Part shown: piece after piece, positions 1 to 64,000 of the stretch
How positions within the stretch are numbered: position 1 is the stretch's first letter
How the letters are laid out: each line of letters starts with the position of its first letter
Assembly: GCA_016220005.1 (NCBI GenBank)
Contig: JACRIV010000014.1
Span: 695-64,694, forward strand
From: Deltaproteobacteria bacterium
GTDB lineage: Bacteria; Desulfobacterota; Deferrimicrobia; Deferrimicrobiales; Deferrimicrobiaceae
Direction: 5' to 3'
Length of the DNA: 64,000 bases
Notes under the pieces: model-generated
What the model was told of the DNA's origin: nothing
The model's database searches: none
The model's input: only the letters and a program-made list of their open reading frames with translations
Made by a program: the position numbers and the translations under genes

Positions 1-232
1 AGTCTTCTCAGACCAGCAGAGCGCAGTCCCTCTCTTCCTCGGTTCCACGGAGGAGGTCGTTGTGCGGCGGGTGCCCCGACCCCGCCTCCCCGGGCGGGAG
101 AGGGAGCCGGCGATTGCCGCGCTCGGAGATTCTCTGCTGCTGAGCCGTCCTCCCCCCGCATCTCCCTTGTCCGCGTGAAACAGATGTCAACGGGTGTCCA
201 ACACGAACACGACGACAAAGGAGAACGAGTTG

Positions 233-484
233 ATGAAGAGCATTCGGTGGGCAGTGACGGTTGTTGCGATCGCGACGTTCCTGGCGATTCCCGTGATCTC
301 CCTGGCGGGGGATGCACCCGCGGAAGCTCCGAAGGCGGAGGCTGCGGCCCCGGCGCCCGCGGAAGCTCCGAAGGCGGAGGCTGTGGCCCCGGCGCCCGCG
401 GAAGCTCCGAAGGCGGAGGCTGCGGCCCCGGCGCCCGCGGAAGCTCCGAAGGCGGAAGCTCCGGCTGAGGCGCCTGCGAAATAG
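233..484 (+). CDS. small secreted low-complexity protein with AEAPKAEAAAPAP repeats (signal peptide MKSIRWAVTVVAIATFLAIPVISLA)
   Basis: ATG at 233 preceded by AAGGAGA. N-terminal hydrophobic signal. The body is encoded by 39-bp tandem repeats. The ORF-track start at 194 is probably too long. Confidence 0.5.
   Translation: MKSIRWAVTVVAIATFLAIPVISLAGDAPAEAPKAEAAAPAPAEAPKAEAVAPAPAEAPKAEAAAPAPAEAPKAEAPAEAPAK
320..470 (+). repeat. 39-bp tandem repeat x about 3.8 (gcggaagctccgaaggcggaggctgcggccccggcgccc)
   Basis: Units begin at 320, 359, 398 and 437 (the last degenerate). They are in frame and encode a 13-aa AEAPKAEAAAPAP unit. Confidence 0.8.
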
Positions 485-714
485 CCGGGTCATGGAGGGG
501 GGGCGGGGAGCCCCGCGTCCCCGCGCCCCCTCACCCCTTTGCCGGTAGACGCCCGATCGGCTCCGCCGCGGCCCGGGGAGGGGGTTTCGCGGATTTTCCC
601 TCCGAACATTGACTAATACTCCTTGCTGATGTCTATTGGATTACTGGTCGTCCCGCGGGGCCTTCGTCCTGCCGGGATGCCCGGCAGCGCGATTCCAAAT
701 GAGAGGCGAGCGCC

Positions 715-3261
715 ATGCGCGTCAGGCATTTCCACGTCCGGCCGAACATCCCCGAAGAGCTTGAGCCTCTCGTGGATCTGGCGAGGAACCTGTGGTTCTC
801 CTGGAACTGGGAGGCCGTCCAGCTCTTCATCCGCCTGGACCCTGCCCTCTGGGAAAAGTCCTATCAGAACCCGGTCCTGATGCTCGGCACCCTTTCCCAG
901 GCCGACCTCAATGCCGCGGCCCGGGACGAGAGCTTCGTCGCCAACGTCCGCCGGGTTCACGAGAACTTCATGAACTACCTCAAGGCCCCGGGGTGGTTCC
1001 GGGAATCCCACGGCGGCGAAAAGGATTTCCTCGCGGCGTACTTCTCCTGCGAGTTCGGGATCGACGAAGGGCTTCCGATCTATTCGGGGGGGCTGGGCGT
1101 CCTCTCGGGGGACCACCTCAAATCGGCGTCCGACCTGGGACTGCCGCTGGTCGGCGTAGGACTCCTGTACCAGAAGGGGTATTTCCGCCAGGTCCTGAAC
1201 CTCGACGGGTGGCAGCAGGAGCTCTATCCGGACAATGACTGGTTCAACATGCCGGTGACCCTGGAACGCGCTCCCGACGGCAGGGTGCTCACGATCGACG
1301 TTCCGGTCGGAGGCGAGACCGTCAAGGCGAGGATCTGGCGTGTCCAGATCGGCAAGACGCCCCTCTACCTGCTCGACAGCAACGTCAAGGAGAACGCCCC
1401 CCGGATGCGCGAGATCACCACGACCCTCTACGGCGGGGACCGGGACATGCGGATCCGGCAGGAGATCCTCCTGGGGATCGGCGGGGTCCGGGCTTTGCGC
1501 GCGCTGGGGCTGTCCCCGACGGTGTATCACATGAACGAGGGCCATTCCGCGTTCCTGGCGCTCGAGCGGATCCGGACACTCATGGCGGAGCACGGGATCT
1601 CCTTTGCCGAGGCGCGGGAGCAGGTCTTCGCCTCGAACGTCTTCACCACCCATACCCCCGTGCCTGCGGGGAACGAAGTCTTCGGCCAGGAGCTCGTCCG
1701 GAAATACGTTCAGCCCATGGCGGAGGAACTGGGCCTGCCGTGGCAGGAGTTGCTGGGACTGGGGCAGGTGGGGACGGCCAAATCGCACGACTTCGGCATG
1801 ACGGTCCTTGCCCTGCGGACCGCCGCCTTCGCGAACGGGGTGGCCCGGCTCCACGCCGAAACGTCGAGGAAGATGTGGCGCGAGCTCTGGCCCACGCTTC
1901 CCGAGGCCGAGATCCCGATCCGCAGCATCACAAACGGGATCCACACCAGGACCTGGCTGAGCCACGAGGTGGGGGAGCTTTTCAGCCGCTACATGGGCCC
2001 ACGGTTCGTCGAGAAGCCCGGCGACCACTCGGTCTGGGACCGCGTGGACGCCATCCCCGCCGGGGAACTGTGGCGGATCCACCAGGAGCGCAGGGAGCGG
2101 CTCGTCTTCTTCGCCCGGAAACGCCTCAAGGCTCAGCTCCAGCGTCAGGGGGCGGGCGCCGGCTCGCTCCGCGGCGCGGAAGAGGTGCTCAACCCCGAGG
2201 CGCTGACCATCGGCTTCTCGCGGCGCTTCGCCACTTACAAGCGCGCGGGCCTGCTCTTCCGGCAGCCGGAGCGGCTGATCCGGATGCTCAGCCACGCGGA
2301 GCGCCCTATGCAGATCATCTTCGCCGGAAAGGCCCACCCGCAGGACCACCCGGCGAAGGAGATCATCAAGTCGGTCATCCACTTCGCCACGGACCCCCGC
2401 ATCCGTCATCGCCTGGTGTTCCTCGAGGATTACGACATCAACGTGGCGCGCTACATGGTCCAGGGCGTCGACGTCTGGCTCAACACCCCCAGGCGCCCCC
2501 TCGAAGCGTCGGGCACGAGCGGGATGAAGGCGGCGGCGAACGGCGCGCTCAACGTCTCCGTACTGGACGGCTGGTGGTGCGAGGGGTACGCGCTGGACAC
2601 CGGGTGGGCGGTCGGCAGCGGCGAGGTGTATAACGACCCGGAGGAGCAGGATTACATCGAGTGCGAAGCGCTCTTCAACCTGCTGGAGCAGGAGATCGTC
2701 CCCCTGTTCTACGATCGCGACAAGGGGGGGCTGCCGCGCGAGTGGATCGCCATGATGAAGTCCTCGATGCGGAAACTGGGGGCGTACTTCAACACGCACC
2801 GGATGGTCCAGGAATACGCGGAGAGCTGCTACCTGCCGGCGCACCGCGCCGGAGCAAGGCTTGCGGAAGGAGGGTTCGCGGGCGCGAAGGCCCTGGCGTC
2901 CTGGCGGTCGCGGGTGGCCGAGAGCTGGTCGCGTCTTTCGATCCGCGTCGAGGAGGTCCGGAAGCAAAAGGAGGTTCCCGTCGGTTCTGCCGTGGGGGTC
3001 ACGGTGCGCGCGGACCTGGGGCCGCTCGCGGCGGAGGATGTTTCCGTGGAGATCTATTACGGCCCGCTCGACACGTCGGGGGAGATCCGGGACGGGGGGA
3101 TCGTCCGGGCGCGGCACGACGGCCGGGACGGGAACGGGGACCTGTTCCGCGCGGAGATTCCGTGCAAGGTCACCGGGCGCTACGGATACACGGCGCGGGT
3201 CGTGCCGCGGCACGCCGACCTGGTGAACCCTTTCACTCCGCTGCTGCTCACCTGGGAGTAG
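715..3261 (+). CDS. glgP: alpha-glucan (glycogen/maltodextrin) phosphorylase, GT35, with DUF3417 N-terminus
   Basis: 848 aa. N-terminal WFSWNWE motif, the pyridoxal-phosphate region (TSGMKAAANGALNVSVLDGWW) and overall GT35 architecture. Confidence 0.85.
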   Translation: MRVRHFHVRPNIPEELEPLVDLARNLWFSWNWEAVQLFIRLDPALWEKSYQNPVLMLGTLSQADLNAAARDESFVANVRRVHENFMNYLKAPGWFRESHGGEKDFLAAYFSCEFGIDEGLPIYSGGLGVLSGDHLKSASDLGLPLVGVGLLYQKGYFRQVLNLDGWQQELYPDNDWFNMPVTLERAPDGRVLTIDVPVGGETVKARIWRVQIGKTPLYLLDSNVKENAPRMREITTTLYGGDRDMRIRQEILLGIGGVRALRALGLSPTVYHMNEGHSAFLALERIRTLMAEHGISFAEAREQVFASNVFTTHTPVPAGNEVFGQELVRKYVQPMAEELGLPWQELLGLGQVGTAKSHDFGMTVLALRTAAFANGVARLHAETSRKMWRELWPTLPEAEIPIRSITNGIHTRTWLSHEVGELFSRYMGPRFVEKPGDHSVWDRVDAIPAGELWRIHQERRERLVFFARKRLKAQLQRQGAGAGSLRGAEEVLNPEALTIGFSRRFATYKRAGLLFRQPERLIRMLSHAERPMQIIFAGKAHPQDHPAKEIIKSVIHFATDPRIRHRLVFLEDYDINVARYMVQGVDVWLNTPRRPLEASGTSGMKAAANGALNVSVLDGWWCEGYALDTGWAVGSGEVYNDPEEQDYIECEALFNLLEQEIVPLFYDRDKGGLPREWIAMMKSSMRKLGAYFNTHRMVQEYAESCYLPAHRAGARLAEGGFAGAKALASWRSRVAESWSRLSIRVEEVRKQKEVPVGSAVGVTVRADLGPLAAEDVSVEIYYGPLDTSGEIRDGGIVRARHDGRDGNGDLFRAEIPCKVTGRYGYTARVVPRHADLVNPFTPLLLTWE

Positions 3262-4486
3262 CCGGCGTCCGGACCGGACCCCTTGGCCGGCTTGGTGGTT
3301 TCGGGGGCTTTACGGTCGAGACGAGGAGCGACGCGAGGAGCGCGAGCAGGGCGGCGATGAGGAACGCCGTGGTGTAGCTCTTCGTCGCGTCGTACAGCCA
3401 GCCCCCCAGCATCGGGCCGATGATCCCCGCCGTGCCCCAGGCCGTCACCACGAGGCCGTAGTTGTTGCCGATGTTGCTGACCCCGAAGAAGTCGGCCGTC
3501 GCGGAGGGGAAGACCGCGAGCTGTGACCCGTAGCAATAACCGATCAGGAACACCGATACGAAGAGGAAGGGGCGCGTCGAGACATCCGGCTCGAAGAAGA
3601 GCAGGACCGCCGTCAGCCCCATGACGAGCGCGAGCGTCCTCGTCCGGCCGATGTGATCGGACAGCCATCCCGAACCGATCCGCCCGCAGCCGTTCCCCAC
3701 GGCAAGGACTCCCACCGAGAGGGCGGCGTCCGGGCGGGAAAAGCCGGCCCCCTGGGCGAAGGCCGCGAGGTGGCCGATGACCATCAGTCCCGCGGTGGTT
3801 CCCAGAGCGTACGCCGGCCACATTCTGCAGAAAGCCCGTGTGCGCAGCATCTCCCCCGGAGCGAAATCGTGGAGAGTCCGGAAGGCACCGTCTCCCGGCG
3901 GGGGCGGGGTCCATCCTTCCGGCGACCATCCTTCCGGGGGGTTCCGCACGAAAAAGGAACCGGCGATGGTGACGAAGAAAAAGCCCATCCCCAGAAGCGC
4001 GAAGGTGTCCCTCCAGCCGTAAAGGTCGATGAGAAGCCCCGCCAGCGGCGCGATCAGCGCCCCCCCCGCCCCGTAGCCCATCACCATGAGGCCCGTCACC
4101 AGCCCGCGCCGGTCGGGGAACCATTTCATTCCGACGGCGAGCGGGCAGGTGTATCCGACGCCGCTGGCGAAGCCGACCAGGACGCCGTAGAAGACGTACA
4201 ACCACAAGAGGGAGTGGGTGTACCGTGAGAGGAAGATCCCCGCCGAGAAGAGGAGCGCGCCGGTGAGGGCCACGGGAGCCGGTCCCTTCCGGTCCTGCCA
4301 TCTTCCCCCGATGAGCACTCCCGTCGCGATGCACGCGATGGAGAGGGTGAAGGCGACCGACACCTCCGCCCGCGTCCAGCCGAACTCCTTCTGGAGGGGG
4401 GCGAGAAAGACGCTCCAGGCGTACGCGGCGCCGAAGCAGAGGTTCATCGCCACTCCCCCCGCGACGCGGAACCAGCGGTTCATCAT
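3248..4486 (-). CDS. MFS transporter, oxalate/formate antiporter (OFA) family
   Basis: 412 aa with 12 predicted TM segments. N-terminal MNLCFGAAYAWSVF motif typical of the OFA family. Convergent with glgP and overlaps it by 14 nt. Confidence 0.7.
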   Translation of the reverse strand: MMNRWFRVAGGVAMNLCFGAAYAWSVFLAPLQKEFGWTRAEVSVAFTLSIACIATGVLIGGRWQDRKGPAPVALTGALLFSAGIFLSRYTHSLLWLYVFYGVLVGFASGVGYTCPLAVGMKWFPDRRGLVTGLMVMGYGAGGALIAPLAGLLIDLYGWRDTFALLGMGFFFVTIAGSFFVRNPPEGWSPEGWTPPPPGDGAFRTLHDFAPGEMLRTRAFCRMWPAYALGTTAGLMVIGHLAAFAQGAGFSRPDAALSVGVLAVGNGCGRIGSGWLSDHIGRTRTLALVMGLTAVLLFFEPDVSTRPFLFVSVFLIGYCYGSQLAVFPSATADFFGVSNIGNNYGLVVTAWGTAGIIGPMLGGWLYDATKSYTTAFLIAALLALLASLLVSTVKPPKPPSRPRGPVRTPATPR

Positions 4487-4487
4487 C

Positions 4488-5258
4488 TCAGGCGTCCCGT
4501 TTCGGGCGGGGGGATCCTTGGTAGATTTCGGCGCAGCGCTCCGGGGACATCCCCAGCCGATGGGCCAGGCGCAGCCCCCACATGAGGAGGATCGTCCGCG
4601 CCGGGCCCTGCGCCTCCCACCGCCTTGCGGACGTGGTGATCGGCACGGGGAGGAGAACGGTCTCCCCTCGGGCGGTCAGGAGCCGGGACAGCGCCACGTC
4701 TTCCATGAGCGGAATCTCCGGGTAGGCCCCCATCGCTTCGAAGACCTCCCTCCGGACGAAGATCCCCTGGTCGCCCGTGTAGGCCCGGAAAAGCCGTGCG
4801 CGGAGGTTGATCATCCTGCCCGTCAGCCGGAGCATCGCCGTCCTGTAGATCGATGCCCCGGCGGAGAGGCTCAGGCGCACGCGGAACGCTCCGCCGAGGC
4901 AGCCTCCGTTCCGCATGGCCATGCGGACCGCATCGATGGAGCCGTGCGGAAGCTCCGTGTCCGCGTGGAGAAAGAGAAGGACGGCCCCGGAGGCGCGGCG
5001 GGCTCCGGCGTTCATCTGCATCGCCCTTCCCGCGGCGGACGCAAGCGCGGCGTCCGCAAGGCGGCAGGCGGTTTCCAGCGTGCCGTCCGTGCTGCCCCCG
5101 TCGACGACGACCACCTCGTCCGCCCCGGCTTCGCGGGCGGACCGTATCACCTTCGGCAGGGACGCCTCCTCGTCGAGCGCGGGGATGACCACCGAGACCG
5201 TCGGGCCTTGCCTCACCGGGGACATTCCCATGGGGGACATTCCTATCTCGAGTTTCAT
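4488..5258 (-). CDS. family 2 glycosyltransferase (TIGR04283-like)
   Basis: VSVVIPALDEE...VVVDGGSTDGT...MEDVALS motifs. The start is ambiguous among four in-frame ATGs (5258, 5240, 5231, 5225) that lie within short direct repeats. Confidence 0.65.
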   Translation of the reverse strand: MKLEIGMSPMGMSPVRQGPTVSVVIPALDEEASLPKVIRSAREAGADEVVVVDGGSTDGTLETACRLADAALASAAGRAMQMNAGARRASGAVLLFLHADTELPHGSIDAVRMAMRNGGCLGGAFRVRLSLSAGASIYRTAMLRLTGRMINLRARLFRAYTGDQGIFVRREVFEAMGAYPEIPLMEDVALSRLLTARGETVLLPVPITTSARRWEAQGPARTILLMWGLRLAHRLGMSPERCAEIYQGSPRPKRDA

Positions 5259-5330
5259 GTTGAGGAGTGTCCCCCCCCGCGTTGAGGAGTGTCCCCCGCC
5301 TTGGGAGAGGAGTGTCCCCGCCCATCCGCC
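5215..5330. repeat. cluster of short direct repeats: ggggacattcc x2 and gaggagtgtcccc x3
   Basis: Read directly from the sequence at the DedA/GT2 gene junction. The repeats encode the DedA C-terminal tail and the GT2 MSPMGMSP N-terminus. Confidence 0.7.
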
Positions 5331-6067
5331 GGCGTGGCCCCGGCGGGGCGATCCTTCCGGATACGCCGGACGATGCCGGGGAGGAAGAAGGAAAAGGCGA
5401 GTAGCGCCGCGGGAAAGAGGATGTTGAACTGGAACAGGTCCGCGGGGCCCCGGAAGGAAGCCACGATCTCCTTCAGGTTGCCGACGAAGAAGGAGACGAT
5501 GGCGACGGCCGGGGCGATCCCCAGGATAGTCCCCCAGAAATAGTCGGAGAAACGGATGCGGGTGGCGCCGGCGGCGTAGTTCAGGACGATGAAGGGGAAC
5601 CAGAGGATGCGCAGGTAGAAGACGACCGCAAACCCGTGTTCCTCCGCCTTCCGGTCGAGATCGGCGAGCTTTCCGACCAGGAATCCTTCCGCGAAGCCGC
5701 GGAGGAAATAGCGTCCGAGGAGAAAGGAGATCGATGCGCCGGCCACGGCCCCGAGGATGTTGTAGGCCGCTCCGAGATACTTTCCGAAGATGAGCGCCCC
5801 CGCCGCGGTGAACGGCGTGGCGGGCAGCGCGAGGACCCCGAGTCCATAGAACAGGACGAAAGCGCCGGGCCCGAACACGCCGGCGGCCTGTACGTAGAAG
5901 TCGATCCGCGCGACCAGTTCCTTCCTCCCCTCCTGCGACAGGCAGAGACTTCCCACGGGCGTGAGGAAGAGCAGGTATCCGACGGTGCCGGCGAAAACGA
6001 AAAAGGCGGCGAACTTCAGGATGTTCTCTATCTTGATCGTCAATCGGCGCTCCGCATCATCACCCAT
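5255..6067 (-). CDS. DedA/TVP38/TMEM64 family membrane protein
   Basis: 270 aa multi-TM protein with the conserved FGKYLGAAYNILGAVAGASISFLLGRY region. Its stop overlaps the GT2 start by 4 nt, placing it in an operon with the GT2 and MFS genes. Confidence 0.65.
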   Translation of the reverse strand: MGDDAERRLTIKIENILKFAAFFVFAGTVGYLLFLTPVGSLCLSQEGRKELVARIDFYVQAAGVFGPGAFVLFYGLGVLALPATPFTAAGALIFGKYLGAAYNILGAVAGASISFLLGRYFLRGFAEGFLVGKLADLDRKAEEHGFAVVFYLRILWFPFIVLNYAAGATRIRFSDYFWGTILGIAPAVAIVSFFVGNLKEIVASFRGPADLFQFNILFPAALLAFSFFLPGIVRRIRKDRPAGATPADGRGHSSPKAGDTPQRGGGHSST

Positions 6068-6206
6068 TCATATTAAGGGAGAGGGGTGCCGAAGGGAAGG
6101 CATGGGTGTCTGCCGGATTGCCCGCGGCCCCCCAGTACCATGTTGAATGCGTGTCCCCCTCCACTTACAATGAACTGATTCACATATCCGGGAGGGGGGG
6201 ACAAAG

Positions 6207-6866
6207 ATGCGAAGAGGGCGGTTTGCGAAGGCGGTGGCGCTCCTGCTCGTCGTTTCGGCGGGGTGGCTCGTAACGGGCTGCTTCGGGAAGTTCCAGCTCA
6301 CTCGCAAGGTATACGAGATCAACAAGACGTCGGTGGACGATCCGTATGTACGAAGCGCCCTCACGTGGGTCCTCGTGATCGTGCCCGTTTATGGATTCTC
6401 CGCCTTCCTGGATCTGGTCCTTTTCAACGTGATCGAGTTCTGGTCGGGGGAGAACCCGGTCGCGAGCGCGCCATCGACGAAGGTGTACGTCATGGGAGAG
6501 GACAGAGTGCAGTTGACGATCGCCCGGGAGGACGGGGCGACCGTGGCCACGCTCGACAGGTACCGGGGCGGATCGCTCGTCTCCACGCTCCGGGTCCGCG
6601 ACGGGGGCGGCGCGGTGACCGCTTCCGTGACCGAAGACGGCGTGGAGACCAAGCGGATCACCGCAATCCGACTGCCCGACGGCTCGGTAGAGGTGGCGAC
6701 CCTTGCGGCTCCCTCGCCACGGATCGAGCGGCTCTACCCGGCCGCCGTGGAAACCTATCTGGCGCGGGTCGCCCGTATCGCGGGCGAGGCCAGGGCAGCC
6801 CGGGCGGCAAGGATGGGCGCGCCCCGTCTCGCTCCACCGGCCCGGGTCCCGGCGTTCCAGGGATAG
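6207..6866 (+). CDS. lipoprotein (lipobox LVTGC), possibly DUF3332-like
   Basis: Signal peptide plus LVTGC lipobox. The N-terminal conserved block KVYEINKTSVDDPYVRSALTWVLVIVPVYGFSAFLDLVLFNVIEFWSGENP is followed by an Ala/Arg-rich tail. Confidence 0.45.
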   Translation: MRRGRFAKAVALLLVVSAGWLVTGCFGKFQLTRKVYEINKTSVDDPYVRSALTWVLVIVPVYGFSAFLDLVLFNVIEFWSGENPVASAPSTKVYVMGEDRVQLTIAREDGATVATLDRYRGGSLVSTLRVRDGGGAVTASVTEDGVETKRITAIRLPDGSVEVATLAAPSPRIERLYPAAVETYLARVARIAGEARAARAARMGAPRLAPPARVPAFQG

Positions 6867-6985
6867 GAACAGGCCGCCCGCACGGCCCGCGCAGCAAAGG
6901 ACAGGAGGTCGAGGCTGCCGGATTACCAGTAGGCCTCGGCCTCCGGCGGCTGACGTCCGGGGGCCGGGTTTTTCTGGAGGACGAT

Positions 6986-8428
6986 ATGCGGTTTCCCAGG
7001 CTTTCTCTCGTGGACCGTGGGCTCCAGTTCAAGCTCACGATGGTGATGCTGATCCTTCTGGCCTGTTCCATGGGGTCGGTGTTTCTTCCTTATTACCTGG
7101 GGCGCGAAAGCCTCAAGCGCGACCTCGAGGAGAGCTTCCTCGAGCTCTCCAACGCCATCCGGGTGAGCATCGACCAGCTCACCGCCCCCGCCGCGTCCGA
7201 GAAGGACCGGCTGCACGACTACGTGGAATCGCTGAAAAAGACCGGGATCCGCGAGGTGTCGATCGTCGGCGAGGACATGGGTATCATCGACAGCACCGAC
7301 CCGAAGAAGATCGGCAAGCTGTCGCGGATCAAGCTTCCGCCCGAGAAGCTCATCATCAACGCGACCTTCGGCGAGGAGACGCCGGGCAAGATGGCGAGGG
7401 ACCTCGTCATACCGGTGACGCTGGGCGGGGACACGATGGGGTACATCCACGTCCGCATGCGGATCGACGACTTCACGGAGACGATCCGGAGGAACCTGTA
7501 CCTCCGTTTCTTCAGCACGCTGCTCGTCTTCTCCCTGGGGCTCGTCCTGGCGGTCAGCATCTCTTCCCACTACGTCCGGCCGGTGGAGGAGCTGGCCCAC
7601 GCCGCCGAGAAGGTGGCGGCGGGGGACCTTTCCCAGGAGCTTCCGGTCCGCGGCAAGGACGAGGTGGGGCGGCTGACCCGGTCGTTCAACGAGATGATCG
7701 CGAAGCTGCGGCAGAACCGGGAGCTCGAGGAGAAGGTCCGGGAGACGCAGTACTTGACGCAGCTCGGCCGCCTGTCGTCAGGCGTCGCCCACGAGATCCG
7801 CAACCCCCTGAACTTCATCGGGCTGGCGGTCGACCACCTCGACGCGCTGACCGAGGGCAGGAAGCCGGAGGCCGCGCAGGAGAAGGCGCAGATCATCGCG
7901 CGGATCAAGGAGGAGATCCAGAGGCTGAACGAGCTGGTCGCCAACTTCATCACGTACGGACGGCCTCCGGCGCCGGACAGGGCTCCCGTGCGGATCCCGG
8001 AGATCGTCGAGAGCGTGCTGCGGATGGCGGACAACCGGATGCGGACGCAGCGGATCGTGTGCCGGCGCGAATTCCGGATCGGGCCGGCGGTCATGGTGGA
8101 TCCCGACATGATCCGGCGCGCCGTGCTGAACATCGTGGGGAACGCGATCGACGCGATGCCCAACGGCGGCGAGTTGGACATCTCGGGGGGTCCGCGGGAG
8201 GGCGGCGGGTACGACCTCGTGATCGGCGATACCGGAATGGGGATCGCCGAGGAGAACCGCGAGAAGATCTTCGAGCCGTACTTCACCACCAAGCAGTCGG
8301 GCCTGGGGCTGGGGCTCGTCCTCACCCGGAAGATCGTGGAGGCGCACGGCGGGGAAATCATGGTAGATTCGCAGCCGGGGAAAGGGACGCGGATACAGGT
8401 CCTTCTCCCGGGAGTGCAGACGGAGTGA
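6986..8428 (+). CDS. sensor histidine kinase (TM-HAMP-HisKA-HATPase_c), NtrB-like
   Basis: Internal ATG at 6986 with AGGA upstream. H-box GVAHEIRNPLNFI and N/G boxes VGNAIDAM, DTGMGI, GLGLGL. The ORF-track start at 6263 is a high-GC frame extension. Confidence 0.8.
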   Translation: MRFPRLSLVDRGLQFKLTMVMLILLACSMGSVFLPYYLGRESLKRDLEESFLELSNAIRVSIDQLTAPAASEKDRLHDYVESLKKTGIREVSIVGEDMGIIDSTDPKKIGKLSRIKLPPEKLIINATFGEETPGKMARDLVIPVTLGGDTMGYIHVRMRIDDFTETIRRNLYLRFFSTLLVFSLGLVLAVSISSHYVRPVEELAHAAEKVAAGDLSQELPVRGKDEVGRLTRSFNEMIAKLRQNRELEEKVRETQYLTQLGRLSSGVAHEIRNPLNFIGLAVDHLDALTEGRKPEAAQEKAQIIARIKEEIQRLNELVANFITYGRPPAPDRAPVRIPEIVESVLRMADNRMRTQRIVCRREFRIGPAVMVDPDMIRRAVLNIVGNAIDAMPNGGELDISGGPREGGGYDLVIGDTGMGIAEENREKIFEPYFTTKQSGLGLGLVLTRKIVEAHGGEIMVDSQPGKGTRIQVLLPGVQTE

Positions 8429-8432
8429 GGGG

Positions 8433-9806
8433 ATGAAGGGGACGATCCTCGTCGTCGACGACGAGCGGAACCAGCGGGAGATCCTGGGCTCCATCCTGCG
8501 GAGCGAGGGGCACAACCCCGTTCTCGCGGGAAGTGGGGAAGAGGCGCTGCGCGCACTCGAGCGGGAAGCGGTCGACCTCGTGCTGACCGACCTCGTGATG
8601 CCCGGGATGACGGGGGAGGAACTGATCGATGCGGTCCATGCCAGGAACCCGGGCCTTCCGATCCTCCTCACCAGCGCGTACGGGACGATCCAGACCGCCG
8701 TCGACGCGATCAAGAAGGGAGCCTATTACTATTTCGAGAAACCGGTGGACCGCGCCCGCCTCCTCATCATCATCGAGCGCGCGCTCGAGACCCTTCGCCT
8801 GCGGGAGTCGCACCGCGTTCTCTCGGAGAAGCTGTTCCCCGGGGCGCCCCAGATCGTAGGGGAGCATTCAGGGATCCGGGAGATCAAGAGGATCCTGCCC
8901 CGTGTGGCGAAAAGCGAGGCCACCGTCCTGCTCTGCGGCGAGAGCGGCACCGGGAAGGAGGTGATCGCCCGGAACATCCACTCGATGAGCGAGCGCTCCC
9001 ACGCCCCCTTCCTGGCGGTCAACTGCGCCTCCCTTCCGGAAAACCTCATCGAGAGCGAGCTGTTCGGGCACGAGCGGGGGGCCTTCACCGGCGCCCACCG
9101 GCGGGAGATCGGCCTTTTCGAGGCGGCGGAGGGCGGGACGCTCTTCCTCGATGAAATCACCGAGGTGAAGCGGGAAATCCAGGCGAAGCTCCTCCGGGCC
9201 CTCCAGGATCGGGAGATCCGCCGCGTCGGGGGGAAGGAAAATATCACGGTAAACGCCCGGATCATCGCGGCGACGAACCGGGACCTGGAGGAGGCCGTCA
9301 AGGCCGGACGGTTTGGAGCCGACCTGTTCTACCGCCTGAACATCCTGAAGCTGACCCTGCCGCCCCTGCGGGAGCGGATCTCGGACATCCCGGCGCTCGC
9401 GGAGCATTTCCTGTCCCGGCACGGGGAGAAGGGGGTTCCGCCCGTCAGGGAGATCACGAAGGAGGCGATGCGCCTGATGATGTGCTACCCCTGGCCCGGG
9501 AACATCCGGGAGCTTTCCTCGGCGATCGAACGGGCGGTGGTCCTGGCCGAGGAAGCGAAGATCACGCCGGCGGAGCTTCCTCCCGAAGTCCGGGGCGAAA
9601 GGAATCCCTCTCCCACGGAGCAGTCTTTGTATCCTATATATGAGCTGCCCCACATGGGGGTCGATTTCGAGAAACTGGAGGAGAGCCTTCTGCGCCAGGC
9701 GATGGAGTTGTCAGGCGGGATAAATACCCGCGGGGCCGAGCTTCTCCGGATGAGCTACAAGACCTACGTCTACCGCTTGAAGAAGTTCGGGATCATCCCC
9801 CCCTGA
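8433..9806 (+). CDS. sigma-54-dependent response regulator, NtrC family (REC-AAA+-Fis HTH)
   Basis: REC domain with the phospho-acceptor Asp. AAA+ motifs GESGTGKE, GAFTGA and ESELFGHE. C-terminal HTH. Begins 5 nt after the kinase stop. Confidence 0.9.
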   Translation: MKGTILVVDDERNQREILGSILRSEGHNPVLAGSGEEALRALEREAVDLVLTDLVMPGMTGEELIDAVHARNPGLPILLTSAYGTIQTAVDAIKKGAYYYFEKPVDRARLLIIIERALETLRLRESHRVLSEKLFPGAPQIVGEHSGIREIKRILPRVAKSEATVLLCGESGTGKEVIARNIHSMSERSHAPFLAVNCASLPENLIESELFGHERGAFTGAHRREIGLFEAAEGGTLFLDEITEVKREIQAKLLRALQDREIRRVGGKENITVNARIIAATNRDLEEAVKAGRFGADLFYRLNILKLTLPPLRERISDIPALAEHFLSRHGEKGVPPVREITKEAMRLMMCYPWPGNIRELSSAIERAVVLAEEAKITPAELPPEVRGERNPSPTEQSLYPIYELPHMGVDFEKLEESLLRQAMELSGGINTRGAELLRMSYKTYVYRLKKFGIIPP

Positions 9807-9984
9807 CCCCCTCCCCATTTGGGGAAATCGATACCCAAAAGGGGCAAGCCGCCTGCGTTTCACCTCGGTGGGGCAATTGATAACTAATTGATTCAATTAT
9901 TCTATTTATGGCAGATGGGGTTGGCATCAATTTTGAGTTAATAATCTGCACGCACCATAAACTCTCCGTATAGGAGGAAGGAAG

Positions 9985-10443
9985 ATGAAGAAGCTGTTCG
10001 CGTTGTTCGTGGCAGTGGCGTTCGCCCTGTCGCTCGCGACGATGGCGGTCGCGGCCGAGGAGAAGAAGGCGGCGCCGGCGCCGGCGGCTCCGGCGAAGGC
10101 CGAGCCCGCGAAGAAGGAAGCGGCTCCCGCGAAAAAGGAAGCGGTCAAGAAGCCCAAGGCGCAGGTTGTCACCGGCACGATCGAGGCGCTCGATGCCGCC
10201 GCCGGGACGCTGACCGTCAAGGGGAAGAAGGAGCCCGTGAGCCTGAAGGCCGGCGAGAAAGTGAAGCTGGACGCGTTCAAGGTGGGTGACAAGGTTACGG
10301 TTACCTACTCCGAAGGCGTCGCCACCAAGATCGTCGCGGCGAAGAAGGCCGCCAAGAAGGAAGCCGCCCCGAAGAAGGAAGCCGCCCCGAAGAAGGAGGC
10401 AGCCCCCGCTCCCGCCCCCGTGAAGCCGGCGGAAAAGAAGTAA
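9985..10443 (+). CDS. small secreted Lys/Ala/Pro-rich protein with a central beta-rich domain
   Basis: Signal peptide MKKLFALFVAVAFALSLATMAVAA. KKEAAP repeats at both ends. Strong RBS AGGAGGAAGG. Confidence 0.55.
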   Translation: MKKLFALFVAVAFALSLATMAVAAEEKKAAPAPAAPAKAEPAKKEAAPAKKEAVKKPKAQVVTGTIEALDAAAGTLTVKGKKEPVSLKAGEKVKLDAFKVGDKVTVTYSEGVATKIVAAKKAAKKEAAPKKEAAPKKEAAPAPAPVKPAEKK

Positions 10444-10493
10444 CATCGAAAACGAAGAAGGACCGCCCCGCCCCACAAGGGCTGAGGCGCCTC

Positions 10494-10529
10494 GGGCAGG
10501 GGGACACAATCCCCCTGCCCATTTTCTTG
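10494..10529 (+). terminator. rho-independent terminator
   Basis: GGGCAGGGGGA-cacaat-CCCCCTGCCC hairpin followed by ATTTTCTT. Confidence 0.6.
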
Positions 10530-10613
10530 GTGCGCAAAGCCCAGTGCATTGACTTTTCCCGATGCCTTTGATAGACATTCTTCTTGCTTTATCCCCCAAC
10601 ACGCGAGGACCCT

Positions 10614-11738
10614 ATGAGCCGAAAGATCAACTTCAACGCCGGACCCGCCGCCCTTCCTCTCCCCGCTCTGGAGCGGGCTCGCGACGAGTTCCTCGACTTC
10701 GCCGGGAGCGGCATGTCGGTGATGGAGCACAGCCACCGCGGCAAGGAATACGAGGCGGTTCACGACGAGGCCATCGCCCTTGTCCGGGAGCTCCTCGGCG
10801 TCCCGTCGAGCTACGAGGTCCTGCTGCTCCAGGGAGGGGCCACGTCGCTGTTCGCCTTGGTGCCCATGAACCTCCTCGAGAAGGGCAAGACCGCCCAGTA
10901 CCTCGTCACCGGCGCCTGGGGCGAGAAGGCGCTCGGCGAAGCGAAGATCGTCTCGGCGATGTTCGGCGCGAACGTGACGGTCCAGAACATCGGCGCCGGC
11001 GAAGGCAAGGAGAAGAGCTACACACGGGTGCCGGCGCCCTCCGAGGTGAAGGTCGACCCCGGGGCCGCCTACCTGCACATCACCTCCAACGAAACCATCC
11101 ACGGGGTGGAATTCGACGTCGACGACTCCCGCGCCTTCCCCGACACAGGCAGAGTGCCTCTCGTCGCCGACATGTCGAGCGACTTCTTCTGGCGGCCCTT
11201 CGACATTACGAAGTTCGGCCTGGTCTACGCCGGCGCCCAGAAGAACATCGGCCCGTCGGGCGTGGTGGTCGCGGCGGTTTCGAAAGAGCTCGTGGAGAAG
11301 GGGAGGAAGGACATTCCCAAGATCTTCCAGTTCCGCACCCACGCAGAGAACAAGTCGCTCTACAACACCCCTCCCACCTTCGGTGTCTACATGGTCCGGA
11401 ACGTCCTTGCCTGGCTTAAGGCTGCGGGCGGCCTCGCCAAGGTCGAGGAGGTGAACCGGAAGAAGGCGGCACGCCTCTATGGCGTCATCGACAAGAACCC
11501 TCGGTTCTTCCGGTCGCCGGTGGAGAAGGAGAGCCGGTCGGTGATGAACGTGGTCTTCCGCCTTCCCAGCCCGGAGCTCGAGGAGCGGTTCATCGCCGAG
11601 GCCAAGAAGCGCGGCATGGTGGGTCTCAAGGGACACCGCTCCGTGGGCGGAATCCGAGTTTCCGCATACAACGCCGTCTCCTACGAGTGGGTGGATACTC
11701 TCGCCGGGTTCATGGAGGAGTTTGCGGGCACGAAGTGA
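10614..11738 (+). CDS. serC: phosphoserine aminotransferase
   Basis: Begins [15 protein letters not shown], the canonical SerC N-terminus. PLP-dependent class V fold. The ORF-track start at 10584 is 10 codons too long. Confidence 0.85.
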
Positions 11739-11744
11739 GAATAG

Positions 11745-14654
<2,910 letters not shown>

Positions 14655-14694
14655 CATACGCGGCTGTTGGCCGTTACCATAACACACTTCGGAA

Positions 14695-14770
14695 GAGCCC
14701 ATAGCTCAGTAGGTAGAGCATCTGACTTTTAATCAGAGGGTCGCAGGTTCGATTCCTGCTGGGCTCACCA
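14695..14770 (+). tRNA. tRNA-Lys (anticodon TTT)
   Basis: Acceptor GAGCCCA/TGGGCTC. D-arm GCTCAGTAGGTAGAGC. Anticodon loop CTTTTAA. T-arm GGTTCGATTCC. Encoded CCA. Confidence 0.85.
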
Positions 14771-14778
14771 GCGCACGC

Positions 14779-14856
14779 GTCCCCATCGTCTAGTCCGGCC
14801 AAGGACACCGCCCTTTCACGGCGGCGACGGGGGTTCAAATCCCCCTGGGGACGCCA
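14779..14856 (+). tRNA. tRNA-Glu (anticodon TTC)
   Basis: Acceptor GTCCCCA/TGGGGAC. Anticodon loop CTTTCAC. T-arm GGGGGTTCAAATCCCCC. Encoded CCA. Confidence 0.85.
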
Positions 14857-14863
14857 TTCCTTC

Positions 14864-14963
14864 GTTGCCGTCCCGAGGGGGATTTGAACGCGAGCCCGCG
14901 CCGACCGGACGCCACTCCAGTTGCCGTCCCCAGGGGGATTTGAACCCGAAGCAGGCGCCACTC
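14864..14963. repeat. two tandem degenerate copies (56 and 44 nt) carrying an inverted copy of the tRNA-Glu T-arm/3' acceptor
   Basis: gttgccgtccc[g/c]agggggatttgaac is the reverse complement of the gggttcaaatccccctggggacg portion of the adjacent tRNA-Glu. Both copies end in gcgccactc. No complete cloverleaf could be drawn. Confidence 0.6.
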
Positions 14964-15028
14964 TTTTTCCCCGCCTCCGAACTCCTTTCCTTGCATTTTA
15001 GGTTGGCTCGACTAAAAATAGTACGGTT

Positions 15029-16846
15029 ATGGATTTTCTCCGCCCGGAAAACCTTCTCCGATACGGCTACAAGGACTGCCTTCTCTGCGAGGTCGAGCGA
15101 AAGGGAGAGGAGAAAAGATGCCGGCGCTGTTCCGGCAGGGTGAACCAGCGCGACCGGCTGCTCTGGGAGATCAACCGGGGGAGGATCCGCCGCATCTCCG
15201 GAAGGCTGTCCCTGATCTATCCCGGTTTCGGCCATTTCTACAGCGGCAGGATCCTCCAGGGGATATTCTGGGCCATGCTCATCCCCCTGAGCGTCGGGCT
15301 GGTCCTGAGCGTCTGGCAGGGCCCGACGATCGGCCATGCCGTCCTCCTCCTCGGCTTCGGCATGATCTATTACCTCTCCTGGCTCGACGCCCGCCGGGGG
15401 TTCCGTGTGACCCTCGCCCCCTGCCAGGAGGCCTGTCCGTCCCACCTGAACGTCCCCGACTATATCGCCCTCGTGCGCGAGGGGCGCCCGCTGGAGGCGC
15501 TCGCCCTGGTCCACGACAGGCTTCCGTTCGCCGCCTTCTGCGGGAGGGCGTGCCCGCACCCCTGCGAGCAGAAATGCGTCCGCAACGAATACGACGCCCC
15601 CATCTCCATCATGGCGATCAAGCGATATGCGGCCGATCTGGGTTACGAGGCGCTGGTGGCCCCCTCCTCCGAGGTGGGGGACGGGGTCCCCGCGCCCCGC
15701 GTGGCGGTCATCGGGGCGGGCCCGGCGGGGCTGTCTGCGGCGAACACGCTCGCGCGTCTCGGTTGTCGCGCGACGGTATTCGACGCGAACGAGGAGCCCG
15801 GCGGAATGATGCGTTACTCCGTCGCGGAATTCCGTTTTCCCTACGAGGCGGGGCTCTCGGACGCCAGGACGATCCTCGCCCGGGGGGTCCATTTCCGGGG
15901 CGGGAAACGGTTCGGGCGGGATTTCACCTTCGCCGACCTCGCGGAAGAAGGGTTCGACGCCGTGCTGGTCGCCGTCGGCACGAATGACGCGGTCCGCCTT
16001 CCCGGCGTGGGGGGAGGGGACGAAGGGTTCATCGATGCCCTGATGTTCCTTTCCGGCGTGAGGCGCGGCAAGCTGTACCATCTCCGCGGCAGGCTCGTGG
16101 TCATCGGCGGCGGGAACGTCGCCATTGACGTGGCGAGGGTAGCGGTCCGGCTCGGGGCGGAGGACGTGACGATCGCTTGCCTGGAGTCCAGGGAGACGAT
16201 GCCGGCCTTCCGCTGGGAGGTCGAGGATGCGCTCGCCGAGGGGGTGAAGCTTCTGCCGGGCACGGCGGTGAAGAAGTTCCTGCTCCGGGAGGGGCGTGTT
16301 TCGGGATTCGAGGCGCTCGAAGTGGAGAGGATCGAGTTCGACGCGAAGGGGCGGATCGTCCCCCACACGGTCCTGGGAAGCGAGTTCGAGGTCCGCGCCG
16401 ACACGGTCGTCATGGCCATCGGAAGCCGCGCCGACATGGACTTCATACCGCCGTCCGCATCGCGCAAGCCCCTGGATGCCGCCCACCATGTTTATCGGTT
16501 GATTTTTAGGGAAAAGGAAATTAGAATCCCCGCCTATATGTGCGGCGACTGCGTGCGCGGCCCGGGCACGGTCGTCGAGGCGTCGGCCTCCGGAAGGGCG
16601 GCGGCGTTGAATGTTTTCGAGGATCTCTGCGTCCAAGAGGTCAGGAAAGCGCGGTTCGAGGATAATTACAGGCGCGCGGCCGAGCCGCAGGTCACCGACC
16701 GGCCCGAGTGGCGTTGCCGGCGGCCCGTGCCACGGCTTTCACCGGAAGAGAGCCGGCGGACTTTTCAGGAAGTGGAAAAGAGATTTGCCGAGGAAAGCGT
16801 TCACCACGAAGCGGAACGCTGTGCGCGGTGTAATCTCTGGCTATAA
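15029..16846 (+). CDS. membrane-anchored glutamate synthase small-subunit (GltD)-like NAD(P)H-dependent FAD/Fe-S oxidoreductase
   Basis: N-terminal zinc-ribbon CLLCE...CRRC plus 2 TM helices. GltD-type Fe-S region CQEACPSH...CGRACPHPCEQKC. Two Rossmann motifs VAVIGAGPAGL and VVIGGGNVAIDVA. Confidence 0.7.
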   Translation: MDFLRPENLLRYGYKDCLLCEVERKGEEKRCRRCSGRVNQRDRLLWEINRGRIRRISGRLSLIYPGFGHFYSGRILQGIFWAMLIPLSVGLVLSVWQGPTIGHAVLLLGFGMIYYLSWLDARRGFRVTLAPCQEACPSHLNVPDYIALVREGRPLEALALVHDRLPFAAFCGRACPHPCEQKCVRNEYDAPISIMAIKRYAADLGYEALVAPSSEVGDGVPAPRVAVIGAGPAGLSAANTLARLGCRATVFDANEEPGGMMRYSVAEFRFPYEAGLSDARTILARGVHFRGGKRFGRDFTFADLAEEGFDAVLVAVGTNDAVRLPGVGGGDEGFIDALMFLSGVRRGKLYHLRGRLVVIGGGNVAIDVARVAVRLGAEDVTIACLESRETMPAFRWEVEDALAEGVKLLPGTAVKKFLLREGRVSGFEALEVERIEFDAKGRIVPHTVLGSEFEVRADTVVMAIGSRADMDFIPPSASRKPLDAAHHVYRLIFREKEIRIPAYMCGDCVRGPGTVVEASASGRAAALNVFEDLCVQEVRKARFEDNYRRAAEPQVTDRPEWRCRRPVPRLSPEESRRTFQEVEKRFAEESVHHEAERCARCNLWL

Positions 16847-16872
16847 ACCAACACGGAAGGGGGTGAGTTCGG

Positions 16873-17217
16873 ATGAAGAAGTTCGCAACTTTCCTGGCGA
16901 TCGTCGCGGCGGTACTGTTCTCGGCCGGGCTGGTCATCAGCGCGGAGGCTCCGGAAAAGATCACCATCAAGTTCGTCCAGAAGACCAGGCCTCCGGTGGA
17001 GTTCCCCCACAAGGCCCACATCGCGAGGGCGAAGAACTGTCAGGAGTGCCACCACAAGAACGAGGCCGGCAAAGAGGAGAAGTGCTCCAACTGCCACAAG
17101 GCCAAGACGGAAGGCAAGGTGGTCGAGTTCAAGGAGGCCATGCACACCAAGTGCAAGGACTGCCACAAGAAACACAACGGCCCGACCAAGTGTGACGACT
17201 GCCACAAGAAGAAGTAA
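16873..17217 (+). CDS. periplasmic tetrahaem cytochrome c3-family protein
   Basis: Signal peptide. Four CxxCH motifs (CQECH, CSNCH, CKDCH, CDDCH) in about 90 mature residues. Confidence 0.85.
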   Translation: MKKFATFLAIVAAVLFSAGLVISAEAPEKITIKFVQKTRPPVEFPHKAHIARAKNCQECHHKNEAGKEEKCSNCHKAKTEGKVVEFKEAMHTKCKDCHKKHNGPTKCDDCHKKK

Positions 17218-17251
17218 ACGCTTTGCGAAAGGGATCACGGGAAAGACGGGA

Positions 17252-17283
17252 AAGGGCGGGAACCCCCCGCCCTTTCGTATTTA
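17252..17283 (+). terminator. rho-independent terminator
   Basis: AGGGCGGG-aacc-CCCGCCCT hairpin followed by TTCGTATTT. Confidence 0.6.
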
Positions 17284-17350
17284 GATTGACTACCTGTCCT
17301 CCAATATAGTATACAGTATACGTTTATCCATCATTCGAAGGTGAATCCCC

Positions 17351-18730
17351 ATGGCGGACGATAAGCGCAGTCAATCCCCGATGGACAAAGTGTGGAATCT
17401 CTTCACCTCCCTGAAGCTCGCCATCACCCTGATCATCATCATGGCCGTCGCCTCCATCTTCGGGACGGTCATCGAGCAGAACCAGCCGATCGAAAAGTAC
17501 CGGCAGTTCTACAGCGACGCGACCATCAGGATGCTCGACGCCCTGAACCTCTTCGACATGTACCATTCCTGGTGGTTCCTCCTCCTGCTCGTGCTGTTCA
17601 CCGTGAACCTTTCGTGCTGCACACTCGACCGGCTGCCGCGGGTCGTGAAGGTCGTCCGGAACCCGAAGACGAGACTCGACGACGGTCTCGAGAAGACGCT
17701 CCCCCTGGTGGACCGGTGGAAGAAGAAAGGATCCCTGCAGGCCTGGGCCGAGAAATACGCGGAAGTCGTAGGGGGTGCGGTAGGGAAACCCCTCGTGACG
17801 CAGAACAGCGAGACGCTGCACCTCTATGCCGAAAGAGGCGTCGTCTCCCGCTTCGGCGTCTACGTGACCCATCTCTCCATCATTATTATTTTCATCGGGG
17901 CGATCATCGGCAACGTGTTCGGCTTCAAGGGATACGCCAACATCGTGGAGGGGCAGTCCGTGCGGTCGATCCCGACGCGGGGAGGCTCCCGGCCCGTCGA
18001 CCTGGGGTTCGAGGTGCGGTGCAACCGGTTCGCCGTCAGCTTCTACACGGACCAGTTCGGTAACCCGACGCAGCAACCAAAGGAATACGCCTCCGACCTG
18101 AGCGTCATCGAGAACGGGCGGGAAGTGCTCCGCAAGAAGATCGTCGTCAATGACCCCCTGCAGTACAAGGGGGTCTGGTTTTACCAGTCGAGCTACGGCC
18201 CGGCCGGCGGAGCCTCCGCCCGCGTCAGGGTCAGCAGCGCGAACGGAGGCCCGGTGGCGGATCTTTCGTTCCATGCGGGCCAGCAGGTGGAGATCCCGGG
18301 GTACGGGACCATCACCGGCGTGGATTACCAGCAGGACTACCGGGGGTTCGGCCCCGCCCTTCTGGTGGTCCTTAAGAAACCCGGCGGGCAGGCGACGGAG
18401 TTCTGGCTGCTGCAGGGGCGGCCCGATTCCGACCGGCAGAGACAGGATCCGTACTTTCTCTCCTTCGGGGGCCTGAGCCAGGCCTACTACACCGGTCTCC
18501 AGGTCGCCAGGGACCCCGGCGTGAACGTGGTATGGCTGGGATGCGCCCTCATGGTCCTCGGCATCATCATCGCGTTCTTCATGTCCCATCAGCGCGTATG
18601 GGTCCGCCTGACGCCTGCCGCCGACGGCCGCGTGGAGGTCGTCCTCGCCGGTTCGGCGTCCCGAAACAGGCTTGCTTTCGAAAGGAAATTTGAGAAAATA
18701 CAGGACGATTTGAAGGCGCTCGCGGTTTGA
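17351..18730 (+). CDS. resB: cytochrome c biogenesis protein ResB/Ccs1 (System II)
   Basis: N-terminal TM helices, a large periplasmic domain and a C-terminal TM with the conserved W-rich end. Sits immediately upstream of ccsA. Confidence 0.8.
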   Translation: MADDKRSQSPMDKVWNLFTSLKLAITLIIIMAVASIFGTVIEQNQPIEKYRQFYSDATIRMLDALNLFDMYHSWWFLLLLVLFTVNLSCCTLDRLPRVVKVVRNPKTRLDDGLEKTLPLVDRWKKKGSLQAWAEKYAEVVGGAVGKPLVTQNSETLHLYAERGVVSRFGVYVTHLSIIIIFIGAIIGNVFGFKGYANIVEGQSVRSIPTRGGSRPVDLGFEVRCNRFAVSFYTDQFGNPTQQPKEYASDLSVIENGREVLRKKIVVNDPLQYKGVWFYQSSYGPAGGASARVRVSSANGGPVADLSFHAGQQVEIPGYGTITGVDYQQDYRGFGPALLVVLKKPGGQATEFWLLQGRPDSDRQRQDPYFLSFGGLSQAYYTGLQVARDPGVNVVWLGCALMVLGIIIAFFMSHQRVWVRLTPAADGRVEVVLAGSASRNRLAFERKFEKIQDDLKALAV

Positions 18731-18776
18731 AGGCCCTTTCTTTCATTCCCGCAGTCGCAACAGGAGCAGCATCGCC

Positions 18777-19616
18777 ATGATCAATGTGCGTCTTTTCGAC
18801 TTGACTACCCTCTTGTTCGGCGTGGCCTCGGTGAACTACGTGGCCGCCCTCTACGGGAAGAGAGACACTCTCGCCCGCATCGGCACCTGGATCTGCGTGG
18901 CCGCGGCGGTCGTCTCGACCGCCGCTCTCGGCGTCCGGTGGGCCGAGTCCTACCGGATGGGGATCGGGCGGATCCCGGTCACGAACCTCTACGAGTCGCT
19001 CGTGTTCTTCGCGTGGGCGGTCAACCTCTTCTATCTCGTCGTGGAGTGGAAGTACAAGAACCGCACCTTCGGCGCCTTCGTCATGCCCATCGCCTTCCTG
19101 ACCATGCTGTTCGCCTTCACGAACGAGAGCAGCATCCAGCCGCTCGTGCCCGCCCTCCAGTCCTACTGGCTCCACGCCCACGTGATCACCTGCTTCATCG
19201 GGTACGCGGCCTTCGCCGTGTCTGCCGGCGTGGCGGCGATGTACCTGCTCAAGGCCAGGCGCGAGGAGTCCAAGACCCCGGGCGGGGTGGTCGGCCTCTT
19301 CCCCTCCAGCAAGGCGCTCGACGACCTGGTCTACAAGGCGATCATCTGGGGGTTCCCGTTCCTGACCGCCGGGATCATCACGGGGGCGGCTTGGGCGAAC
19401 TACGCATGGGGGACGTACTGGTCGTGGGACCCCAAGGAGACCTGGTCGCTCATCGTCTGGCTCGTGTACGCGGCGTTCCTTCACGCCCGGATCACCCGCG
19501 GCTGGCACGGCAAGCGGGCCGCGATCCTGTCGATCGCCGGCTTCCTGGCGACGGTGATGTGTTACCTCGGGGTCAACCTGGTGCTCTCCGGGCTGCATTC
19601 CTACGGCGGCTCGTAA
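18777..19616 (+). CDS. ccsA: cytochrome c-type biogenesis protein CcsA/ResC (haem export/lyase, System II)
   Basis: Multi-TM protein with the WWD-type Trp-rich motif AAWANYAWGTYWSWDPKETWS and conserved His residues. Confidence 0.85.
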   Translation: MINVRLFDLTTLLFGVASVNYVAALYGKRDTLARIGTWICVAAAVVSTAALGVRWAESYRMGIGRIPVTNLYESLVFFAWAVNLFYLVVEWKYKNRTFGAFVMPIAFLTMLFAFTNESSIQPLVPALQSYWLHAHVITCFIGYAAFAVSAGVAAMYLLKARREESKTPGGVVGLFPSSKALDDLVYKAIIWGFPFLTAGIITGAAWANYAWGTYWSWDPKETWSLIVWLVYAAFLHARITRGWHGKRAAILSIAGFLATVMCYLGVNLVLSGLHSYGGS

Positions 19617-19670
19617 TACGCGGGTGACATAGAGACGTTCACTACTACGGTACGGGCAGGGAGGTGCCGC

Positions 19671-20969
19671 ATGCGAAAGTCTGTCGGTTCCATCGGGGTG
19701 GCCGTACTGGTACTCGGGATTTCGGGTTTTCTCCGCGGTGAATCCCTTGCGGCGGATGCCTGCGTGACGGCGGAATGTCACGCGACGATGGGAAAAGCCG
19801 CCTTCGTGCATGGCCCCGTCGGGGTGATGCAATGCGCCGTGTGCCACCTGGAGGCGAAGAAGGGGCACCCGACGAAGAAGGGACCGGACTTCAAGCTGGC
19901 GGCGACAGGCAAGGCCCTCTGCGAGAAGTGCCACCAGCCGGTGGACAGGTTCGAGTACAAGCATACCCCCGTGAAGAAGGGGGAGTGCCTCGGCTGCCAC
20001 GACCCACACCAGTCTTCCGCGGCCAAACAGCTGAAGAAGGCCAAGACGTCGGAGCTGTGCCACACCTGCCACAAGAACACGCAGCAGGCGAAGAAGTTCC
20101 TCCACGGCCCCGTGGCCACCGGCGACTGCAACGTATGCCACAACCCCCACTCCTCCCCGAATCCCAAGCAGCTCGTCGCGCGGGGTAACGACGCCTGTTT
20201 CCTCTGCCACGAGGACCGCAAGGCCGAGTTCACCCGGAAGTACCCGCACAAGCCGGCCCAGGAGTCGTGCCTGAAATGCCACGACCCCCACAATGCGGAC
20301 CATCCCTTCATGCTGGCGAGCGAGGGGACAGGGCTTTGCCTCGGCTGCCACAAGAAGATGGAGGAGCACCTAAAGACCGCGGCCGTCAAGCACGGGGCCC
20401 TCCAGAAGGGGACGTGCACCACCTGCCACACCCCTCATTCGTCCGACTACCCGAGGCAGTTGAAGACGCACACCAAGGACATCTGCTACACCTGCCACAA
20501 GGATATGGGCGCCAAGGTCCGCGCGGCGAAGAGACTGCACGGTCCCGTCCAGCAGAACGACTGCTACGCATGCCACGATCCCCACGGGAGCAGGAACCCG
20601 TTGATCCTCAAGAAATACTTCCCGTCGGAGTTCTACAAGCCGTACGCGACGGAGAATTACGCGATGTGCTTCGACTGCCACAACAAGGACATCGCGCTGG
20701 ACAAGATCACGACGAAGCTTACGAACTTCCGCAACGGCGACACGAACATGCATTTCCTCCACGTGAACAAGGAGAAGGGGCGCTCCTGCAAGGCGTGCCA
20801 CGAAGTCCACGCAGGGAACCAGGACAAGCACATCCGCAAGGAAGTGCCGTTCGGCAAGGCATGGATGCTGCCCGTCACCTACACGAAAACCCAGAACGGG
20901 GGCACCTGCGTCGTCGGCTGCCACAAGCCGAAGACCTACGACCGCGTCAGCCCCGTGAAGTACGAATAG
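19671..20969 (+). CDS. multihaem cytochrome c with at least 13 CxxCH sites; repeated c7-like modules
   Basis: Signal peptide. 13 canonical CxxCH plus one CX4CH and one CX3CH site. Recurrent H-G-P-V...C..CH.PH spacing as in polymeric c7-domain cytochromes. Confidence 0.85.
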   Translation: MRKSVGSIGVAVLVLGISGFLRGESLAADACVTAECHATMGKAAFVHGPVGVMQCAVCHLEAKKGHPTKKGPDFKLAATGKALCEKCHQPVDRFEYKHTPVKKGECLGCHDPHQSSAAKQLKKAKTSELCHTCHKNTQQAKKFLHGPVATGDCNVCHNPHSSPNPKQLVARGNDACFLCHEDRKAEFTRKYPHKPAQESCLKCHDPHNADHPFMLASEGTGLCLGCHKKMEEHLKTAAVKHGALQKGTCTTCHTPHSSDYPRQLKTHTKDICYTCHKDMGAKVRAAKRLHGPVQQNDCYACHDPHGSRNPLILKKYFPSEFYKPYATENYAMCFDCHNKDIALDKITTKLTNFRNGDTNMHFLHVNKEKGRSCKACHEVHAGNQDKHIRKEVPFGKAWMLPVTYTKTQNGGTCVVGCHKPKTYDRVSPVKYE

Positions 20970-20979
20970 GAGGGGGGGT

Positions 20980-21990
20980 ATGAGCAGGTCCCGTCGTCGC
21001 GTCCCGTTGTTTGTATTCACCTTCCTCGCGGCGGTGTGTTTCTCGACGGTCCCGGGGACAGGGTCGGCGTTCCGGAACGTCAAGGAAGGCGCCCCGGCGA
21101 TCCCCTTCACCCTCAAGGACTTCGAGGGGAAGGATTTCGAGTTCAAGCCCGACTCGGGCAGGGTCACGATCCTGTCGTTCGTGAAGCTCGCGCAGGACCG
21201 GTCGAAGGACCAGCTCAGAGATCTCGTAGCCTTGCAGGGCGAGCTCGGGCCCAAGGGGGTGGACTTCCTCATCGTCTCGAGCTATACGGACACGCCCGAG
21301 GACGCCAAGAAGGTCGCCGCGGAGATGAACGTCAAGTTCCCGATCCTCCTGGACAAGGACCAGAGGGTCTACGGGGACTACGGGCTGTTCATCCTCCCCT
21401 CCACGGGCATCGTCGGGAAGGACGGGAAGTTCGCCTTCGAGCACTCCAGCCACGGGCGCGACTTCAAGGACGTGGTGGGGGGGAAAGCCAAGGTGCTCGC
21501 CGGGCTGATGACGGAAGAGGAGTACAAGAAGCTGGTCACGCCGGTCGAAGCGGTCCGGAAGAGCAAGGAGGAGAACGAAGCCGAGCGCTTGCTGGCTCTC
21601 GGGCGGACGCTGTTCAAGCGCGGCATGCCCGACAAGGCGGCCGATAAGTTCGCCAAGGCGGTGGAGCTCGACCCGAAGAACCCGGGGGGGCGCATCGCCT
21701 ACGGAGAGTCCCTGGTGGCGTTGAAGAAGTACGACGAGGCGCTCGTCCAGTTTCAGAAGGCGAAAGAGCTTTCTCCCGCGAGCAAGGATGCGCAGTTGGG
21801 CATCGGGACCGTGCATTTGGAGAAGGGCGAGCACGACAAGGCGATCCGGGAGATCTCCGAGGCGGCGATGCTCAACCCCAAGCCCGAGAAGGCGAATTTC
21901 TGGCTCGGGGTCGCCTACGAGAAAAAGGGAGATCTCCCGAATGCGGTGAAGTACTACCGAAAGGCCGTCGAGAAGCTCATCAAGGAGTAG
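20980..21990 (+). CDS. Cys-less thioredoxin-fold (TlpA/redoxin-like) domain fused to TPR repeats
   Basis: The N-terminal half aligns with the TlpA fold (bacterial thiol-disulfide oxidoreductase), but the WCxxC position reads SFVKLAQDRS with no cysteine. The C-terminal half carries TPR-like repeats. Confidence 0.6.
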   Translation: MSRSRRRVPLFVFTFLAAVCFSTVPGTGSAFRNVKEGAPAIPFTLKDFEGKDFEFKPDSGRVTILSFVKLAQDRSKDQLRDLVALQGELGPKGVDFLIVSSYTDTPEDAKKVAAEMNVKFPILLDKDQRVYGDYGLFILPSTGIVGKDGKFAFEHSSHGRDFKDVVGGKAKVLAGLMTEEEYKKLVTPVEAVRKSKEENEAERLLALGRTLFKRGMPDKAADKFAKAVELDPKNPGGRIAYGESLVALKKYDEALVQFQKAKELSPASKDAQLGIGTVHLEKGEHDKAIREISEAAMLNPKPEKANFWLGVAYEKKGDLPNAVKYYRKAVEKLIKE

Positions 21991-22007
21991 CCGGAGGAGC
22001 GGAAATC

Positions 22008-22727
22008 ATGGCGGCGATCCGTCCGAGATCCCGGTTCTTCCTGGTCTTCCTGGCCGTCGCGGCGGGGGGGATTCTCCTCCCCGCTTTTCCCGTATCCGGT
22101 GATCCCGGCAAGTCCCCCCTGGCGGTCCTTGCCCCGGGCGATGGCGCCCTGGTGTCGGCAGGGCGTGTTCTCGTCATCGGGAGAACGGCCGGGGAAGGGA
22201 TCGTGCGGGTGGAGATCGACGTGAACGGCAAGGGGAAGCAGTCCGTCCCGGTCGCCGGCGGGGGGTTTTCGGCTTCGGTCCCCATTGCCGCCGGCAGGAA
22301 CGTCATGCGGGTGAGCGCAGGGAAGGCGTCGGTCACGACCATTGTCTCCGCGGCGGCGAACCTCTCCGCATCGGGCAAGGGGGCATACGTCTACCACGAG
22401 GGGGTGGAGAAGTGCGCCGAATGCCACGGAGCGGGGAGGAAGGGATATGCCGTCGCTTCCCCGAAAGATTCCCTCTGCTACAGGTGCCACGACCGGGTGG
22501 ACGGAAAGAAGCATCTGCACGGCCCGATGGGGAGCGGAGACTGCACGGCGTGCCACGATCCGCACGGTTCGTCCCACAAGTCGCTGACGGTGGCGCGGCC
22601 CGACTCGCTGTGCGTCACGTGCCACGATCAGAGAAGTTCCGAAGGCCATATGAATAAGTCCAGGGGGAAGGCGTGCACGTCTTGTCACGACCCGCACTCG
22701 TCGGACCGATCATTCCTCCAGAAGTAG
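22008..22727 (+). CDS. pentahaem cytochrome c with an N-terminal beta-rich domain
   Basis: Signal peptide and five CxxCH motifs (CAECH, CYRCH, CTACH, CVTCH, CTSCH). Confidence 0.8.
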   Translation: MAAIRPRSRFFLVFLAVAAGGILLPAFPVSGDPGKSPLAVLAPGDGALVSAGRVLVIGRTAGEGIVRVEIDVNGKGKQSVPVAGGGFSASVPIAAGRNVMRVSAGKASVTTIVSAAANLSASGKGAYVYHEGVEKCAECHGAGRKGYAVASPKDSLCYRCHDRVDGKKHLHGPMGSGDCTACHDPHGSSHKSLTVARPDSLCVTCHDQRSSEGHMNKSRGKACTSCHDPHSSDRSFLQK

Positions 22728-22758
22728 TTGTCCGGGGGGAATGACTTTCAGGGGGGAG

Positions 22759-23892
22759 ATGATGGGAAGGAAGGGGAAGGCGGCGAAGGCCCTTGCCTCG
22801 CTTCTGCTTTTTGTCATCGGGTTGTATGCCGCCCCGAAGGCCGCCGCCGCGTTCAAGAACGTCCAGGGGGGGATGGAGGCGCCCGCTTTTCGCCTGAAGG
22901 ACGCGGCAGGCAACGAGGTTTCCCTCGACGCGTTCAGGAAGGAGAAGGCCGTGCTCGTCGTCTTCTGGGCGACGTGGAGCGGCCGGTCGCTTGCGGAGCT
23001 CAAGGACGTCCAGAAACTGCTCGCGGAGATGGAAGCGAAAGGCCTGAAGGCGGTCGCCGTCAACGTGGAGCACGAGCACATGACGGACGAGGACTTGCGG
23101 GCAATCAAGGATAAGGTCGGGGAGCTCAAGCTGACATACCCCGTCGTGTTCGACTCCGGCCTGGAGACGTTCCGCAGCTACGGAGTGGTTGCGGTCCCCT
23201 CCACGGCCATCCTGGGCGAGGGAGGGGTGGTCCGCAGCGCGGTCAACGGCTACCCGACCTTCGTCCTCGCCGAGATCAGGGAACAGGTGGAGGTGCTGCT
23301 GGGCATAAGGAAACCGGAGACCGCCGTGGCGGCGAAGGCGGACACGGCGCATAAGCCGACCCGGCAGGCGCTCCTGAACTACAACCTCGGGCGCAGGCTT
23401 TACGCTTCCGGAATGGCCGACAAGGCCGAGCCGAAGCTCAAGACCGCGGTCGGCGCGGACCCGAACTGGGCGGCTCCCCACGTGCTCCTGGGGGACATCT
23501 ATCTCGCGAAGGCGAGGAAGGACCCGAAGAAGGCCGAGGAGGCGAAGAAGGAGTTCGAGGCCGCCATTGCCGCGGACAAGGGAAACGTGGTGGCGAGGAC
23601 CGGTCTGGCCCGGGTATACTGGAACGCGGGCGCGGCCGCCGACGCCGAGAAGGAAGTCGGCGAGGCGCTTTCGATCAGCGGCTCGTATCCTCCGGCCCTG
23701 ATGCTCAAGGCCGCTGTTCTGGCCAGGAAGGGAAATCTCCCCGAGGCGGACAACCTGATCCGCAGCGCACTCGAGCTTTCCGGGAGGGACCCCGAGGCGC
23801 ATGCCCTGGCAGGACGCGTCTACGAGGAGGCGGGGGAGCTTCAGAAAGCCGCGGGAATGTACCGGAAGGCGTGGCAATTGATCGGGGAGTGA
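22759..23892 (+). CDS. Cys-less TlpA-like thioredoxin-fold domain (WATWSGRS in place of WCxxC) fused to TPR repeats; paralogue of 20980-21990
   Basis: VLVVFWATWSGRSLAELKDV matches the TlpA active-site context with both Cys replaced by Ser. C-terminal TPR repeats. Start chosen at an internal ATG with GGGGGGAGA upstream (ORF track 22741). Confidence 0.6.
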   Translation: MMGRKGKAAKALASLLLFVIGLYAAPKAAAAFKNVQGGMEAPAFRLKDAAGNEVSLDAFRKEKAVLVVFWATWSGRSLAELKDVQKLLAEMEAKGLKAVAVNVEHEHMTDEDLRAIKDKVGELKLTYPVVFDSGLETFRSYGVVAVPSTAILGEGGVVRSAVNGYPTFVLAEIREQVEVLLGIRKPETAVAAKADTAHKPTRQALLNYNLGRRLYASGMADKAEPKLKTAVGADPNWAAPHVLLGDIYLAKARKDPKKAEEAKKEFEAAIAADKGNVVARTGLARVYWNAGAAADAEKEVGEALSISGSYPPALMLKAAVLARKGNLPEADNLIRSALELSGRDPEAHALAGRVYEEAGELQKAAGMYRKAWQLIGE

Positions 23893-23912
23893 CGGGGGGC
23901 GGCACGGCAGAA

Positions 23913-24029
23913 ATGAGGACACGATTCATCGCGTTTCTGATTACCGCCGCGGCGGCCGGCACAGTGCTCGTGTACGGGATATACCGCGAGGAGATCGGCG
24001 AAGTCCTGTTCAACGCCGCGATGCTTTGA
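23913..24029 (+). CDS. possible 38-aa single-TM small protein (MRTRFIAFLITAAAAGTVLVYGIYREEIGEVLFNAAML)
   Basis: An intact ATG-to-TGA ORF with a hydrophobic core in the 165-nt gap before the NapH-like gene. Weak RBS. Below the ORF-track size cutoff. Confidence 0.25.
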   Translation: MRTRFIAFLITAAAAGTVLVYGIYREEIGEVLFNAAML

Positions 24030-24057
24030 CTGTCCTGCATCGGGGTCGGGTGATCCC

Positions 24058-24948
24058 GTGGCATTCCTGAAACGGCGGATCTTCCAGACGCTGGGGACCG
24101 TTCTGCCCAACTCCTACGTCCAGGGGTTTTCCCTTTCCCTGGCACACGGCGCGCTGAAAATCTCCCCGGCCCTGTACCAGGGATCGCTGAAGAGCATCTG
24201 CACGCCCCTCCTGAACTGTTACGCCTGCCCCTCGGCGCTCTTTTCCTGCCCCATCGGGACGCTGCAGCATTTCATGGTGACGGGGAACGTCCCCTATTAC
24301 GCGGCGGGCACGCTCTCTCTGGTGGGCGCTTCGGTGGGGCGCATGACGTGCGGCACCCTCTGCCCGTTCGGGTTCCTCCAGGACCTCCTCTACAAGTTCC
24401 GGAGCTGGAAGGTTTCGATCCCGGTCTGGACCCGCCACTTCCGGTATGCCGTCCTGGCCATCCTCGTCTTCCTGATCCCTTATCTCACCCACGAGAACTG
24501 GTTCTCCAAGCTCTGCCCCATGGGGACGCTGATCGGGGGGCTCACGTGGGTCACCCTCGAGCTGAACGTCCGGGCGATGATCCGTTACCTCTTCTGGGTG
24601 AAGATTTCCATCCTGCTCTTCTTCGTCACCACGTCGCTCCTGGTCAAGCGCCCCTTCTGCCGCGTCGTCTGCCCGCTGGGTGCGATCTTCTCCCTGTTCA
24701 ACAAGTCCAGTTTCATCCAGTTGGCATGGAACCCGGACACCTGCACCCGGTGCGGCAAGTGCCAGAAGATCTGCCCCGTGGACATCCGCCCGGACCGGAA
24801 CCAGACCAACCCGGATTGCCTCCGCTGCCTGGACTGCACGCGCTGCCCCAGCCTGAAGCTGACGACCGTCCTCCACAGGAACCCGTTCGCAATGCCGTCT
24901 CCGGCGGGCAAGGGAGCGGAGGGCGTCGAGGAGGTCCTTGCCCGTTGA
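24058..24948 (+). CDS. NapH/MauN/NosR-type membrane-bound polyferredoxin (4Fe-4S)
   Basis: GTG start. TM helices with CX3CP motifs (CGTLCP, CRVVCP). Two C-terminal ferredoxin clusters CTRCGKCQKICP and CLRCLDCTRCP. Confidence 0.75.
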   Translation: MAFLKRRIFQTLGTVLPNSYVQGFSLSLAHGALKISPALYQGSLKSICTPLLNCYACPSALFSCPIGTLQHFMVTGNVPYYAAGTLSLVGASVGRMTCGTLCPFGFLQDLLYKFRSWKVSIPVWTRHFRYAVLAILVFLIPYLTHENWFSKLCPMGTLIGGLTWVTLELNVRAMIRYLFWVKISILLFFVTTSLLVKRPFCRVVCPLGAIFSLFNKSSFIQLAWNPDTCTRCGKCQKICPVDIRPDRNQTNPDCLRCLDCTRCPSLKLTTVLHRNPFAMPSPAGKGAEGVEEVLAR

Positions 24949-25889
24949 CCGTCCGCAATCGACTCCCGCTCCTCCCGCTCCTCCTGCTCCTCCTCCTCAC
25001 GACTCCGACCGGCGCCGCCGAGGAGCCCCTCGTCCTCTTTCCTCCGGACCTTACCCTGGCCACGGAGGGGAAGATCAAGATCTTCGCCTACGTCCCCGGC
25101 GGGAAGACCCCGCTCTCCGTCTCGGTGAACGGAATCGCGAGGGATCCGTTGAAGGGGGAGGCGTTCCGGAGCGGGGAAGCGGAGCTGTCCCCCGGGATGA
25201 ATCTCCTCGACGTGGGAGGGAAATACCTTCGCGTCTTCCTGATCCCCGGCACGAAAATGGAGCAGTTTCGCATGCCCACGGAAAAAGAGGACGCCCCGCT
25301 CGTCTACCGATCCTTCCGCCTGCACCCCGCGCTGGATGACGGCTGCGCGGGGTGCCACACCCTCGAGGGCGGAAAGCTCAAGGCGATAGACCAGAAAGAG
25401 GCGTGCTACGCCTGCCACGACAATTTCGAGAAGGAGGAGGAGGGGAAGAAGAAATACGTGCACAGCCCCGTGGCCGCCGGGGAGTGCACGGGGTGCCACG
25501 ACCCGCATTTTTCCAGCCGTACCAAGCTTCAAAAGCTCGAAAAGGGGTGTATGGAGTGCCACGATCCCTTCCCGACGGAAGGGGTCGTCCACTATCCCGT
25601 CGGGAACGGGGAGTGCACGGCGTGCCACAGCCCGCACGCGGGGCCGGCCCCGAAGCAGCTCGTCCGCGCCGGCAACGCCCTTTGCCTGGGATGTCACGAG
25701 CACGCCCATATCCAGCACCGGTCCGCGACGGTACTGAAAAATCCGGAAATCACCCAGATTCCCCCCGACATTCCGAGAGAGAAAGACCAGTTGTCCTGCC
25801 TTGCGTGCCATCGGCCCCACCAGTCCGGCGAGCGGCGTCTTTTCCGCAGGAATCAGGGTGAGCTATGCAAGACCTGCCATCTGGTCTAG
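24945..25889 (+). CDS. octahaem cytochrome c
   Basis: Probable TTG start overlapping the upstream stop. Signal peptide. Eight CxxCH motifs. The coding frame is confirmed through the stop at 25889. Confidence 0.7.
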   Translation: MTVRNRLPLLPLLLLLLLTTPTGAAEEPLVLFPPDLTLATEGKIKIFAYVPGGKTPLSVSVNGIARDPLKGEAFRSGEAELSPGMNLLDVGGKYLRVFLIPGTKMEQFRMPTEKEDAPLVYRSFRLHPALDDGCAGCHTLEGGKLKAIDQKEACYACHDNFEKEEEGKKKYVHSPVAAGECTGCHDPHFSSRTKLQKLEKGCMECHDPFPTEGVVHYPVGNGECTACHSPHAGPAPKQLVRAGNALCLGCHEHAHIQHRSATVLKNPEITQIPPDIPREKDQLSCLACHRPHQSGERRLFRRNQGELCKTCHLV

Positions 25890-25918
25890 CGTCCCCCTGA
25901 AAGGGGAATGACAGCCGA

Positions 25919-27415
25919 ATGCGATTTGTTCCCCGTTCCCTGTTCTTCAAGATGTCCCTGTCAATCAGCCTCGTGCTGGCGGTCATCTTCGGGGCGTCCT
26001 CCTACATCACCTTCCGGATCCAGTCCGAACAGGCGCTCGACGCCACCCGCAGCCAGGCGATCCTGCTCACGAGGGCGTTGAAGAACACGATCCGCATCGG
26101 GATGGAGACGGGACACATCGAGTCCCTGATGTCGATCTTCCACACCGTGGGGGCGCTGCCGGGCGTGGAGAAGCTGCGGGTCTTCGACGAGGAGGGCCGG
26201 ATCCTCTACTCGGCGAAGCTGTCGGAAATCGGGAAGCTCACCGACGAGCTCGACTACGCGGTCTACCGGAGCCCCGAGCGGAGCACCCCGTTCCAGAGCG
26301 CCAATACGGGCCACCGCTCGTTCTGCATGGTGGAGCCGGTCGAGAACGAACCGCGGTGCCAGCGATGTCACCGCAGGGAGATCGAGACCCTCGGTGTCCT
26401 CGACGTCTGCCTGTCCATGGAGGAAACCGAGAAAAAGATCGAGTTCAACCGGCTCCTCATGCTCTCCTTCACGGGGCTGGCGATCGTCCTCACCTCGGGC
26501 ATGACCAGCATCCTCCTGAAGCGGTTCGTCTCCAATCCCGTCGCGAAGCTCGTGGGCACGATGGAATCGGTGGAGGCCGGGAAGCTGGACGGGAGGGTGG
26601 ATATCCGCAGCGGCGACGAGCTCGGCCGCCTCGGGAACAGCTTCAACGAGATGATCCGCAAGCTCTCCGAGGCCCAGGCCGAGATCGAGAAGTTCCACCA
26701 CCGGCAGCTGGCACGGGCGGACCGGCTGGCGTCCCTGGGCGAGATGGCCGCCGGGATCGCCCACGAGATCAAGAACCCCCTCGCCGGCATCTACGGCGCG
26801 GCGCAGGTCCTCTCCAAGGAGTTCCCCGAGGGGGACCCCAAGCGCGAGATCCTGGACGAGATGATGGCGCTCATGAAGCGGCTCGACAACACCATCAGGG
26901 ATCTCCTGAACTTCTCCCGGTACACGGAGCCGCAGTTCTCGGAGGCCAGCTTGAACGACGTGATCGACAAGGTCCTGTTCCTCGTGAAGCAGATCCCCGA
27001 AGGGAAGCGGGCGACCATCACCCGGGAGTTCGACCCCGCGATGCCGGAGATCGAGATGGACCAGGAACAGATCAAGCAGGTCTTCCTGAACCTGGTGCTC
27101 AACGCCCTCCAGGCGAAGCCGGGAGGCTGCTCCCTCACCATCCGCACCTATTCGGAAGTCCCGGCGGACGTGCCCGACGTCAAGCATAACGCCCGCTTCG
27201 TGACGGCCTCGGTGACCGACGACGGCCCGGGGATTCCCGCCGACAAGATCGGGAAGATCTTCCAGCCGTTTTTCACCACGAAGGAAGCCGGAACGGGCCT
27301 GGGCCTCTCGATGACCCGGAAGATCCTCGATCTCCACGACGGGTGGATCACCGCTTCCAGCGAGGTGGGGAAAGGGGCCACCTTCCGGGTCTTCCTCCCC
27401 AAGGTCAAGCTGTGA
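25919..27415 (+). CDS. sensor histidine kinase with a haem c-binding (CxxCH) periplasmic sensor domain
   Basis: TM1 (residues about 10-32), a periplasmic domain containing CQRCH, TM2, HAMP, H-box GIAHEIKNPLAGI, and HATPase_c (DDGPGI, GTGLGL). Confidence 0.8.
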   Translation: MRFVPRSLFFKMSLSISLVLAVIFGASSYITFRIQSEQALDATRSQAILLTRALKNTIRIGMETGHIESLMSIFHTVGALPGVEKLRVFDEEGRILYSAKLSEIGKLTDELDYAVYRSPERSTPFQSANTGHRSFCMVEPVENEPRCQRCHRREIETLGVLDVCLSMEETEKKIEFNRLLMLSFTGLAIVLTSGMTSILLKRFVSNPVAKLVGTMESVEAGKLDGRVDIRSGDELGRLGNSFNEMIRKLSEAQAEIEKFHHRQLARADRLASLGEMAAGIAHEIKNPLAGIYGAAQVLSKEFPEGDPKREILDEMMALMKRLDNTIRDLLNFSRYTEPQFSEASLNDVIDKVLFLVKQIPEGKRATITREFDPAMPEIEMDQEQIKQVFLNLVLNALQAKPGGCSLTIRTYSEVPADVPDVKHNARFVTASVTDDGPGIPADKIGKIFQPFFTTKEAGTGLGLSMTRKILDLHDGWITASSEVGKGATFRVFLPKVKL

Positions 27416-27519
27416 CGGAGTGAAACTTCTCCCGGGTGCATTCCGTATACATATCGTGGGCCCTACCCCGGGTGTTCGGTTATAATCGATAAGATTATCT
27501 TAAAGGACCCCCCCAGAAG

Positions 27520-28971
27520 ATGGCGCGTTCCAAGATACTGGTGGTGGACGACGAGCGGATGATCCGCTGGTCCATCCAGCAGGCGCTCTCCAAGGACGGG
27601 CACGCCGTGGCGACGGTGGAGACCGGCGAGGAGGCGGTCGCCCAAGCCACCGACGACACCCCCGACCTCGTCCTGCTGGACATCACCCTTCCCGGAATCG
27701 ACGGGATCGAGGTCCTGCGCCGCCTGAAGGCCCACGAACCCGCCATCACGGTGGTCATGGTCACCGCGACCGAGGAGCTGAAGACCGCCGTCGAGGCGAT
27801 GCGCCTGGGGGCGTATGACTACGTCAGCAAGCCGTTCGACATCGACCGCCTCCGGGTCATCGTCCAGAATGCCCTGGACCGGCACGAGCTGAGCCAGGAA
27901 GTGGAGTTCCACCGGAAGGAATCCGTAAAGAAATACGGTTTCCACCGGATCATCGGGGTCAGCCGCAAGTTGAAGGACGTGGTGGAGATCGCCCGGAAGG
28001 TGGCGAAGTCCGAGGCGGCGACCGTCCTCCTCCAGGGGGAGAGCGGCACCGGAAAGGACCTGCTCGCCCAGGCGATCCACTACGAAAGCAGCCGGGCCAC
28101 CCGCCCCTTCATCCCCATCAACTGCACCGCGCTCCCGGAGGAGCTTCTCGAGTCGGAGCTGATGGGCCACGAGAAGGGCGCCTTCACCGACGCCAAGACG
28201 ACCAAGAAGGGGCTCTTCGAGGTGGCGGTCGGCGGAACGATCTTCCTGGACGAAATCGGCGACATGAAGCCGGGGCTCCAGGCCAAGCTGCTGCGGTTCA
28301 TCGAGGGCAAGGCGTTCCGCCGCGTGGGGGGCCACCGGGACATCTCGGTGGACGTCCGGATCATCGCGGCGACGAACAGCAACCTGGCGGCACTCGTCAA
28401 GAGCGGACAGTTCCGGGAGGACCTCTTTTTCCGGCTGAACGTGATCCCGATCCACATCCCTCCCTTGCGGGAGCGGAGGGAGGACATCCTGCCGCTGGCG
28501 GGACACTACCTTGCCGAGTTTTCCAGCGACTTCAAGCGGGACCTCCGCCGGTTCTCGGAGAGGGCGAAGAGACAAATGCTCTCGCACGACTGGCCGGGGA
28601 ACGTCCGGGAGTTGAGGAACGTAATCGAGCGGGCGATCATCCTGGGCGCCGAGGGGCAGGTGGACACCCTCGACCTGCCGGTTGCGGAGAGCCGGCTGGA
28701 CTGGGGTGCGTACACCGCCGGATCCCCGGACAGTGCAGGGGGAGAGGCCTCGGCGGAACCGGTTGGAGATTCTCCTGCCGGCCCGCCGGAGGGACCAGGC
28801 GCCGTGTTCATTCTTCCCCCCATGGGGATTGTGTTGGAGGACGTGGAGAGGGACTTCATCCGGCAGGCGCTGGAGATGACCCAGGGGAACCAGACAAAGG
28901 CCGCGGAATCACTCGGATTGACGCGGGATGCCTTACGGTACAGGATGAAAAAATACGGTTTCTTGCAATAG
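27520..28971 (+). CDS. sigma-54-dependent response regulator, NtrC family
   Basis: REC domain. AAA+ motifs GESGTGKD, GAFTDA and ESELMGHE. C-terminal Fis-type HTH. Confidence 0.9.
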   Translation: MARSKILVVDDERMIRWSIQQALSKDGHAVATVETGEEAVAQATDDTPDLVLLDITLPGIDGIEVLRRLKAHEPAITVVMVTATEELKTAVEAMRLGAYDYVSKPFDIDRLRVIVQNALDRHELSQEVEFHRKESVKKYGFHRIIGVSRKLKDVVEIARKVAKSEAATVLLQGESGTGKDLLAQAIHYESSRATRPFIPINCTALPEELLESELMGHEKGAFTDAKTTKKGLFEVAVGGTIFLDEIGDMKPGLQAKLLRFIEGKAFRRVGGHRDISVDVRIIAATNSNLAALVKSGQFREDLFFRLNVIPIHIPPLRERREDILPLAGHYLAEFSSDFKRDLRRFSERAKRQMLSHDWPGNVRELRNVIERAIILGAEGQVDTLDLPVAESRLDWGAYTAGSPDSAGGEASAEPVGDSPAGPPEGPGAVFILPPMGIVLEDVERDFIRQALEMTQGNQTKAAESLGLTRDALRYRMKKYGFLQ

Positions 28972-29100
28972 CGGCGATTCACTTCACGCATGCTCAACTG
29001 GGCATTTTCCCTCAAGGCGGGTGATATGGCCGCACGGTAAAAACGAGGCTAAGGCCTCTATTAAAAAAGGTATTCCAAGAAGATAAGGGAAACGCGAATG

Positions 29101-29117
29101 TTGGCACCGAAAATGCT
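29101..29117 (+). promoter_or_regulatory. sigma-54 (-24/-12) promoter: TTGGCACCGAAAATGCT
   Basis: TGGCAC at 29102-29107 and GC at 29115-29116 with the canonical spacing. Lies 130 nt downstream of the sigma-54 activator gene and upstream of the NHL-protein/14-haem cytochrome operon. Confidence 0.6.
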
Positions 29118-29184
29118 CAATTACCGGAGGGGGCAGATGGAAAGGGAAACGTGTGGCAGTTCACGCAGTGCAGGGGGTATGAAG

Positions 29185-30771
29185 ATGTTTTCAAACGGAA
29201 AGGACAGAATGGGCAACTTCTGGAAAAGAGGAATTTTCATCGTTTTTCTGACAGCGATTCTGTTTACATCCGTCGCCGGAGTGGGCCTGGCGGAACTCCC
29301 CCCTCCGACCTGGATGCCGGGGTTCCCGATCATGGCCGGGCCGCAGCTGATGCTGATGTGGTCGCCGGTCGCCGGGGCGGTCAAGTACAAGGTGTTCGTG
29401 AACGGCAAGATGGTCGCCGAAACCGCGGTTTTTCAGCATTTCATGCCGGCGCCCGAGGAGGCCGGTGAGTACAAGGTCAAGGTCGTCGCCGTGGACGCGT
29501 CGGGCAAGGACAGCCCGCCGTCGAGGGAGTGGGTGACGAAGGTGTTCAAGCTCGCCCCCCCCGCAACCGTGTACGATCGGGCCACCGAGAAGTCCGTCAA
29601 CCTCCGCTGGGAGGTGGTCCCGTCCGCGATGGTCTATAACGTTTACAAGCGGGTTGGGAAGGCGACCGAGTACAAGCTGCTGGCCTCCGTGCAGGATACC
29701 TCCTACACCGACTCCGACGTGAAGAAGGACGTGGAGATGCGCTATGCGATTTCCGCCAAAGACGCCTCGGGGAAGGAAAGCGCAAAGTCGAAAGATGTCG
29801 TCGCCATGATCAAGACCGAGGTCATTTCCAAGGCCGCCTATCAGGATCTCATTCCGATCACGAGCAAGGTTCTCATGGTGATGCGGGGCGGGACCCTGCC
29901 CGACGGGCGGGTCGACACGGTGAAGAACCCCGGGGGGGTCACGGAGGTCGAAGGACAGCTTTTCGTCCCTGACGCAACCCGCGGCATCGTCCACGTGTTC
30001 GACCGGGCTTCCGGGGAGTACAAGGGCGCCATCGGCAAGCAGGGGAACGGCCCGGGCCAATTGAACCGGCCGATCGGCATCTCCCATGACCGGGACGGCA
30101 ACCTCCTCGTCTGCGACGCCTTCATGGCCAAGATCGTCCGGCTGAAGCCGTCCGGCGAATTCGTCGACGAATTCCCGTTGCCGCGGTACGTCAACGCGAA
30201 GCTGGACATCAATCTGCAGGCCGGGCCCTCCGACATCCGGCAGCTGTCCACCGGCGAGTTCCTGGTGGTGGACAACGCCAACAGCCGGATCATGCTCCTC
30301 GATCCCTCGGGGAAATACGTCAAAGACATCGCATTCACGGATGCGAAGGGGGCGACCGGGTTTGCCAGGCCCACCTCCATCGACGTCGACTCCAAGGACC
30401 ATCTCTACATCGCCGATGCGCTCAACGGCCGCATCGTGGTAGCGGAAAAGAGCGGCAAGGTCCTGCTCTCCATCGGGCAGCCGGGGGATATCGTCGGGGA
30501 ATTCGGCGGGCTTCTGGGCGTCTGTGCCATCGAGGACATGAAATGGGTGATCGGGGTCGACTCCAAGCACGCCAACCTCCAGATCTTCAGCGCGGAAACG
30601 GGGAAATACCTGTATTCGGTGGCATCCGAGGACAAGAAGGTCGCACTCCTCCTGTCGATCCCGCAGCGTGCGACGCGACTTTCCGACACGACGATCGCGG
30701 TGTCGGAGGCGTTGATCGACTCGAAGGGCGGGGGGATCAAGATCATCTCGATCGACAAGCAGGTGAAGTGA
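29185..30771 (+). CDS. secreted NHL-repeat beta-propeller protein with N-terminal Ig/FN3-like domains
   Basis: Signal peptide. NHL-like blades (GPGQLNRPIGISHDRDGNLLVCD, SRIMLLDPSGKYV, HLYIADALNGRIVV). The start was moved downstream of the sigma-54 promoter to the ATG at 29185, which has an AGGGGG RBS. Confidence 0.6.
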   Translation: MFSNGKDRMGNFWKRGIFIVFLTAILFTSVAGVGLAELPPPTWMPGFPIMAGPQLMLMWSPVAGAVKYKVFVNGKMVAETAVFQHFMPAPEEAGEYKVKVVAVDASGKDSPPSREWVTKVFKLAPPATVYDRATEKSVNLRWEVVPSAMVYNVYKRVGKATEYKLLASVQDTSYTDSDVKKDVEMRYAISAKDASGKESAKSKDVVAMIKTEVISKAAYQDLIPITSKVLMVMRGGTLPDGRVDTVKNPGGVTEVEGQLFVPDATRGIVHVFDRASGEYKGAIGKQGNGPGQLNRPIGISHDRDGNLLVCDAFMAKIVRLKPSGEFVDEFPLPRYVNAKLDINLQAGPSDIRQLSTGEFLVVDNANSRIMLLDPSGKYVKDIAFTDAKGATGFARPTSIDVDSKDHLYIADALNGRIVVAEKSGKVLLSIGQPGDIVGEFGGLLGVCAIEDMKWVIGVDSKHANLQIFSAETGKYLYSVASEDKKVALLLSIPQRATRLSDTTIAVSEALIDSKGGGIKIISIDKQVK

Positions 30772-30876
30772 TACTCCATCCGGAAAGGAGGGATGAGCGC
30801 GCCGTCCACGTTATTGAAGTGGCTTGTTTAAGGCTCGCATGGAACGCATGAGCGCAACACAAAAAAGGAGGAAAGG

Positions 30877-33099
30877 ATGAGAAAGACGCTTCTGTTCTTG
30901 CTCGCGGCCGCAATGGTCGTGCTTTTCTCGCTTCCCGCCTCCGCCGCGATTGTCGGCAGCAAGCACGACATGACCGGCTTGACGGGAATCACCTGGGCGG
31001 GCACGCAGGGTACCGCGGGCGCCTGCTCCTTCTGTCACATCCCGCACAAGGCGACCGGTGCGAAGGCATGGTCCGGTGCGCCGGGCGGTACCCTGGGCGT
31101 CATCGGCACGATCGGGCAGTTGTGCTATGACTGCCACAACCCCACCGGGAAGTTCCAGACCAGCCCGACCGTCGTCCAGATCAACGTGTTCGACACGCCG
31201 ACCTACCACGGTCTGACCAGCGGCAGCCTGCCGACGGGCGACACGATGGTCGGCTCGGGCCTGCCGTACGTCAACGCCGCGGCTGACAACATCACCCCCG
31301 GCCTGATGGAGTGCTCCACCTGCCACGACCCGCACAACACCGCGGCGGGTTCGGACCCGTTCCTCCAGGGGGCCAATACCGTCAACAACATCTGCCAGAA
31401 GTGCCATCAGGGCCGCGGCGACGTCGCCGTGGCGACCGCGCAGGGTTTCGGCGCGGCCGGCAACCCCGGGACCCACCCCGTGAACGTGTTGGCCAACGCT
31501 GCCAGTGCGACCAAGCCGACGACCGTTCCGGCAACGATGAGCCAGGCATACCGGGGCTCGGTGGTGTCCATCACCGGGGCTACGCCGAGAACCAATGCCT
31601 GGCAGGCCGGCGGACACCTCAACAACGGCCTTACTACGGGAACCGTCGTCTGCGTTACCTGCCATTCGATCCACGGCAGACAGGACGCGGCCCAGACCAC
31701 CGTCGTGGTCTTTACCGACAACACCGACGCGGGCGCCGCCAGGAAGACGCTGCTGTCGGTCGTCGACTCGAACAACGCCTCCAGCCTGTGCCAGGGGTGC
31801 CACGGGACCAACCCGGGCAACGCGGCCAACTTCACCCACCCGGTGAACGTGGCCACTCCCGACACCACGATCTTCAGCACCACGACCTCCCCTTATCAGT
31901 TGGGGCTGGGGACCGGGAACGCCAAGGCGCTCTGCCGCTCCTGCCACGGCGTCCACCCCGCCTCGACCGGCCGCGTAGCGACGGCGCAGACCCCGCTCCT
32001 GTACTCGGCGCTGGAAGGGGCGACGCCGTTCTGCAGCCAGTGCCATCCCGGCTCGGCGACGTTTATCGGAAACCACCACCCGGCCAACGTGCCGTGGTCC
32101 TCGGGAGTGGCGGGGATTGCGGCCAACGCTACCGCCCTCGGCCTGAACAACTCCGCCTGGGCGACCACGAACAACATCCAGTGCTACAACTGCCATGCCG
32201 GCCACAACGATCTCGACAACACCTCGAAGCTCCGCATCGCCAAGACGGCGGGCGTCTGGGGAAGCACGGCGAACACGCTTACCACGACCGGGTTCAGAGG
32301 GGCCTGGACCGCACAGTGCGTGGGGTGCCACTCGGGATACCCCGCGTTCTACACGGCGAACCAGGACGGCCTCCGTTCCCAGGGCAGCCACTTCGTGGGC
32401 AACGTTTCGACCGCGACCCCGAACCTCATGGACTACGTGTTCGCGGGGACCTGGCCGGCCAGCACCACGGCGTGGTCCTACTATGAAGGCACGACCACGG
32501 CTCCCAGGGTGGCCTGCCAGTCCTGCCATACCCTCATGAACAACGGCCTCCCGCGCACGGCCACGCAGCCCCTGCTGCTGGGGAACTACAGCGACAACCT
32601 GGAGGCCCAGGCGATCGGCACCGGGAACGGCCCTGGCTTGTGCCGCAGGTGCCACATCCCGACCCAGGACAAGTCGGCGTCAGCCGCCAACACCTGGTTC
32701 ACCGGGTACCAGACGACCGACACGCGTACTACGCTCATCCAAGCGACCCACCCTCTGGAGAAGATCCAGTCGGGCGCGGCCACGAACATCGCGACGTATC
32801 CGATCGCAGCCGGCGCCTATGTGACGTATCACACCGCCCCAGGGACCAACACGAACAACGTGAACTGCGAATCGTGCCACAGCGCCCACGGGACCTACGT
32901 GGGAATGGGCGGCTACATCCTGAAGGCCGCGTCCGGCGGGGCCGGAGGCACGAACTACTCCGGGAACTTCTCTCCGTCAGCCTCACCGACCAACTGGACG
33001 ACGATCCAGGGGCTGACCCGGGCGAGCTGGTTCCCGACTACGAAGGACGAGACCGGGTTCTGCAACCTGTGCCACGGTCAAGGCACGAAGGCGAAGTGA
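30877..33099 (+). CDS. large secreted 14-haem cytochrome c, Thr/Gly/Asn/Ala-rich
   Basis: Signal peptide. 14 canonical CxxCH motifs spread over 740 aa. Low-complexity T/G/N-rich linkers. Strong RBS AAGGAGGAAAGG. Confidence 0.85.
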   Translation: MRKTLLFLLAAAMVVLFSLPASAAIVGSKHDMTGLTGITWAGTQGTAGACSFCHIPHKATGAKAWSGAPGGTLGVIGTIGQLCYDCHNPTGKFQTSPTVVQINVFDTPTYHGLTSGSLPTGDTMVGSGLPYVNAAADNITPGLMECSTCHDPHNTAAGSDPFLQGANTVNNICQKCHQGRGDVAVATAQGFGAAGNPGTHPVNVLANAASATKPTTVPATMSQAYRGSVVSITGATPRTNAWQAGGHLNNGLTTGTVVCVTCHSIHGRQDAAQTTVVVFTDNTDAGAARKTLLSVVDSNNASSLCQGCHGTNPGNAANFTHPVNVATPDTTIFSTTTSPYQLGLGTGNAKALCRSCHGVHPASTGRVATAQTPLLYSALEGATPFCSQCHPGSATFIGNHHPANVPWSSGVAGIAANATALGLNNSAWATTNNIQCYNCHAGHNDLDNTSKLRIAKTAGVWGSTANTLTTTGFRGAWTAQCVGCHSGYPAFYTANQDGLRSQGSHFVGNVSTATPNLMDYVFAGTWPASTTAWSYYEGTTTAPRVACQSCHTLMNNGLPRTATQPLLLGNYSDNLEAQAIGTGNGPGLCRRCHIPTQDKSASAANTWFTGYQTTDTRTTLIQATHPLEKIQSGAATNIATYPIAAGAYVTYHTAPGTNTNNVNCESCHSAHGTYVGMGGYILKAASGGAGGTNYSGNFSPSASPTNWTTIQGLTRASWFPTTKDETGFCNLCHGQGTKAK

Positions 33100-33136
33100 C
33101 GCTTCGCTGGACTGTAATCTGACGTACCTGTAAAAT

Positions 33137-33178
33137 GGTGCCGGCCCCTGGGATTTAAGGGGCCGGCACCTGCTTCTT
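33137..33178 (+). terminator. rho-independent terminator
   Basis: 13-bp perfect stem GGTGCCGGCCCCT/AGGGGCCGGCACC followed by TGCTTCTT. Confidence 0.7.
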
Positions 33179-33206
33179 ACACCTACGCCCAAGGAGGATA
33201 AAAAGT

Positions 33207-33713
33207 ATGCGTGGATGGAAGATCCCGGTCGCAGCGGCTGCGCTGCTGGCTTGCTTCGCCACGGGCGCCCCGGCGATCGAGGTGGGCAAACCCGCGGTTC
33301 CCTTCACCCTGACGAATCCGGTGACCCAGATGGAAGTGTCGCTCCCGGCCGCCCTCGAGAAGAACCCGGCGCTGATCGTCTTCTTCAATACGTCGTGCGC
33401 GGCGTGCGAGGCGGAGCTGGTCGCCGCCAAGAACTACCTGCACAACAATCCCAACGCCTTCAAGCTGTTCGCAATCGCCATCGACTCGACGTCCGACGCC
33501 CGTGCCCGCGTGAGCAAGTTCATCGAGGACAAGGGCCTCGGCGTGGCCATCGTGCTCCTCGACCCGAAGTTCGAGGTGGCCGAGAAGTACGGGTTCAACT
33601 TCACACCGGCCGCCGTGGGCATCGACAAGGAAGGGAAAGTGAAGTTCGTCGTCAACGGCTTCTCGAGGACGGAGTCGAAAGTGTTTACAGGGAACCTCGA
33701 ATCCCTCAAGTAG
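33207..33713 (+). CDS. TlpA/ResA-like periplasmic thiol-disulfide oxidoreductase (CAAC)
   Basis: Signal peptide. Thioredoxin-fold motif LIVFFNTSCAACEAEL. RBS AAGGAGGA. Confidence 0.75.
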   Translation: MRGWKIPVAAAALLACFATGAPAIEVGKPAVPFTLTNPVTQMEVSLPAALEKNPALIVFFNTSCAACEAELVAAKNYLHNNPNAFKLFAIAIDSTSDARARVSKFIEDKGLGVAIVLLDPKFEVAEKYGFNFTPAAVGIDKEGKVKFVVNGFSRTESKVFTGNLESLK

Positions 33714-33851
33714 ATTCGCAGGCGCCCGTTTCGACTCGCGAGGGGGAATTGCCTTGTAGTGGGCTCCGGCCGGCGGCGACGGGCCGGAGCCCTTTTCGCG
33801 ACCCCTTCGAAGCGGCTTCCCGGACATCTTCCGTGAGAAGGGCAGGATCGA

Positions 33852-35570
33852 ATGTTTTTCCGCGATGATTCAAAGACCCGAGCCTTGTGTATCCCGTTGC
33901 TGCTCTGGCTTATGTGCGCCGGCTGCCGTGACGGAGAGCGGAACCCCCCGCAGCAGGGCGGTGCGAAAACCGCCGCGGAGAACGCCGCGGCGGGGAGAAC
34001 GGCCGACCTTTCGCCGCAGACCGCGGCGCGGGTGGGCGGTCTCGACGTGACGTTGAGCGACCTGAGAGGGGAGGCGGCCGACAGCAAATACGACGCGTAC
34101 AAGGCGGGATCCCCCGAGATGTCGGCCTTGAGAGCCCTGGACAAGCTGATCACGGACCGCTTGCTTTACCAGGAAGCCGCCGAGAAGAAGGCGTACGAAA
34201 ACTCCCCGATCGAACGGGAGTTGCGGGTCACGCAGGAAGTCTGGCTGGCCTCCCTCTATGTCAACGAGGTACTGCGCAGGCAGGTCAAGGTGAGCGAAGA
34301 GGAGATGAAGCCCTTCCTTCCCGACAAGTGGGACTCGGTGGAGATCTCCATGCTGGTGGCCGACGACGAGGCCGCCGCGAGGAAAGCGGTCTCCGCCGTC
34401 CGGGAGGGGAAGTCCACCTTCGAGGAGGAGGCGAAGAAGGGAGCGGGCACCATCGCCCCGAAAAAGGGACGCGTCGGCTGGATCCTGCGGAACACGGCGT
34501 TCTTCACGGACAAACGCCATGTCGACAGGATCTTCTCCCTGAAGCCGGGGGAGATGACGGACCCTTTCCTTGGGCCGCTGGGATGGACGGTGGTCCGGGT
34601 CGACAATCGCCGCGGGCTCTCCAAATTGGAGATCGAAGAGATCAAGAATACATCGCGGGAGGGCCTGTACAACAGGAAGTTCGACGAGCTCCTGAACCGG
34701 GACGCCGCCCTGCACAAGTGGACGCAGTACGCCGACAATACCGTTGCCAAGTCGCCTGGCGCAGTCGTCCTGGAGGGGCTGGGCCGGGTCTACACCAAGG
34801 CGGACTTCGACACGTTCGTCAAGATCCACCTCCAGTCGGGACACCTGATCCAGCAGCCCGAGACTCCCAGGGAGATCCTCCGCAACTTCGCGCGGCACAT
34901 GTCGTGGGCGGAGGAGGCGGGGCGGGCAGGGCACGACAGGCGCACCGAATTCATCGAGAGAATGAGGAGTTTCCGGATCGCGAGGACCGCGCAGGCCGTG
35001 GAGGCGAAGATCAAGGAATCCGTGAAACCCGATAAGGATGAGCTTCTCGCTTACTACAAGAAGAACAAGAACCGGTTCCGGGAGGAGGATTCCCTCTGGC
35101 TCCTGATCCTTTCCGCCGGCGGCCAGTCCCAGGCCCGCGAGTTCCGGAAGCGGGCGGAGGCCGGCGAGGACTTCAAGTCGCTCATCCGGCAGGCGGGGAG
35201 CGACGCGCCCGACGCCCGCGGGGCGGAGGAAGTCGGCCCGCTGACCCGGAAGATGTTTCCCCCGGACCTGGCCGCCATCCTCTTCTCCCTCCGCGAAGGC
35301 GACGTCTCCCAGGTCATCCCGCTGGCGGGGCAATACATCGTGGCCAAATGCACGCGGTTCAAGGGGGGTAAGACGAAGAGCTTCGAAGCCGTTCGAAAGG
35401 AAGTCCTTAACGCCTACCGGAACGACAACTACATGCCCTTGCTCGAAAAAAAGGTGGCGGAGCTGAAGGCGCGCTACCCCGTCCGGATGAACGAAAAGGC
35501 TGTCGAGATCGTCGCAAACGAGATCAGGGAGGAGGCGGCGAAACGTGGAGGCAAGCCGAAATACCACTGA
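33852..35570 (+). CDS. SurA/PpiD-like periplasmic chaperone with two parvulin (PpiC) domains; lipoprotein
   Basis: Lipobox LMCAGC. SurA-N-like region. Parvulin signatures GRVGWILRN...PFLGPLGWTVVRV and GQYIVAKCTRF. Confidence 0.65.
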   Translation: MFFRDDSKTRALCIPLLLWLMCAGCRDGERNPPQQGGAKTAAENAAAGRTADLSPQTAARVGGLDVTLSDLRGEAADSKYDAYKAGSPEMSALRALDKLITDRLLYQEAAEKKAYENSPIERELRVTQEVWLASLYVNEVLRRQVKVSEEEMKPFLPDKWDSVEISMLVADDEAAARKAVSAVREGKSTFEEEAKKGAGTIAPKKGRVGWILRNTAFFTDKRHVDRIFSLKPGEMTDPFLGPLGWTVVRVDNRRGLSKLEIEEIKNTSREGLYNRKFDELLNRDAALHKWTQYADNTVAKSPGAVVLEGLGRVYTKADFDTFVKIHLQSGHLIQQPETPREILRNFARHMSWAEEAGRAGHDRRTEFIERMRSFRIARTAQAVEAKIKESVKPDKDELLAYYKKNKNRFREEDSLWLLILSAGGQSQAREFRKRAEAGEDFKSLIRQAGSDAPDARGAEEVGPLTRKMFPPDLAAILFSLREGDVSQVIPLAGQYIVAKCTRFKGGKTKSFEAVRKEVLNAYRNDNYMPLLEKKVAELKARYPVRMNEKAVEIVANEIREEAAKRGGKPKYH

Positions 35571-35580
35571 GCTGGACCGC

Positions 35581-36165
35581 ATGACGGGTGGGGGGGCCAG
35601 AAAGGGAATGCCGTGCGGGGCGGCGGTGATTGCCATGGCCGCCGCCTTGGCGCTGACGGCCGGCCTGATGGGGCCGCCCCGGGCGTGCGCCACCTCCCCC
35701 GAGAAGGACGGCAAGATGGTGGGGAAGGCTTCACCGCGGTTCACGGCCGTTGATCTTGACGGCAAGACGAGAAGTTTCGAAGAGGTGAAGAACGGTTCGC
35801 ACGCCGTGGTGGTCAACTTCTGGGGGTTGCGCTGCTCGGCCTGCATCCAGGAGATGCCTTACCTGGACGACATTTACAGGAAATTCGCCAAGGAAGGCCT
35901 GTTCGTCTTCGGGGTGAACGTGGACGGGATGGACAGGGACGCCATCCGGAAGAAGATGAAACAGATGAGTCTCGCCCCCAGCTACTGCATCGTCGAGGAC
36001 CCGGATATGAAGCTCGCGGACCTTTTCAACATGAGGGCCGCCCCCCTGACCTACGTCATCGATGCAAAGGGCATCATACGGTTCCAGCACGAAGGGTTCG
36101 AGGAAGGCGACGAGAAGGAGCTGGAGAAGGCGGTCGACTCCGTCCTCCGCGGCAAGGCGGATTGA
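35581..36165 (+). CDS. TlpA family thiol-disulfide oxidoreductase (CSAC)
   Basis: Signal/anchor peptide. AVVVNFWGLRCSACIQEMPYL. Start chosen at the ATG at 35581 (ORF track 35545). Confidence 0.75.
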   Translation: MTGGGARKGMPCGAAVIAMAAALALTAGLMGPPRACATSPEKDGKMVGKASPRFTAVDLDGKTRSFEEVKNGSHAVVVNFWGLRCSACIQEMPYLDDIYRKFAKEGLFVFGVNVDGMDRDAIRKKMKQMSLAPSYCIVEDPDMKLADLFNMRAAPLTYVIDAKGIIRFQHEGFEEGDEKELEKAVDSVLRGKAD

Positions 36166-36202
36166 GGGAAGAGTACGGCTTCCTTTTGCAGGAGAGCGGG
36201 AC

Positions 36203-37357
36203 ATGGGAAAGATGACGCCAGGTGAAAACCGGGCACGCCGCGGTGCGAATGTTCTCCTGAAGTCGTTCGTCCTGGCGGTTTTCCTGACCGCCGTGATCGC
36301 CGGGACCCGGTCGTTTTCCGGGGAAACCGCCGGAAGCCCGTACCAGGGTTCCGAGAAGTGCGCCCCCTGCCATCAAATCCAGTACAAGGGGTGGGTGAAG
36401 ACCTTCCACAGCACGGTGGTGCAGGACGCCAGGAAGAACCCTTCCGCCATCATGGCGGACATGAACGCCCCCGACCTGCCCTTCAAGAAGGAAGACATCG
36501 ACCTCACGATCGGCGGCCACTGGGACCAGCGGTACCTCACCAGGATCGGGGACGATTACTACATCCTGCCGAGGCTATGGTCGGTCCAGAGCGGGAAATG
36601 GCGCCCCTACAGCACCTATGGGTGGCAGAAGCGCCCCTACTCGAAGTATTGCGTCGGGTGCCACTCCGTCGGCTTCGACCCGAAGACCAGGAGGTTCAAG
36701 GAGCATTCCGTGGGCTGCGAATCGTGTCACGGCCCCGGGGCGGAACACGTCGCCAATCCCGCCAGGGAGAACATCGTGAACCCCAAACGGCTCCCCGAGG
36801 ACCGGTCGGAGGATATCTGCGCCTCCTGCCACGTCAGGGGGAAGGACATCTCGGGCGAATACTTCTTCCCCATCGGGTGGAAGCCGGGGAATGACCTCGC
36901 GAAATTCCTCGTTCCCATCGAGAAAGACGAGGGAGAGAGCGACCACAACGCCATCCACCGTCTCTGGGACAAGTGGCGGGCGGACCGGGAGGCCCAGGCA
37001 AGGTCCCGTTGCGAGGTGTGCGGCATCCATCAGAACGTGAAGCCCCAGGGGCAGCAGATAAGCGTGGACGCGATCTGCATGAGCTGCCACGAATACGGGG
37101 AAAAGATGTCGAGCCACACGCACCACAAGGCCGACACGAAGATCGGCTGCGTGGACTGCCACCGGCAGAAGAACCCGGAATCGAATGAAAACAAGGAGAA
37201 CAACGTCCACTCTTACGGATACTTCCTGATCCACCCGCAGGGGTGCTGGGACAAGGAGATCTACAAGCAGTGCGGGAGCTGTCATTCGGGAAAGACAGGG
37301 CAGTGGGCATATGATATCTTTAAAAGTTGGGAAAAAACGGTGATCGTGGACCATTAA
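36203..37357 (+). CDS. heptahaem cytochrome c (c554-like N-terminal signature)
   Basis: Signal peptide. Seven CxxCH motifs plus one CxxCG. Begins EKCAPCHQIQYKGWVKTFH. Start ATG at 36203 after GCAGGAGAG. Confidence 0.8.
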   Translation: MGKMTPGENRARRGANVLLKSFVLAVFLTAVIAGTRSFSGETAGSPYQGSEKCAPCHQIQYKGWVKTFHSTVVQDARKNPSAIMADMNAPDLPFKKEDIDLTIGGHWDQRYLTRIGDDYYILPRLWSVQSGKWRPYSTYGWQKRPYSKYCVGCHSVGFDPKTRRFKEHSVGCESCHGPGAEHVANPARENIVNPKRLPEDRSEDICASCHVRGKDISGEYFFPIGWKPGNDLAKFLVPIEKDEGESDHNAIHRLWDKWRADREAQARSRCEVCGIHQNVKPQGQQISVDAICMSCHEYGEKMSSHTHHKADTKIGCVDCHRQKNPESNENKENNVHSYGYFLIHPQGCWDKEIYKQCGSCHSGKTGQWAYDIFKSWEKTVIVDH

Positions 37358-37359
37358 CC

Positions 37360-37935
37360 ATGACCAACGGGGGCGCGGTGATGAGGGGTGCGTCGCAGCT
37401 GTTCGTGCTTTTCCTTCTGATCGGTATGGTTCCGACGGGAACTCTCCCTGCGTTCGCGCAGGACACGGCGATGCGGCTGAAGATCGGCGAGAAGGCGCCC
37501 GACTTCAAGCTGAAGGACGTGATGACGGGCAAGGTGGTCAGCCTTCACGAGTTCACGGGCAAGAAGGTGGTGATGCTCGAGTTCTGGGCCACCTGGTGCG
37601 ACATCTGCAAGCGGGAGATGCCCAACCTCGTCAAGCTCCACACCGGGTGGAAAGACAGGGGCTTCGAGCTCCTCTCGATCGTCCTCCCCTCCGGCAACGT
37701 CGACGACATCCGCAAGATCGTGAAGGATAAAAGGATCACCTACGCCGTCCTCCTGGACGCCGACCTTTCCGTGGCGACGAAATCCTTCGGGCTTGCCGGC
37801 CCCATCCCGCTGAAGGTGGTCATCGACCACAAGGGCGTCATCCGCTACACGCACGTGGGCGACTATCCCCCGGGGGAGGATGAGCTGCCCTTCGTCCTCG
37901 AAGACCTCATCAAGGAAATGGGGAAGGGGAAGTGA
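37360..37935 (+). CDS. TlpA family thiol-disulfide oxidoreductase (WCDIC)
   Basis: VVMLEFWATWCDICKREMPNL. Signal peptide. Start chosen at the ATG at 37360, just after the cytochrome stop. Confidence 0.75.
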   Translation: MTNGGAVMRGASQLFVLFLLIGMVPTGTLPAFAQDTAMRLKIGEKAPDFKLKDVMTGKVVSLHEFTGKKVVMLEFWATWCDICKREMPNLVKLHTGWKDRGFELLSIVLPSGNVDDIRKIVKDKRITYAVLLDADLSVATKSFGLAGPIPLKVVIDHKGVIRYTHVGDYPPGEDELPFVLEDLIKEMGKGK

Positions 37936-38471
37936 GCCGCTGCGCCGTGCGCGTGACACCCTTCCGTCGGCGGGGGGTGGCCCTTCTTCTCTCCCTCTGC
38001 TTCCTGGGCATCGCCGCGACCGCCCTTCCCGCGGACAAGACCGTCGAGGTGGGGCATGCGGTCCCGGACTTCTCCCTGTCCGGCCTGGAGGGGCCGAAGG
38101 TGTCTTTCAGGAAGGACATCCTGGGCAAGGCGCCCCTCACCCTCCTGTTCTTCATGACCACCGCGTGCAGCGCGTGCTACGAGGAGCTCCAGGAGATCAA
38201 CGAGTTCGTCGGGGAAAACCCCGGCAAGGTCGACGTCTGGTGCATCGCGGTGGACCTGCGGGGGGCGCAGACCGTGGGTCCGTTCCGGCAGGCGAACAAG
38301 TTCCGGGTGAAGTACCTGATCGACCCGAAGTTCTCTCTCCCCAGGACATTTGGTTTCAACTATACCCCGTCCCTCGCCTTTGTCGATTCGAAGGGCGTGC
38401 TGCTTCACAAGAAGGGCGGCTACACGCCCAATGAACGCCTCTCCGACCTGATCCGGACGTTCCTCAAGTAA
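37932..38471 (+). CDS. thioredoxin-like protein (CSAC)
   Basis: GTG start overlapping the upstream stop (GTGA). LTLLFFMTTACSACYEEL. Signal peptide. Confidence 0.65.
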   Translation: MSRCAVRVTPFRRRGVALLLSLCFLGIAATALPADKTVEVGHAVPDFSLSGLEGPKVSFRKDILGKAPLTLLFFMTTACSACYEELQEINEFVGENPGKVDVWCIAVDLRGAQTVGPFRQANKFRVKYLIDPKFSLPRTFGFNYTPSLAFVDSKGVLLHKKGGYTPNERLSDLIRTFLK

Positions 38472-38480
38472 AGGATCTCG

Positions 38481-39674
38481 ATGCCTGCCTGGAAAAGGGT
38501 TTACCTGCTTGTCGCAATCGGCCTGCTCCTCCCGCCGGGCGCGTGGGGGTTCGGCCCCGGCGCGAAGGGATACGCGGGCTCCGAGAAGTGCCGGAAGTGC
38601 CACGAGGAGATCTACATCCAGTGGAAGCGGACCCCGCACGCCAACATGCTTCGGGACGCGAAGAAGAACCCGGACGCAATGGCGGCGAAGGATTTCTCCG
38701 GCGTTCCCTTCAAGAAAGAGGACGTCTGGTGGACGATCGGGAGCCACTGGATCCAGAAGTACCTGACTTTCATCGACAATGACTACTATGTTCTCCCGAA
38801 GTACTGGAACCTCGTCAACAACGACTGGGAGCCGTACTCGATCTTCAATTGGAGGGAGCGGCCCTACACGATCTACTGCGACGGGTGCCATACTACCGGG
38901 TTCGATCCCGAGACGAAGTCGTTCCACGAACCGTCCATCGGCTGCGAGGCGTGTCACGGCCCCGGCGAGAAGCACGCCGCGACCGGCGCGGCGGCGGACA
39001 TCGTGAACCCCGAGAAGCTCTCGAAGGAGCGGTGGGACATGGTGTGCGAGGCGTGCCACACGGACGGGAAGGACACGAAGGCCGGCGGCCAGTTCCCATT
39101 CCCCGCGCGTTACCGGCCCGGGGAGGACCTCACGAAATATTTCACCGATTTCTTCGCTCCCAAGCCCAAGTCGAAGAAATGGTACTGGGGGACGATGGAC
39201 TACAAGGAACGGCACCGGATGTTCCTGTTCTGGCAGTCCAAGTTCTATTCGACCGCGCGCGCGTGCGACGTGTGCGGATTCGATCGGGGGATCACGGTCA
39301 AGGATGAGCGATACATGAGCCGGGACGAGTATTGCGGCACGTGCCACGGGAAGATCTACAAGTTCGCCTCGGTCCACTCGCACCACGATTCGAGGACGGT
39401 CCGCTGCATCGACTGCCACACGCCGCAGGGGACCTCCGGGGGGCAGCGGTACAGCATCCACGACCACAAGTTCGACTTCTCGGGGCCGGAGCTTCCGTGC
39501 GTCGAGTGCCACGAGGAGAAGGATATCCGAGGGAAAAAGGCGGAAAACCACGACTTCCACTTTTCCCGTGTCAAGACGCCTGGAAGCCTGACCCTGGAGC
39601 AGGCGTGCGCCAGGTGCCATCCGGACAAGGGGATCCCCGAGATCCTGAAGGACTGGAAGCCCGGAGCGAAGTAG
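38481..39674 (+). CDS. octahaem cytochrome c, paralogue of 36203-37357
   Basis: Signal peptide. Eight CxxCH motifs plus one CxxCG. Begins EKCRKCHEEIYIQWKRTPH. Colinear with its paralogue. Confidence 0.8.
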   Translation: MPAWKRVYLLVAIGLLLPPGAWGFGPGAKGYAGSEKCRKCHEEIYIQWKRTPHANMLRDAKKNPDAMAAKDFSGVPFKKEDVWWTIGSHWIQKYLTFIDNDYYVLPKYWNLVNNDWEPYSIFNWRERPYTIYCDGCHTTGFDPETKSFHEPSIGCEACHGPGEKHAATGAAADIVNPEKLSKERWDMVCEACHTDGKDTKAGGQFPFPARYRPGEDLTKYFTDFFAPKPKSKKWYWGTMDYKERHRMFLFWQSKFYSTARACDVCGFDRGITVKDERYMSRDEYCGTCHGKIYKFASVHSHHDSRTVRCIDCHTPQGTSGGQRYSIHDHKFDFSGPELPCVECHEEKDIRGKKAENHDFHFSRVKTPGSLTLEQACARCHPDKGIPEILKDWKPGAK

Positions 39675-39677
39675 CCC

Positions 39678-41585
39678 ATGGCTCTTTCCGCCGCAGAGAC
39701 CTTCGGCAATCTCGCGAAGAACAGCCGCCTGCAGAACGCGCTGATCGCCCTGTTCTTCCTGGGCATCTCGGCCCTGTTTTTCAACAAGATCTTCACCAGC
39801 GACTATGGCATTCACCTGTCCATCGGCAAGCACTTCATCGAAACCGGCAAGGTTCCCGACAAGGAATTCATGAACTACCCGCTTCTGAATCAACCAATGA
39901 ACTACGAGGAACTCGGTTTCCAGGCCATTCTCTACACGGTCTATCGCGTGGTGGGATCGGACGGCGTCTCCGTGTTCGTCTGGCTGATGGCCACGCTCTC
40001 CTTTTTCTTCATCTACAAATCGCTGCGGGCAAGGGACATCAACCCCTATATCGCCCTGTTCACCATGCTGATTTTCGCGATGCCGTTCCGGATTCGCCTG
40101 CAGCCCAGGCCGGAGATCATCGCCTACTTCTTCACCTCGTACCTGATCTACGGATGTTCGCTTTTCTACTACAAGGGAAACCGGAAAATCCTCTACACGT
40201 TCCCGCTGGTTTTCCTGTTGTGGGCCAACATCCACCCCTCGACGCTGGCCGGGATCGGGGCTGTGGGCGCATTCGGGACGCAAAGCCTCGTGGTGATCTA
40301 CCGGGACAAATTCGCCAAGGCTTCCCTGAAAAACAACCTGTTCGTCCCGCTGGGGATTTTCGTTCTCTGCGTTCTCGCCACGTTCCTGAGCAAGCACGGG
40401 GTTGAAAGCGTGTTGACCCCCGTGAGGCTAATGGTCAACCCCAACCAAATGACCGGTATCTCGGAGATGACCTCCGTGAAGAATTCCGGCTTTTACGAAT
40501 TCTATAAATACATTCTCGCGGTAAGCGTGGTGTTCGGAGCGCTTGGCCTCATTGCCTGGAAATTGAAGATCCACGACATCATCATGGCCGTGTACGGCTT
40601 GAAGCTGCCCCTTCAGGTGGCCCGCGGCATGGCGTTCATGTCGGTCTTCGCCATTCCGATGGTCGCGCAGTCCTTCGACGGGTTCCTGCGGCGGATCCGG
40701 ACCTACCTGAGCCGGCGCGAGGAGGCTTCGCTCAAGGCCGGGATGAAGGCGGTGAAGGAGAAGGAGCCTTCCCGGAAGAAACAGGGGAAAAAGGTACATC
40801 CGGCCGCAGAGCAGAAACCGACCCCCGCCTCGCCTGCGCCTCTGCCCGCCCTCCGGTATTTCCGGCTGCCGATCGTCCTTGCCTGGCTGGTCTTCCTCGG
40901 GGCGACGGGCTACGGGGCCTACTACATCCGCGTGGGCACGGCGGACATCGTCGAGAACGGGATCGGCCTGACGGAGCACAAGTTCTCGCTGAAGTCCGGC
41001 GAGTTCCTGAGGAATCTTGACATCAAGGGGAACATGTTCAACTTCTTCGACCTGGGGGGGTTCGTGGAGTGGCAGGTCTACCCCCGGAAATTGACCTTCA
41101 TCGACGGTCGGGCAGGCAACCCCACGTTGTTCATGGAGCACCAGGCGATCACGTCGGGCATGGGGGACATGGAAAGCACGTTCCGGAAGTACAACATCAC
41201 CTATGTCATCACAAAGACGGTCGACTCCGCGGGGATGGTGCTGCCCCTGATCAATTACCTCGCGATGAGCCCGAGCTGGGAGCTCGTGTTCGCCGACGGG
41301 CTTGCGGTCGTTTTCGTGAAAAACATACCGGAGAACCGGGCGATTATCGACAGGTACAAGATCTCCAAGAATGTCCTCGGCGCCCAGATCGTCAGCGAGA
41401 TGTTGCATTCCACCTACCTGGGGATCAACAGGTTCTTCGTTTATTACACGATCGGGAACATCTACATGAACAGCGGCGATTATGGAAACGCCCGGAAGTT
41501 CTTCGAATTGGCGCGTTCCATCCACGACGACCCGAATTTGGCGGCCCTCGTCAGCCGGCTGGACGGCATGCAAAGAATGCGCTGA
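39678..41585 (+). CDS. GT-C fold membrane glycosyltransferase (PMT/ArnT-like) with a C-terminal periplasmic TPR-like domain
   Basis: About 11 N-terminal TM helices, a KQGKK linker, further TM helices and a soluble C-terminus with a TPR-like motif (NIYMNSGDYGNARKFFELA). Lower GC than the cytochrome island. Confidence 0.5.
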   Translation: MALSAAETFGNLAKNSRLQNALIALFFLGISALFFNKIFTSDYGIHLSIGKHFIETGKVPDKEFMNYPLLNQPMNYEELGFQAILYTVYRVVGSDGVSVFVWLMATLSFFFIYKSLRARDINPYIALFTMLIFAMPFRIRLQPRPEIIAYFFTSYLIYGCSLFYYKGNRKILYTFPLVFLLWANIHPSTLAGIGAVGAFGTQSLVVIYRDKFAKASLKNNLFVPLGIFVLCVLATFLSKHGVESVLTPVRLMVNPNQMTGISEMTSVKNSGFYEFYKYILAVSVVFGALGLIAWKLKIHDIIMAVYGLKLPLQVARGMAFMSVFAIPMVAQSFDGFLRRIRTYLSRREEASLKAGMKAVKEKEPSRKKQGKKVHPAAEQKPTPASPAPLPALRYFRLPIVLAWLVFLGATGYGAYYIRVGTADIVENGIGLTEHKFSLKSGEFLRNLDIKGNMFNFFDLGGFVEWQVYPRKLTFIDGRAGNPTLFMEHQAITSGMGDMESTFRKYNITYVITKTVDSAGMVLPLINYLAMSPSWELVFADGLAVVFVKNIPENRAIIDRYKISKNVLGAQIVSEMLHSTYLGINRFFVYYTIGNIYMNSGDYGNARKFFELARSIHDDPNLAALVSRLDGMQRMR

Positions 41586-41588
41586 TCG

Positions 41589-42623
41589 ATGAAGGGGACC
41601 GGCACCCTTTTCCTATCCGTCGTCATCGTCAACTGGAACGGCAGGCATCTGCTCAAAGAATGCCTCGATTCGATCCTCGCCCAGGGGGATGAGGATCTCG
41701 AGGTCATCGTCGTCGACAACGGATCCCGGGACGGCTCGCCCGATTTCCTGAAATCCCACTATGCCCGAAAGATCCTGCTGATCGAGCTCGCGACGAACGA
41801 AGGGTGGTCGGGCGGGAACAACAAGGGGATCGAGAGCTCCCACGGCGAATACGTCCTGCTTCTGAACAACGACGTCTGCCTGGGAAGCGATTTTTTCCGG
41901 CGTCTCCGCGAAGGGATCTCGATGCATCCCGGCGCGGGGATGTACGCCACGAAAATCCTCAATTACCACGATCGTTCGGTCATCGACAACACCGGGCACG
42001 TCATCTTCTGGGACGGCACGGCACGCGGCAGAGGACGGCGGAGAAAAGACGGGCCGGAATTCGGGAAGGAAGAGGAAGTGCTCTGCCCGAGCGGCGCCGC
42101 CGGCGTCTACAAGAGGGAAATCTTCGAAAATGTCGGCCCGATCGACGACGATTACTTTACCTACGGGGAGGACACCGAGCTGGGCCTCAGGGCGAGGCAG
42201 GCCGGCTACCGGTGCTATTACCTCCCCTCCGCGGTCCTCTACCACAAATACTCCGCATCCGGCGGGCCGTTCACCCCCCGGAAAATCTATTACGTGGAAA
42301 GGAACCGGGTTTGGACCGTCATCAAGCTCTTCCCATGGTACCTTGTCGCCGTTTCCCCCGTGATGACGATGGCGAGGTACGTCTTCGGGCTGTACGGGCT
42401 GGTTTCCGGGAAGGGGGCCTTGGGGAAGCTGCGGGAGAGCTATTCTTCGAGGGAAGCCATCGGCTCCCTCGTGCGTGCCTATGCGGACGCATTGAGGAAG
42501 GTCCGCGTGATGTGGAGGAAACGACGGTCGCTGCGGGAGACGTCAAAGCTCAGCGACGGGGATTTCGTGCGGATGCTGTACCGTTTTTCAGCGGGCATAA
42601 GGGAAGTGAGCTACAACGATTAG
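41589..42623 (+). CDS. family 2 glycosyltransferase (rhamnosyltransferase-like)
   Basis: SVVIVNWNG...VIVVDNGSRDGS...NNDV motifs and YGEDTELGLR (DXD/ED region). Confidence 0.8.
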   Translation: MKGTGTLFLSVVIVNWNGRHLLKECLDSILAQGDEDLEVIVVDNGSRDGSPDFLKSHYARKILLIELATNEGWSGGNNKGIESSHGEYVLLLNNDVCLGSDFFRRLREGISMHPGAGMYATKILNYHDRSVIDNTGHVIFWDGTARGRGRRRKDGPEFGKEEEVLCPSGAAGVYKREIFENVGPIDDDYFTYGEDTELGLRARQAGYRCYYLPSAVLYHKYSASGGPFTPRKIYYVERNRVWTVIKLFPWYLVAVSPVMTMARYVFGLYGLVSGKGALGKLRESYSSREAIGSLVRAYADALRKVRVMWRKRRSLRETSKLSDGDFVRMLYRFSAGIREVSYND

Positions 42624-42655
42624 GACCCGAGGGATCGGGGACGGGTAACCGCGGA

Positions 42656-43570
42656 ATGCCAGGAAACGGCGGAAGACGCGTCATCGGGCCGGCGAAGGAA
42701 AATATTTGCGCGGTCGTCGTCACCTTCAACCCCGACCCCGGTTTTCCGGAGCGCATGGCAGGGATTGCAGGACAGGTGAGCAGGATCGTGGTCGTGGACA
42801 ATTGCTCGGCCCCGCGGGCCAGGGACATGCTGAATGCCACCTGTGTTCGGCCCGATGTCGACCTGATCCTCAATGACGAAAATCTCGGCGTGGCGGCAGC
42901 CTTGAACCAGGGTGTGCGCCGCGCCGGGGAAAGGTCCCTCCGATGGGTCCTCGCCCTGGACCAGGATTCCACGGCGGAGGGATTCCTCGTGGAGACGCTC
43001 ATCGATGCTTTCAACCACTATCCGGGGAAAGAGAGGATCGCCGTCATCGGGTCGAACTACTTCGATGAAAAGAGGGGGAAGCGATTCATCAAGAACGATC
43101 GTGCCGATCCTCCTTGGATCGAGCAGACGACGGCCATCACATCCGGGAGCCTGCTCTCGATCTCGGCGTTCGAACGCTTCGGTCCTTTCCGTGAGGATTT
43201 CTTCATCGACCACGTCGACGACGAATACTGTCTGAGGGCGCTTTCGAAAGGGTTCAAGGTGATCCTGTGCCGCCGGCCCGTGATCCGGCATCCCATCGGG
43301 GCGGCGATGGCAATACCCCTGTTCGGGAAGCCGGTCTGGACTTCCGGCCATTCCGGGATCCGGCGTTATTACATGATCCGGAATTTCGTCGTTTTGGCCC
43401 GGGAATACCTCTTCACACGGCCGGGATGGATCCTTTCGCGTGCTTACCGGCACGCCGCCTTTGCGGTTTTGGCGCTGCTGTTGGAACCCAGCAGGGGGGA
43501 AAAGCTGCGGATGATGGTGAGGGGGATGCGTGACGGGCTTGCCGGGAGGATGGGCAGGCTCCCCGCCTGA
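42656..43570 (+). CDS. family 2 glycosyltransferase
   Basis: ICAVVVTFNPD...VVVDNCS...ALDQD and DHVDDEYCLRA motifs. ATG at 42656. Confidence 0.75.
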   Translation: MPGNGGRRVIGPAKENICAVVVTFNPDPGFPERMAGIAGQVSRIVVVDNCSAPRARDMLNATCVRPDVDLILNDENLGVAAALNQGVRRAGERSLRWVLALDQDSTAEGFLVETLIDAFNHYPGKERIAVIGSNYFDEKRGKRFIKNDRADPPWIEQTTAITSGSLLSISAFERFGPFREDFFIDHVDDEYCLRALSKGFKVILCRRPVIRHPIGAAMAIPLFGKPVWTSGHSGIRRYYMIRNFVVLAREYLFTRPGWILSRAYRHAAFAVLALLLEPSRGEKLRMMVRGMRDGLAGRMGRLPA

Positions 43571-43581
43571 GACCTACAGGT

Positions 43582-44457
43582 TCAGACGTGGTGGCGCCGC
43601 GCGGTCACCTTGGCCTGAAGCGTCGAGAAGGCAAACCGTGCGAGGTGGCTTCTCCGGAGGAGCTCCATGCCGCCTCGGCGTATGACCTTGAGCAGGGATT
43701 TGCGCACAGCCGACATCCGGACGTAATCCTTGTCGATGTATTCGTTGAAGATCCTCCAGCCGTCGCCGAAAAACGCAGGGTCTTTAATGTACTCCCAGGT
43801 CAACTGGCCCTCGTGCCGCCGGAACTTCGAAAGCGGCTCGGGGAGGAAGACGAAATCCCCCTGTTCCAGGAGATGGAACCACATCTCCAGGTCGATGAGC
43901 TGCTTGTACGTCGTTGTGAAGCCCCGCTCCGCGTGGATTTTCCGGAACAGCACGGAAGTCGGCTCGCCGATGAGGTTTCCCTTCAAAAGACATCTCTTGA
44001 TCACGTTGAATCCGTTGTCTTCGACGAAGCGGTCGGAATAGGAGAGCACCTTCAGGGGGCGAAGGCTGTCGTTCACCAACATCCTTGCCGAGCCCGCGAG
44101 GCTTGCGCGGGGATGGGATTCCATCGCCGACACGAGCTTCTCGAGGCACGCCGGCTCAAGGAGGTCGTCGGCGCAAAGGATCTTGATGTAGTCCCCGGCG
44201 GCGTATTTCAAGCACAGGTTGAAGTTGCCGGTCTGGCCGACGTTCCTTTCGTTCCGGTAGTACCTGATCTTTGCGCCGGAGTCGATGTACTTCCGAACGA
44301 TATCGGGCGTCTTGTCGGTGGAGCAGTTGTCCACGACGACCAGTTCGTAGTCGGGGAAGGTCTGCGCAAGCACCGAACCGACGGCGTCCGGCAGGTAGTG
44401 CGCGTAGTTGTAAGTCGGTATGCAGACGCTGACTTTGGGGGGATTGTGATCGACCAT
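43582..44457 (-). CDS. family 2 glycosyltransferase
   Basis: VSVCIPTYNYAHYL...VVVDNCSTDKT...CADD motifs. Start chosen at the internal ATG (MVDHNPPKVS). Confidence 0.75.
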   Translation of the reverse strand: MVDHNPPKVSVCIPTYNYAHYLPDAVGSVLAQTFPDYELVVVDNCSTDKTPDIVRKYIDSGAKIRYYRNERNVGQTGNFNLCLKYAAGDYIKILCADDLLEPACLEKLVSAMESHPRASLAGSARMLVNDSLRPLKVLSYSDRFVEDNGFNVIKRCLLKGNLIGEPTSVLFRKIHAERGFTTTYKQLIDLEMWFHLLEQGDFVFLPEPLSKFRRHEGQLTWEYIKDPAFFGDGWRIFNEYIDKDYVRMSAVRKSLLKVIRRGGMELLRRSHLARFAFSTLQAKVTARRHHV

Positions 44458-44546
44458 GTCGGGTGTCCCGCGGGTGACTCCTATGCTAACATCTTGAAAT
44501 AAGGTGTGGCAATCGCTTTGAATTTGCTGGGTTTCCGGGGAGGCGG

Positions 44547-45572
44547 ATGCGGCAGGAGACGGATGGCCGATTGGGGGTGAACGGGCAACGCGTCTCCGTC
44601 GCCATGTGCACTTACAACGGTGGCGCTTTTTTGCGTGAGCAACTCGACAGTATTGCTTCGCAGACACGGCTCCCGGACGAGACGGTGGTATTCGACGACA
44701 GGTCTTCGGACGCGGACGCTACCGTGGAGATACTGAAAGATTTTGCCGCCAAGGCTCCTTTCCCCGTCCGGGTCACGGTAAACACGCAGAACATCGGCTC
44801 CACGAAAAATTTCGAGCAGGCGATACGAGCCTGTACCGGCGGCATCATCGTTCTTTCCGACCAGGACGATGTCTGGCTTCCGGACAAGCTGGCGCGTATC
44901 GAAGCGGTTTTCTCTTCCTCTCCAAGGATTGGCGTAGTGTTCACCGATGGGGAGGTCGTGGATGATGCCCTTCGCCCTTTGGGCTACCGACTCTGGCAGG
45001 CCTTCGGGTTCACGCGAAAGATGCAGCGGCGGCTGTCGACGGGGGAGGCCACGGAGGTGCTGCTCAAGTATAACGTGGTCACCGGTGCGACGATGGCGTT
45101 CCGGTCCGAATATGTCCCCCTCGTGGTTCCCTTTCCGGAAAGCTGCGTGCACGACTGGTGGATCGCACTCCTGGTTTCCTTCATCGCCGACCTTGCGATG
45201 ATCCCGGAACCTCTCATCAAATACCGCCAGCACTCCGCGAACCAGATCGGGGGAATAAAGCTCGACTGGTCAGGGAAAGTCGGAAGGGCGCGCGGCGTCG
45301 GAGAGGATGTCCTCCGGGAAGTTGCCGACGGATACCGGGCGGCCTACGACAGGCTTTGCTCTCGTGCGTCATCCCTTAAGAGGGAAGAATTGCTGTCCCG
45401 GCTTGCCGAGAAGGTCCGTCACTTCGAGGCCCGCAGCGGACTGCCGGACACGGTATTCGGGCGGTTGCCGGTGACCATCAAGGAATTGGTTTCGCTTCGG
45501 TACCACAGGTATTCTCTGGGCACGAAGAGCTTTTTCAAGGACTTGTTTCTGCACCCGGCCGGCCCGCGATAG
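44547..45572 (+). CDS. family 2 glycosyltransferase (WbbL-type rhamnosyltransferase-like)
   Basis: VSVAMCTYNGGAFL...VVFDDRSSD...SDQDD motifs. RBS GGGGAGG. Confidence 0.75.
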   Translation: MRQETDGRLGVNGQRVSVAMCTYNGGAFLREQLDSIASQTRLPDETVVFDDRSSDADATVEILKDFAAKAPFPVRVTVNTQNIGSTKNFEQAIRACTGGIIVLSDQDDVWLPDKLARIEAVFSSSPRIGVVFTDGEVVDDALRPLGYRLWQAFGFTRKMQRRLSTGEATEVLLKYNVVTGATMAFRSEYVPLVVPFPESCVHDWWIALLVSFIADLAMIPEPLIKYRQHSANQIGGIKLDWSGKVGRARGVGEDVLREVADGYRAAYDRLCSRASSLKREELLSRLAEKVRHFEARSGLPDTVFGRLPVTIKELVSLRYHRYSLGTKSFFKDLFLHPAGPR

Positions 45573-45725
45573 GTTCACATATGGTAAAAATAGTTTTTAA
45601 ATCATGAAGTCGCAAATGGCACATCCCCCTCGAATCCACATCGCAAATGATATCCTCAAAATGAAAGCGTTATCGGGTTTACGTGTTGTTTTCTCTTTAT
45701 GTCGTAGTTCCTTGAGTAGCTTGGG

Positions 45726-46739
45726 TCAATGCTTTTTAAAAACAGATGTGTATGTTCCTCCCCATCCTTCAAGCCGCTGTAAATTTTTAATCACCAAGTG
45801 AAAAACGGGCATATCGATAATCCTTAACGCCATTCTTGACAAACGGGAAATTTGATTTTTTATTTTATAACTCGCAGCAGTGCGGTGTTTATCCGACGCA
45901 CTATCATGAAAGTCCTCTTCAAGGGATTCCTTCTTTATGAGTGAATACAAATATCTGATTGCATGACTGACGGATAAATCCCACCAATTGTATCTGCTGA
46001 AATTAACGCTTCCTTCGTCCCTTGTTGTTACAAGGGCAGTTTCCAATCCTTGAGATTCGGCGACTTTTGTAAGCACCGCCGGGGGAATAAGTGTTAAATG
46101 GCGGGGAGCGTCCAAATGAGCCCAGAAACGATGAAAAATCTTGAATTGAAGAGATTTTGGATTAGGAGTGGCGATAATAAGTATTCCATCTGGATTCAGT
46201 TTTTCGGATGCGGCCTTAATCACAGCCAAGGGATCGGGTAGGTGCTCTATGACGTGCCAGAGAGCGATCACATCGTATAGGGTTGCCTCGTTTAGTCTTG
46301 AACAGATATCCGTGCTATTTATGACACTTACACCAACCACATCGGACAGAAATTTACAGCAACGTTCATCCATTTCCATCGTATCGACATGAAACCCAGC
46401 CCTTTTCGCGAGAAATGCGAATACTCCGTAGGCCGGCCCGATTTCCAGAAGTTTACCATGGGAGGTGTACGTTAATAGGAGATCAAGCTTATATTTTTCC
46501 TGTTCGGCCTTCTGCGCCAATCCATTTATAGTGGGCAAATCATACGCCGGATAATAATCCGGATAAAAACGACTCATATTTTCCGGGATTGGATGGAGGA
46601 AAATCACTCCGCAACTTTTGCAGATGTAATATTTAAACGATTCATGAGAAAGTCTCAGGTTGAAATCGAACGTATCGAAGTAGTGTGTTCCTTCTTTGTT
46701 GCAAAACGGGCAAGGTCTCCGCATATTAAAAACTCTCAT
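45726..46739 (-). CDS. class I SAM-dependent methyltransferase with an N-terminal zinc ribbon (sugar C-/O-methyltransferase-like)
   Basis: CPFCN...CKSCG zinc ribbon. The SAM motif LLEIGPAYGVFAFLAKRAG and ALWHVIEHLPDP. Sits in AT-rich DNA. Confidence 0.65.
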   Translation of the reverse strand: MRVFNMRRPCPFCNKEGTHYFDTFDFNLRLSHESFKYYICKSCGVIFLHPIPENMSRFYPDYYPAYDLPTINGLAQKAEQEKYKLDLLLTYTSHGKLLEIGPAYGVFAFLAKRAGFHVDTMEMDERCCKFLSDVVGVSVINSTDICSRLNEATLYDVIALWHVIEHLPDPLAVIKAASEKLNPDGILIIATPNPKSLQFKIFHRFWAHLDAPRHLTLIPPAVLTKVAESQGLETALVTTRDEGSVNFSRYNWWDLSVSHAIRYLYSLIKKESLEEDFHDSASDKHRTAASYKIKNQISRLSRMALRIIDMPVFHLVIKNLQRLEGWGGTYTSVFKKH

Positions 46740-46747
46740 TGCTGTTG

Positions 46748-47626
46748 TTATCCTTTTATCGCAGACACGCCCCAAGCCGATGCCGACAAGGCCTGTTTCA
46801 TATTTACATTGCCGTTTGAATATCGTCGCGTCTGATTATCGGCGATCAATAAATTTCCTTGATCTCCCTGCCAGAACGTATTGCTTTTATCCCAATCCTC
46901 TTTTTCGTAGCACGTTCCATCCCTACCGACCACCAGCACTTTTAGATTCCTTCTCAATACCTGTTTCGTCAAACTGTTTTTGCCGCTTTCAAATCTGTGG
47001 ACATCATTTTTTGTGCATATTTTGCTTAGTTTTATGCTCATCATAAGATCTCGCGAGATGACAAATCCATTGGTGCGTATGTGGTAATTCGGGAAGGGGT
47101 CGTATTGTGTTCCATATTTCTTTTCAAGAAATCGCCTGATTATATTCGCATGTAAATTTCTGATGGCAATAGGGACGTGAATTACCCTGCCTGCAATGGG
47201 TATGTTTTCTCGAATGGCAGGCATGCCTAACACATTTGTGTAGTGACTTTCCCACGATCCGGTTGCTCCGGCAACACCGACGAAACTTTGTTGTATGACC
47301 TTATACAACTTTAAGAGCCAATCTTTATCTAATATTATGCTGAATGAGTTTAAAAAGCAAAAATATCGATAGTTATATTTATTCGCAACCTTAAAATATG
47401 GAACCAGATCAAATCCAATGTCTGAGACAACATATTTTTTATGAGGGATATTCCTTAATAATTTGGAATAATCAGAAATACTTTTTTTTGAGTGGAATCC
47501 TTTGAATATGAATAAGAGGTCGTGTTCGACTCCCCCTTTGTATTTTAAGTAAGAATCTATAAACCTCTCGAAGGGAGTTAATCCGTTTTTAGCGCGGACC
47601 AAATGGGAAACGCAGATTTCCGCCAT
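46748..47626 (-). CDS. hypothetical protein (no recognisable family), in the AT-rich glycan island
   Basis: 292-aa ORF in roughly 25-30% GC DNA. Intact ATG. Its context between the methyltransferase and Wzx suggests a glycan-modifying enzyme. Confidence 0.4.
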   Translation of the reverse strand: MAEICVSHLVRAKNGLTPFERFIDSYLKYKGGVEHDLLFIFKGFHSKKSISDYSKLLRNIPHKKYVVSDIGFDLVPYFKVANKYNYRYFCFLNSFSIILDKDWLLKLYKVIQQSFVGVAGATGSWESHYTNVLGMPAIRENIPIAGRVIHVPIAIRNLHANIIRRFLEKKYGTQYDPFPNYHIRTNGFVISRDLMMSIKLSKICTKNDVHRFESGKNSLTKQVLRRNLKVLVVGRDGTCYEKEDWDKSNTFWQGDQGNLLIADNQTRRYSNGNVNMKQALSASAWGVSAIKG

Positions 47627-47657
47627 TCTATAGCAATCCTGAAGACTATATTTACAA

Positions 47658-49175
47658 TTATATTACAGTTAGATATCTGCTAAATTCCTGCTTCAGCCAT
47701 TCGCGTGTATGCGAAAACAGGAGAAAAGAGAATAACAGGGAAAGAGTAAATGTCGAAAACACCCAGAGAGTTGAGGAGGATAGGGAAGCATTGCTTGGGA
47801 AAAGCAATCTGGAGAACAGGACAATCACGAATACGGCGATGAGGGGAGAGCCCACATCGGAAAGATACCATTGCCACATCTGGTCCTTGAAGATCCGTGA
47901 GTGCATGAAAGGGATCTCGATCAGAAAATATCCTGCGTTGAGGAGAATCCATATAATCGCTGCGCCGACCGAGCCGTACGTCGTGACCAAGACGATAAGG
48001 AGCGGCACCAATATGATCACGGCGATCAAGTTCTTGTAAAAAGACAATTTTGTCCAGCCGTATGACAGTTGAAGCGTATAGGGGAGGATCATAATAGAGT
48101 TCAACAAGGTTCCGGTAAGAAGAAGGCTCATCAGCAGATGTGTGTTCCGGACCGTCCCTGGATCGTTGATCCACAATAAAAGGATTTCGCGGGAGTAGAA
48201 TATTGCGGTGATAGCCACCGGAAAGACAACAACCGAGAGAAACTGGCATCCCCTGTGATAAAGCGCGGAAAGTTCCAGTTCCTTCCCCTCCGCCACTAGT
48301 TGCGAGAACTTGGGGAACAATGCCGCGAAAACAGGGTGAACCAGGAGATTCAATGCGTTTGCGACGTTGAAGGCCAGGATGTAATACCCGAACATCTCGA
48401 GACTCAGGAGCTTGCTGAGGACGATTTTGTCCAGCTGGGTGAGGATCGTCGCGACAACCGAAATCCCCGTCATGCCGGCGGCAAATTTCCAATGTTTTTC
48501 CAGAAGGGATTTATTGAAAGAGCTTTTCACACCTGTTTCGGGGAGAGAGGACCATAAGCATGCGCCGAGGAGACATGTCTGAGAAACGCTTACGAGAATT
48601 TGCCACTTGAAGTAGGCTTCGATGGTCGGGGAAATGAGCCACAGGACCAACACCGCCCCGACGGCTTGGACGGTCGCCATTCCGGTCCGGACGACATTAA
48701 ACAGCACTTGACGTTGCAATCCCATAAGGCCGCCCGTGTAAAAAGCGGCCGGCCACTCGAATGCAACCACGATCCCCATGACCTCCAGGGCCTTCTCCAC
48801 GGTGCCTACGCTTATGCCTTTGGTATTCAACCATTTTTGCGCGATTTTGGGTGCGCAGGCGAGGATGCCGATTGCAATGAGGATGCCGATTCCCCAATAG
48901 ATGATCTCCATGGTTCGGACGAGTTCCCGCGATTCCTGTTCATTGCCCGGAACCGCGGAGAGGCGCGCCAACTCCCTGCTGACAGTTGAGCTCAGTCCCA
49001 GGTCCAGGATGGAAAGCAGGCCGATCAGGGAGATATAAACTCCAATAAGCCCATACGATTCAATACCGAGAAACTTGATGTAAAGGGGGACGAAGACAAT
49101 GCTGATGATTGCGGTCCATCCCTTGCCCGCGAAGTTGGCGATGATGTTCCGCCGGATGCTGGGAGGGGAGGTCAT
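47658..49175 (-). CDS. wzx: Wzx-type oligosaccharide flippase (MOP superfamily)
   Basis: 505 aa with about 14 TM helices and the typical polysaccharide-biosynthesis-protein topology. Its start overlaps the stop of the reductase gene (ATGA). Confidence 0.7.
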   Translation of the reverse strand: MTSPPSIRRNIIANFAGKGWTAIISIVFVPLYIKFLGIESYGLIGVYISLIGLLSILDLGLSSTVSRELARLSAVPGNEQESRELVRTMEIIYWGIGILIAIGILACAPKIAQKWLNTKGISVGTVEKALEVMGIVVAFEWPAAFYTGGLMGLQRQVLFNVVRTGMATVQAVGAVLVLWLISPTIEAYFKWQILVSVSQTCLLGACLWSSLPETGVKSSFNKSLLEKHWKFAAGMTGISVVATILTQLDKIVLSKLLSLEMFGYYILAFNVANALNLLVHPVFAALFPKFSQLVAEGKELELSALYHRGCQFLSVVVFPVAITAIFYSREILLLWINDPGTVRNTHLLMSLLLTGTLLNSIMILPYTLQLSYGWTKLSFYKNLIAVIILVPLLIVLVTTYGSVGAAIIWILLNAGYFLIEIPFMHSRIFKDQMWQWYLSDVGSPLIAVFVIVLFSRLLFPSNASLSSSTLWVFSTFTLSLLFSFLLFSHTREWLKQEFSRYLTVI

Positions 49176-50023
49176 GCCTTGAGGTATCTCGCAAGGGCGT
49201 CCCGCCAGTGCGGCAGCCTGATTCCCAAAAAGGCGGCCTTCCCGTTGGCAAGTACTGAATAGAGCGGGCGACGCATGGTTCCCGATAATCCCTTCCTGTC
49301 AACAGGCGTCACTTTCACGTCAAGTCCCAGAACCTCGTAAATTGCTTTCGTGAACTCGTACCAGGTGCATTCGCCCTCGTTGACGAGGTGGAAGAGGCCG
49401 GGCGCGGCTCTGCGGTGTTCGATCAGCGCCAGGACGGCCTTCGAAAGATCGTCGGTCGATGTCGGGCAGACGACCTGGTCGCAGCTCATTTCGAGTTCGC
49501 GCATCTTGGCGGCGTCGGCGATCCGATTGTCGACGAAGTTCCCGCCCTTGGAAACCGCGCCGGAACGGCCGTAGAGCCCGCAAGTCCGGATGACGATGGC
49601 GGAGTCCGGGGCGGTTGATAGGGCGGCATGTTCGCCGGCCAGCCTGGAAATGCCGTACATCTGCAAGGGGGCCGGCCGGTCGTCTTCCAGGTAAGGCGTG
49701 CGCTTGTCGCCTCCGAAGACGTAGTCGGAGCTGAAGGTGACGAGGCGGCAACCGGCGTCGCGGCAGATCGCTGCGAGGTCGCGGACGGCGACGCAGTTGA
49801 CCCGGAACGCCGTAAGGGGCTCGACTTCGCACTGGGGGACATTGTGGAATGCCGCCGTGTTGATGACGACGTCCGGCCGGTGATCGCCGATGACGGACTC
49901 GATAGCCCCCCGGGAGGTCACGTCGAGCACTTCTCGCCCCGGAGCGAAGATATCGTGTCCCCCGGCGTTCCGGAGGATGTCGCCGCCCAGCTGGCCCGTC
50001 TTGCCGATGAGGAGAATTTTCAT
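49172..50023 (-). CDS. NDP-4-dehydro-6-deoxyhexose 4-reductase, RmlD (dTDP-4-dehydrorhamnose reductase) family
   Basis: 283 aa. [13 protein letters not shown] Rossmann motif and the YxxxK catalytic motif MYGISRLAGE. The ORF-track start at 50425 is an extension. Confidence 0.8.
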   Translation of the reverse strand: MKILLIGKTGQLGGDILRNAGGHDIFAPGREVLDVTSRGAIESVIGDHRPDVVINTAAFHNVPQCEVEPLTAFRVNCVAVRDLAAICRDAGCRLVTFSSDYVFGGDKRTPYLEDDRPAPLQMYGISRLAGEHAALSTAPDSAIVIRTCGLYGRSGAVSKGGNFVDNRIADAAKMRELEMSCDQVVCPTSTDDLSKAVLALIEHRRAAPGLFHLVNEGECTWYEFTKAIYEVLGLDVKVTPVDRKGLSGTMRRPLYSVLANGKAAFLGIRLPHWRDALARYLKA

Positions 50024-50562
50024 CCGGAAGACTGCTTCCCGAAAAGAGGGTAGGACCGATCTTTCCGGGAGATGACGGGGTTGTCCAGCGGCCACCGGAT
50101 CCCGAACGCAGGGTCGTCCCAACGGACGCCGCTTGCATGCTCGGGGGAGTAGAACTCGAACATCTGGTAGAAGACTTCGGTGTCGTCGGAAAGCGTCTGA
50201 AAGCCGTGCGCGAACCCCTCGGGGATGTAGAACATCTTTAGATTGCTTTCCGTCAGTTCCAGTGCTGTCCACCTGCAATATGTGGGGGAGTTGGAGCGAA
50301 GGTCCACGATGACGTCGTAAATTGACCCGCGGGCGCACCGCACCAGCTTGGCTTCGGCTTTCGGCGGCAGTTGGAAGTGCATCCCGCGCAAGGTGCCTTT
50401 CTTCCTGTTGAAGGAAACGTTGCACTGCGCCACGTCGAACTTGAGGCCGTATTGTGCGAACTCCTTCCGGCAGAAGCTGCGGGCAAAATACCCCCGCTCA
50501 TCCTCCATCGGCTGGAGATCGATGACATACGCGCCTTTCAGCGCCGTTTCCGTGAAGATCAC
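50020..50562 (-). CDS. NDP-4-dehydro-6-deoxyhexose 3,5-epimerase, RmlC cupin family
   Basis: 180 aa. [13 protein letters not shown]...RGMHFQ...EGFAHGF motifs. GTG start forming a GTGA overlap with the upstream stop. Confidence 0.75.
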
Positions 50563-51794
50563 TCGACGACCCGGACTTCCGGAATGGGGAGGATGAATTT
50601 TCCGCCCCTTTCGCGGTAAGCCTTCTGTTGCTCCAAGATCTCCTCCGCGAAGTTCCACGCCAGGATCAGCACGTAGTCGGGCATGTCCGCAAGGAGCCTG
50701 TCGGGGGGATGGACGGGCAGGTGCATGCCGGGTGTGAAGAGGTTCTGCTTGTAAGGGCTCTTGTCGACCGTGTATGCGACGAGGTCCGTCGAAATGCCGC
50801 AGTAGTTGAGAAGGGTGTTCCCCTTCGCCGGGGCGCCGTACGCCGCGACGCGCATCCCGGAGGACTTGAGCTCCTTGAGCAGTCGAATGAGATCGGACTT
50901 GATCTTTGCGGTCCTCCGGGCGAATTCGACGTAGGTCTCTTTCGCGTGGAGCCCCTTCCTTGCCTCCTCTTCCAAGTGCCGCGGGACCGTGCCGGCGACC
51001 GGTCGGGATTTCTGGTGGGAAATGTAATAAATGATCGACCCGCCGTGGATCGGTACGTGCTCCAGATCGAAGAGCTCCATCCCGTACAGGTTAAAGAGAT
51101 AGGACATCGCCCGGACGGAGAGGTAAGAATAATGTTCGTGATAGACCGTGTCGAATTCGGTTTTCTCCACAAAGTCCACCAGGTATGGGGCTTCGATGGC
51201 GAGGACCCCGCTGGGCGCGAGGAGGTGTTTCAGCCCCTTTACGAAATCGTGGATTTCGGGGACGTGCGCGAAGACATGGCGCGCGAGGATGACATCGGCG
51301 GGGCCGAATCGCTCCTTGATGGTCCGGGAGGTTTTTTCGTTGAAGAAGTCGACGAAAGTGTCGATGCCGGACTCGATGGCGACCCGGGCGATGTTTGCGG
51401 CGGGTTCCACACCCAGGACTTTCACTCCGGTCTTCTTGAAATAATGCAGGACGGTCCCGTCGTTGCTGGCGATCTCGACGACGCGGGAATTTTCGTTCAG
51501 GCCGAATCGTTCCTTGAAAGAGGCCGCGAGATAGTCGGAATGCCTGTGGACCAGATCCGACGTGGCGGAAAAATAGATGTAATCGGAGAAGAGCGCTTCC
51601 GGTGGCACGACGTACCCGATCTGGACGAGCCCGCACTCCTCGCAGAGGTACAGGTCCAGCGGGTATTTCGGCTCATTCCCTTTTTTCAGGGATTCCTCGG
51701 TGAGGAAGCTGTTCGCCAGCGCCATCGTGCCGAAGTCAATGATCTTGCAGATGGATTCTTTGCCGCAGAATCTGCAGCGCACGGGCGGTCTCAT
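50559..51794 (-). CDS. TylCIII/NovU-type sugar C-methyltransferase (zinc-ribbon + class I methyltransferase + C-methyltransferase C-terminal domain)
   Basis: CRFCGKES...CEECG zinc ribbon. SAM motif [12 protein letters not shown]. Length (411 aa) and the C-terminal domain are characteristic of deoxysugar C-methyltransferases. Confidence 0.65.
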
Positions 51795-51800
51795 TCTTGA

Positions 51801-52919
51801 TCAGGAAATTTGGCCCAACGGGCTGTTCTCGTATTGCCCGATCTGGCGGAGGCAGACTTCCCGAAGGTCCCCTTTCTCCTTGTAGGCCCTCGTCCAGGCG
51901 ACCACCCGGTCGATGGCGTCCTCGAGGTTCCAACGGGGGGACCAGCCCAGCCGGGTTCTTGCCTTGGAGCAATCCAGCTTGAGGAAGTGCGTCTCGTGGG
52001 GATGCTCTCCCTTGTCGACCTCGTAGGAAGCGCCGGGACCCCAAGCCTTGCAGAACCGGCGGACGATCCATTCCACCGGCTGGGCGCCGTGGTCTTCCGG
52101 GCCGAAATTCCATCCCTCGGCGTAGGCCGGCCCGTCCTCGACCAGTCTCTGCGCCAGGGTGAGGTACCCGCTCAACGGCTCCAGCACGTGCTGCCACGGT
52201 CGGACGGCGCGGGGGTTGCGGACCCGGATCTTTTCCTGCTTCAGGATGGCCCGGACGCAGTCCGGGACCAGCCGGTCCTGCGCCCAGTCGCCGCCGCCGA
52301 TGACGTTGCCGGCCCTTGCCGAAGCGACCCCGACGCCGTGGGTTTTGTAGTCACGGGGGTTGAAAAAGGAGCTCCGGTAGGCGGAGGTGACCAGCTCCGA
52401 GCACGCCTTGCTGCTGGAGTAGGGGTCGTACCCGCCGAGCGGCTCGTTTTCCCGGTATCCCATGACCGATTCCCGGTTCTCGTAGCATTTGTCCGTCGTG
52501 ACGTTGACGACGGCCCTCACGCTTGCGCACTTGCGGACGGCTTCGAACAGGTTGACGGTGCCCATGACGTTCGTGGAATACGTTTCCACCGGGTCCCGGT
52601 ACGACTCCCTTACGAGGGGCTGGGCCGCCATGTGAATGACGACGTCCGGCCGGCTGTCCGCCATCGACCTCGATAGCTTGTCGCCGTCCCGGATGTCGGA
52701 AACGACTGACTTCACGAGCGTGTCGACGCCGCACAGCTCGTAGAGGCTCGGTTGTGTCGGCGGTTCCAGCGCATACCCCGTGACTTCCGCTCCCAGGCGG
52801 TGCAACCAGAGGGAGAGCCACGCCCCCTTGAACCCGGTGTGCCCGGTCAGGAAGACCCTCCTGTTCTTCCAGAATCCTTTCAATCCCACACTTTCCACGG
52901 CGCTTTTCCGGCGCGCCAC
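51801..52919 (-). CDS. rfbG: CDP-glucose 4,6-dehydratase
   Basis: FWKNRRVFLTGHTGFKGAWLSLWL, YDPYSSSKAC (YxxxK) and the overall RfbG/DdhB architecture. Probable GTG start. Confidence 0.8.
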   Translation of the reverse strand: MARRKSAVESVGLKGFWKNRRVFLTGHTGFKGAWLSLWLHRLGAEVTGYALEPPTQPSLYELCGVDTLVKSVVSDIRDGDKLSRSMADSRPDVVIHMAAQPLVRESYRDPVETYSTNVMGTVNLFEAVRKCASVRAVVNVTTDKCYENRESVMGYRENEPLGGYDPYSSSKACSELVTSAYRSSFFNPRDYKTHGVGVASARAGNVIGGGDWAQDRLVPDCVRAILKQEKIRVRNPRAVRPWQHVLEPLSGYLTLAQRLVEDGPAYAEGWNFGPEDHGAQPVEWIVRRFCKAWGPGASYEVDKGEHPHETHFLKLDCSKARTRLGWSPRWNLEDAIDRVVAWTRAYKEKGDLREVCLRQIGQYENSPLGQIS

Positions 52920-53656
52920 GACGCCTCGAGCTGGTTCTTGTCCCGCATCGTGTCCATCGGCTGCCAGAAGCCGCGGTGCCTGTAGGCGACGAGCTCCCCG
53001 TTCTTCGCCAGGTGCTCAAGCGGCTCATTCTCGAAGACGGTATTGTCGCCTTCGAGGTAGTCGAAGATTCCGGGCTCGAGGACGAAGAAGCCGGCGTTGA
53101 TCCATCCCCCGTCGCCCTTCGGCTTCTCCCGGAACCCCAGGACCCGGTCGTTCTCCCCCAGGTCCAGCGCTCCGAACCGGCCGCCCGGCTGTGCGGCGCT
53201 GATCGTTGCCAGCCTGCCGTGGGACCGGTGATAGGACACAAGGTCCTTGATGTTGATGTCCGACACGCCGTCTCCGTAGGTGAGCATGAACGGCCGGTTG
53301 TCCGTGTATTGCCGGATCCTCTTGACCCTGCCGCCCGTCATGGTGTCGTTACCGGTGTTCACCAGGGTAACTTTCCATGGCTCGGCGGTGTGGGTATGGA
53401 TCTCCCGCTCGGTCGGCTTCCGGAAGTCGAAGGTGACGTCGGACTCGTGCAGGAAGTAGTGCGCGAAATATTCCTTGATGACGTATCCCTTATACCCGAG
53501 GCAGATGATGAAATCGTCGAACCCGTAATGCGAGTACAGCTTCATGATGTGCCAGAGGATCGGCTTCTCCACGATCTCGATCATCGGCTTCGGCTTGAGA
53601 TGCGATTCCTCGCTGATCCTGGTGCCGAACCCTCCGGCCAGAATGACCACCTTCAT
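52880..53656 (-). CDS. rfbF: glucose-1-phosphate cytidylyltransferase
   Basis: MKVVILAGGFGTRISEESHLKPKPM and the RfbF/DdhA-type C-terminus ...RGFWQPMDTMRDKNQLEASW. Confidence 0.85.
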   Translation of the reverse strand: MKVVILAGGFGTRISEESHLKPKPMIEIVEKPILWHIMKLYSHYGFDDFIICLGYKGYVIKEYFAHYFLHESDVTFDFRKPTEREIHTHTAEPWKVTLVNTGNDTMTGGRVKRIRQYTDNRPFMLTYGDGVSDINIKDLVSYHRSHGRLATISAAQPGGRFGALDLGENDRVLGFREKPKGDGGWINAGFFVLEPGIFDYLEGDNTVFENEPLEHLAKNGELVAYRHRGFWQPMDTMRDKNQLEASWRAGKAPWKVWD

Positions 53657-54000
53657 TTCGGATCGCCCTCCTTCACCTCTTCCTTCAGCAGCGCCAGCTC
53701 CTGGGCCATCCTCTTGTTCATCTGGTGGAGCTTCGAGATCGCGATCGAAAAGTGGATCAGGATGAGCATGATGAAGAGGATGCCGACGAGGAACAAAAGG
53801 GAGGGGGGGTAGGCGATCCCGACGATGCGCGACAGGCGGATCAGCCAATCCTGCTTCACCGACAGGACGAGGATCACCATGCTCCCGCAGAGCCACAGGA
53901 TCGAGTACTCCTCCCGGAGGCGGCGCCGCCGGACCATCTCGAGAATGTAGACGAGGAGGGCGGCGGACATGCACACCGAGAGAAGGGTCACCCTGCTCAA
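53653..54000 (-). CDS. DUF2304 family small membrane protein (partner of a polyprenol-phosphate glycosyltransferase)
   Basis: 115 aa, 3-4 TM helices. ATGA/TTGA overlaps with both neighbours. Typically found paired with a DPM1-like GT2. Confidence 0.5.
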   Translation of the reverse strand: MSRVTLLSVCMSAALLVYILEMVRRRRLREEYSILWLCGSMVILVLSVKQDWLIRLSRIVGIAYPPSLLFLVGILFIMLILIHFSIAISKLHQMNKRMAQELALLKEEVKEGDPK

Positions 54001-54704
54001 CCGAATCTCCTAATGGCGTTAATGAGGAAAGAGAGCGTCACCTTAACCATATAATATATCGCCCCGAACGTCGTTATGGAGGATTTTCCCTCGACGCGGG
54101 CGTACATCCGGACCGGGACCTCCGCCGTTCCGGCCCCGAGGCGGTGCATCAGGATGTAGGCGTCCACCTCCGGGTAGTCGGAAGGGTAGTGGCGCGAATA
54201 GAACTCGATCAGCCGGCGGTTGATGGCGAAGAAGCCGGACGTGGGGTCGGTCACGCGGTAACCGGTGAAGAGGTTCACCAGGGACCGGAAGAACCGGATG
54301 CCGAAGATGCGGGGGATCGACCCGCGGTATCCCGCCTCCCCAAGGAACCTGGAGCCGATCGCCGCATCGGCCTTGCCCGCCAAGATGGGCTCGAGCACCC
54401 GGGGGATGTCCTCGATCTCGTGCTGCCCGTCGCCGTCGATCCGTACGAGCGCCTCGTAGCCCCGGTCGCGGGCGAACAGGAACGCCGTCTGTGCGGCGCC
54501 GCCGATGCCCAGGTTGCAGGGAAGGTCCAGTACGGTGGCCCCGGCCGACCTTGCCGCGGCAGAGGTCGCGTCCGTAGACCCGTCGTTGACCACGAGGACG
54601 TCGTAGGGGAATCTCCGCCTGAGGGCGGAGACGATCTGCCCGATCGTCTGCTCCTCCTGGAACGCGGGGATGGCGATCAGGACGCGATGCGGGGGTCTGT
54701 CCAT
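53997..54704 (-). CDS. polyprenol-phosphate sugar synthase, GT2 (DPM1/GtrB/ArnC-like)
   Basis: VLIAIPAFQEE...VLVVNDGSTD...DGDGQH motifs, 235 aa. Start at the internal ATG (ORF track 54893). Confidence 0.75.
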   Translation of the reverse strand: MDRPPHRVLIAIPAFQEEQTIGQIVSALRRRFPYDVLVVNDGSTDATSAAARSAGATVLDLPCNLGIGGAAQTAFLFARDRGYEALVRIDGDGQHEIEDIPRVLEPILAGKADAAIGSRFLGEAGYRGSIPRIFGIRFFRSLVNLFTGYRVTDPTSGFFAINRRLIEFYSRHYPSDYPEVDAYILMHRLGAGTAEVPVRMYARVEGKSSITTFGAIYYMVKVTLSFLINAIRRFG

Positions 54705-54738
54705 CTCTCGAAGGGTCCCGGGGATCGCCCGGGGCCTC

Positions 54739-55317
54739 CTACTGCACGACCTTTTCGATCTCCTTCTTGAGCTGGGGAGGCGCCACGGTGCCGACCGCAG
54801 AGAACGCGACAACCCCTTTCTTGTCGATGAGGAAGAGAGCGGGAGTCCCCGCGACCCCGTAAGGGTCTGCGACCATGAAGGAGTCTCCCACAAGCTCGTC
54901 GAACACGATCCGGAACGCGATTTTCTCGTTCACGACGAACTTGTCGATCGCCTTTTTCAACTCCTTGCCGTCGAGGTTCACGCCGACGACGTGGAGCCCC
55001 TTCCCGTAATATTGCTTCGTCATATCGTTGATCAGCGGGATCTCCTCCCGGCACGGGCCGCAGAAGAACGACCAGAAGAAAAGCAGGACCGCCTCCTTGC
55101 CGCCGCGGTCCTTGAGGCGGAACTCCTTGTCGGCGAGATCCCTGACCGCGAAGTCGGGCGCCGTGCTGCCGACCTTCAGGGTCTCTATCCCCTTGACCGT
55201 CGGGATCTTGGTGTAGGAACTTCCCTTGCTCTCCTGCGCCGCCGACCACCCGCTGGAAACAGCGACGGTTACGGCAACGGTGATCGCGACGATAGAAACG
55301 GCCATCCCGCTTTTCAT
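54739..55317 (-). CDS. TlpA-like periplasmic thioredoxin (CGPC)
   Basis: Signal peptide. AVLLFFWSFFCGPCREEIPLI. The 474-aa ORF-track entry is a frame extension over the next gene. Confidence 0.75.
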   Translation of the reverse strand: MKSGMAVSIVAITVAVTVAVSSGWSAAQESKGSSYTKIPTVKGIETLKVGSTAPDFAVRDLADKEFRLKDRGGKEAVLLFFWSFFCGPCREEIPLINDMTKQYYGKGLHVVGVNLDGKELKKAIDKFVVNEKIAFRIVFDELVGDSFMVADPYGVAGTPALFLIDKKGVVAFSAVGTVAPPQLKKEIEKVVQ

Positions 55318-55328
55318 GGCGCCCTCGC

Positions 55329-55874
55329 TCACTTCCTGATTTCCTTCACGGCCTGTGTGACGACGTCGCGCAGGTGCTTCTCGTCGCCCTGCTTGTAGCC
55401 CACGTGGTAGAACCGGATCTTCCCGTTGACGTCGATGAGGAGCGTCGTCGGCAGGACCATCGCGTTGAAGGAGGTGGCGACCTGCCGGTTCTTGTCGATG
55501 ATCACCGGGAAATTGATCTTGGTCTCCATCCCCTGCATGAACTTCACGACGCGATGGGTGCCGAACGAGTCGAGGTTGACGCCGACGACGACGAGCCCCT
55601 TGTCCTTGAACTCGTTGAAGATATCGATCAGCTTCGGCATTTCCTCGATGCAGGATGCGCAGTAGATCGACCAGAAGTCGAGGATGACGACCTTTTTCCC
55701 CTTCAGCTTGGAGTACTCGATCGGCTGGTTTTCGATCGTGTGGCCGTTGAACATCGGCGCCGCGTCGCCTTCCTTGATCCCCCCGCCCCCTCCAAAAAAC
55801 GCCCCCGCCGGCCGTGCGATCGCCAGGATCGCCAGCGCGGCAAACACGAAACGGATCGGGGATCTGCGATTCAT
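55329..55874 (-). CDS. TlpA-like periplasmic thioredoxin (CASC)
   Basis: Signal peptide. VVILDFWSIYCASCIEEMPKL. Confidence 0.75.
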   Translation of the reverse strand: MNRRSPIRFVFAALAILAIARPAGAFFGGGGGIKEGDAAPMFNGHTIENQPIEYSKLKGKKVVILDFWSIYCASCIEEMPKLIDIFNEFKDKGLVVVGVNLDSFGTHRVVKFMQGMETKINFPVIIDKNRQVATSFNAMVLPTTLLIDVNGKIRFYHVGYKQGDEKHLRDVVTQAVKEIRK

Positions 55875-56179
55875 TTCGGGACATCCTCCGAGAGTAATTT
55901 TTCAACTTATACCACAGGCTTCTCGTAAAACGAAACAGGAAACGTCCGGCTTCGCAAGGCAGGACGGTCCGCTTGACGAATTCTTTACGACCGCTGTAAC
56001 ATATCGGCGAAACGCGGGTATTCTTTGGTGGATGGATACGGTTTCTCCAAAACCTCCAGGAGGTCTTCGATGAAGAAGATCCGCTTCGCGGCTCCCAAGG
56101 TGGTCGGCTCTTCCAGCGTTCACCCCTGCTGACCGGTTGCCGGGCAGAAATCGCCAACCCCATTTATCCTCCCCGGGAG

Positions 56180-57703
56180 ATGAGGATGAAACTCACAAAA
56201 CGGCGCCGGAACCTTGCGTTCTTCGTTGTCGCGCTGCTCACCGGCATCATCGCCCCCGCCGCCCTGGCCGATCCTTTCGTGGACATCTCCGGGACTTCCG
56301 GGCTGGCGCTCAACGGGCGAAACAAGGGTGTCGCAATCGCCGACGTCGACGGCGACGGCCTTCTCGACATTTTTATCTCCAACAAGGGAGGCCCCAGTCA
56401 CCTTTACCTGAACAACGGCGACGGCACTTTCCGCGATGTTACGGAAGAAGCCGGCCTCGAAGAGACCGGCTATGCGATGGGATCGGTTTTCGGAGACGTG
56501 GCCAACCACGGGAAGCCCGACCTCTACGTGGCCAAGGGCGGCCGGTACGAAATCGAGTCCAACCGGTTGTATTACAACGTCAGCACCCCGGGCCACCCGA
56601 AATTCATCGACATCACCGAGTCCGCCGGGGTGGGGATCAAGACGTTCACCTACGGCGCGGCGATGTTCGACTACAACAAAGACGGGAAGCTTGACATCTA
56701 CTGCGCCAACTACGGCGTCGGGCAGCGCAATATCCTCTTCAAGAACGTCTCCACCGGCCATCGCCCGGAGGACGTGAAGTTCGTGGACGCGTCGGACGAG
56801 GCCGGCGTCGGCTCCGCCGCCTGGGCGTGGAGCGCGGTCGCCTTCGACTTCGACGGCGACGGCTGGGACGATCTTTACGTATCGAACGGCCAGTACCCCG
56901 GCGAGGGCAGGAACATCCTCTACAAGAACCTGGGAAACGGCAAGTTCAAGGACGTGACGGACGAGGCCGGCGTCGCAAATAACGCTTGGGCGCTCGGCAC
57001 CGGGGTGGGCGACATCAACAACGACGGCTGGCTGGACATGTACGTTTCCAACTATGTCGGCGGGAACAAGCTGTTCCTCAATCCGGGCAACGGGAAGTTC
57101 AAGGACATCAGCAAGTCCTCGGGCACGGCCCGCGACGGATGGGGGAAGGGCACGGCCTTCGGCGACACCGACCACAAGGGGTTCCAGCACATCTTCGAGG
57201 GCGACTGCAAGTTTTCAAAACAGTTCTACCACAACAACGGGGATCTGACGTTCACCGACATCATCGACAGGTATCCTTCCATGAAGTTAGAGACGATCCG
57301 CACCAAGGGGGTCGCCTTCTTCGACATGGACAACGACGGAGACCTGGACCTGATCGTGATGAACTGGGAGGTCGGACCCCGTCTGTTCCGAAACGACCAG
57401 AATGACAAGAACTGGATCAAGGTGAAGGTCGAAGGGACGACCTACGACGACCCGGCGTACCAATACCGGTCTACCCGCGACGCGGTAGGCGCCAAAGTGC
57501 GGCTCTACAGGAACGGGAAAATGATCGCGTTCCGCCAGGTGATGACGGCCAACGGTTTCTGCTCCTGCCCCCCGCTGGAGGTCCATTTCGGCGCCGACGC
57601 GAACTACAGGTATGACATCGAGGTCACGTTTCCGAGCGGGATCAAGGTCGTCAAGAAAAACGTATCCACGGGCGTGTTCCATCATATCCGGGAGGACGAG
57701 TAG
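56180..57703 (+). CDS. secreted FG-GAP repeat / ASPIC-UnbV (CRTAC1-like) protein
   Basis: Signal peptide. Repeated DxDGDGxxD Ca-binding FG-GAP motifs (DVDGDGLLDIF, DFDGDGWDDLY, DINNDGWLDMY, DMDNDGDLDLIV). C-terminal UnbV/ASPIC-like segment. Confidence 0.6.
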   Translation: MRMKLTKRRRNLAFFVVALLTGIIAPAALADPFVDISGTSGLALNGRNKGVAIADVDGDGLLDIFISNKGGPSHLYLNNGDGTFRDVTEEAGLEETGYAMGSVFGDVANHGKPDLYVAKGGRYEIESNRLYYNVSTPGHPKFIDITESAGVGIKTFTYGAAMFDYNKDGKLDIYCANYGVGQRNILFKNVSTGHRPEDVKFVDASDEAGVGSAAWAWSAVAFDFDGDGWDDLYVSNGQYPGEGRNILYKNLGNGKFKDVTDEAGVANNAWALGTGVGDINNDGWLDMYVSNYVGGNKLFLNPGNGKFKDISKSSGTARDGWGKGTAFGDTDHKGFQHIFEGDCKFSKQFYHNNGDLTFTDIIDRYPSMKLETIRTKGVAFFDMDNDGDLDLIVMNWEVGPRLFRNDQNDKNWIKVKVEGTTYDDPAYQYRSTRDAVGAKVRLYRNGKMIAFRQVMTANGFCSCPPLEVHFGADANYRYDIEVTFPSGIKVVKKNVSTGVFHHIREDE

Positions 57704-57786
57704 CGGAGACCCTGCGTGCGATCTTCCCCGCCCCGCTGCACGCCCGGATGCGGCGGGGCTTTTTTTCTTGCTCTCCGAGGTAGCCG

Positions 57787-59202
57787 ATGACACGCCATAG
57801 CCGTTTCCTTTCCCCGCTCCTTCTGCTCGGCGTGATCGTTTCCCCTGCCCTGGGGGCGCCCGTCGAGTGGGACAAGCCGACGATCTCCGGAAACGTCACC
57901 TGGTCAGGGGAGATCGTTCTCCGCCAGAACGTGGTGGTTTCCCCGGGGGCGACGCTGCGCATCCTTCCGGGCACGTCCGTCACGGTGGGGACCGGCAAGG
58001 GGATCGGGCTTACCGTTCTGGGCCGCCTTCTCGTCGAGGGGGAGGAAAGGGCGAAGGTCACGTTCCTGCCGGAAAAGCCGAGATGGACGAAGGTGTTGTG
58101 GGGGGGGATCAGGCTTTTGGGCGGGCCGCGGGCGGGGCACTTGCTTTCCGGTTTCCGGATCGAGGGGGCGCAGGAGGGGATTACCCTCACGGAGACGTCC
58201 GCACGAATCGCAAACGGGGTCTTCGCCGCGTGCGAAACGGGAGTCCGCGGGAACCAGAAGTCGCAGGCCGCGGTGGACAACTGTCTCTTCGAGGGGAACG
58301 ACGCCGGTGCGGTCATCTCCCTGGGGGGGGAGGGGATCTTCCGGCGGTGCCGCCTGGTCAACATCGAGGGGTACGGCATCGTCGCGGACAAGGGAGCGGT
58401 CCTGAAGATGTCCGGTTGCTCGTTCTCCCGGGGGAAAACCGGAGTCTTCTCCCTGACGGACTCTCCCTTCAGAGTGGAGAACAGCACGTTCCTCTCGCTG
58501 GAAAAGGGAATCGTCGTCCGCCAGGCGGGCAGGGATTCGGTGATTTCCCGCTGTTCGTTCGAAAACAACGGTACCGCGATCCTGGCGGTCCAGTTCTGCG
58601 CCGTCGAGGTTGCCGATTCCGTGTTCCGCGAGAACCTGACTGCCCTGGACGTACAGGAATTCTCGGCCCCGAAGATCCACCACAACCGGTTCGAGGCGAA
58701 CCAGTCGGCGGTCAATCTGCTCCGGAAGTCGCACGCCGTGATCGAACACGACGTTTTCGTCCATAACCGGAACGCGGTGGTCGTCAACTACTCCTCGTAC
58801 CCGAAGATTTTCGGGAACAACTTCGATCGGAACGACATGAACGTCCGGCTGGAGAAATTCCAGTCCGGGGATTGGGAGGAGCGCGTGGGCTCGCAGGGGC
58901 TCATCGGCGCCGAGGTGGTCAGGCGTGGCTCCCGGAACGTGGAGTTGGCGACTCAAAAGATCCCGTTGCCCAAACGTATCGACGCCAAGGGGAATTACTG
59001 GGGACCGGACGCCGACCGCGATCCCGTCAAGGGGACGCTCGGGAAGATCTGGGACGGGAGGAAGTTCGGGCCGGTCCGTTACGAAGGGTTCGGCGACGCG
59101 GAGTACGACATCGATGTAATAGACTTCTCGGAAGAGGTTCTTTCGCCGGTCCCGGAAGCCGGGCCCCGGGGCGGAGCGATCGGCACAGGAGAGACCCGAT
59201 GA
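57787..59202 (+). CDS. secreted right-handed parallel beta-helix repeat protein (NosD/pectate-lyase-like fold)
   Basis: Signal peptide. Repeated beta-helix rungs (NxxxxGIxL/ NNGTAIL / NRNAVVVN). Confidence 0.55.
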   Translation: MTRHSRFLSPLLLLGVIVSPALGAPVEWDKPTISGNVTWSGEIVLRQNVVVSPGATLRILPGTSVTVGTGKGIGLTVLGRLLVEGEERAKVTFLPEKPRWTKVLWGGIRLLGGPRAGHLLSGFRIEGAQEGITLTETSARIANGVFAACETGVRGNQKSQAAVDNCLFEGNDAGAVISLGGEGIFRRCRLVNIEGYGIVADKGAVLKMSGCSFSRGKTGVFSLTDSPFRVENSTFLSLEKGIVVRQAGRDSVISRCSFENNGTAILAVQFCAVEVADSVFRENLTALDVQEFSAPKIHHNRFEANQSAVNLLRKSHAVIEHDVFVHNRNAVVVNYSSYPKIFGNNFDRNDMNVRLEKFQSGDWEERVGSQGLIGAEVVRRGSRNVELATQKIPLPKRIDAKGNYWGPDADRDPVKGTLGKIWDGRKFGPVRYEGFGDAEYDIDVIDFSEEVLSPVPEAGPRGGAIGTGETR

Positions 59203-60182
59203 GGCACAGCGTGAGAGCGGCGGCAGGTCTCTTTGCAGGGACGGCGTGTTTCCTTTTCCTTTCTTCCTGCGGATCCGCAACGCGGAGCGCGGGAATGAAA
59301 GCTCCCGATGCAGGTCTTCACACGGTGTTTCCGGGGACGCCGCCGAGCAGGGAGGCGCAGGCGGCGATCGAGGAGGCAAAGTCGGGGGACCCGGCGAAGA
59401 TCCGGGCCCTTCTGCCCTACTTCCTCACGGAGGACAATGAGCGGCTCGTCCGGTTCGTGGTGACCCTGAAGGGAAAAGCGGTCCCTCCGCTGCTCGAGGC
59501 GCTGGACGACCCCGAACCCTGGAAGGCGGAGCTGGCCGCGGGATTGCTGGGGGAGCTCCGGGCCAGGGAGGCGGTCCCGAAGCTCACGACGTTCCTTCAG
59601 AGCGGCAGGCCGCGACGATACGTGGCGGCTTGGGCGTTGGGCGAAATCAAAGATCCCGCCTCCATCCCCGTGCTGATCGCTTCCTTGTCGGACAGGACCG
59701 AAGGAGTGGTAAAGGCGTCGACGCGGGCCCTGATCAACATCGGGAGGAAAGGAACCGCACCGCTGATCGCCGCCCTGCCGTCTTCGTCCGGACGTCCCCG
59801 GAAGGCGATGCTGCGCGCGCTGGAGGATATCGAGGACACCCGCGCCGAGGGCGTCATCCTGGAGGTGCTGAACGCCGAAAAGGACCCGGTCATCCAGGCC
59901 GCCGCGGCGCGCGCCCTGGGCAAGTGCGGAACGGCGAAATCCTTCGCCCCCCTGGAGCGCTGGCTGGAGGAGGGCGATGTCATGGTGCGGGTGGAGTGCG
60001 CCTGGTCGCTGGGGATTCTCGTGGCCAGGCCCGCCGAGCCCGCACTGCGCAGGACGCTGGAGTATTCGGACGTGAACGTAAGGGAATGGTCGGCGCGGGC
60101 GCTCGAGAACATCACCGGGAACCGTGTTTTCTACCGCGACGCCTCGGGGAAGATGATCCTTCCCTACAACCTGTACCGGTAG
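59199..60182 (+). CDS. HEAT/PBS-lyase-like repeat lipoprotein
   Basis: Lipobox LSSCGS. Repeated (V)R..AA.ALG.IGD...P.L HEAT-like units. ATGA overlap with the upstream stop. Confidence 0.5.
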   Translation: MRHSVRAAAGLFAGTACFLFLSSCGSATRSAGMKAPDAGLHTVFPGTPPSREAQAAIEEAKSGDPAKIRALLPYFLTEDNERLVRFVVTLKGKAVPPLLEALDDPEPWKAELAAGLLGELRAREAVPKLTTFLQSGRPRRYVAAWALGEIKDPASIPVLIASLSDRTEGVVKASTRALINIGRKGTAPLIAALPSSSGRPRKAMLRALEDIEDTRAEGVILEVLNAEKDPVIQAAAARALGKCGTAKSFAPLERWLEEGDVMVRVECAWSLGILVARPAEPALRRTLEYSDVNVREWSARALENITGNRVFYRDASGKMILPYNLYR

Positions 60183-60191
60183 GGGACCGCG

Positions 60192-61157
60192 TTGCAGAAC
60201 GACCTTCGGATTATCGCGTCGCTCTTTCTCGATCAGGCGAAGGCCCTGTGGCCTTTTTACCTGGCCGGGATCGTGTTTGCGGCCGTCATCAAGACGCTCA
60301 TGTGGGACCGGCGCATCCGCGCCTCGCTGGTCCATCACGAGAGGGCATCGATCTTCGTGGCCACCTGCGCCGGTCTTGTGTCCCCCCTTTGCTCCTGCGG
60401 GATCCTGCCGGTGGTGATCGCGCTGTCCGCGGCGGGGGTCCCGCTTCCTCCCGTGCTGGCGCTGCTCATTACCTCCCCGCTGATGGGGCCGGACGCCTTC
60501 CTGATCACCGTCGGGCAGCTCGGCTGGACCTATGCGTTGTGGAAAATGGGGATCGCCGCGGTAGTGGGACTGGCAACGGGATTCGCGGCCTTGTCGCTTT
60601 CCCGGCGCGGGATTCTACGGGGCACGAGCTTCAAGGTCGAGAGGATGTACGGGGAGGGAGGCGCCGTCCGGCCGGGGTTCGAGGAGATCGTGAAGGCGGG
60701 ATGCTTCTCTCACGCCGGCGAGCCGGGCGGGGTCGTCGACCGCGAGAACCGGGGTCTTTTCTTTCTCGAGCGTCTGCGGGACATGGGGCTCCTGGTCGGG
60801 AAATTCCTCGCGGCGGCGCTGCTCCTCCAGGCCGTCATCACCTATTACGTCCCCGCCAACGCCGTCGAGCCGTTTCTCGGCAGGAAATCGGCGCTCTCCG
60901 TGCTGTTTGCGACCCTGATCGCCATCCCCCTGCCGCTGTCCCAGGTGGTGGCGCCGTCCGTCATCAAGGGGTTCCTCTCCGCCGGGATGAGCCCCGGGGC
61001 GGCGATGGCGATGTTAGTGGGAGGGCCGGTGACCAGCATCCCGGCGCTCTCGGTTCTCCTCGGCGTCTACGACCGCCGGGCGTTTGCTCTTTACCTGGGG
61101 ATCGGGGTGACAGCGGCATTCACCGCCGGAACCCTGTTCCAGTCCTTTTATGGATGA
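60192..61157 (+). CDS. DUF318/YraQ-type permease
   Basis: 8-TM protein with the conserved CSCGILPV motif typical of this family. TTG start (uncertain). Confidence 0.5.
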   Translation: MQNDLRIIASLFLDQAKALWPFYLAGIVFAAVIKTLMWDRRIRASLVHHERASIFVATCAGLVSPLCSCGILPVVIALSAAGVPLPPVLALLITSPLMGPDAFLITVGQLGWTYALWKMGIAAVVGLATGFAALSLSRRGILRGTSFKVERMYGEGGAVRPGFEEIVKAGCFSHAGEPGGVVDRENRGLFFLERLRDMGLLVGKFLAAALLLQAVITYYVPANAVEPFLGRKSALSVLFATLIAIPLPLSQVVAPSVIKGFLSAGMSPGAAMAMLVGGPVTSIPALSVLLGVYDRRAFALYLGIGVTAAFTAGTLFQSFYG

Positions 61158-61199
61158 GATTCCGGGGAAGACCCCGACAAGGGGAAGGAGGTTCTGCGG

Positions 61200-62012
61200 A
61201 TGAGAGGGCGTGCGCCGCTTCGTCCTGTTCGTTTCCTCGTTTTCATGGCAATCGCCACGGTCCTGGCTGCAGGGATAACGCTTTTTCCGGGATGTGCAAC
61301 CCCGAAGGGCGCCGGGAAGACGGATGGCGCCGTCGGATCGGCCGGAACCGCGCCCTCGAGCGGGGTGGAGGGGACCGTGTTCGTTCCTGCCGAAGGCGTC
61401 TACATCTATGTCTACAGGAAGGGGGCGGACCCTCACGGCCCTGCCGACGTGATCCTGCACGCGCCGACGCCCGCGGAGGGCAATTTCGCCATCGACCTTC
61501 CGCCGGGGGATTACGTCCTGGTGGCCCGCCGCCGCGCCAACCTGGAGAACAGCGGGCCGATGTCCGCCGGCGACTTGCGCAGCGTCCCCGTCCCCGTTCA
61601 GGTGCGCGAGGGGCGGAAGGTCTCCCTGAACCTGCTGATGAACGCCAAGGAGGACACGGAAGTCCGGTCCTTCACCACTCCCAAGGAATGGACGACCGCC
61701 GTCGCCGGGAAAGTTAGCGATCCCGACGGCAACCCCATCGAGGGGGCCCGGGTCCACGTCTACACTTATGTCCAGATGTCCGAGCGGCCCAAGTACGTGA
61801 GCGAGAGGACCGGCCCCGACGGGAAGTATCTCGTCTTCCTCCCGAAAGGGGGGACCTATTATCTCGCCGCGCGAAACCGCTTCGGAGGGCCCCCGCGGAT
61901 CGGCGACTTGTATGGCCGGTACGAGGAGGGATCGATCAACCCGACCGGCGTGGTGATCCGGGACGGCGAGAGGCGCGAGGGGATCGACATCACCGTCTTC
62001 AAGGTGTGGTAG
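61200..62012 (+). CDS. putative lipoprotein with two carboxypeptidase-regulatory-like (CarboxypepD_reg) beta-sandwich repeats
   Basis: Signal peptide with a Cys. Repeated G.V...G.P..GA.V.........T...G.Y.L.L..G.Y.L.A modules. Confidence 0.5.
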   Translation: MRGRAPLRPVRFLVFMAIATVLAAGITLFPGCATPKGAGKTDGAVGSAGTAPSSGVEGTVFVPAEGVYIYVYRKGADPHGPADVILHAPTPAEGNFAIDLPPGDYVLVARRRANLENSGPMSAGDLRSVPVPVQVREGRKVSLNLLMNAKEDTEVRSFTTPKEWTTAVAGKVSDPDGNPIEGARVHVYTYVQMSERPKYVSERTGPDGKYLVFLPKGGTYYLAARNRFGGPPRIGDLYGRYEEGSINPTGVVIRDGERREGIDITVFKVW

Positions 62013-62018
62013 CAGCGA

Positions 62019-63161
62019 TTGCCCAGGACCATTCCGCGCACGGATCGATCCGCCGGCATCCTCCTTTTCTGCTGGCTTCTTTTGGCGATGCCGGCCTGTT
62101 CCCTGAAACACCCTCCGGCCGCCGGCAACTTCCCGGAGAAATCCGGACCTGGCGAGGGAACCGGCATCGCCGTACGGGTGACGTACCGCGAAGCGCCGCA
62201 GGCCGGCGCCAGGGTGGAATGGCGGCGCCAGCCGGTGGAGGAGAAGGAGTCTCCCGCCGAGCTCGGCATGACGGATGGGGGGGGGAACGCGGCGTTCGAT
62301 CTTCCCGCCGGCCGGTATTTCCTCGTCGTTCAGTGGCGCGGCGACGGCAATTACGAACGTCCCATCGCCCGGGGGGACCGGTTCACCTATTTCGGCGGCA
62401 ACCCCGTGTACGCGGAACGGGGTTCCTTCCGTGAGTTGTTCATCGGCCTGGAGGAGTTCGTCGAAGCGGAGCCTCCGACGACCGCGCCGCAGGGTGGAAC
62501 CGGCGTTTCCGGCCGGGTGATCGCCGGCGGGGCCCCGGTTGGGAGCGCTTACGTGGGCGCCTATCTGCGGACGGATACGGCCTTCAGGGACCTGGGGTTC
62601 GCCGCTTCCGCGCCCACGGGGGAGGACGGCGGCTTCCTTCTCGATCTCCCGCCCGGAAAATATTACCTGGTCGCGAGAAAGAGGGCGGGAGGCGGGGTAG
62701 CGGGTCCGCTTCGGAAGGGAGACCGGTTCGGGTACTACGCCGCGAACCCGGTGAGCGTAACCCCCGGACACTACACTCCGGTGGTGATTTCAGCGACCTC
62801 CCTCAAACTGCGCAACGCCCCGGCCTACTCCGGGGAGTACAAGGCCGCTTCCTCGATCGAGGGGCGGATATTGGATCCGGCCGGCAAGCCGAAAAGGGGG
62901 GTGTACGCCGCGCTCTACGACAACCCCGACCTCCTGAACAGGCCGATTTTCCTCTCGGACGTGACGGGGGAAGACGGTCGGTACCGCCTCCCCGTTCCCG
63001 TCCCGGGGACCTATTATCTCGGCGCGCGCAGCGGCTACGGCGGCTCCCCGGCTCCCGGCGACCTCTACGGGCGGTATGAGGGGAACCCGGAACATGCCGT
63101 GACCATCAAGGAAAGGGACCACCTGACCGGCGTCGACATCGTTGTGAACGAGGTGTGGTAA
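62019..63161 (+). CDS. paralogous putative lipoprotein with three CarboxypepD_reg-like repeats
   Basis: TTG start. Three modules homologous to the upstream gene and the same C-terminal end (GVDI.V..VW). Confidence 0.5.
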   Translation: MPRTIPRTDRSAGILLFCWLLLAMPACSLKHPPAAGNFPEKSGPGEGTGIAVRVTYREAPQAGARVEWRRQPVEEKESPAELGMTDGGGNAAFDLPAGRYFLVVQWRGDGNYERPIARGDRFTYFGGNPVYAERGSFRELFIGLEEFVEAEPPTTAPQGGTGVSGRVIAGGAPVGSAYVGAYLRTDTAFRDLGFAASAPTGEDGGFLLDLPPGKYYLVARKRAGGGVAGPLRKGDRFGYYAANPVSVTPGHYTPVVISATSLKLRNAPAYSGEYKAASSIEGRILDPAGKPKRGVYAALYDNPDLLNRPIFLSDVTGEDGRYRLPVPVPGTYYLGARSGYGGSPAPGDLYGRYEGNPEHAVTIKERDHLTGVDIVVNEVW

Positions 63162-64000
63162 GATGCCGGTTTTCCTGGCAGCCGCCGGGACCTTGGCGTA
63201 CGAGGTCCTTCTTACACGCGTCTTCTCCGTCGTGATGTGGTACCACTTCGCCTCGCTGGCGATCGCCATCGCGATGTTCGGCCTTGCGGTGGGAGGGCTA
63301 CTTCCCTACCTGCTCCTGCGATGGCGAGGCGCCCCCGGGGGGCCTGCGGAGCTGCCTCCCTCCGCCGGGGTGTGGTTCTCCTCCGTATCGCTCCTTTTCT
63401 CCATCGCCCCGTACCTCGTGCTCCTTCTTTTGTCGCGGTACCCTCTGTGGGGGGGGAGGCTCCTGGAAGTCTTTCACCAACCGTACTTCGAGCCGTTCCG
63501 CGCCGGCGCGGGTCACTTGCCCCCCGGGGGGGATGCGCTGCAGATCGGCCTCCTGCTGCTGTTTTTCTCTCTTCCCTTCGCCGGGGCGGGGGCGGTATTC
63601 GCCGTTGCCTTCTCCGCACAAGGAAAGGAAGGGAAGACGTACCTCGCGGTGATGGGAGGTTCCGCGGCGGGGGTTGCCGCCTATCTTGCCGCGATGCGGG
63701 GCGGCTCGGGCCCCGCCGCGTTTCTCTTCCTTTCGACCCTGTTCTCCCTTTCCGCGGCGGCGTTCGCCGCCAGGAAAGGGGGCGTACCGGTTCTCGGGTG
63801 TTTTTTCATCTTTCTTTCGGCACTGCTCTTCCTCGCTGGAGTACTGGAGAGCAGGTATCGGTTTGCCGAGATCCGGTTCGTGCGCGGGCGATACGAGCCG
63901 GGGATCCTTTGGGCGCGTTGGGACGCCGTTTCCCGTGTGGCGGTCTACCCCGTCTCCGACGAGGAATCGGCCAAAGCTTGGGGGATGAGCCCGGCGTACG
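63162..64000 (+). CDS. polytopic membrane protein, 5' partial (possibly spermidine-synthase-like family N-terminal membrane domain)
   Basis: Continuous ORF from the ATG at 63162 to the window end. LAYEVLLTRVFSVVMWYHFASLAIAIAMFGLAVGG motif and several TM helices. Absent from the ORF track because it has no stop within the window. Confidence 0.4.

Follow-up and report, generated by a model that had tools for sequence, protein, structure and literature searches.

The 64,000-nt stretch of DNA that we analysed (the window) comes from an uncultured bacterium that probably respires iron. It contains a genuine gene cluster, which encodes seven multihaem cytochromes together with their maturation and regulatory proteins. 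Most of the parts belong to known classes, and a few accessory proteins stand out as unusual. All genes listed for the locus by an earlier note on this DNA were found on the + strand, at the same or nearby coordinates, and profile searches with Pfam and NCBIfam confirmed the domain calls. The locus comprises the following features:

15029-16846, + strand: GltD-like NAD(P)H flavo-iron-sulfur oxidoreductase (Pfam Fer4_20, Pyr_redox_2; NCBIfam PRK12771, 372 bits)
16873-17217, + strand: tetrahaem cytochrome c3, signal peptide (4 CXXCH; PF02085, E 6e-14)
17351-18730, + strand: ResB (CcsB), System II cytochrome c synthase subunit (PF05140, 359 bits; four predicted TM segments)
18777-19616, + strand: CcsA, System II cytochrome c synthase subunit (TIGR03144, 291 bits, cut-off 187.6; PF01578)
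19671-20969, + strand: periplasmic MtrA/DmsE-like cytochrome (13 CXXCH; ~80% identity in relatives)
20980-21990, + strand: TrxTPR1, Cys-less ResA-like thioredoxin fold with TPR repeats (Pfam AhpC-TSA, TPR)
22008-22727, + strand: pentahaem cytochrome, N-terminal beta-sandwich domain (5 CXXCH; Paired_CXXCH_1; Glucodextran_B-like N-domain)
22741-23892, + strand: TrxTPR2, Cys-less ResA-like thioredoxin fold with TPR repeats (AhpC-TSA, TPR)
23916-24029, + strand: single-TM 37-aa ORF with C-terminus YREEIGEV[L/M]FNAAML (same position in L002 and L008)
24058-24948, + strand: NapH/MauN-like membrane iron-sulfur protein (PF12801 Fer4_5)
24945-25889, + strand: octahaem cytochrome, N-terminal beta-sandwich domain (8 CXXCH; orthologue alignment)
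25919-27415, + strand: sensor histidine kinase, periplasmic PAS-like domain with one CXXCH (PF21563, HAMP, HisKA, HATPase_c)
27520-28971, + strand: NtrC-type sigma-54-dependent response regulator (Response_reg, Sigma54_activat, HTH_8)
29000-29011, no strand: degenerate palindrome copy GGGCATTTTCCC (alignment of four intergenic regions)
29102-29116, + strand: sigma-54 (-24/-12) promoter TGGCACCGAAAATGC, TGGCAC-N5-ATGC
29179-30771, + strand: exported NHL six-bladed beta-propeller, Ig/Fn3-like N-terminal domains (PF01436, PF17170)
30877-33099, + strand: 14-haem cytochrome, 740 aa, signal peptide (14 CXXCH)
33137-33170, + strand: G+C-rich hairpin with a 13-bp stem, directly 3' of the 14-haem gene
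33207-33713, + strand: TlpA/ResA-like thiol-disulfide oxidoreductase 1 (TlpA1), motif C[A/G]AC
33852-35570, + strand: parvulin-type PPIase, two rotamase domains (PF13145, PF00639)
35545-36165, + strand: TlpA/ResA-like oxidoreductase 2 (TlpA2), motif CS[A/S]C; start uncertain (35545, 35581 or 35608)
36203-37357, + strand: OcwA-family cytochrome c7 (7 CXXCH and an invariant CEVCG; start corrected to ~36203)
37381-37935, + strand: TlpA/ResA-like oxidoreductase 3 (TlpA3), invariant WATWCDICKREMPNL; ORF opens at 37327 (ResA subfamily model, 89 bits)
37932-38471, + strand: TlpA/ResA-like oxidoreductase 4 (TlpA4), motif CS[A/P]C
38481-39674, + strand: OcwA-family cytochrome c8b (8 CXXCH and an invariant CDVCG at the position of OcwA haem 5)
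39678-41585, + strand: polytopic membrane protein, C-terminal TPR, no family match

The conserved oxidoreductase gene marks the left limit of the locus, while the right limit lies at 41585 or beyond; the membrane protein at that end is syntenic with the module in L002 and L003, and glycosyltransferases follow. The locus is chromosomal, adjoins serA–purA–tRNA, consists of two parts, and is conserved in related MAGs, which are probably Deferrimicrobiota/MBNT15. The left part, from the oxidoreductase to the response regulator, shows 55–90% identity across relatives (compared beside serA-purA in L002, L003, L008, L012, L015, L016 and L017). The right part, 3' of the sigma-54 promoter, is a variable module with identities down to 22-48%, in which gene order and the number of haems vary; every version has an NHL beta-propeller, a PPIase and large cytochromes. 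This combination is a recognised core of loci linked to extracellular electron transfer (PMC5539420, PMC5815863, PMC9900912). Furthermore, the c7-TlpA3-c8b block and the block of the 13-haem cytochrome and TrxTPR both recur in the distant locus L037.

The earlier note was right that cytochromes, a System II synthase, thiol-redox proteins and a sigma-54 two-component system are encoded side by side, and this arrangement is conserved. The word 'island' is not apt in the sense of horizontal transfer, because housekeeping genes lie on both sides and the G+C content of the locus equals that of its flanks. That the integration is tighter than usually described is overstated, since the sir and mcc/nrf clusters are precedents for maturation genes and a regulator integrated with a cytochrome gene (PMC6976685).

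Seven c-type cytochromes bearing signal peptides contain 59 CXXCH motifs in total (a motif count), and the other examined ORFs have none, apart from one in the periplasmic domain of the kinase. This agrees with the 'at least 59 haems' of the earlier note, to which the 13-haem protein adds two variant motifs, CX4CH (residue 31) and CX3CH (residue 413), kept in all orthologues. The same protein scored 139 bits against TIGR03508 (cut-off 192), and aligned over 333 aa (E 5e-15) with PDB 6r2q_A, which we take to be MtrA of the MtrCAB complex, although the PDB file names the chain otherwise. The c3 cytochrome likewise stayed below the cut-off of the TmcA model (70 against 114 bits). Directly 5' of the c3 gene, also in L008, L012, L015 and L017 (70-77% identity), lies the oxidoreductase gene, whose product starts with CxxC...CxxC followed by two hydrophobic helices. 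The ResB/CcsA pair was recovered as anticipated, with CcsA being 76-90% identical in relatives.

The NapH-like protein, likewise borne out by its Fer4_5 domain, has CX3CP-type motifs and two 4Fe-4S motifs, and is 75-87% identical in relatives; against TIGR02163 it reached 65 bits, below the cut-off of 213. Its stop codon overlaps the start of the octahaem gene by 4 nt, which indicates translational coupling. The octahaem gene starts at ~24945 (TTG) rather than at the long-ORF start of 24348. It is plausible that the NapH-like protein feeds quinol electrons into the locus. In E. coli, the iron-sulfur clusters of NapH face the cytoplasm. Because of this orientation, and because no NapG-like partner is present, electron transfer from the NapH-like protein to the octahaem protein is conjectural. 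The conserved 37-aa ORF just upstream, for which no family match was found, was absent from the earlier gene list.

The kinase matched PF21563 at 29.3 bits (cut-off 27). Its sensor domain is homologous to the c-type haem sensor domain of Geobacter GSU0935 (PDB 3b42, E 8e-5) with the CXXCH aligned, and this motif is kept in all orthologues. Judged by this homology, the kinase is a predicted haem-based sensor, which contains haem and does not sense it. The 'haem-sensing sigma-54 two-component system' of the earlier note thus stands as regards the kinase/regulator pair and the promoter, but not as regards the signal. The sigma-54 site was the top-scoring site of the window and the sole intergenic one, and occurs at the same position in L002, L003 and L017, hence in four loci counting the window. 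The longest NHL ORF includes this site, so the true start of the NHL gene is either 29137 or 29179. About 100 bp 5' of the promoter lies a palindrome, in full GGGGGAT(A/T)TCCCCC, of which L003 and L017 have near-perfect copies and the window an imperfect one; it is a candidate activator-binding site.

Downstream of the promoter, the NHL protein matched NHL domains in the PDB (E 1e-21). The 14-haem cytochrome, probably the main product of the sigma-54 operon, is a compositional outlier (8.4% charged residues, 52% S/T/G/A/N). All 14 motifs are invariant in its homologues, and its family counts 390 representatives at E<=1e-30; its predicted structure has a pLDDT of 29. The hairpin behind its gene, probably an attenuator or mRNA stabiliser, is found with differing sequence at the same position in L002, L003 and L017. 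The PPIase is possibly a lipoprotein (..CAG|C). Calling it SurA-like is right only loosely: it has two parvulin domains, but scored 28 bits against the SurA model (cut-off 394).

The Pfam and NCBIfam matches together with motif reading confirmed four TlpA-type proteins of the AhpC-TSA/Redoxin kind, with the CXXC motifs CAAC, CSAC, CDIC and CSAC, and two Cys-less TlpA-TPR proteins. The CXXC position is occupied by Q[D/E]RS in TrxTPR1, where ~100 clusters at 64-82% identity are likewise without Cys in the motif, and by S[G/S]RS in TrxTPR2. The best PDB match of TrxTPR2 was ResA (4nmu, E 1e-11), with FWATWSGRS aligned on FWGTWCKPC. Distant homologues of these ResA-like–TPR proteins are also Cys-less. 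Each of the four TlpA paralogues forms an orthologous lineage apart from the others and has its own CXXC motif. TlpA1 and TlpA2 diverge fast, as do the NHL protein, the 14-haem cytochrome and the PPIase; the divergence of TlpA3 and TlpA4 is slow, as is that of c7 and c8b. TlpA divergence therefore tracks that of the neighbours, which fits partner-specific roles. A dedicated TlpA and a TPR apocytochrome chaperone have tested precedents in SirH and SirG (PMC6976685).

On balance, we are inclined to read the locus as a conserved two-operon respiratory system of an uncultured, cytochrome-rich lineage, in which a constant periplasmic-haem core is combined with a lineage-variable, sigma-54-driven module of surface or terminal-reductase cytochromes. 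Operon 1 would be the core, comprising a membrane-anchored NAD(P)H oxidoreductase, the System II synthase ResB/CcsA, and four periplasmic cytochromes (c3, the MtrA-like protein with 13-15 haem sites, the 5-haem and the 8-haem protein). The two redox-dead ResA-like–TPR proteins may act as chaperones that hold apocytochromes for the synthase, and we infer that the NapH-like protein links the membrane or quinone pool to the periplasmic haem chain. The c-type haem domain of the kinase would read the redox or ligand state of the periplasm and, via the NtrC-type regulator and the sigma-54 promoter, switch on operon 2. This second operon, the variable module for cytochromes made in the periplasm, would supply the NHL beta-propeller, the parvulin PPIase, a 14-haem cytochrome that is abundant, carries few charges and probably sits on the cell surface, and two OcwA-family cytochromes serving as terminal reductases. 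Its four non-redundant TlpA/ResA-like reductases may hold the cysteines of the proteins co-expressed beside them, whether haem-binding or in CxxC motifs, in the reduced state. Gene content, conservation, promoter and homologies are observed here, and from them we infer which way electrons flow, what lies at the surface, the role of the chaperones and the substrate of each TlpA. We counted against this explanation that no porin, secretion system or lipoprotein cytochrome was found here and no CcdA/DsbD in the window to reduce the TlpAs; further, that some 8-haem homologues lack TlpA neighbours, that a NapG-like partner is missing, and that the 14-haem model is of such low pLDDT.

Alternatively, the right half might encode a system for multi-electron reduction, in the periplasm, of a soluble substrate (such as nitrite, hydroxylamine or an oxyanion of sulfur or a metal) with the architecture of the mcc/sir/nrf clusters, which we consider unlikely. 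The OcwA-family proteins would then be catalytic subunits, the PPIase, TlpAs and ResB/CcsA their dedicated maturation proteins, the NapH-like protein a quinol dehydrogenase, and the two-component system a substrate or redox regulator. Indeed, OcwA itself reduces nitrite and hydroxylamine (PMC6703420), and the paralogues c7 and c8b (38% identical to each other; c7 71-75% to its own orthologues) carry an invariant CxxC[G/E/S] in place of CXXCH at the fifth haem position, which is where the NrfA-type catalytic haem would sit. They share the invariant Arg/His/Lys/Tyr of the family, with H245 aligned to the distal His-His motif of OcwA haem 2, and have an ordinary periplasmic-type composition. In other systems, unusual haem sites depend on lyases, thioredoxins and TPR chaperones of their own (SirEFGH, NrfEFG, NrfI, CcsA1; PMC6976685), and automated annotation labels some homologues as nitrite reductase. 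However, CXXCK is absent, the NrfA, MccA and HAO models stayed below threshold, and among relatives of solved structure the surface reductases OcwA and OmhA are much the closest. A soluble substrate also leaves the NHL protein and the low-charge 14-haem cytochrome at the head of the operon unexplained. Moreover, the core occurs in relatives whose sequenced variable module shows neither c7 nor c8b, so ResB/CcsA is not dedicated to these two.

Rather improbable is the model of the earlier note, an Mtr/Pcc-type periplasm-to-exterior conduit fed with quinol via the NapH-like protein, with a ResA-type reductase for each cytochrome. The MtrA/DmsE-like periplasmic cytochrome, the coupling of the NapH-like and octahaem genes, and the conserved, distinct TlpA lineages interleaved with cytochrome genes in the right half all fit it. 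Yet neither the locus nor the rest of the window encodes a beta-barrel porin or an MtrC/OmcB-type lipoprotein cytochrome, and hence a conduit is not shown. Only four catalytic TlpAs, all in the right half, face seven cytochromes; the four left-half cytochromes adjoin only redox-dead ResA-like proteins, and the 8-haem protein has two close homologues that occur singly, in TlpA-free neighbourhoods. CcdA/DsbD is likewise missing from the 64,000 nt, which leaves the maturation gene set incomplete. Both the conduit and the pairing of reductases with cytochromes are therefore supported only in part. It is more doubtful still that the AhpC-TSA-fold proteins are thiol peroxidases or provide general redox protection in the haem-rich periplasm of a facultative aerobe, rather than cytochrome-specific maturation. 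AhpC-TSA is their best Pfam family, TlpA3 has weak peroxiredoxin matches, JGI names some homologues 'peroxiredoxin', and oxygen respiration is predicted for the MBNT15 lineage (PMC9386147). Against this, the active sites are of thioredoxin type (WxxWCxxC, then a cis-Pro loop), the top NCBIfam and PDB matches are ResA, StoA, DsbE and TlpA, and two members cannot be peroxidases because they lack all cysteines. The linkage of their genes to cytochrome genes also holds across distant loci.

The forward strand from 16.8 to 39.7 kb is an unbroken series of open reading frames (ORFs) with high GC3. Seven of the encoded proteins combine a signal peptide with 4, 13, 5, 8, 14, 7 and 8 CXXCH motifs, respectively, which as a motif count bears out the total of at least 59 haems in the earlier note. 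The further translated ORFs contain no CXXCH, except for one in the sensor kinase. The parts list of that note was also right, as every class that it named was recovered by Pfam and NCBIfam. ResB/CcsB matched PF05140 (359 bits, cut-off 24.6) and CcsA matched the equivalog model TIGR03144 (291 bits, cut-off 187.6). Four proteins are of the AhpC-TSA/Redoxin type, with ResA, StoA, DsbE and TlpA as best named relatives (Pfam, NCBIfam), while two combine AhpC-TSA with TPR domains and lack CXXC (Pfam). The kinase is of the HAMP-HisKA type and the regulator is NtrC-type (Pfam, NCBIfam). Two starts were corrected: the 8-haem gene behind the NapH-like gene starts at ~24945, with a 4-nt overlap with the NapH-like stop, and the 7-haem gene at ~36203. 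The main features located in the window are:

15029–16846 (+), GltD-like oxidoreductase, with an N-terminal CxxC pair and two hydrophobic helices
16873–17217 (+), c3 cytochrome
19671–20969 (+), 13-haem cytochrome
22008–22727 (+), 5-haem cytochrome
23916–24029 (+), small ORF with a single transmembrane (TM) segment
24945–25889 (+), 8-haem cytochrome behind the NapH-like gene
29098–30771 (+), ORF of the NHL protein, with a probable gene start at 29137 or 29179
30877–33099 (+), 14-haem cytochrome (c14)
36203–37357 (+), 7-haem cytochrome (c7)
38481–39674 (+), second 8-haem cytochrome (c8b)
39678–41585 (+), 635-aa polytopic membrane protein with C-terminal TPR

The small TM ORF was absent from the earlier list. 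It is conserved at a length of 37–38 aa (also at L002 2913–3029 and L008 12888–13055, in two related loci) and has the C-terminus YREEIGEV[L/M]FNAAML; a family search gave no match.

The G+C content of the locus equals that of its flanks, and serA, purA, tRNA-Lys and tRNA-Glu lie immediately upstream, as they also do in the 290-kb contig of one relative. These shared neighbours and the flank-like G+C indicate a chromosomal locus, and we therefore rejected a mobile island acquired by horizontal transfer. The labels of close homologues (Candidatus Deferrimicrobiaceae and Thermodesulfobacteriota) point to the MBNT15/Deferrimicrobiota lineage. These bacteria are common in peat, groundwater and sediments, and their iron reduction has been predicted only from cytochrome abundance; the published MBNT15 genome analysis does not describe the locus (PMC9386147). 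Judging by its periplasmic-type exported proteins and by the signal peptides on the substrates of its System II synthase, the host appears to be diderm.

Related loci were obtained from contig look-ups and a scan of species-representative genomes, and their genes were mapped onto the window proteins. The synteny check proposed in the earlier note came out positively: in seven loci (L002, L003, L008, L012, L015, L016 and L017) the left part is kept in order at 55–90% identity. This order is the GltD-like oxidoreductase, c3, resB, ccsA, 13-haem cytochrome, TrxTPR1, 5-haem cytochrome, TrxTPR2, the small TM ORF, NapH-like protein, 8-haem cytochrome, kinase and regulator, where TrxTPR1 and TrxTPR2 denote the two Cys-less ResA-like–TPR proteins. 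Only L012 lacks the kinase and regulator. The module that follows the regulator contains an NHL protein, a parvulin peptidyl-prolyl isomerase (PPIase) and large cytochromes in every case, and its arrangement differs between loci (TlpA1–4 are the four CXXC-containing TlpA/ResA-like proteins):

Window, L002 and L003: NHL, 14-haem, TlpA1, PPIase, TlpA2, 7-haem, TlpA3, TlpA4, 8-haem, 635-aa membrane protein
L017: NHL, 13-haem, TlpA, PPIase
L008, L016 and L012: PPIase, NHL, followed where sequenced (L016 and L012) by an 8-haem and a 5-haem cytochrome

The proteins of the window-type module have diverged unevenly. Between the window and L002, identity is 48% for the NHL protein, 45% for c14, 52% for TlpA1, 30% for the PPIase, 39% for TlpA2 and 36% for the 635-aa membrane protein, and it is 71% for c7, 73% for TlpA3, 71% for TlpA4 and 75% for c8b. 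A constant core joined to an exchangeable, sigma-54-driven module is a new arrangement. If real, a constant sensing and maturation unit with such a module offers a concrete and testable picture of how electron-transfer proteins are deployed and diversified. At L012 9932–12596 the full conserved core is present, and the PPIase–NHL module comes directly after the octahaem gene, in the place of the missing kinase and regulator.

The module is preceded by a −24/−12 site, TGGCACCGAAAATGC (29102–29116), a GG-N10-GC element downstream of the enhancer-binding-protein gene. It is the best-scoring and the sole intergenic site in the window, and a search for a second intergenic sigma-54 site in the locus found none. 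A single match of this kind is not above chance (2.9 expected in the window), and the case is made by position and conservation: the elements TGGCACTGAAAATGC in L003, TGGCATTAAATATGC in L002 and TGGTACGAAACATGC in L017 occupy the same place. A palindrome, GGGGGAT(A/T)TCCCCC, lies about 100 bp upstream of the promoter; almost perfect in L003 and L017 and degenerate in the window and L002, it is a plausible candidate for the activator-binding site. Just 3' of the −12 element lies a conserved block, GGAGGGGGCAGATGG (window 29126–29170, L002 8185–8245, L003 4945–4960, L017 14175–14195), which may be a conserved element of the 5' UTR or else a very short leader complete with ribosome-binding site and start (ATG 29137). 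A further block, TCACGCAG[T/C]GCA, is common to the window and L002. In each of the four loci, a strong G+C-rich hairpin stands immediately behind the gene for the large cytochrome, with a sequence unrelated from locus to locus; its presence suggests that the transcript for the NHL protein and large cytochrome is the abundant product.

The kinase in front of this promoter had been called haem-sensing. Its periplasmic domain matches PF21563, the Geobacter "40H" sensor (29.3 bits, cut-off 27), and PDB 3b42 (E 8e-5) with the CXXCH in register, and this motif is retained in all orthologues. Read from this alignment, the kinase is a predicted haem-containing sensor and not a sensor of haem. The homologous haem-c PAS-like periplasmic domains of Geobacter GSU0935 and GSU0582 (PDB 3b42 and 3b47) belong to chemotaxis transducers, whereas the domain here sits on a HAMP-HisKA kinase that is paired with an NtrC-type regulator. 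Another pair of a HAMP-HisKA kinase and a sigma-54 response regulator is encoded upstream of the locus (6263–8428 and 8433–9806, + strand).

The left half is a System II synthase combined with periplasmic cytochromes. System II consists of ResB/CcsB, CcsA, ResA/CcsX and CcdA; here ResB and CcsA reach model thresholds, and ResA-like CXXC thioredoxins are encoded next to likely substrates. Compared to the standard system, the locus has four ResA-like paralogues and two Cys-less ResA-like–TPR fusions, and CcdA is missing from the window. The window ORFs scanned included neither a polytopic protein with paired PC motifs nor a DsbD-family match; a CcdA/DsbD gene may lie elsewhere in the genome. Some System II lyases are dedicated, among them Wolinella NrfI and CcsA1. 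The position of resB and ccsA by housekeeping genes and their high conservation suggest that they encode the general synthase of the genome rather than a dedicated one.

TlpA1–4 form four orthologous lineages with one motif each: C[A/G]AC in TlpA1, CS[A/S]C in TlpA2, CDIC inside the invariant WATWCDICKREMPNL in TlpA3, and CS[A/P]C in TlpA4. TlpA1–4 are thus old, non-redundant paralogues. Their sites are of the WxxWCxxC type, and their top NCBIfam match is ResA at 35–89 bits, in all four cases under the ResA subfamily cut-off of 170. L012, L017 and the distant locus L037 also have TlpA-like genes in their variable modules. The NHL-cytochrome clusters in loci of Myxococcales, Thermoanaerobaculia and Nitrospirota lack them. 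In L037, a block of c7-like, TlpA3-like and c8b-like genes recurs, besides a block of MtrA-like, TrxTPR and TrxTPR genes. The proposal that each cytochrome has its own reductase gains from the four orthologous lineages, but two c8b homologues (56–58% identity) stand alone, without TlpA neighbours. Obligate TlpA linkage of OcwA-family homologues was rejected, as two of three loci outside the lineage lack TlpA.

The TPR fusions have the ResA fold (ResA 4nmu, E 1e-11, with FWATWSGRS aligned on FWGTWCKPC). In place of the cysteines, ~100 sequence clusters as well as distant homologues have Q[D/E]RS or S[G/S]RS. A redox-dead ResA pocket with a TPR domain, encoded beside ResB/CcsA and large apocytochrome genes, is most simply read as a candidate apocytochrome holdase. 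Dedicated proteins of both kinds, TPR chaperone and TlpA-like, have a tested precedent in Shewanella SirG and SirH (PMC6976685). Our literature search for a ResA–TPR fusion or a TPR chaperone of System II found no description; the Cys-less ResA-like–TPR family is new, as are the four conserved TlpA lineages.

A close comparison for this combination is with Shewanella sir (SirA, SirEFG and the TlpA-like SirH) and Wolinella mcc, where an octahaem-family cytochrome is likewise co-encoded with a maturation set (PMC6976685). The common set comprises a TlpA/ResA thioredoxin, a TPR apocytochrome chaperone, a haem lyase, an iron-sulfur/membrane quinol module and a regulator (PMC6976685). However, sir and mcc serve one catalytic cytochrome with an atypical CX12-15CH site, whereas seven cytochromes are encoded here; sir uses System I instead of a System II synthase; and the TPR domain is fused to a redox-dead ResA fold only here. 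Maturation genes and regulators beside a cytochrome gene are known from sir, mcc and nrf clusters, so that the integration, which the earlier note took as tighter than usually described, has precedents.

A core of NHL protein, PPIase and multihaem cytochromes has been recognised before in loci tied to extracellular electron transfer (PMC5539420, PMC5815863, PMC9900912), and the right half is one more variant of it. A core operon of NHL protein, PPIase and large cytochrome has been described for the SEEP-SRB1 partners of methane-oxidising archaea, Desulfuromonadales and Anaeromyxobacter (PMC5539420). The Desulfovibrio ferrophilus DFE_448-465 clusters are of the same type (PMC5815863), and the Uet cluster has a PPIase, UetB, and NHL proteins, UetH/I (PMC9900912). 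Common to these operons and our module are an exported six-bladed NHL protein, a parvulin PPIase and large signal-peptide cytochromes, and a porin is not an obligatory part. Our module departs from the published operons in its conserved sigma-54 promoter, placed under a haem-c sensor kinase, in the four TlpA-like genes and two OcwA-family cytochrome genes that are interspersed in it, and in its attachment to a constant core that carries a System II synthase. Compared by haem number, not homology, c14 has 14 haems versus 16 and 26 in the published operons.

The NHL protein is an exported six-bladed beta-propeller (PF01436 and PF17170; NHL domains in PDB at E 1e-21). Its PDB matches include SOQ1 and NHLRC2 (7djk, 7djj, 6g7w). 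In these two proteins, a thioredoxin-like domain is naturally fused to an NHL propeller, so that the pairing of TlpA and NHL genes here has a fused eukaryotic counterpart. The PPIase has two parvulin domains (PF13145 and PF00639) and occurs in every variable module examined. Its earlier description as SurA-like is weak, at 28 bits for the SurA model PRK10770 (cut-off 394); the protein is better described as a PpiD/PrsA-like parvulin. For c14, a sequence search of the PDB gave nothing meaningful, and an AlphaFold2 model from an 8-sequence alignment was unusable (pLDDT 29). A word-indexed search returned 13 homologues, but a full profile search found 390 representatives at E<=1e-30, many of them matching end to end, and we rejected the idea that c14 is rare; its relatives form a broad family of 700–900 aa. 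It is poor in charged residues (8.4%) and rich in S, T, G, A and N (together 52%), whereas all other proteins of the locus are 20–38% charged. This composition hints that c14 may be surface-exposed.

The cytochromes c7 and c8b are paralogues (38% identity) with the OcwA fold: their profile matches OcwA (6i5b) at E 1e-29, and a confident structure model (pLDDT 86) has structural matches. OcwA is a cell-surface terminal reductase of Thermincola; two of its haems, 2 and 5, are penta-coordinate and regarded as putative active sites, the latter being the counterpart of the NrfA catalytic haem (PMC6703420). OcwA of Thermincola potens and OmhA of Carboxydothermus ferrireducens (6qvm) are surface terminal reductases of Gram-positive iron reducers, while the host here appears diderm. 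The proteins are also shorter (397 aa for c8b and 384 aa for c7, versus 484–526 aa for OcwA), and the nine-CXXCH pattern of OcwA is reduced to eight in c8b and seven in c7. At the fifth of the nine motif positions, CXXCH in OcwA, the residue behind CxxC is always G, E or S in place of H, with both cysteines kept in 103 of 104 full-length homologues; c7 has lost one more motif. This CxxC[G/E/S] variant of the OcwA scaffold in an apparent diderm is new. The site may bind haem, form a disulfide or bind a metal. As for NrfA, which would have refuted the earlier proposal, neither the CXXCK catalytic haem motif nor a match to the NrfA model at threshold was found.

Taken jointly, the thiol-redox accessories might be a System II substrate-handling layer that is, as far as we could find, undescribed, although we consider this joint reading rather unlikely. 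TrxTPR1 and TrxTPR2 would then be the missing apocytochrome chaperones, as counterparts of CcmI, NrfG and SirG, and TlpA1–4 would be partner-specific. TlpA3 and TlpA4 would serve the CxxC[G/E/S] site. This site would bind a ninth haem, whose proximal ligand another part of the chain provides, or else have a redox or metal function where NrfA-type proteins have their catalytic haem. Both the Cys-less ResA-like–TPR fusions and the CxxC[G/E/S] cytochrome variant are defined, expressible and testable proteins, which bear on how System II handles very large multihaem substrates and on haem gain and loss in NrfA/OcwA/MccA scaffolds.

The earlier mechanistic reading found partial support: maturation, regulator and cytochrome genes are co-located, but conduit parts are absent from the window and the TlpA linkage is not obligate. 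An MtrA/DmsE-like periplasmic multihaem cytochrome is present, as in the Mtr/Pcc conduits (MtrCAB, OmaB-OmbB-OmcB). This 13-haem protein has an extra CX4CH and CX3CH in every orthologue, scores 139 bits against the DmsE-family model TIGR03508 (cut-off 192), and matches PDB 6r2q_A at E 5e-15 over 164 residues, a 333-aa chain that we take to be MtrA of the MtrCAB complex. However, Mtr/Pcc conduits also have a porin and an outer lipoprotein cytochrome, and the locus has neither. Pfam and NCBIfam found no outer-membrane beta-barrel porin among the locus and window ORFs. For a lipoprotein cytochrome of the MtrC/OmcB type, the cytochrome signal peptides contain no lipobox and the OmcA/MtrC models are far under cut-off. 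Hence, the conduit from periplasm to exterior was not borne out.

The polytopic NapH-like protein, a Fer4_5/NapH-like membrane protein (PF12801), has the CX3CP motifs CGTLCP and CRVVCP and two C-terminal 4Fe-4S motifs, CTRCGKCQKICP and CLRCLDCTRCP. It stays below the NapH family models (TIGR02163, 65 bits versus 213; PRK09477, 55 bits versus 234). The locus has no NapG-type periplasmic ferredoxin partner; instead, an octahaem cytochrome gene adjoins. This gene coupling suggests, but does not prove, an electron link from membrane to periplasm.

The 635-aa membrane protein follows the last cytochrome in three of three window-type loci, with glycosyltransferases next (41589–42623 in the window, L002 18677–22208 and L003 15205–18906 for the protein and following genes). 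It has no Pfam or NCBIfam match beyond a weak TPR. Two other loci with NHL-cytochrome modules, L006 and L009, are flanked by TMEM260/PMT-like GT-C proteins, but a glycosyltransferase of that type was rejected for the 635-aa protein, which has no BLASTP similarity to them. The flanking glycosyltransferases and GT-C proteins hint that secreted proteins may be glycosylated. At 46000–48000, G+C falls to 0.42, versus 0.58–0.68 elsewhere in the window. This stretch, possibly an O-antigen-like segment of horizontal origin, lies within a glycosyltransferase/sugar-modification region with GT2 genes, a C-methyltransferase, an NDP-sugar dehydratase and a 10-TM protein (47658–49175, − strand). Outside the locus (55329–55874, − strand), a fifth TlpA/ResA-like protein (CASC) is encoded near FG-GAP/ASPIC (56180–57703) and NosD-like beta-helix (57787–59202) genes.

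Follow-up and report, generated by a model that had tools for sequence, protein, structure and literature searches.

The window, that is, the whole stretch of 64,000 nucleotides that was analysed, contained a cytochrome operon on the forward strand. Two reading frames of this operon encode the proteins designated A and B here (Table 1); they lay at 20980-23892 and among cytochrome genes, as the earlier note had given them. ResB and CcsA (17351-19616), which constitute a System II cytochrome c synthase, were encoded directly upstream of the gene for a DmsE/MtrA-like multihaem cytochrome (cyt13). This pair was syntenic with cyt13 in at least 24 loci of four lineages; a dedicated ResB/CcsA was found upstream in approximately 60% of the loci, and none was found nearby in approximately 40% of the cyt13-containing loci. 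The genes from cyt13 through the eight-haem cytochrome lay close together, separated by 4-20 nt and overlapping once, and no strong terminator was found inside this block. The NapH-like protein matched TIGR02163 at 6e-18, under the cutoff of the model. The GltD-like flavoprotein had a Cys-rich N-terminal segment and two hydrophobic segments, and its gene was syntenic with the NapH-type layout. The window also held five CxxC TlpA-like genes, four of them interleaved with further cytochromes, which the earlier note had missed.

The neighbouring cytochromes had been described as 13-, 5-, and 8-haem proteins. The CxxCH counts agreed with these numbers, but cyt13 had in addition an N-terminal CX4CH (C31-C36-H) and a C-terminal CX3CH (C413) motif, which were kept in 40 of 43 orthologues; judging from its motifs, cyt13 probably binds 15 haems. 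It matched TIGR03508 at 1.3e-40, under the cutoff, and the MtrA chain 6r2q_A at 5e-15.

Table 1. Positions of the genes and sequence features of the operon in the window, with the basis of each assignment.
Feature	Position	Strand	Basis
GltD-like NAD(P)H-dependent Fe-S flavoprotein	15029-16846	+	NCBIfam PRK12771 5.2e-111, under cutoff; synteny
Tetrahaem cytochrome c3-like protein (114 aa), first in tight block	16873-17217	+	4 CxxCH; Pfam Cytochrom_CIII
ResB	17351-18730	+	Pfam ResB 6.6e-107
CcsA	18777-19616	+	Pfam Cytochrom_C_asm 4e-57
cyt13, DmsE/MtrA-like multihaem cytochrome (432 aa)	19671-20969	+	Motif counts; TIGR03508; MtrA 6r2q_A; synteny
Protein A (336 aa)	20980-21990	+	ORF; Pfam AhpC-TSA and TPR; AlphaFold; Foldseek to ResA
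Dead active site of A, Q72-D73-R74-S75 replacing CxxC	21193-21204	+	ResA alignment; codons CAG GAC CGG TCG
Five-haem cytochrome (239 aa) with N-terminal Ig-like domain, between A and B	22008-22727	+	5 CxxCH; Pfam Paired_CXXCH_1
Protein B (383 aa, no Cys)	22741-23892	+	ORF; Pfam; AlphaFold; Foldseek to ResA; Cys count
Dead active site of B, W79-S80-G81-R82-S83 replacing W-C-x-x-C	22975-22989	+	ResA alignment; codons
Candidate selenoprotein (46 aa), UGA = TGA at 24027-24029	23913-24053	+	32 loci; Cys orthologue; near NF040920
Hairpin after UGA, GGGGUC / GGGU loop / GAUCCC	24036-24063	+	Bacterial-SECIS position; folds in all loci
NapH/MauN-like membrane Fe-S protein (Fer4_5 and two 4Fe-4S motifs)	24058-24948	+	Pfam Fer4_5 3.7e-15
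Eight-haem cytochrome (~314 aa), start inferred from TTG at 24945	24945-25889	+	8 CxxCH; start-codon scan; Pfam
Sensor histidine kinase	25919-27415	+	ORF; Pfam annotation of orthologues in loci L001, L003, L004; synteny
Sigma-54 response regulator	27520-28971	+	ORF; Pfam annotation of orthologues in loci L001, L003, L004; synteny

A and B aligned over their full lengths with 26% identity (E 1e-21) and are, by sequence, the paralogues that they had been taken for. Protein A consisted of a predicted signal peptide (approximately aa 1-30), a ResA-like domain (approximately aa 31-175), linker helices, and four TPR (aa 196-335); protein B had a predicted signal peptide (approximately aa 1-37), a ResA-like domain (approximately aa 38-190), and five TPR (aa 208-382). 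Both N-termini showed a basic and a hydrophobic segment, after which came an AxA-like site (GSA|F in A, AAA|F in B), and the segment was modelled by AlphaFold as a helix at aa 8-29. Matches above the Pfam threshold were obtained for both proteins with AhpC-TSA (1.6e-14 for A, 3.3e-19 for B) and Redoxin (1.2e-16 for B), together with several TPR families in A and TPR families in B. In a profile search of the PDB with the N-terminal domain, ResA ranked first (4nmu, 6.7e-21), which placed the N-terminal halves within the thioredoxin superfamily. The AlphaFold models had pLDDT values of 87 for A and 81 for B; Foldseek returned ResA as the best match of both models (rmsd 1.6-2.3 Å), with a TM of 0.92 for A and a TM(target) of 0.83-0.85 for B, and the active sites were without a CxxC. 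The C-terminal helices numbered 8 in the model of A and 10 in that of B, corresponding to the four and five TPR. Thus the TlpA/ResA fold and the C-terminal TPR named in the earlier note were both recovered, and A and B are predicted periplasmic or secreted proteins in which a ResA/TlpA fold is joined to a TPR tail. Among the NCBIfam models, the best match of A and B was a ResA subfamily, with 66 bits against a cutoff of 170, and the ResA, StoA, TlpA, and DsbE models all remained far under their cutoffs.

The CxxC was lost in both proteins, as had been noticed. The site of A reads ILSFVKLAQDRS; the site of B is encoded by AGC-GGC-CGG-TCG, and two changes would be required to turn TCG into a Cys codon. 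The earlier note had assigned VVFWATWSGRS to one protein and the complete lack of cysteine to the other. Both properties belong to B, so that the labels were swapped: A has a single cysteine, C20, which lies within the predicted signal peptide and is not kept in the family consensus, and the mature proteins are consequently both Cys-free. WSxRS was found in all of the approximately 120 B homologues, with W79, S80, and R82 invariant, and the A family (approximately 100 homologues) had Q-[DE]-R-S, with R74 near-invariant and S75 invariant. In more distant family members the site was variable yet polar (S-x-[R/N/K]-S), and the CxxC was missing in 124 of the best 150 cluster representatives. A sequencing error behind the missing CxxC was excluded by the codons and by the Cys-less motif in every A/B homologue. 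Because this loss is conserved family-wide, the domains cannot act as thiol:disulfide reductases, in agreement with the earlier note, and the retention of S-x-R-S or Q-[DE]-R-S in more than 200 homologues indicated that A and B are under selection with no disulfide exchange possible. Membership in the peroxiredoxins (AhpC/TSA) was also rejected, since the peroxidatic cysteine is absent from the Cys-free mature sequences.

The loops VAVPST of B (P153) and ILPST of A (P140) aligned with the PLPTT loop of ResA; each proline was invariant within its own family, and the cis-Pro loop was assigned from this sequence alignment. E86 of B was aligned with Glu80 of ResA. As judged from the alignment, A and B keep elements of the ResA substrate groove, namely the cis-Pro loop and, in B, the Glu. 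The invariant residues at the old active site could also be taken to mean that it has been rebuilt as a small-ligand site, in which a helix N-terminus, the Ser residues, and the Arg would bind an anion (haem propionate or an oxyanion substrate passed to the cytochromes), A and B being cofactor or substrate carriers, not protein chaperones. We regard this as very unlikely. Two paralogue families only 26% identical both have an invariant Arg and Ser where the CxxC was, and the more distant members keep the polar character of the site, both of which would fit such a site; the TPR fusion, however, argues for protein or peptide ligands, and a TlpA fold that binds haem or an oxyanion at the old CxxC position is not known to us.

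Among the homologous loci, a gene of the A/B family lay directly downstream of a cyt13 orthologue in nearly all cases and in several phyla. The metagenome-assembled genomes (MAGs) with this pairing were labelled Deferrimicrobia, Rokubacteria, Thermodesulfobacteriota/Deferrisomatales, Zixibacteria, Ignavibacteria, Eisenbacteria, Krumholzibacteriota, and Nitrospirota. Pairing with cyt13 was likewise seen for divergent members, whose sites read SSKS or SESS, and the pairing persisted in loci without ResB/CcsA nearby. The tightest partner of the family is thus one specific DmsE/MtrA-like cytochrome, not the maturation machinery. In the two-paralogue layout, the NapH-like and GltD-like membrane electron-entry module and the cluster's own regulators were nearly always present. 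In the layout cyt13-B-cyt17-NHL and in loci L044 and L061, WSxRS and cyt13 were kept, with neither a NapH-like gene nor the small selenoprotein gene nearby. WSxRS members also occurred away from cytochrome genes, beside nuo genes, beside selA/selB (a WSPRS member in two MAGs), and behind dnaK (tandem WSPRS TlpA-like genes in three other MAGs), which indicated that the function of the family is not exclusively cytochrome-related.

The pairing with cyt13 suits a dedicated chaperone as well as it suits a structural subunit, and the main rival to an assembly role, which we consider rather unlikely, is that A and B are permanent subunits, structural or adaptor, of a complex for periplasmic electron transfer that the 13/15-, 5-, and 8-haem cytochromes and the NapH-like membrane Fe-S protein make up. 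In this case, the inert thioredoxin domain and the TPR would be docking modules only, like the b and b' domains of PDI, holding the cytochromes in register or tethering them to the inner membrane. Such subunits would account for the one-to-one pairing with cyt13 across phyla irrespective of ResB/CcsA, for the compact operon, for the near-constant electron-entry module and regulators of the two-paralogue layout, and for the alternation of the paralogues with cytochromes, which is expected if each pairs with one. However, maturation is favoured by the retained cis-Pro and, in B, Glu86 of the ResA groove and by the dedicated ResB/CcsA that is frequently present, and family members occur in loci without cytochromes. 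To our knowledge, a thioredoxin-fold subunit has not been described in any multihaem cytochrome complex, which also counts against this explanation.

A and B share with ResA, CcsX, and CcmG the fold, the predicted secretion, the cis-Pro loop (and, in B, a Glu matching ResA E80), and the placement of their genes with ResB/CcsA and c-type cytochromes, but they differ in having S-x-R-S or Q-D-R-S for CxxC, with no disulfide exchange, and a C-terminal TPR extension of approximately 150-190 residues. According to the work of others as cited in PMC3601427, Cys-less CcmG allowed some cytochrome c formation and bound apocytochrome (Fabianek 1998, Turkarslan 2008), which was read as a holdase function, and such a thiol-independent role had been reported for CcmG before (Turkarslan 2008). 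CcmI, NrfG, and SirG are TPR apocytochrome chaperones (PMC3601427, PMC6976685); NrfG and SirG each serve a single atypical cytochrome, and dedicated lyases and chaperones for atypical cytochromes are known in NrfEFG, NrfI, CcsA1, and SirEFG (PMC12285233, PMC6976685). Like CcmI (CycH), NrfG, and SirG, A and B have a TPR module, predicted in their case to be periplasmic, which is encoded beside maturation genes or one target cytochrome. These three proteins, however, are part of System I (CcmF/H) and lack a thioredoxin domain, whereas A and B occur in a System II context; CcmI, unlike A and B, also has its own membrane anchor. The order of a thioredoxin-fold domain followed by TPR is found in CnoX/YbbN, a holdase whose E. 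coli form lacks a working CxxC (SQHC) (PMC10998233, PMC8129009). CnoX/YbbN is cytoplasmic, works with GroEL/DnaK, is activated by HOCl, and has no cytochrome link, whereas A and B carry predicted signal peptides; it has a classical thioredoxin domain, A and B one of the TlpA/ResA type (PF00085 gave 16.7 bits against a cutoff of 23.5 with B and no match with A). A redox-dead thioredoxin domain with TPR acting as a holdase is therefore no new design principle, and the claim of an undescribed class holds only in part: we found no paper or curated family describing proteins of the A/B type, and their existing names in the source databases are generic. The A/B family is a large family without a name.

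From gene context and precedent, we infer that A and B are most likely dedicated thiol-independent holdase or escort proteins for the neighbouring multihaem cytochromes, the role suggested in the earlier note; the case is unproven, and we put it at close to an even chance. The loss of the cysteines, the gain of TPR, and the near-constant adjacency to cyt13 suggest that A and B hold or escort cyt13 rather than reduce it. A and B would derive from the ResA/CcmG class of cytochrome-maturation thioredoxins by loss of the CxxC with the peptide-binding groove kept, a TPR clamp in the style of CcmI/NrfG being fused to the ResA-like domain. Foremost among their clients would be cyt13, whose gene lies just upstream. 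They would bind the unfolded, Sec-exported apoprotein, the groove near the haem-binding motifs and the TPR at a conserved helical or terminal segment, keep it soluble, and hand it to the ResB/CcsA synthase of the operon. Any remaining disulfide reduction would be performed by other proteins, either the CxxC TlpA-like paralogues of the window or the small UxxC protein described below; since there are five such CxxC genes, the redox step need not come from A or B. For this pathway we infer the partners bound, the sequence of steps, and the outside source of reduction. A cytochrome with non-standard motifs and its own ResB/CcsA would match the pattern of dedicated lyases and chaperones, and the dnaK-adjacent WSPRS genes represent a chaperone-like context elsewhere. 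Against an assembly role, the gene of a stoichiometric subunit of a mature complex would be expected just as much beside one cytochrome, and the cyt13-containing loci without ResB/CcsA nearby and the WSxRS members away from cytochrome genes also speak against it. Ordinary cytochromes c3 have CX3CH and CX4CH motifs as well, so that a special maturation need of cyt13 is unproven. The Pfam family TPR_CcmH_CycH (PF23914) matched A with 40.0 bits, below its gathering score of 42, and gave no match with B, and a simple holdase model gives no role to the invariant Arg at the old active site.

An unexpected feature beside B, missed by the earlier note, was a gene for a candidate UxxC selenopeptide of 46 aa. 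The predicted peptide had basic N-terminal residues, one TM helix, and the sequence LFNAAML-U-LSCIGVG before the stop codon. This layout was seen in 32 loci, all with TGA followed by LSCIGVG and a stop, and the seven codons after the TGA showed only synonymous variation in these loci, including TCN/AGY serine switches. A Cys orthologue, P0390, was 78% identical and reads ...NAAILCLSCIGVG, its C-terminal end being given as ...AILCLSCIGVG. With U replaced by C, the peptide matched the full 38-position model of the CD1871A CXXC family (NCBIfam NF040920), which has a CxxC near its C-terminus. It differs from this family in having UGA, a candidate selenocysteine codon, for the first Cys, and its score of 30.2 bits was under the cutoff of 32; we found no paper on the family. 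The hairpin after the UGA began 14 nt past it, had a stem of 6-7 bp and a GGGU loop, and overlapped the coding sequence. Pairing was found in 88.8% of cells, compared with 41-57% in slid controls; the folding energy was no better than that of shuffles (z = 0.15), and Rfam gave no match. No selA, selB, selD, or tRNA-Sec was found within the 64-kb window; a Rokubacteria MAG with the selenopeptide (L024) also had selA and selB (L048).

The selenopeptide gene lay 20 nt past B and 4 nt before the NapH-like gene, which it preceded in 30 of the 32 loci having it, in at least three lineages. This arrangement would be consistent with a division of the chemistry and the substrate recognition of ResA between the selenopeptide and B, perhaps also A, which we think improbable. 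The UxxC, predicted from the charge distribution (N-in/C-out) to be periplasmic, would be re-reduced via the NapH-like protein, perhaps from NAD(P)H via the GltD-like flavoprotein, and would reduce the disulfides of apocytochrome CxxCH motifs, while B, and perhaps A, would serve to bind the substrate and/or to dock the C-terminal tail of the selenopeptide at the old active site, where the invariant Arg could stabilise a selenolate. The Arg and Ser at the second half of the old CxxC in both paralogue families, the synteny of the flavoprotein with the NapH-containing layout, and the WSPRS member adjoining selA/selB agree with such a division, although the last is a single evolutionary observation and may be chance. 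Against it, many WSxRS/cyt13 loci (cyt13-B-cyt17-NHL, L044, and L061) have no NapH-like gene or selenopeptide, and CxxC TlpA-like reductases are present in the window.

There is, finally, a small chance that the operon encodes a complete non-canonical route of apocytochrome handling in which the two functions of ResA are separated. Electrons would pass from NAD(P)H to the membrane-anchored GltD-like flavoprotein, across the membrane through the NapH-like Fe-S protein, and into the periplasm on the C-terminal UxxC tail of the 46-residue selenoprotein. This tail would swing as an arm, like the C-terminal Cys-Sec tail of mammalian thioredoxin reductase. The ResA-TPR proteins without Cys would recognise and hold the substrate and may dock the selenopeptide at the S-x-R-S site. 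If true, this would be a new alternative to the pathway of thioredoxin, CcdA/DsbD, and ResA.

Proteins A and B, the two cysteine-poor thioredoxin-like proteins of the window, matched AhpC-TSA/Redoxin families of Pfam in their N-terminal halves and several TPR families in their C-terminal halves, and were regarded as paralogues because they aligned end to end (26% identity, E 1e-21). With a profile of B homologues, the closest match of the N-terminal domain among solved structures was ResA (4nmu, 6.7e-21), which also ranked first for each N-terminal domain of A and B in single-sequence searches. AlphaFold models built from the family alignments were confident (pLDDT 87 for A and 81 for B), and in a Foldseek comparison with the PDB, ResA structures came out on top, with TM(target) of 0.83-0.92 and rmsd of 1.6-2.3 Å over about 136-140 residues. 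The models contained eight helices (four TPR) past residue 196 of A and ten helices (five TPR) past residue 208 of B, with a domain-to-domain geometry that the pTM of 0.51-0.55 leaves uncertain. In the residue-level alignment to ResA, Ser80 and Ser83 of B aligned with Cys74 and Cys77, and Glu86 with Glu80, and Pro153 was in the cis-Pro loop; in A, the two Cys positions were occupied by Gln72 and Ser75 and the Glu position by Gln78, with Pro140 in the loop. The earlier note had described two paralogous TlpA-fold proteins with TPR repeats and no catalytic CxxC, and had proposed a check of the fold by structural alignment or AlphaFold; the Pfam, pairwise, and ResA matches agreed with this description, including the empty active site. 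It had also stated that one paralogue has no cysteine at all, which holds true of B and had been assigned to the wrong protein. The single cysteine of A, Cys20, belongs to the hydrophobic core of its signal peptide, and the consensus residue of the family at this position is Phe, so the cysteine has no function and does not mark a lipobox; a lipoprotein form of A was ruled out for the same reason and because the preceding A-A-V does not fit a lipobox.

The site is encoded by AGC GGC CGG TCG in B and CAG GAC CGG TCG in A, so that several substitutions would be needed to regain Cys-x-x-Cys. A sequencing error, the possibility left for checking in the earlier note, was ruled out by these codons and by conservation of the Cys-less motif across the homologues. 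Database searches recovered at least 120 B-type and approximately 100 A-type proteins with 57-84% identity from many metagenomes, and more distant ones with 27-48% identity. All B-type proteins had W-S-x-R-[S/A], and the A-type proteins had [S/A]-Q-[D/E]-R-S. In the curated alignments, Phe75, Ala77, Trp79, Ser80, Arg82, and Pro153 of B were invariant, as were Phe67, Ser75, and Pro140 of A, in which Gln72 and Arg74 were nearly invariant. The N-terminal domain of B was used in an exhaustive HMMER scan against 1.84 billion cluster representatives, which gave 697 matches at E 1e-10 or better. Among the best 150 of these, which were mostly about 370 aa long and extended by about 200 residues at the C-terminus, 124 were without CxxC; S-x-R-S was present in 78 and S-x-[N/K/Q]-S in most of the others without CxxC, and the remaining 26 were ordinary WCxxC proteins. 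The family comprised at least about 120 clusters at 50% identity from several uncultivated phyla; a search for a cultured representative found none. Because of the conserved sites in the homologues and the results of the scan, these proteins form a large, old, and selected family of cysteine-free ResA-like proteins. No NCBIfam model matched the family at its cutoff, the best being a ResA subfamily (66 bits versus 170), and our literature search found no paper on Cys-less TlpA-TPR proteins. Current labels are "redoxin domain-containing", "TPR repeat protein", "peroxiredoxin", and "TlpA disulfide reductase family"; of practical importance, the redoxin, peroxiredoxin, and disulfide reductase annotations cannot be right for proteins without cysteine, and a peroxiredoxin role was ruled out for A and B on this ground. 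Neither protein can perform disulfide exchange.

The genes for A and B are located in one tightly packed plus-strand block at 16873-28971, in which the genes from cyt13 (a 432-aa multihaem cytochrome) through the 8-haem cytochrome are separated by gaps of 4-20 nt, with one 4-nt overlap. A scan for terminator-like hairpins found no strong one before 33137. The 13, 5, and 8 haem motifs counted in the earlier note were correct. The GltD-like protein has a Cys-rich N-terminal segment and two hydrophobic segments, which are probably transmembrane. tRNA-Lys(UUU) and tRNA-Glu(UUC) genes lie at 14695-14856, between purA and the GltD-like gene. A sigma-54-type -24/-12 match with one mismatch (TGGCACCGAAAATGC, 29102-29116) was found in the interval that separates the sigma-54 regulator gene from the genes for the NHL protein and the 14-haem cytochrome; as the scan of the window gave one such match versus 2.9 expected by chance, it is not evidence of a promoter. 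At 44001-48000 the G+C content drops from about 0.63 to 0.42-0.55 and the ORFs resemble glycosyltransferase/polysaccharide genes; this segment may be an acquired island.

Coordinates of the A/B gene block, its flanking genes, and the CxxC-bearing TlpA-like genes of the window
Feature	Position	Strand	Remark
GltD-like NAD(P)H Fe-S flavoprotein	15029-16846		directly upstream of block
Tetrahaem c3-like cytochrome	16873-17217	+	
ResB	17351-18730	+	
CcsA	18777-19616	+	
cyt13, 432-aa multihaem cytochrome	19671-20969	+	13 CxxCH
Protein A	20980-21990	+	
5-haem cytochrome	22008-22727	+	5 CxxCH
Protein B	22741-23892	+	
Very small ORF (candidate selenopeptide)	23913-24053	+	
NapH-like Fe-S membrane protein	24058-24948	+	
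8-haem cytochrome	about 24945-25889	+	8 CxxCH
Histidine kinase, then sigma-54 response regulator	to 28971	+	end of block
NHL-repeat protein	29098-30771		downstream of block
14-haem cytochrome	30877-33099		after NHL-repeat protein
TlpA-like protein	33207-33713	+	CAAC
PPIase	33852-35570		
TlpA-like protein	35545-36165	+	CSAC
7-haem cytochrome	36062-37357		
TlpA-like protein	37327-37935	+	WCDIC
TlpA-like protein	37932-38471	+	CSAC
Further 8-haem cytochrome	38481-39674		
TlpA-like protein	55329-55874	-	CASC

We surveyed the gene context in 57 loci from species-representative genomes, all of them MAGs, and in further metagenome contigs, with ORFs labelled by BLAST and phmmer against the proteins of the window. 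The strongest regularity was a cyt13 orthologue directly upstream of a Cys-less ResA-TPR gene in essentially every cytochrome-bearing locus. The orthologues were 42-87% identical, a conservation above that of A or B, and the arrangement was identical for divergent family members with SSKS or SESS sites. Exact protein matches assigned the window to a MAG labelled "Deltaproteobacteria bacterium", and relatives were labelled Candidatus Deferrimicrobiaceae or Deferrimicrobia. The pairing was seen in MAGs labelled Deferrimicrobia, Rokubacteria, Thermodesulfobacteriota/Deferrisomatales, Zixibacteria, Ignavibacteria, Eisenbacteria, Krumholzibacteriota, and Nitrospirota. Two layouts were observed: (GltD-like)-(c3)-ResB-CcsA-cyt13-A-(cyt5)-B-small ORF-NapH-like-(cyt8)-kinase-regulator, where cyt5 and cyt8 are the 5- and 8-haem cytochromes, and cyt13-B-17-haem cytochrome-NHL, without A, the NapH-like protein, and the small ORF. 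At least 24 loci of four lineages had ResB/CcsA genes immediately before cyt13, and about 15 had none nearby. A and B are predicted to be secreted, retain elements of the ResA groove, and are selected together with cyt13. This one-to-one pairing, independent of ResB/CcsA, would suit a permanent structural or adaptor subunit of a cytochrome and NapH-like complex, a reading that we consider unlikely; it fits a dedicated chaperone equally well.

The cyt13 protein is distantly related to the DmsE/MtrA decahaem cytochromes (TIGR03508, 1.3e-40, under the cutoff; MtrA chain of 6r2q, 5e-15). In addition to its 13 CxxCH motifs, it has a CX4CH directly after the signal peptide (C31-VTAE-C36-H) and a CX3CH (Cys413) in the conserved C-terminal tail GG-x-C-V-V-G-C-H-K-P-K-x-Y-D. 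Because both were kept in 40 of 43 orthologues across phyla, cyt13 probably binds 15 haems. Atypical cytochromes are known to be encoded together with a synthase and accessory proteins of their own (PMC12285233, PMC6976685): NrfEFG serves CXXCK, the Wolinella CcsBA isoenzymes NrfI and CcsA1 serve CXXCK and CX15CH, respectively, and SirEFG, with the TPR chaperones SirG and CcmI, serves SirA. The TPR domains may plausibly bind the C-terminal tail of cyt13, since it is the C-terminal helical region of the client that NrfG and CcmI recognise (PMC12285233).

The simplest reading of the fusion, to which we give about an even chance, is that a Cys-less ResA/CcmG-like domain joined to TPR repeats would serve a very long multihaem client as a hard-wired apocytochrome holdase or escort that needs no thiols. 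This reading is drawn by analogy, because a Cys-less CcmG keeps some function, low-level cytochrome c formation persisting in E. coli when the CcmG cysteines are changed to serine (PMC3601427), and because CcmI/NrfG/SirG-type TPR proteins are apocytochrome chaperones (PMC3601427, PMC6976685). Five CxxC-bearing TlpA-like genes in the window lend it support, since reductase capacity exists outside A and B. Downstream of the 14-haem cytochrome, a PPIase and additional multihaem cytochromes are interspersed among four of these five genes, and this genome seems in general to pair accessory genes of the thioredoxin-like type with those for cytochromes; no CcdA/DsbD was found among the scanned ORFs of the window. 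A plain holdase leaves the invariant Arg and Ser at the former CxxC without explanation, and this remains the main unexplained feature of the family. These residues would be accounted for by a small-ligand site rebuilt at that position, which we nevertheless regard as very improbable.

The 165 nt that separate B from the NapH-like gene, apparently a gap, code for an unannotated single-TM candidate selenoprotein of 46 aa, MRTRFIAFLITAAAAGTVLVYGIYREEIGEVLFNAAML-TGA-LSCIGVG-stop, with the TGA at 24027-24029. Its pattern (a basic N-terminus, a single hydrophobic helix, an acidic segment, F-N-x-x-x-x, TGA, LSCIGVG, and stop) recurred in 32 loci of Deferrimicrobia, Rokubacteria, and Thermodesulfobacteriota, with TGA every time; apart from the window, L001, L003, L004, L006-L021, L024, L026, L029, L033-L037, L045, and L050 are among the carriers. 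Among 26 distinct sequences of the seven codons after TGA, all nucleotide differences were synonymous (Leu CTG/CTT/CTA/CTC; Ser TCN and AGY; Cys TGC/TGT; Ile ATC/ATT/ATA; Gly GGG/GGA/GGT; Val GTC/GTA), whereas the upstream transmembrane part diverged freely, which indicated that the segment after TGA is translated. A close relative, P0390, has Cys at the TGA position (...NAAILCLSCIGVG); other copies were cut at TGA by gene callers. With U read as C, the 46-aa product aligned to NCBIfam NF040920 over the whole length of the model, "CD1871A family CXXC motif-containing protein" (30.2 bits versus a cutoff of 32); a literature search found no paper on this family. A hairpin (GGGGUC, GGGU loop, GAYCCC) starting 14 nt past UGA was conserved, with pairing kept in 88.8% of cells versus 41-57% for slid controls. 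It overlaps the coding sequence, its energy was no better than that of shuffles (z = 0.15), and an Rfam search gave no match; it is consistent with a SECIS and is not independent proof. As hairpin energy and Rfam add nothing, the selenoprotein assignment rests on the codon-level conservation and the Cys orthologue. No tRNA-Sec was found in the window.

Of the 32 loci with a NapH-like gene, 30 have the selenopeptide gene in front of it. In L032 (about 11040-11120) the selenopeptide gene is shortened or has a frameshift before the conserved TGA-LSCIGVG, and in L031 (11053-11488, a Deferrisomatales MAG) it is missing; these exceptions may be assembly errors or real losses. The product appears to be a new member, carrying selenocysteine, of a small CxxC membrane-protein family and to be coupled to the NapH-like Fe-S protein; its U-x-x-C tail is predicted from the charge distribution to face the periplasm. 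The GltD-like gene is syntenic in many loci with the layout that contains the NapH-like gene, and its product could serve as a module for electron input; the three proteins together could carry reducing equivalents to the periplasm. A split reductase, in which A or B would work with the selenopeptide, is rather improbable; the second layout lacks the selenopeptide.

Some family members occurred in other contexts. A WSPRS ResA-TPR member lies divergent beside selA and selB (confirmed by Pfam) in L047 (6497-11080), from an unclassified MAG, and L048 (6550-11119), from the same Rokubacteria MAG as the cytochrome and selenopeptide cluster L024; this adjacency may be chance. In L027, a member is upstream of nuo genes. 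With these members, the family extends beyond cytochrome biology. In three MAGs (L055, 6991-10948; L057, 6360-10311; L059, 7851-11832), two tandem genes for secreted WSPRS TlpA-like proteins, in which TPR was not detectable, directly follow dnaK, a place usually occupied by dnaJ. This position is at least compatible with a role in proteostasis.

In probable mode of action, A and B resemble the holdase side of CcmG/ResA and the TPR chaperones CcmI/NrfG/SirG. They share ancestry and fold with ResA/TlpA but lack its defining CxxC. They are not CcmI/NrfG members, as the TPR model was below threshold and both the System I context and the CcmI anchor are absent; the cytoplasmic chaperedoxin CnoX has a similar architecture, but A and B are predicted to be secreted and differ in thioredoxin subtype. 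Since they have a ResA fold without CxxC and belong to neither group, we classify them as a natural, widespread Cys-free ResA-TPR fusion family, at least mostly dedicated to one DmsE/MtrA-like 13/15-haem cytochrome. The "undescribed accessory class" for cytochrome c maturation proposed in the earlier note is a reasonable hypothesis; it is not established, and the CcmG/ResA, CcmI/NrfG/SirG, and CnoX precedents make it less unprecedented than was claimed. A Tenderiales preprint reported a cluster of CcsAB, an NrfG-like TPR protein, NHL, and cytochrome, and described no Cys-less TlpA-TPR fusion.

Reducing power may reach the periplasm by a new route through the adjoining pair of UxxC selenopeptide and NapH-like protein, which constitutes a separate lead. 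Whether CcmG/ResA-type thioredoxins act beyond electron delivery has been an open debate since Cys-less CcmG variants were found to keep partial function. This natural family has lost the cysteines permanently, retains the groove, and carries a fused CcmI-like TPR domain, and cyt13 is often accompanied by its own CcsBA. Thiol-independent handling of apocytochromes could be tested cleanly and directly in this family, which makes it of interest to those who study cytochrome c biogenesis and extracellular electron transfer; such handling is also relevant to how very long multihaem cytochromes that work in electron transfer outside the cell or in the periplasm remain competent while 13-15 haems are attached in succession.

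Follow-up and report, generated by a model that had tools for sequence, protein, structure and literature searches.

The NapH-like gene considered here lies on the forward strand of a 64-kb stretch of DNA, the whole of which is referred to as the window. It shares an island of multihaem cytochromes with genes for a flavoprotein, System II cytochrome c synthetase and several thioredoxin-fold proteins (Table 1). The first-pass annotation of this DNA had placed the gene among multihaem cytochromes, and there are indeed seven CXXCH proteins encoded between 16873 and 39674. It had also noted that the next cytochrome gene overlaps the stop codon. The overlap, TTGA, is real, with the TGA stop at 24946-24948 and the TTG, the presumed start codon, at 24945-24947; the N-terminus of the cytochrome is signal-peptide-like (MTVRNRLPLLPLLLLLLLTTPTGAAEEP).

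Table 1. Features of the cytochrome island in the window
Feature	Position	Strand	Basis or remark
GltD-like NAD(P)H-type Fe-S flavoprotein (Fer4_20 + Pyr_redox_2)	15029..16846	+	N-terminal CxxC pairs; domain matches; fusions elsewhere
Small tetrahaem c3/c7-type periplasmic cytochrome	16873..17217	+	Same place as ppcA in Geobacter ppcA-resB-resC
ResB (CcsB-type subunit), System II cytochrome c synthetase	17351..18730	+	Pfam
CcsB/ResC-type subunit, System II cytochrome c synthetase	18777..19616	+	TIGR03144, 291 bits (cutoff 188)
Multihaem cytochrome, 13 CXXCH	19671..20969	+	
Thioredoxin-fold + TPR protein lacking CxxC	20980..21990	+	CcmH/CycH-type TPR match below threshold (40 bits, cutoff 42)
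Cytochrome, 5 CXXCH	22008..22727	+	
Thioredoxin-fold + TPR protein	22741..23892	+	WSGRS in place of WCxxC
Small one-helix protein, 46 codons, putative selenoprotein	23913..24053	+	In-frame TGA (24027-24029) read as Sec
SECIS-like hairpin, CGGGGUC-GGGU-GAUCCCG	24041..24058	+	7-bp stem, GGGU loop; begins 11 nt after UGA
NapH-like (Fer4_5) membrane polyferredoxin, 296 aa	24058..24948	+	GTG start; motifs, profile matches
Cytochrome, 8 CXXCH	24945..25889	+	Presumed TTG start overlapping the preceding stop
Histidine kinase (one CXXCH in sensor part) + sigma-54 response regulator	25919..28971	+	
Four ResA/DsbE/TlpA-like thioredoxin-fold proteins with CxxC	starts 33207, 35545, 37327, 37932 (region 33207..38471)	+	
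PpiC-type isomerase	start 33852 (same region)	+	
Cytochrome	start 36062 (same region)	+	

The GltD-like flavoprotein is strongly hydrophobic over residues 75-97, and we propose that it serves as a membrane-anchored cytoplasmic electron donor. The first of the two thioredoxin-fold/TPR proteins is probably an apocytochrome chaperone; the second is taken to be redox-inactive because WSGRS stands for WCxxC. As periplasmic electron acceptors we propose the four short CxxC proteins further downstream, which find their best matches in ResA, DsbE and TlpA. Scans for promoters and terminators performed at chance level and gave no operon boundaries. Positions 13344-14700, an apparent gap between genes, hold an intact purA.

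Domain scans covering most of the other sizeable open reading frames in the 64 kb detected no NapA, NapB, NapC or NapG, no NosZ, NosF, NosY, NosL or NosR and no Mau protein, which agrees with the earlier statement that a nap, mau or nos operon or partner is missing here. The sole nos-like match in the window is a NosD-type beta-helix protein (57787-59202).

Motifs and family placement

The gene has a GC3 of 0.90, the same as the adjacent genes. Its product carries the motifs for which it had first been called NapH-like, namely two CX3CP motifs (C98-GTL-C102-P and C201-RVV-C205-P) and two C-terminal 4Fe-4S motifs (C229xxC232xxC235xxxC239P and C254xxC257xxC260xxC263P), the latter with non-canonical spacing. 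Five additional conserved cysteines, C48, C54, C57, C64 and C153, are specific to the family. Each of the 17 cysteines is kept by 81 or more of the 83 full-length homologues, so the motifs are not a product of chance.

Fer4_5 (PF12801) is matched in two stretches at 56.1 bits (cutoff 22), together with Fer4, and hhalign pairs residues 5-242 with residues 27-239 of Escherichia coli NapH at a probability of 97.5%. Judged by these alignments, the protein is related to NapH, MauN and NosR. The scores against the specific families nevertheless fall below their cutoffs: 65.3 bits against 213.05 for NapH/MauN (TIGR02163), 54.8 against 234 for the NapH equivalog (NF007013) and 35.6 against 1000 for NosR (NF046105), where the C-terminal module alone was matched. 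The protein is not NapH itself but a member of a large subfamily of Fer4_5 proteins that is marked by the five additional cysteines; a threshold of E <= 1e-30 yields 246 cluster representatives, and matches occur in 434 species genomes. A Pfam search of the protein for an FMN_bind domain found none, and neither an FMN-binding domain nor ApbE was found among the scanned neighbours. Assignment as CcoG/FixG was rejected, Fer4_18 and FixG_C being absent from the Pfam output at E <= 0.01.

The AlphaFold2 model, built from a 73-sequence alignment, has a mean pLDDT of 64 (less than 50 over residues 39-62) and is for that reason too poor to fix the topology or to warrant fold searches. Sequence and profile searches of the PDB matched generic ferredoxin domains and nothing in the membrane part. 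Helix 1 is weakly hydrophobic. The topology that we assume for the N-terminal third comes from the NapH alignment; were this third cytoplasmic, the transmembrane electron route would be left without explanation.

A putative selenoprotein upstream

The small gene in front of the polyferredoxin had previously gone unnoticed at this locus. Its true stop codon (24051-24053) is 4 nt ahead of the polyferredoxin start and, with the in-frame TGA read as Sec, its product would end in ...FNAAML-U-LSC-IGVG. The protein looks like a UxxC selenoprotein because the TGA is followed by a conserved tail, because Cys alternates exist and because a hairpin is kept in the TGA forms alone. TGA is present in 64 of 74 copies, in each of which L(S/A)CIG(V/I)G and a stop codon follow invariantly; the other ten have a Cys codon (TGC or TGT) at the same position. 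Changes downstream of the TGA are synonymous and include Ser codon switches between TCN and AGY.

The final base of the SECIS-like hairpin is the first base of the GTG start of the polyferredoxin gene. Six or seven of the seven positions are paired in 62 of the 64 TGA forms, compared with two of the ten Cys forms, and paired cells make up 88.7% of the total, whereas slid controls give 37-56%. Cells with a double change number 10, where 4.2 were expected (1 of 500 shuffles), and two pairs show compensatory GC-to-AU changes. The folding energy of the single sequence is not exceptional (z = -0.17) and Rfam has no family that matches the hairpin. Searches of the 64-kb window for tRNA-Sec, selA, selB and selD found none, and a scan of the window for further in-frame TGA read-through candidates gave nothing convincing.

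With U written as C, the small protein scores 30.2 bits against the CD1871A family CXXC motif-containing protein (NF040920; cutoff 32), aligning with positions 2-38 of the 38 in the model. The scores obtained, 30.2, 26.0 and 29.9 bits, come with coverage of the whole model. A Cys-form homologue from Deferrimicrobiota (P0204) bears this NCBI name, whereas the Sec form is cut to 38 residues in databases. The protein is absent from the table of selenoprotein families in a 2026 review (PMC13188914), and no paper on CD1871A was found in the literature library that was searched.

Gene order and fusions in other bacteria

In a sample of 80 species-level loci carrying the polyferredoxin gene, the small gene adjoins it in at least 65 of 77, and four further copies were found afterwards. 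The two also occur as a stand-alone pair, with cytochrome genes absent from the 14-16 kb seen. The polyferredoxin gene is located downstream of resB/ccsB, on the same strand and within 8 kb, in 33 of the 41 loci with enough upstream DNA. With the small gene left aside, the immediate upstream neighbour among 70 loci is ccsB for 26 and a thioredoxin-fold/TPR gene for 30. The latter were ruled out as electron acceptors, since CxxC is absent from all 70 long homologues. A GltD-like gene is upstream in 31 of 41 loci and a c3 gene is present in 40 loci. About 25 species have the order GltD-like gene, c3, resB, ccsB, small gene and polyferredoxin gene with little space between them (28 and 4 nt, for instance, in L081) and no cytochrome gene thereafter.

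The first-pass annotation had suggested that the protein may be a quinol dehydrogenase feeding the cytochromes of the island. Against this, the next gene encodes a multihaem cytochrome in only 10 of 58 loci; the conserved partners are the small protein, ResB-CcsB and thioredoxin-fold proteins. One metagenome-assembled genome, Nt197P3bin122 (L040), has five multihaem cytochromes only and is not predicted to reduce iron (PMC9386147), and nevertheless it retains the GltD-like gene, resB, ccsB, the small gene and the polyferredoxin gene. The commonest gene on the 3' side is a histidine kinase gene (20 of 58), and many loci have none. Neither NapG/NapA nor MauM/methylamine dehydrogenase genes were found in the Pfam-annotated related loci. 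One homologue (P0120) adjoins the System I genes ccmE-F-H-I. This was dropped as strong independent support and counts as one lineage, because relatives 73-81% identical to it are located in System II clusters.

Gene fusions were sought in the 150 best representatives of 50%-identity clusters of the subfamily. In 20 of these the polyferredoxin continues into an extra predicted helix (one in most) and one or more ResA/TlpA-type thioredoxin domains with CGPC, CEPC, CTPC, CDPC or CAPC active sites. Four are joined, in both orders, to Fer4_20 and Pyr_redox_2, the flavoprotein type that is encoded upstream in the window. None of the 150 matched the 13-haem cytochrome of the island, which was used as a probe for cytochrome fusions.

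In two of the flavoprotein fusions (P0284 and P0288) the ferredoxin domain runs straight into the GltD-like NAD(P)H-flavoprotein domain, which puts the Fe-S clusters on the cytoplasmic side. The first-pass annotation had taken such a placement to count against a quinol dehydrogenase. Genuine NapH is likewise described with cytoplasmic clusters (PMC9012536), so that the placement is a poor test.

Proposed role

We consider that the small protein and the polyferredoxin probably form a two-subunit inner-membrane relay that would pass cytoplasmic reducing power to periplasmic thiol:disulfide oxidoreductases, and we put the probability of this at roughly 0.55. The gene order, conservation, fusions, Sec/Cys alternation and hairpin on which the case draws were observed directly; the steps of the electron path we infer.

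Electrons would pass from NAD(P)H to the membrane-anchored GltD-like flavoprotein and from there to the two cytoplasmic [4Fe-4S] clusters of the polyferredoxin. They would then cross the membrane through its four-helix NapH-type core, first by way of the two pairs of CX3CP cysteines at its inner face and next through C48, C54xxC57, C64 and C153, which are located in loops that the alignment matches to periplasmic loops of NapH. The U-x-x-C at the C-terminus of the small protein (C-x-x-C in the Cys forms) would be the recipient, and its selenol/thiol pair would in turn reduce the ResA/CcmG-like thioredoxin-fold proteins of the island. ResB-CcsB could then attach haem to apocytochromes whose CXXCH cysteines these proteins may keep in the reduced state. 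CcdA/DsbD is the textbook source of this reductant in System II maturation. The best reading of the sequences is that the relay would perform the same task with different chemistry, employing Fe-S clusters, Cys and Sec.

The relay is favoured by the gene order, the fusions and the small partner, and further observations fit it. The island encodes four short thioredoxin-fold proteins that carry CxxC and match ResA, DsbE and TlpA best. A jackhmmer search started from the beta domain of E. coli DsbD found no DsbD/CcdA in the window and none in 90 related loci, at about 20 kb per genome. The System I neighbourhood of P0120 adds the support of one lineage. We also note that a related Fer4_5 protein, NosR, has a role in the maturation or maintenance of NosZ (PMC5928378). 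Against the relay, these genomes could have CcdA/DsbD genes at some other place, and in 10 of 58 loci, the window among them, the start of a following multihaem cytochrome gene overlaps the stop of the polyferredoxin gene, an arrangement suited to delivering electrons to a cytochrome.

Such delivery is what the original interpretation called for: an inner-membrane (mena)quinol dehydrogenase, NapH-like though without NapG, reducing the periplasmic multihaem cytochromes of the island. The homology to NapH spans the entire four-helix core, a PpcA-like c3 gene is present in nearly all clusters and there is precedent in ANME archaea, for whose NapH homologues beside multihaem cytochromes a role as quinol:cytochrome c oxidoreductases has been suggested (PMC9012536). 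We nevertheless consider this role unlikely. The cytochrome neighbour is not conserved, as the roughly 25 species with none following and the stand-alone pairs make clear, and the fusion partners are thioredoxin and NAD(P)H-flavoprotein domains. The UxxC subunit and the five extra cysteines would be left unexplained, and there is no evident periplasmic metal cofactor site able to reach haem. What stands of the first-pass interpretation is the kinship with NapH, MauN and NosR and the missing partner; its quinol dehydrogenase is not supported.

The frequent company of the GltD-like gene, c3 and the polyferredoxin, and the fusions to GltD-like domains, could also point to a route that bypasses quinones. 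Electrons would then run from NAD(P)H through the flavoprotein and the two membrane proteins to the PpcA-like c3, or in reverse for uptake, tying pyridine nucleotides to the periplasmic cytochrome pool. This we hold to be quite improbable: resB-ccsB stands between c3 and the polyferredoxin gene, an arrangement that recurs in the Geobacter cluster ppcA-resB-resC, which is without the polyferredoxin, and the thioredoxin fusions and Sec/Cys motif indicate thiol chemistry rather than haem reduction.

CcoG is a Fer4_5 protein that acts as a cupric reductase for cbb3 oxidase. A comparable metal or haem reductase, serving as an assembly factor that might for instance keep exported haem iron ferrous for ResB-CcsB, would suit a member of this superfamily encoded directly after ccsB, but it is a very poor prospect given the missing FixG_C and Fer4_18, the stand-alone pairs with no cytochrome gene in the 14-16 kb seen and the disulfide chemistry favoured by the thioredoxin fusions and UxxC partner. 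NosR was formerly viewed as a regulator. It is equally far-fetched that the polyferredoxin is a redox sensor or signalling accessory to the adjacent histidine kinase and sigma-54 regulator, despite the frequency of that kinase downstream, the CXXCH in its sensor part and an NCBIfam name that still makes NosR a transcriptional regulator, because many loci lack the kinase, the fusions indicate electron transfer and Pfam/NCBIfam scans reveal no DNA-binding or signalling domain.

Comparison with known systems

The polyferredoxin shares with NapH an RRxxQ N-terminus, the four-helix core, the two CX3CP and two C-terminal 4Fe-4S motifs and the cytoplasmic clusters. It differs in scoring far under the family cutoffs and in its genomic context, which is without NapG, NapA, NapB and NapC. 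It also has an 11-residue insertion (LLNCYACPSAL) and four extra cysteines in the loop aligned to periplasmic loop 1 of NapH, WFSKLCPxG inserted between the third and fourth helices and a small Sec/Cys partner that is almost always encoded just upstream.

NosR, RdhC (PceC) and the 'NapH-like' flavinylated systems have the same membrane module, a modular transmembrane conduit to a periplasmic redox partner (PMC5928378; PMC8238504), and NosR supports a periplasmic metalloenzyme. Unlike these, the present system is devoid of FMN-binding domains and ApbE in what was scanned, and Cys/Sec seems to take the place of flavin as its outward redox group.

The proposed task, from cytoplasmic reductant to periplasmic thioredoxin-fold proteins and cytochrome c maturation, equals that of DsbD, CcdA and ScsB. 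The neighbourhoods likewise contain ResA-like and ResB/CcsB genes, and the fusions, as in DsbD, join a membrane domain to a periplasmic thioredoxin domain. The likeness that we claim is of function alone, since jackhmmer found no sequence relationship to DsbD/CcdA (PF02683). The system would have Fe-S clusters and a flavoprotein donor in place of thioredoxin, and a putative Sec-bearing small subunit.

The backbone of c3/c7, resB, resC/ccsB, multihaem cytochromes and an NHL-repeat protein recurs in the Geobacter 'cytochrome c biogenesis gene cluster #2' (ppcA-resB-resC-cytochromes-NHL-omcE; PMC2700814 Table S5). That cluster, however, is without the polyferredoxin, the small protein and the thioredoxin/TPR genes, and Geobacter encodes CcdA/DsbD elsewhere in its genome (GSU1322).

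Implications

To our knowledge, all textbook routes by which reductant enters the bacterial periplasm for cytochrome c maturation use the DsbD/CcdA family, and no paper on a NapH-like/thioredoxin reducing pathway was found in the literature library that was searched. A wider proposal, for which we rate the odds as somewhat unfavourable, is that the two membrane proteins and the membrane-anchored GltD-like flavoprotein constitute an unrecognized NAD(P)H/Fe-S/Sec pathway of reductant export. It would replace CcdA/DsbD in System II maturation in Deferrimicrobia and several other phyla and supply extracytoplasmic thioredoxins where these are fused, and the 46-residue UxxC protein, whose annotation stops at residue 38, would be a new selenoprotein family.

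If this is true, there would be a second, unrelated route for reductant, composed of a NapH-type Fe-S module, a flavoprotein donor and a tiny selenoprotein, and selenoproteins would gain one more family, at present cut short by gene callers. For the CX3CP motifs of NapH, NosR and RdhC, which have long lacked an explanation, it would provide a first testable function, and the annotation and engineering of cytochrome-rich metal-respiring bacteria would change.

Sequence and family relationships

The first-pass annotation described a NapH-like membrane polyferredoxin carrying CX3CP and two C-terminal 4Fe–4S motifs, and all of these can be read in the ORF, namely CX3CP at C98GTLC102P and C201RVVC205P and ferredoxin-type motifs at C229xxCxxCxxxC239P and C254xxCxxCxxC263P. 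The third-position GC content (0.90) is like that of neighbouring genes. Pfam recognizes Fer4_5 (56 bits; cutoff 22) and also Fer4. In NCBIfam the best matches all fall below the family cutoffs: NapH/MauN gave 65 bits (cutoff 213), the NapH equivalog 55 bits (cutoff 234) and NosR 36 bits (cutoff 1000). Residues 5–242 nevertheless match E. coli NapH in a profile–profile comparison (probability 97.5%), and the two results together make the protein, at the level of sequence, a remote relation of NapH rather than its orthologue.

All 17 cysteines are kept in at least 81 of 83 homologues. Five of them (C48, C54, C57, C64 and C153) are lacking in NapH, and the first four lie in a loop aligned with NapH periplasmic loop 1, a region into which LLNCYACPSAL is inserted relative to NapH. 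In another loop, between the third and fourth helices, the wider family has WFCK(L/V/F/Y)CPxG, a third CX3CP (loci L093:8256-9122 and L094:6139-6933; fused homologues P0346 and P0368); Deferrimicrobia-type proteins, including the present one, have serine for its first cysteine (WFSKLCP). N-terminal extensions of about five extra helices or one occur in homologues P0146, P0148, P0150 and P0151 (loci L049 and L057) and P0118, P0134 and P0136 (locus L086), all with an RRxxQ motif preceded by a basic stretch.

The family is large. A word-indexed search returned 2987 matches and an exhaustive search 5200 cluster representatives at E ≤ 1e-3, 1301 at 1e-10 and 246 at 1e-30. In a pattern-based scan limited to a single genome for each species, 434 stretches were confirmed to carry a relative, the nearest in Deferrimicrobia (MBNT15) MAGs and remoter ones in Deferrisomatales, Rokubacteria and Eisenbacteria.

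Gene neighbourhood

Features of the window in gene order (Trx-TPR, thioredoxin-fold and TPR protein)
Feature	Position	Strand	Remarks
serC, serA, purA, tRNA-Lys + tRNA-Glu			Upstream genes
GltD-like Fe–S flavoprotein	15029–16846		Probable membrane anchor
c3 cytochrome, resB, ccsB
13-haem cytochrome
Trx-TPR	20980–21990
5-haem cytochrome
Second Trx-TPR	22741–23892
Small one-helix gene	23913–24053	+	C-terminus U-L-S-C-I-G-V-G
In-frame TGA	24027–24029
Hairpin	24041–24058
Polyferredoxin	24058–24948	+	GTG start, 296 aa
8-haem cytochrome	from 24945		TTG start
Histidine kinase	25919–27415
Sigma-54 regulator
NHL protein, 14-haem cytochrome
Trx, PpiC, Trx, cytochrome, Trx, Trx, cytochrome			
635-aa protein	39678–41585		Glycosyltransferase genes follow
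FG-GAP repeat protein, then NosD-type protein (next row)	56180–59202
NosD-type right-handed beta-helix protein	57787–59202

As first annotated, the gene is embedded among multihaem cytochromes, with seven CXXCH proteins encoded between 16873 and 39674, and its TGA stop (24946–24948) is overlapped by the start of the next, an 8-CXXCH protein with a signal-peptide-like N-terminus. The reported want of a nap, mau or nos partner was likewise borne out, no such operon appearing in domain scans of most sizeable ORFs of the 64 kb window. The lone NosD-type protein is the sole nos-related match and, since nosZ, nosF, nosY and nosL are absent nearby, does not mark a nos cluster.

The GltD-like flavoprotein has an N-terminal, zinc-ribbon-like pair of CxxC motifs, and its strongly hydrophobic residues 75–97 make a membrane anchor probable, which is unusual in its family. 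Four CxxC-bearing ResA/DsbE/TlpA-like proteins are encoded in the island. The two Trx-TPR proteins have no CxxC active site (one reads WSGRS), nor has any of 70 long homologues; one gives a sub-threshold match to CcmH/CycH-type TPR (40 bits; cutoff 42), and the pair may be apocytochrome chaperones rather than acceptors. A CQRCH (CXXCH) motif at residue 147, in the sensor part of the histidine kinase, suggests that this sensor binds haem c. The 635-residue protein shows several hydrophobic stretches by eye and no match in Pfam or NCBIfam; it may be a membrane glycosyltransferase, and a homologue lies directly 3′ of the polyferredoxin gene in about 11 species.

We compared 80 species-level loci by tblastn and iterated HMMs. 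A same-strand resB or ccsB lies within 8 kb upstream in 33 of 41 informative loci and a GltD-like gene upstream in 31 of 41. Disregarding the small ORF, the immediate upstream neighbour is Trx-TPR (30/70) or ccsB (26/70). On the 3′ side the next gene is a kinase in 20 of 58 loci, an unannotated membrane protein in 11, a multihaem cytochrome in ten and a thioredoxin-fold gene in nine. In about 25 species a compact order is found (GltD-like, c3, resB, ccsB, small gene, polyferredoxin) with no cytochrome 3′; for one of this group, a termite-gut MAG (L040), only five multihaem cytochromes have been reported (PMC9386147). The 54% identical homologue P0120 lies in divergent orientation beside System I ccmE-ccmF-ccmH-ccmI (L083-L085, GCA_002897695.1, BDTG01000004.1) with no small gene detected upstream; its close relatives are not beside System I genes. 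These counts therefore show a constant association with cytochrome c maturation genes rather than with a given cytochrome. The window backbone matches that of the Geobacter 'cytochrome c biogenesis cluster #2' (ppcA-resB-resC-cytochromes-NHL-omcE), which has no polyferredoxin gene (PMC2700814).

A probable selenoprotein

A 38-codon one-helix ORF lies immediately 5′ of the polyferredoxin gene in at least 65 of 77 loci, and four further copies were found later. In 64 of 74 copies its apparent stop is a TGA beyond which the frame continues through L(S/A)CIG(V/I)G to a true stop, which in the window lies 4 nt 5′ of the polyferredoxin start. Ten copies have TGC or TGT at this site, the protein reading ...LL-C-LSC-IGIG. 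Both TCN and AGY codons are used for the serine after TGA, an alternation that shows selection on the peptide. A 7 bp hairpin with a GGGU loop begins 11 nt past the UGA, its core paired in 62 of 64 TGA forms versus two of ten Cys forms. Over 43 distinct sequences 88.7% of cells are paired, against 37–56% with slid partner columns; GC-to-AU double changes occur at two pairs, and there are 10 double-change cells against 4.2 expected (1/500 shuffles). The single-sequence folding energy is ordinary for the GC-rich context (z = −0.17).

With U read as C, the protein matches the whole of NCBIfam model NF040920 (CD1871A family CXXC motif-containing protein) at 30.2 bits (cutoff 32). Cys-form homologues carry the name 'CD1871A family', and the databases hold 46-residue Cys forms together with many truncated 38-residue forms. 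A 2026 review that tabulates selenoproteins (PMC13188914) does not include the family. We regard the small protein as a probable selenoprotein. It also occurs with the polyferredoxin as a stand-alone two-gene unit amid unrelated genes; one such pair is in a WOR-3 bacterium, whose polyferredoxin retains all family motifs.

Domain fusions

Fused domains were sought in the 150 best cluster representatives by profile searches and a hydropathy window. In 20 the polyferredoxin is followed by an extra predicted helix (one in most) and one or two thioredoxin-fold domains with ResA/CcmG/TlpA-type active sites (WCGPC, CEPC, CTPC and others); three read by eye have basic residues on the polyferredoxin side of the helix. 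Four others are joined, in both orders, to Fer4_20 and Pyr_redox_2, the domain pair of the GltD-like gene. In P0284 and P0288 the flavoprotein directly follows the ferredoxin domain, which places that domain in the cytoplasm, as in NapH. The 13-haem cytochrome of the island, the sole haem-protein probe, matched none of the 150. The fusions likely name both the donor, an NAD(P)H-linked Fe–S flavoprotein, and the acceptor class, periplasmic thioredoxin-fold proteins.

Proposed role

We propose, at slightly better than even odds (about 0.55), that the polyferredoxin and small protein export reductant for cytochrome c maturation in the manner of DsbD/CcdA, no homologue of which was detected in the window or 90 loci. 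Electrons would pass from NAD(P)H to the GltD-like flavoprotein, the two cytoplasmic clusters, the CX3CP pairs and loop cysteines, the U/CxxC motif of the small protein, ResA-like proteins and finally the CXXCH cysteines of apocytochromes. We infer the topology from the positive-inside rule, by which both N-termini are cytoplasmic and the C-terminus of the small protein outside, and from the NapH alignment, which puts the extra cysteines outside. Hydrophobicity is weak in helix 1 of the polyferredoxin, a region where the AlphaFold model is not to be relied on.

The quinol-dehydrogenase role first suggested, feeding the periplasmic cytochromes of the island, keeps some weight given the NapH homology, the overlapping 8-haem cytochrome gene and a published precedent (PMC9012536), but accounts for neither the fusions, the Sec/Cys subunit nor the cytochrome-free loci. 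Less likely alternatives are that electrons pass directly from NAD(P)H to c3, that the protein has a sensory function serving the adjacent kinase, or that it is a metal or haem reductase resembling CcoG.

The membrane module itself is that already known from NapH, NosR and RdhC, which the literature describes as a modular transmembrane conduit without assigning a function to its CX3CP motifs (PMC5928378, PMC8238504); by sequence the polyferredoxin is classed apart from NapH, yet as a variant of this module. We found no description of such a DsbD/CcdA-like system in the literature searched. The apparent novelty lies in a subfamily that has additional cysteines in its loops, an obligatory small Sec/Cys subunit, and ties to a flavoprotein as donor and to thioredoxins as acceptors; taken as a whole, this combination implies a DsbD/CcdA-like role achieved with no homology to DsbD.
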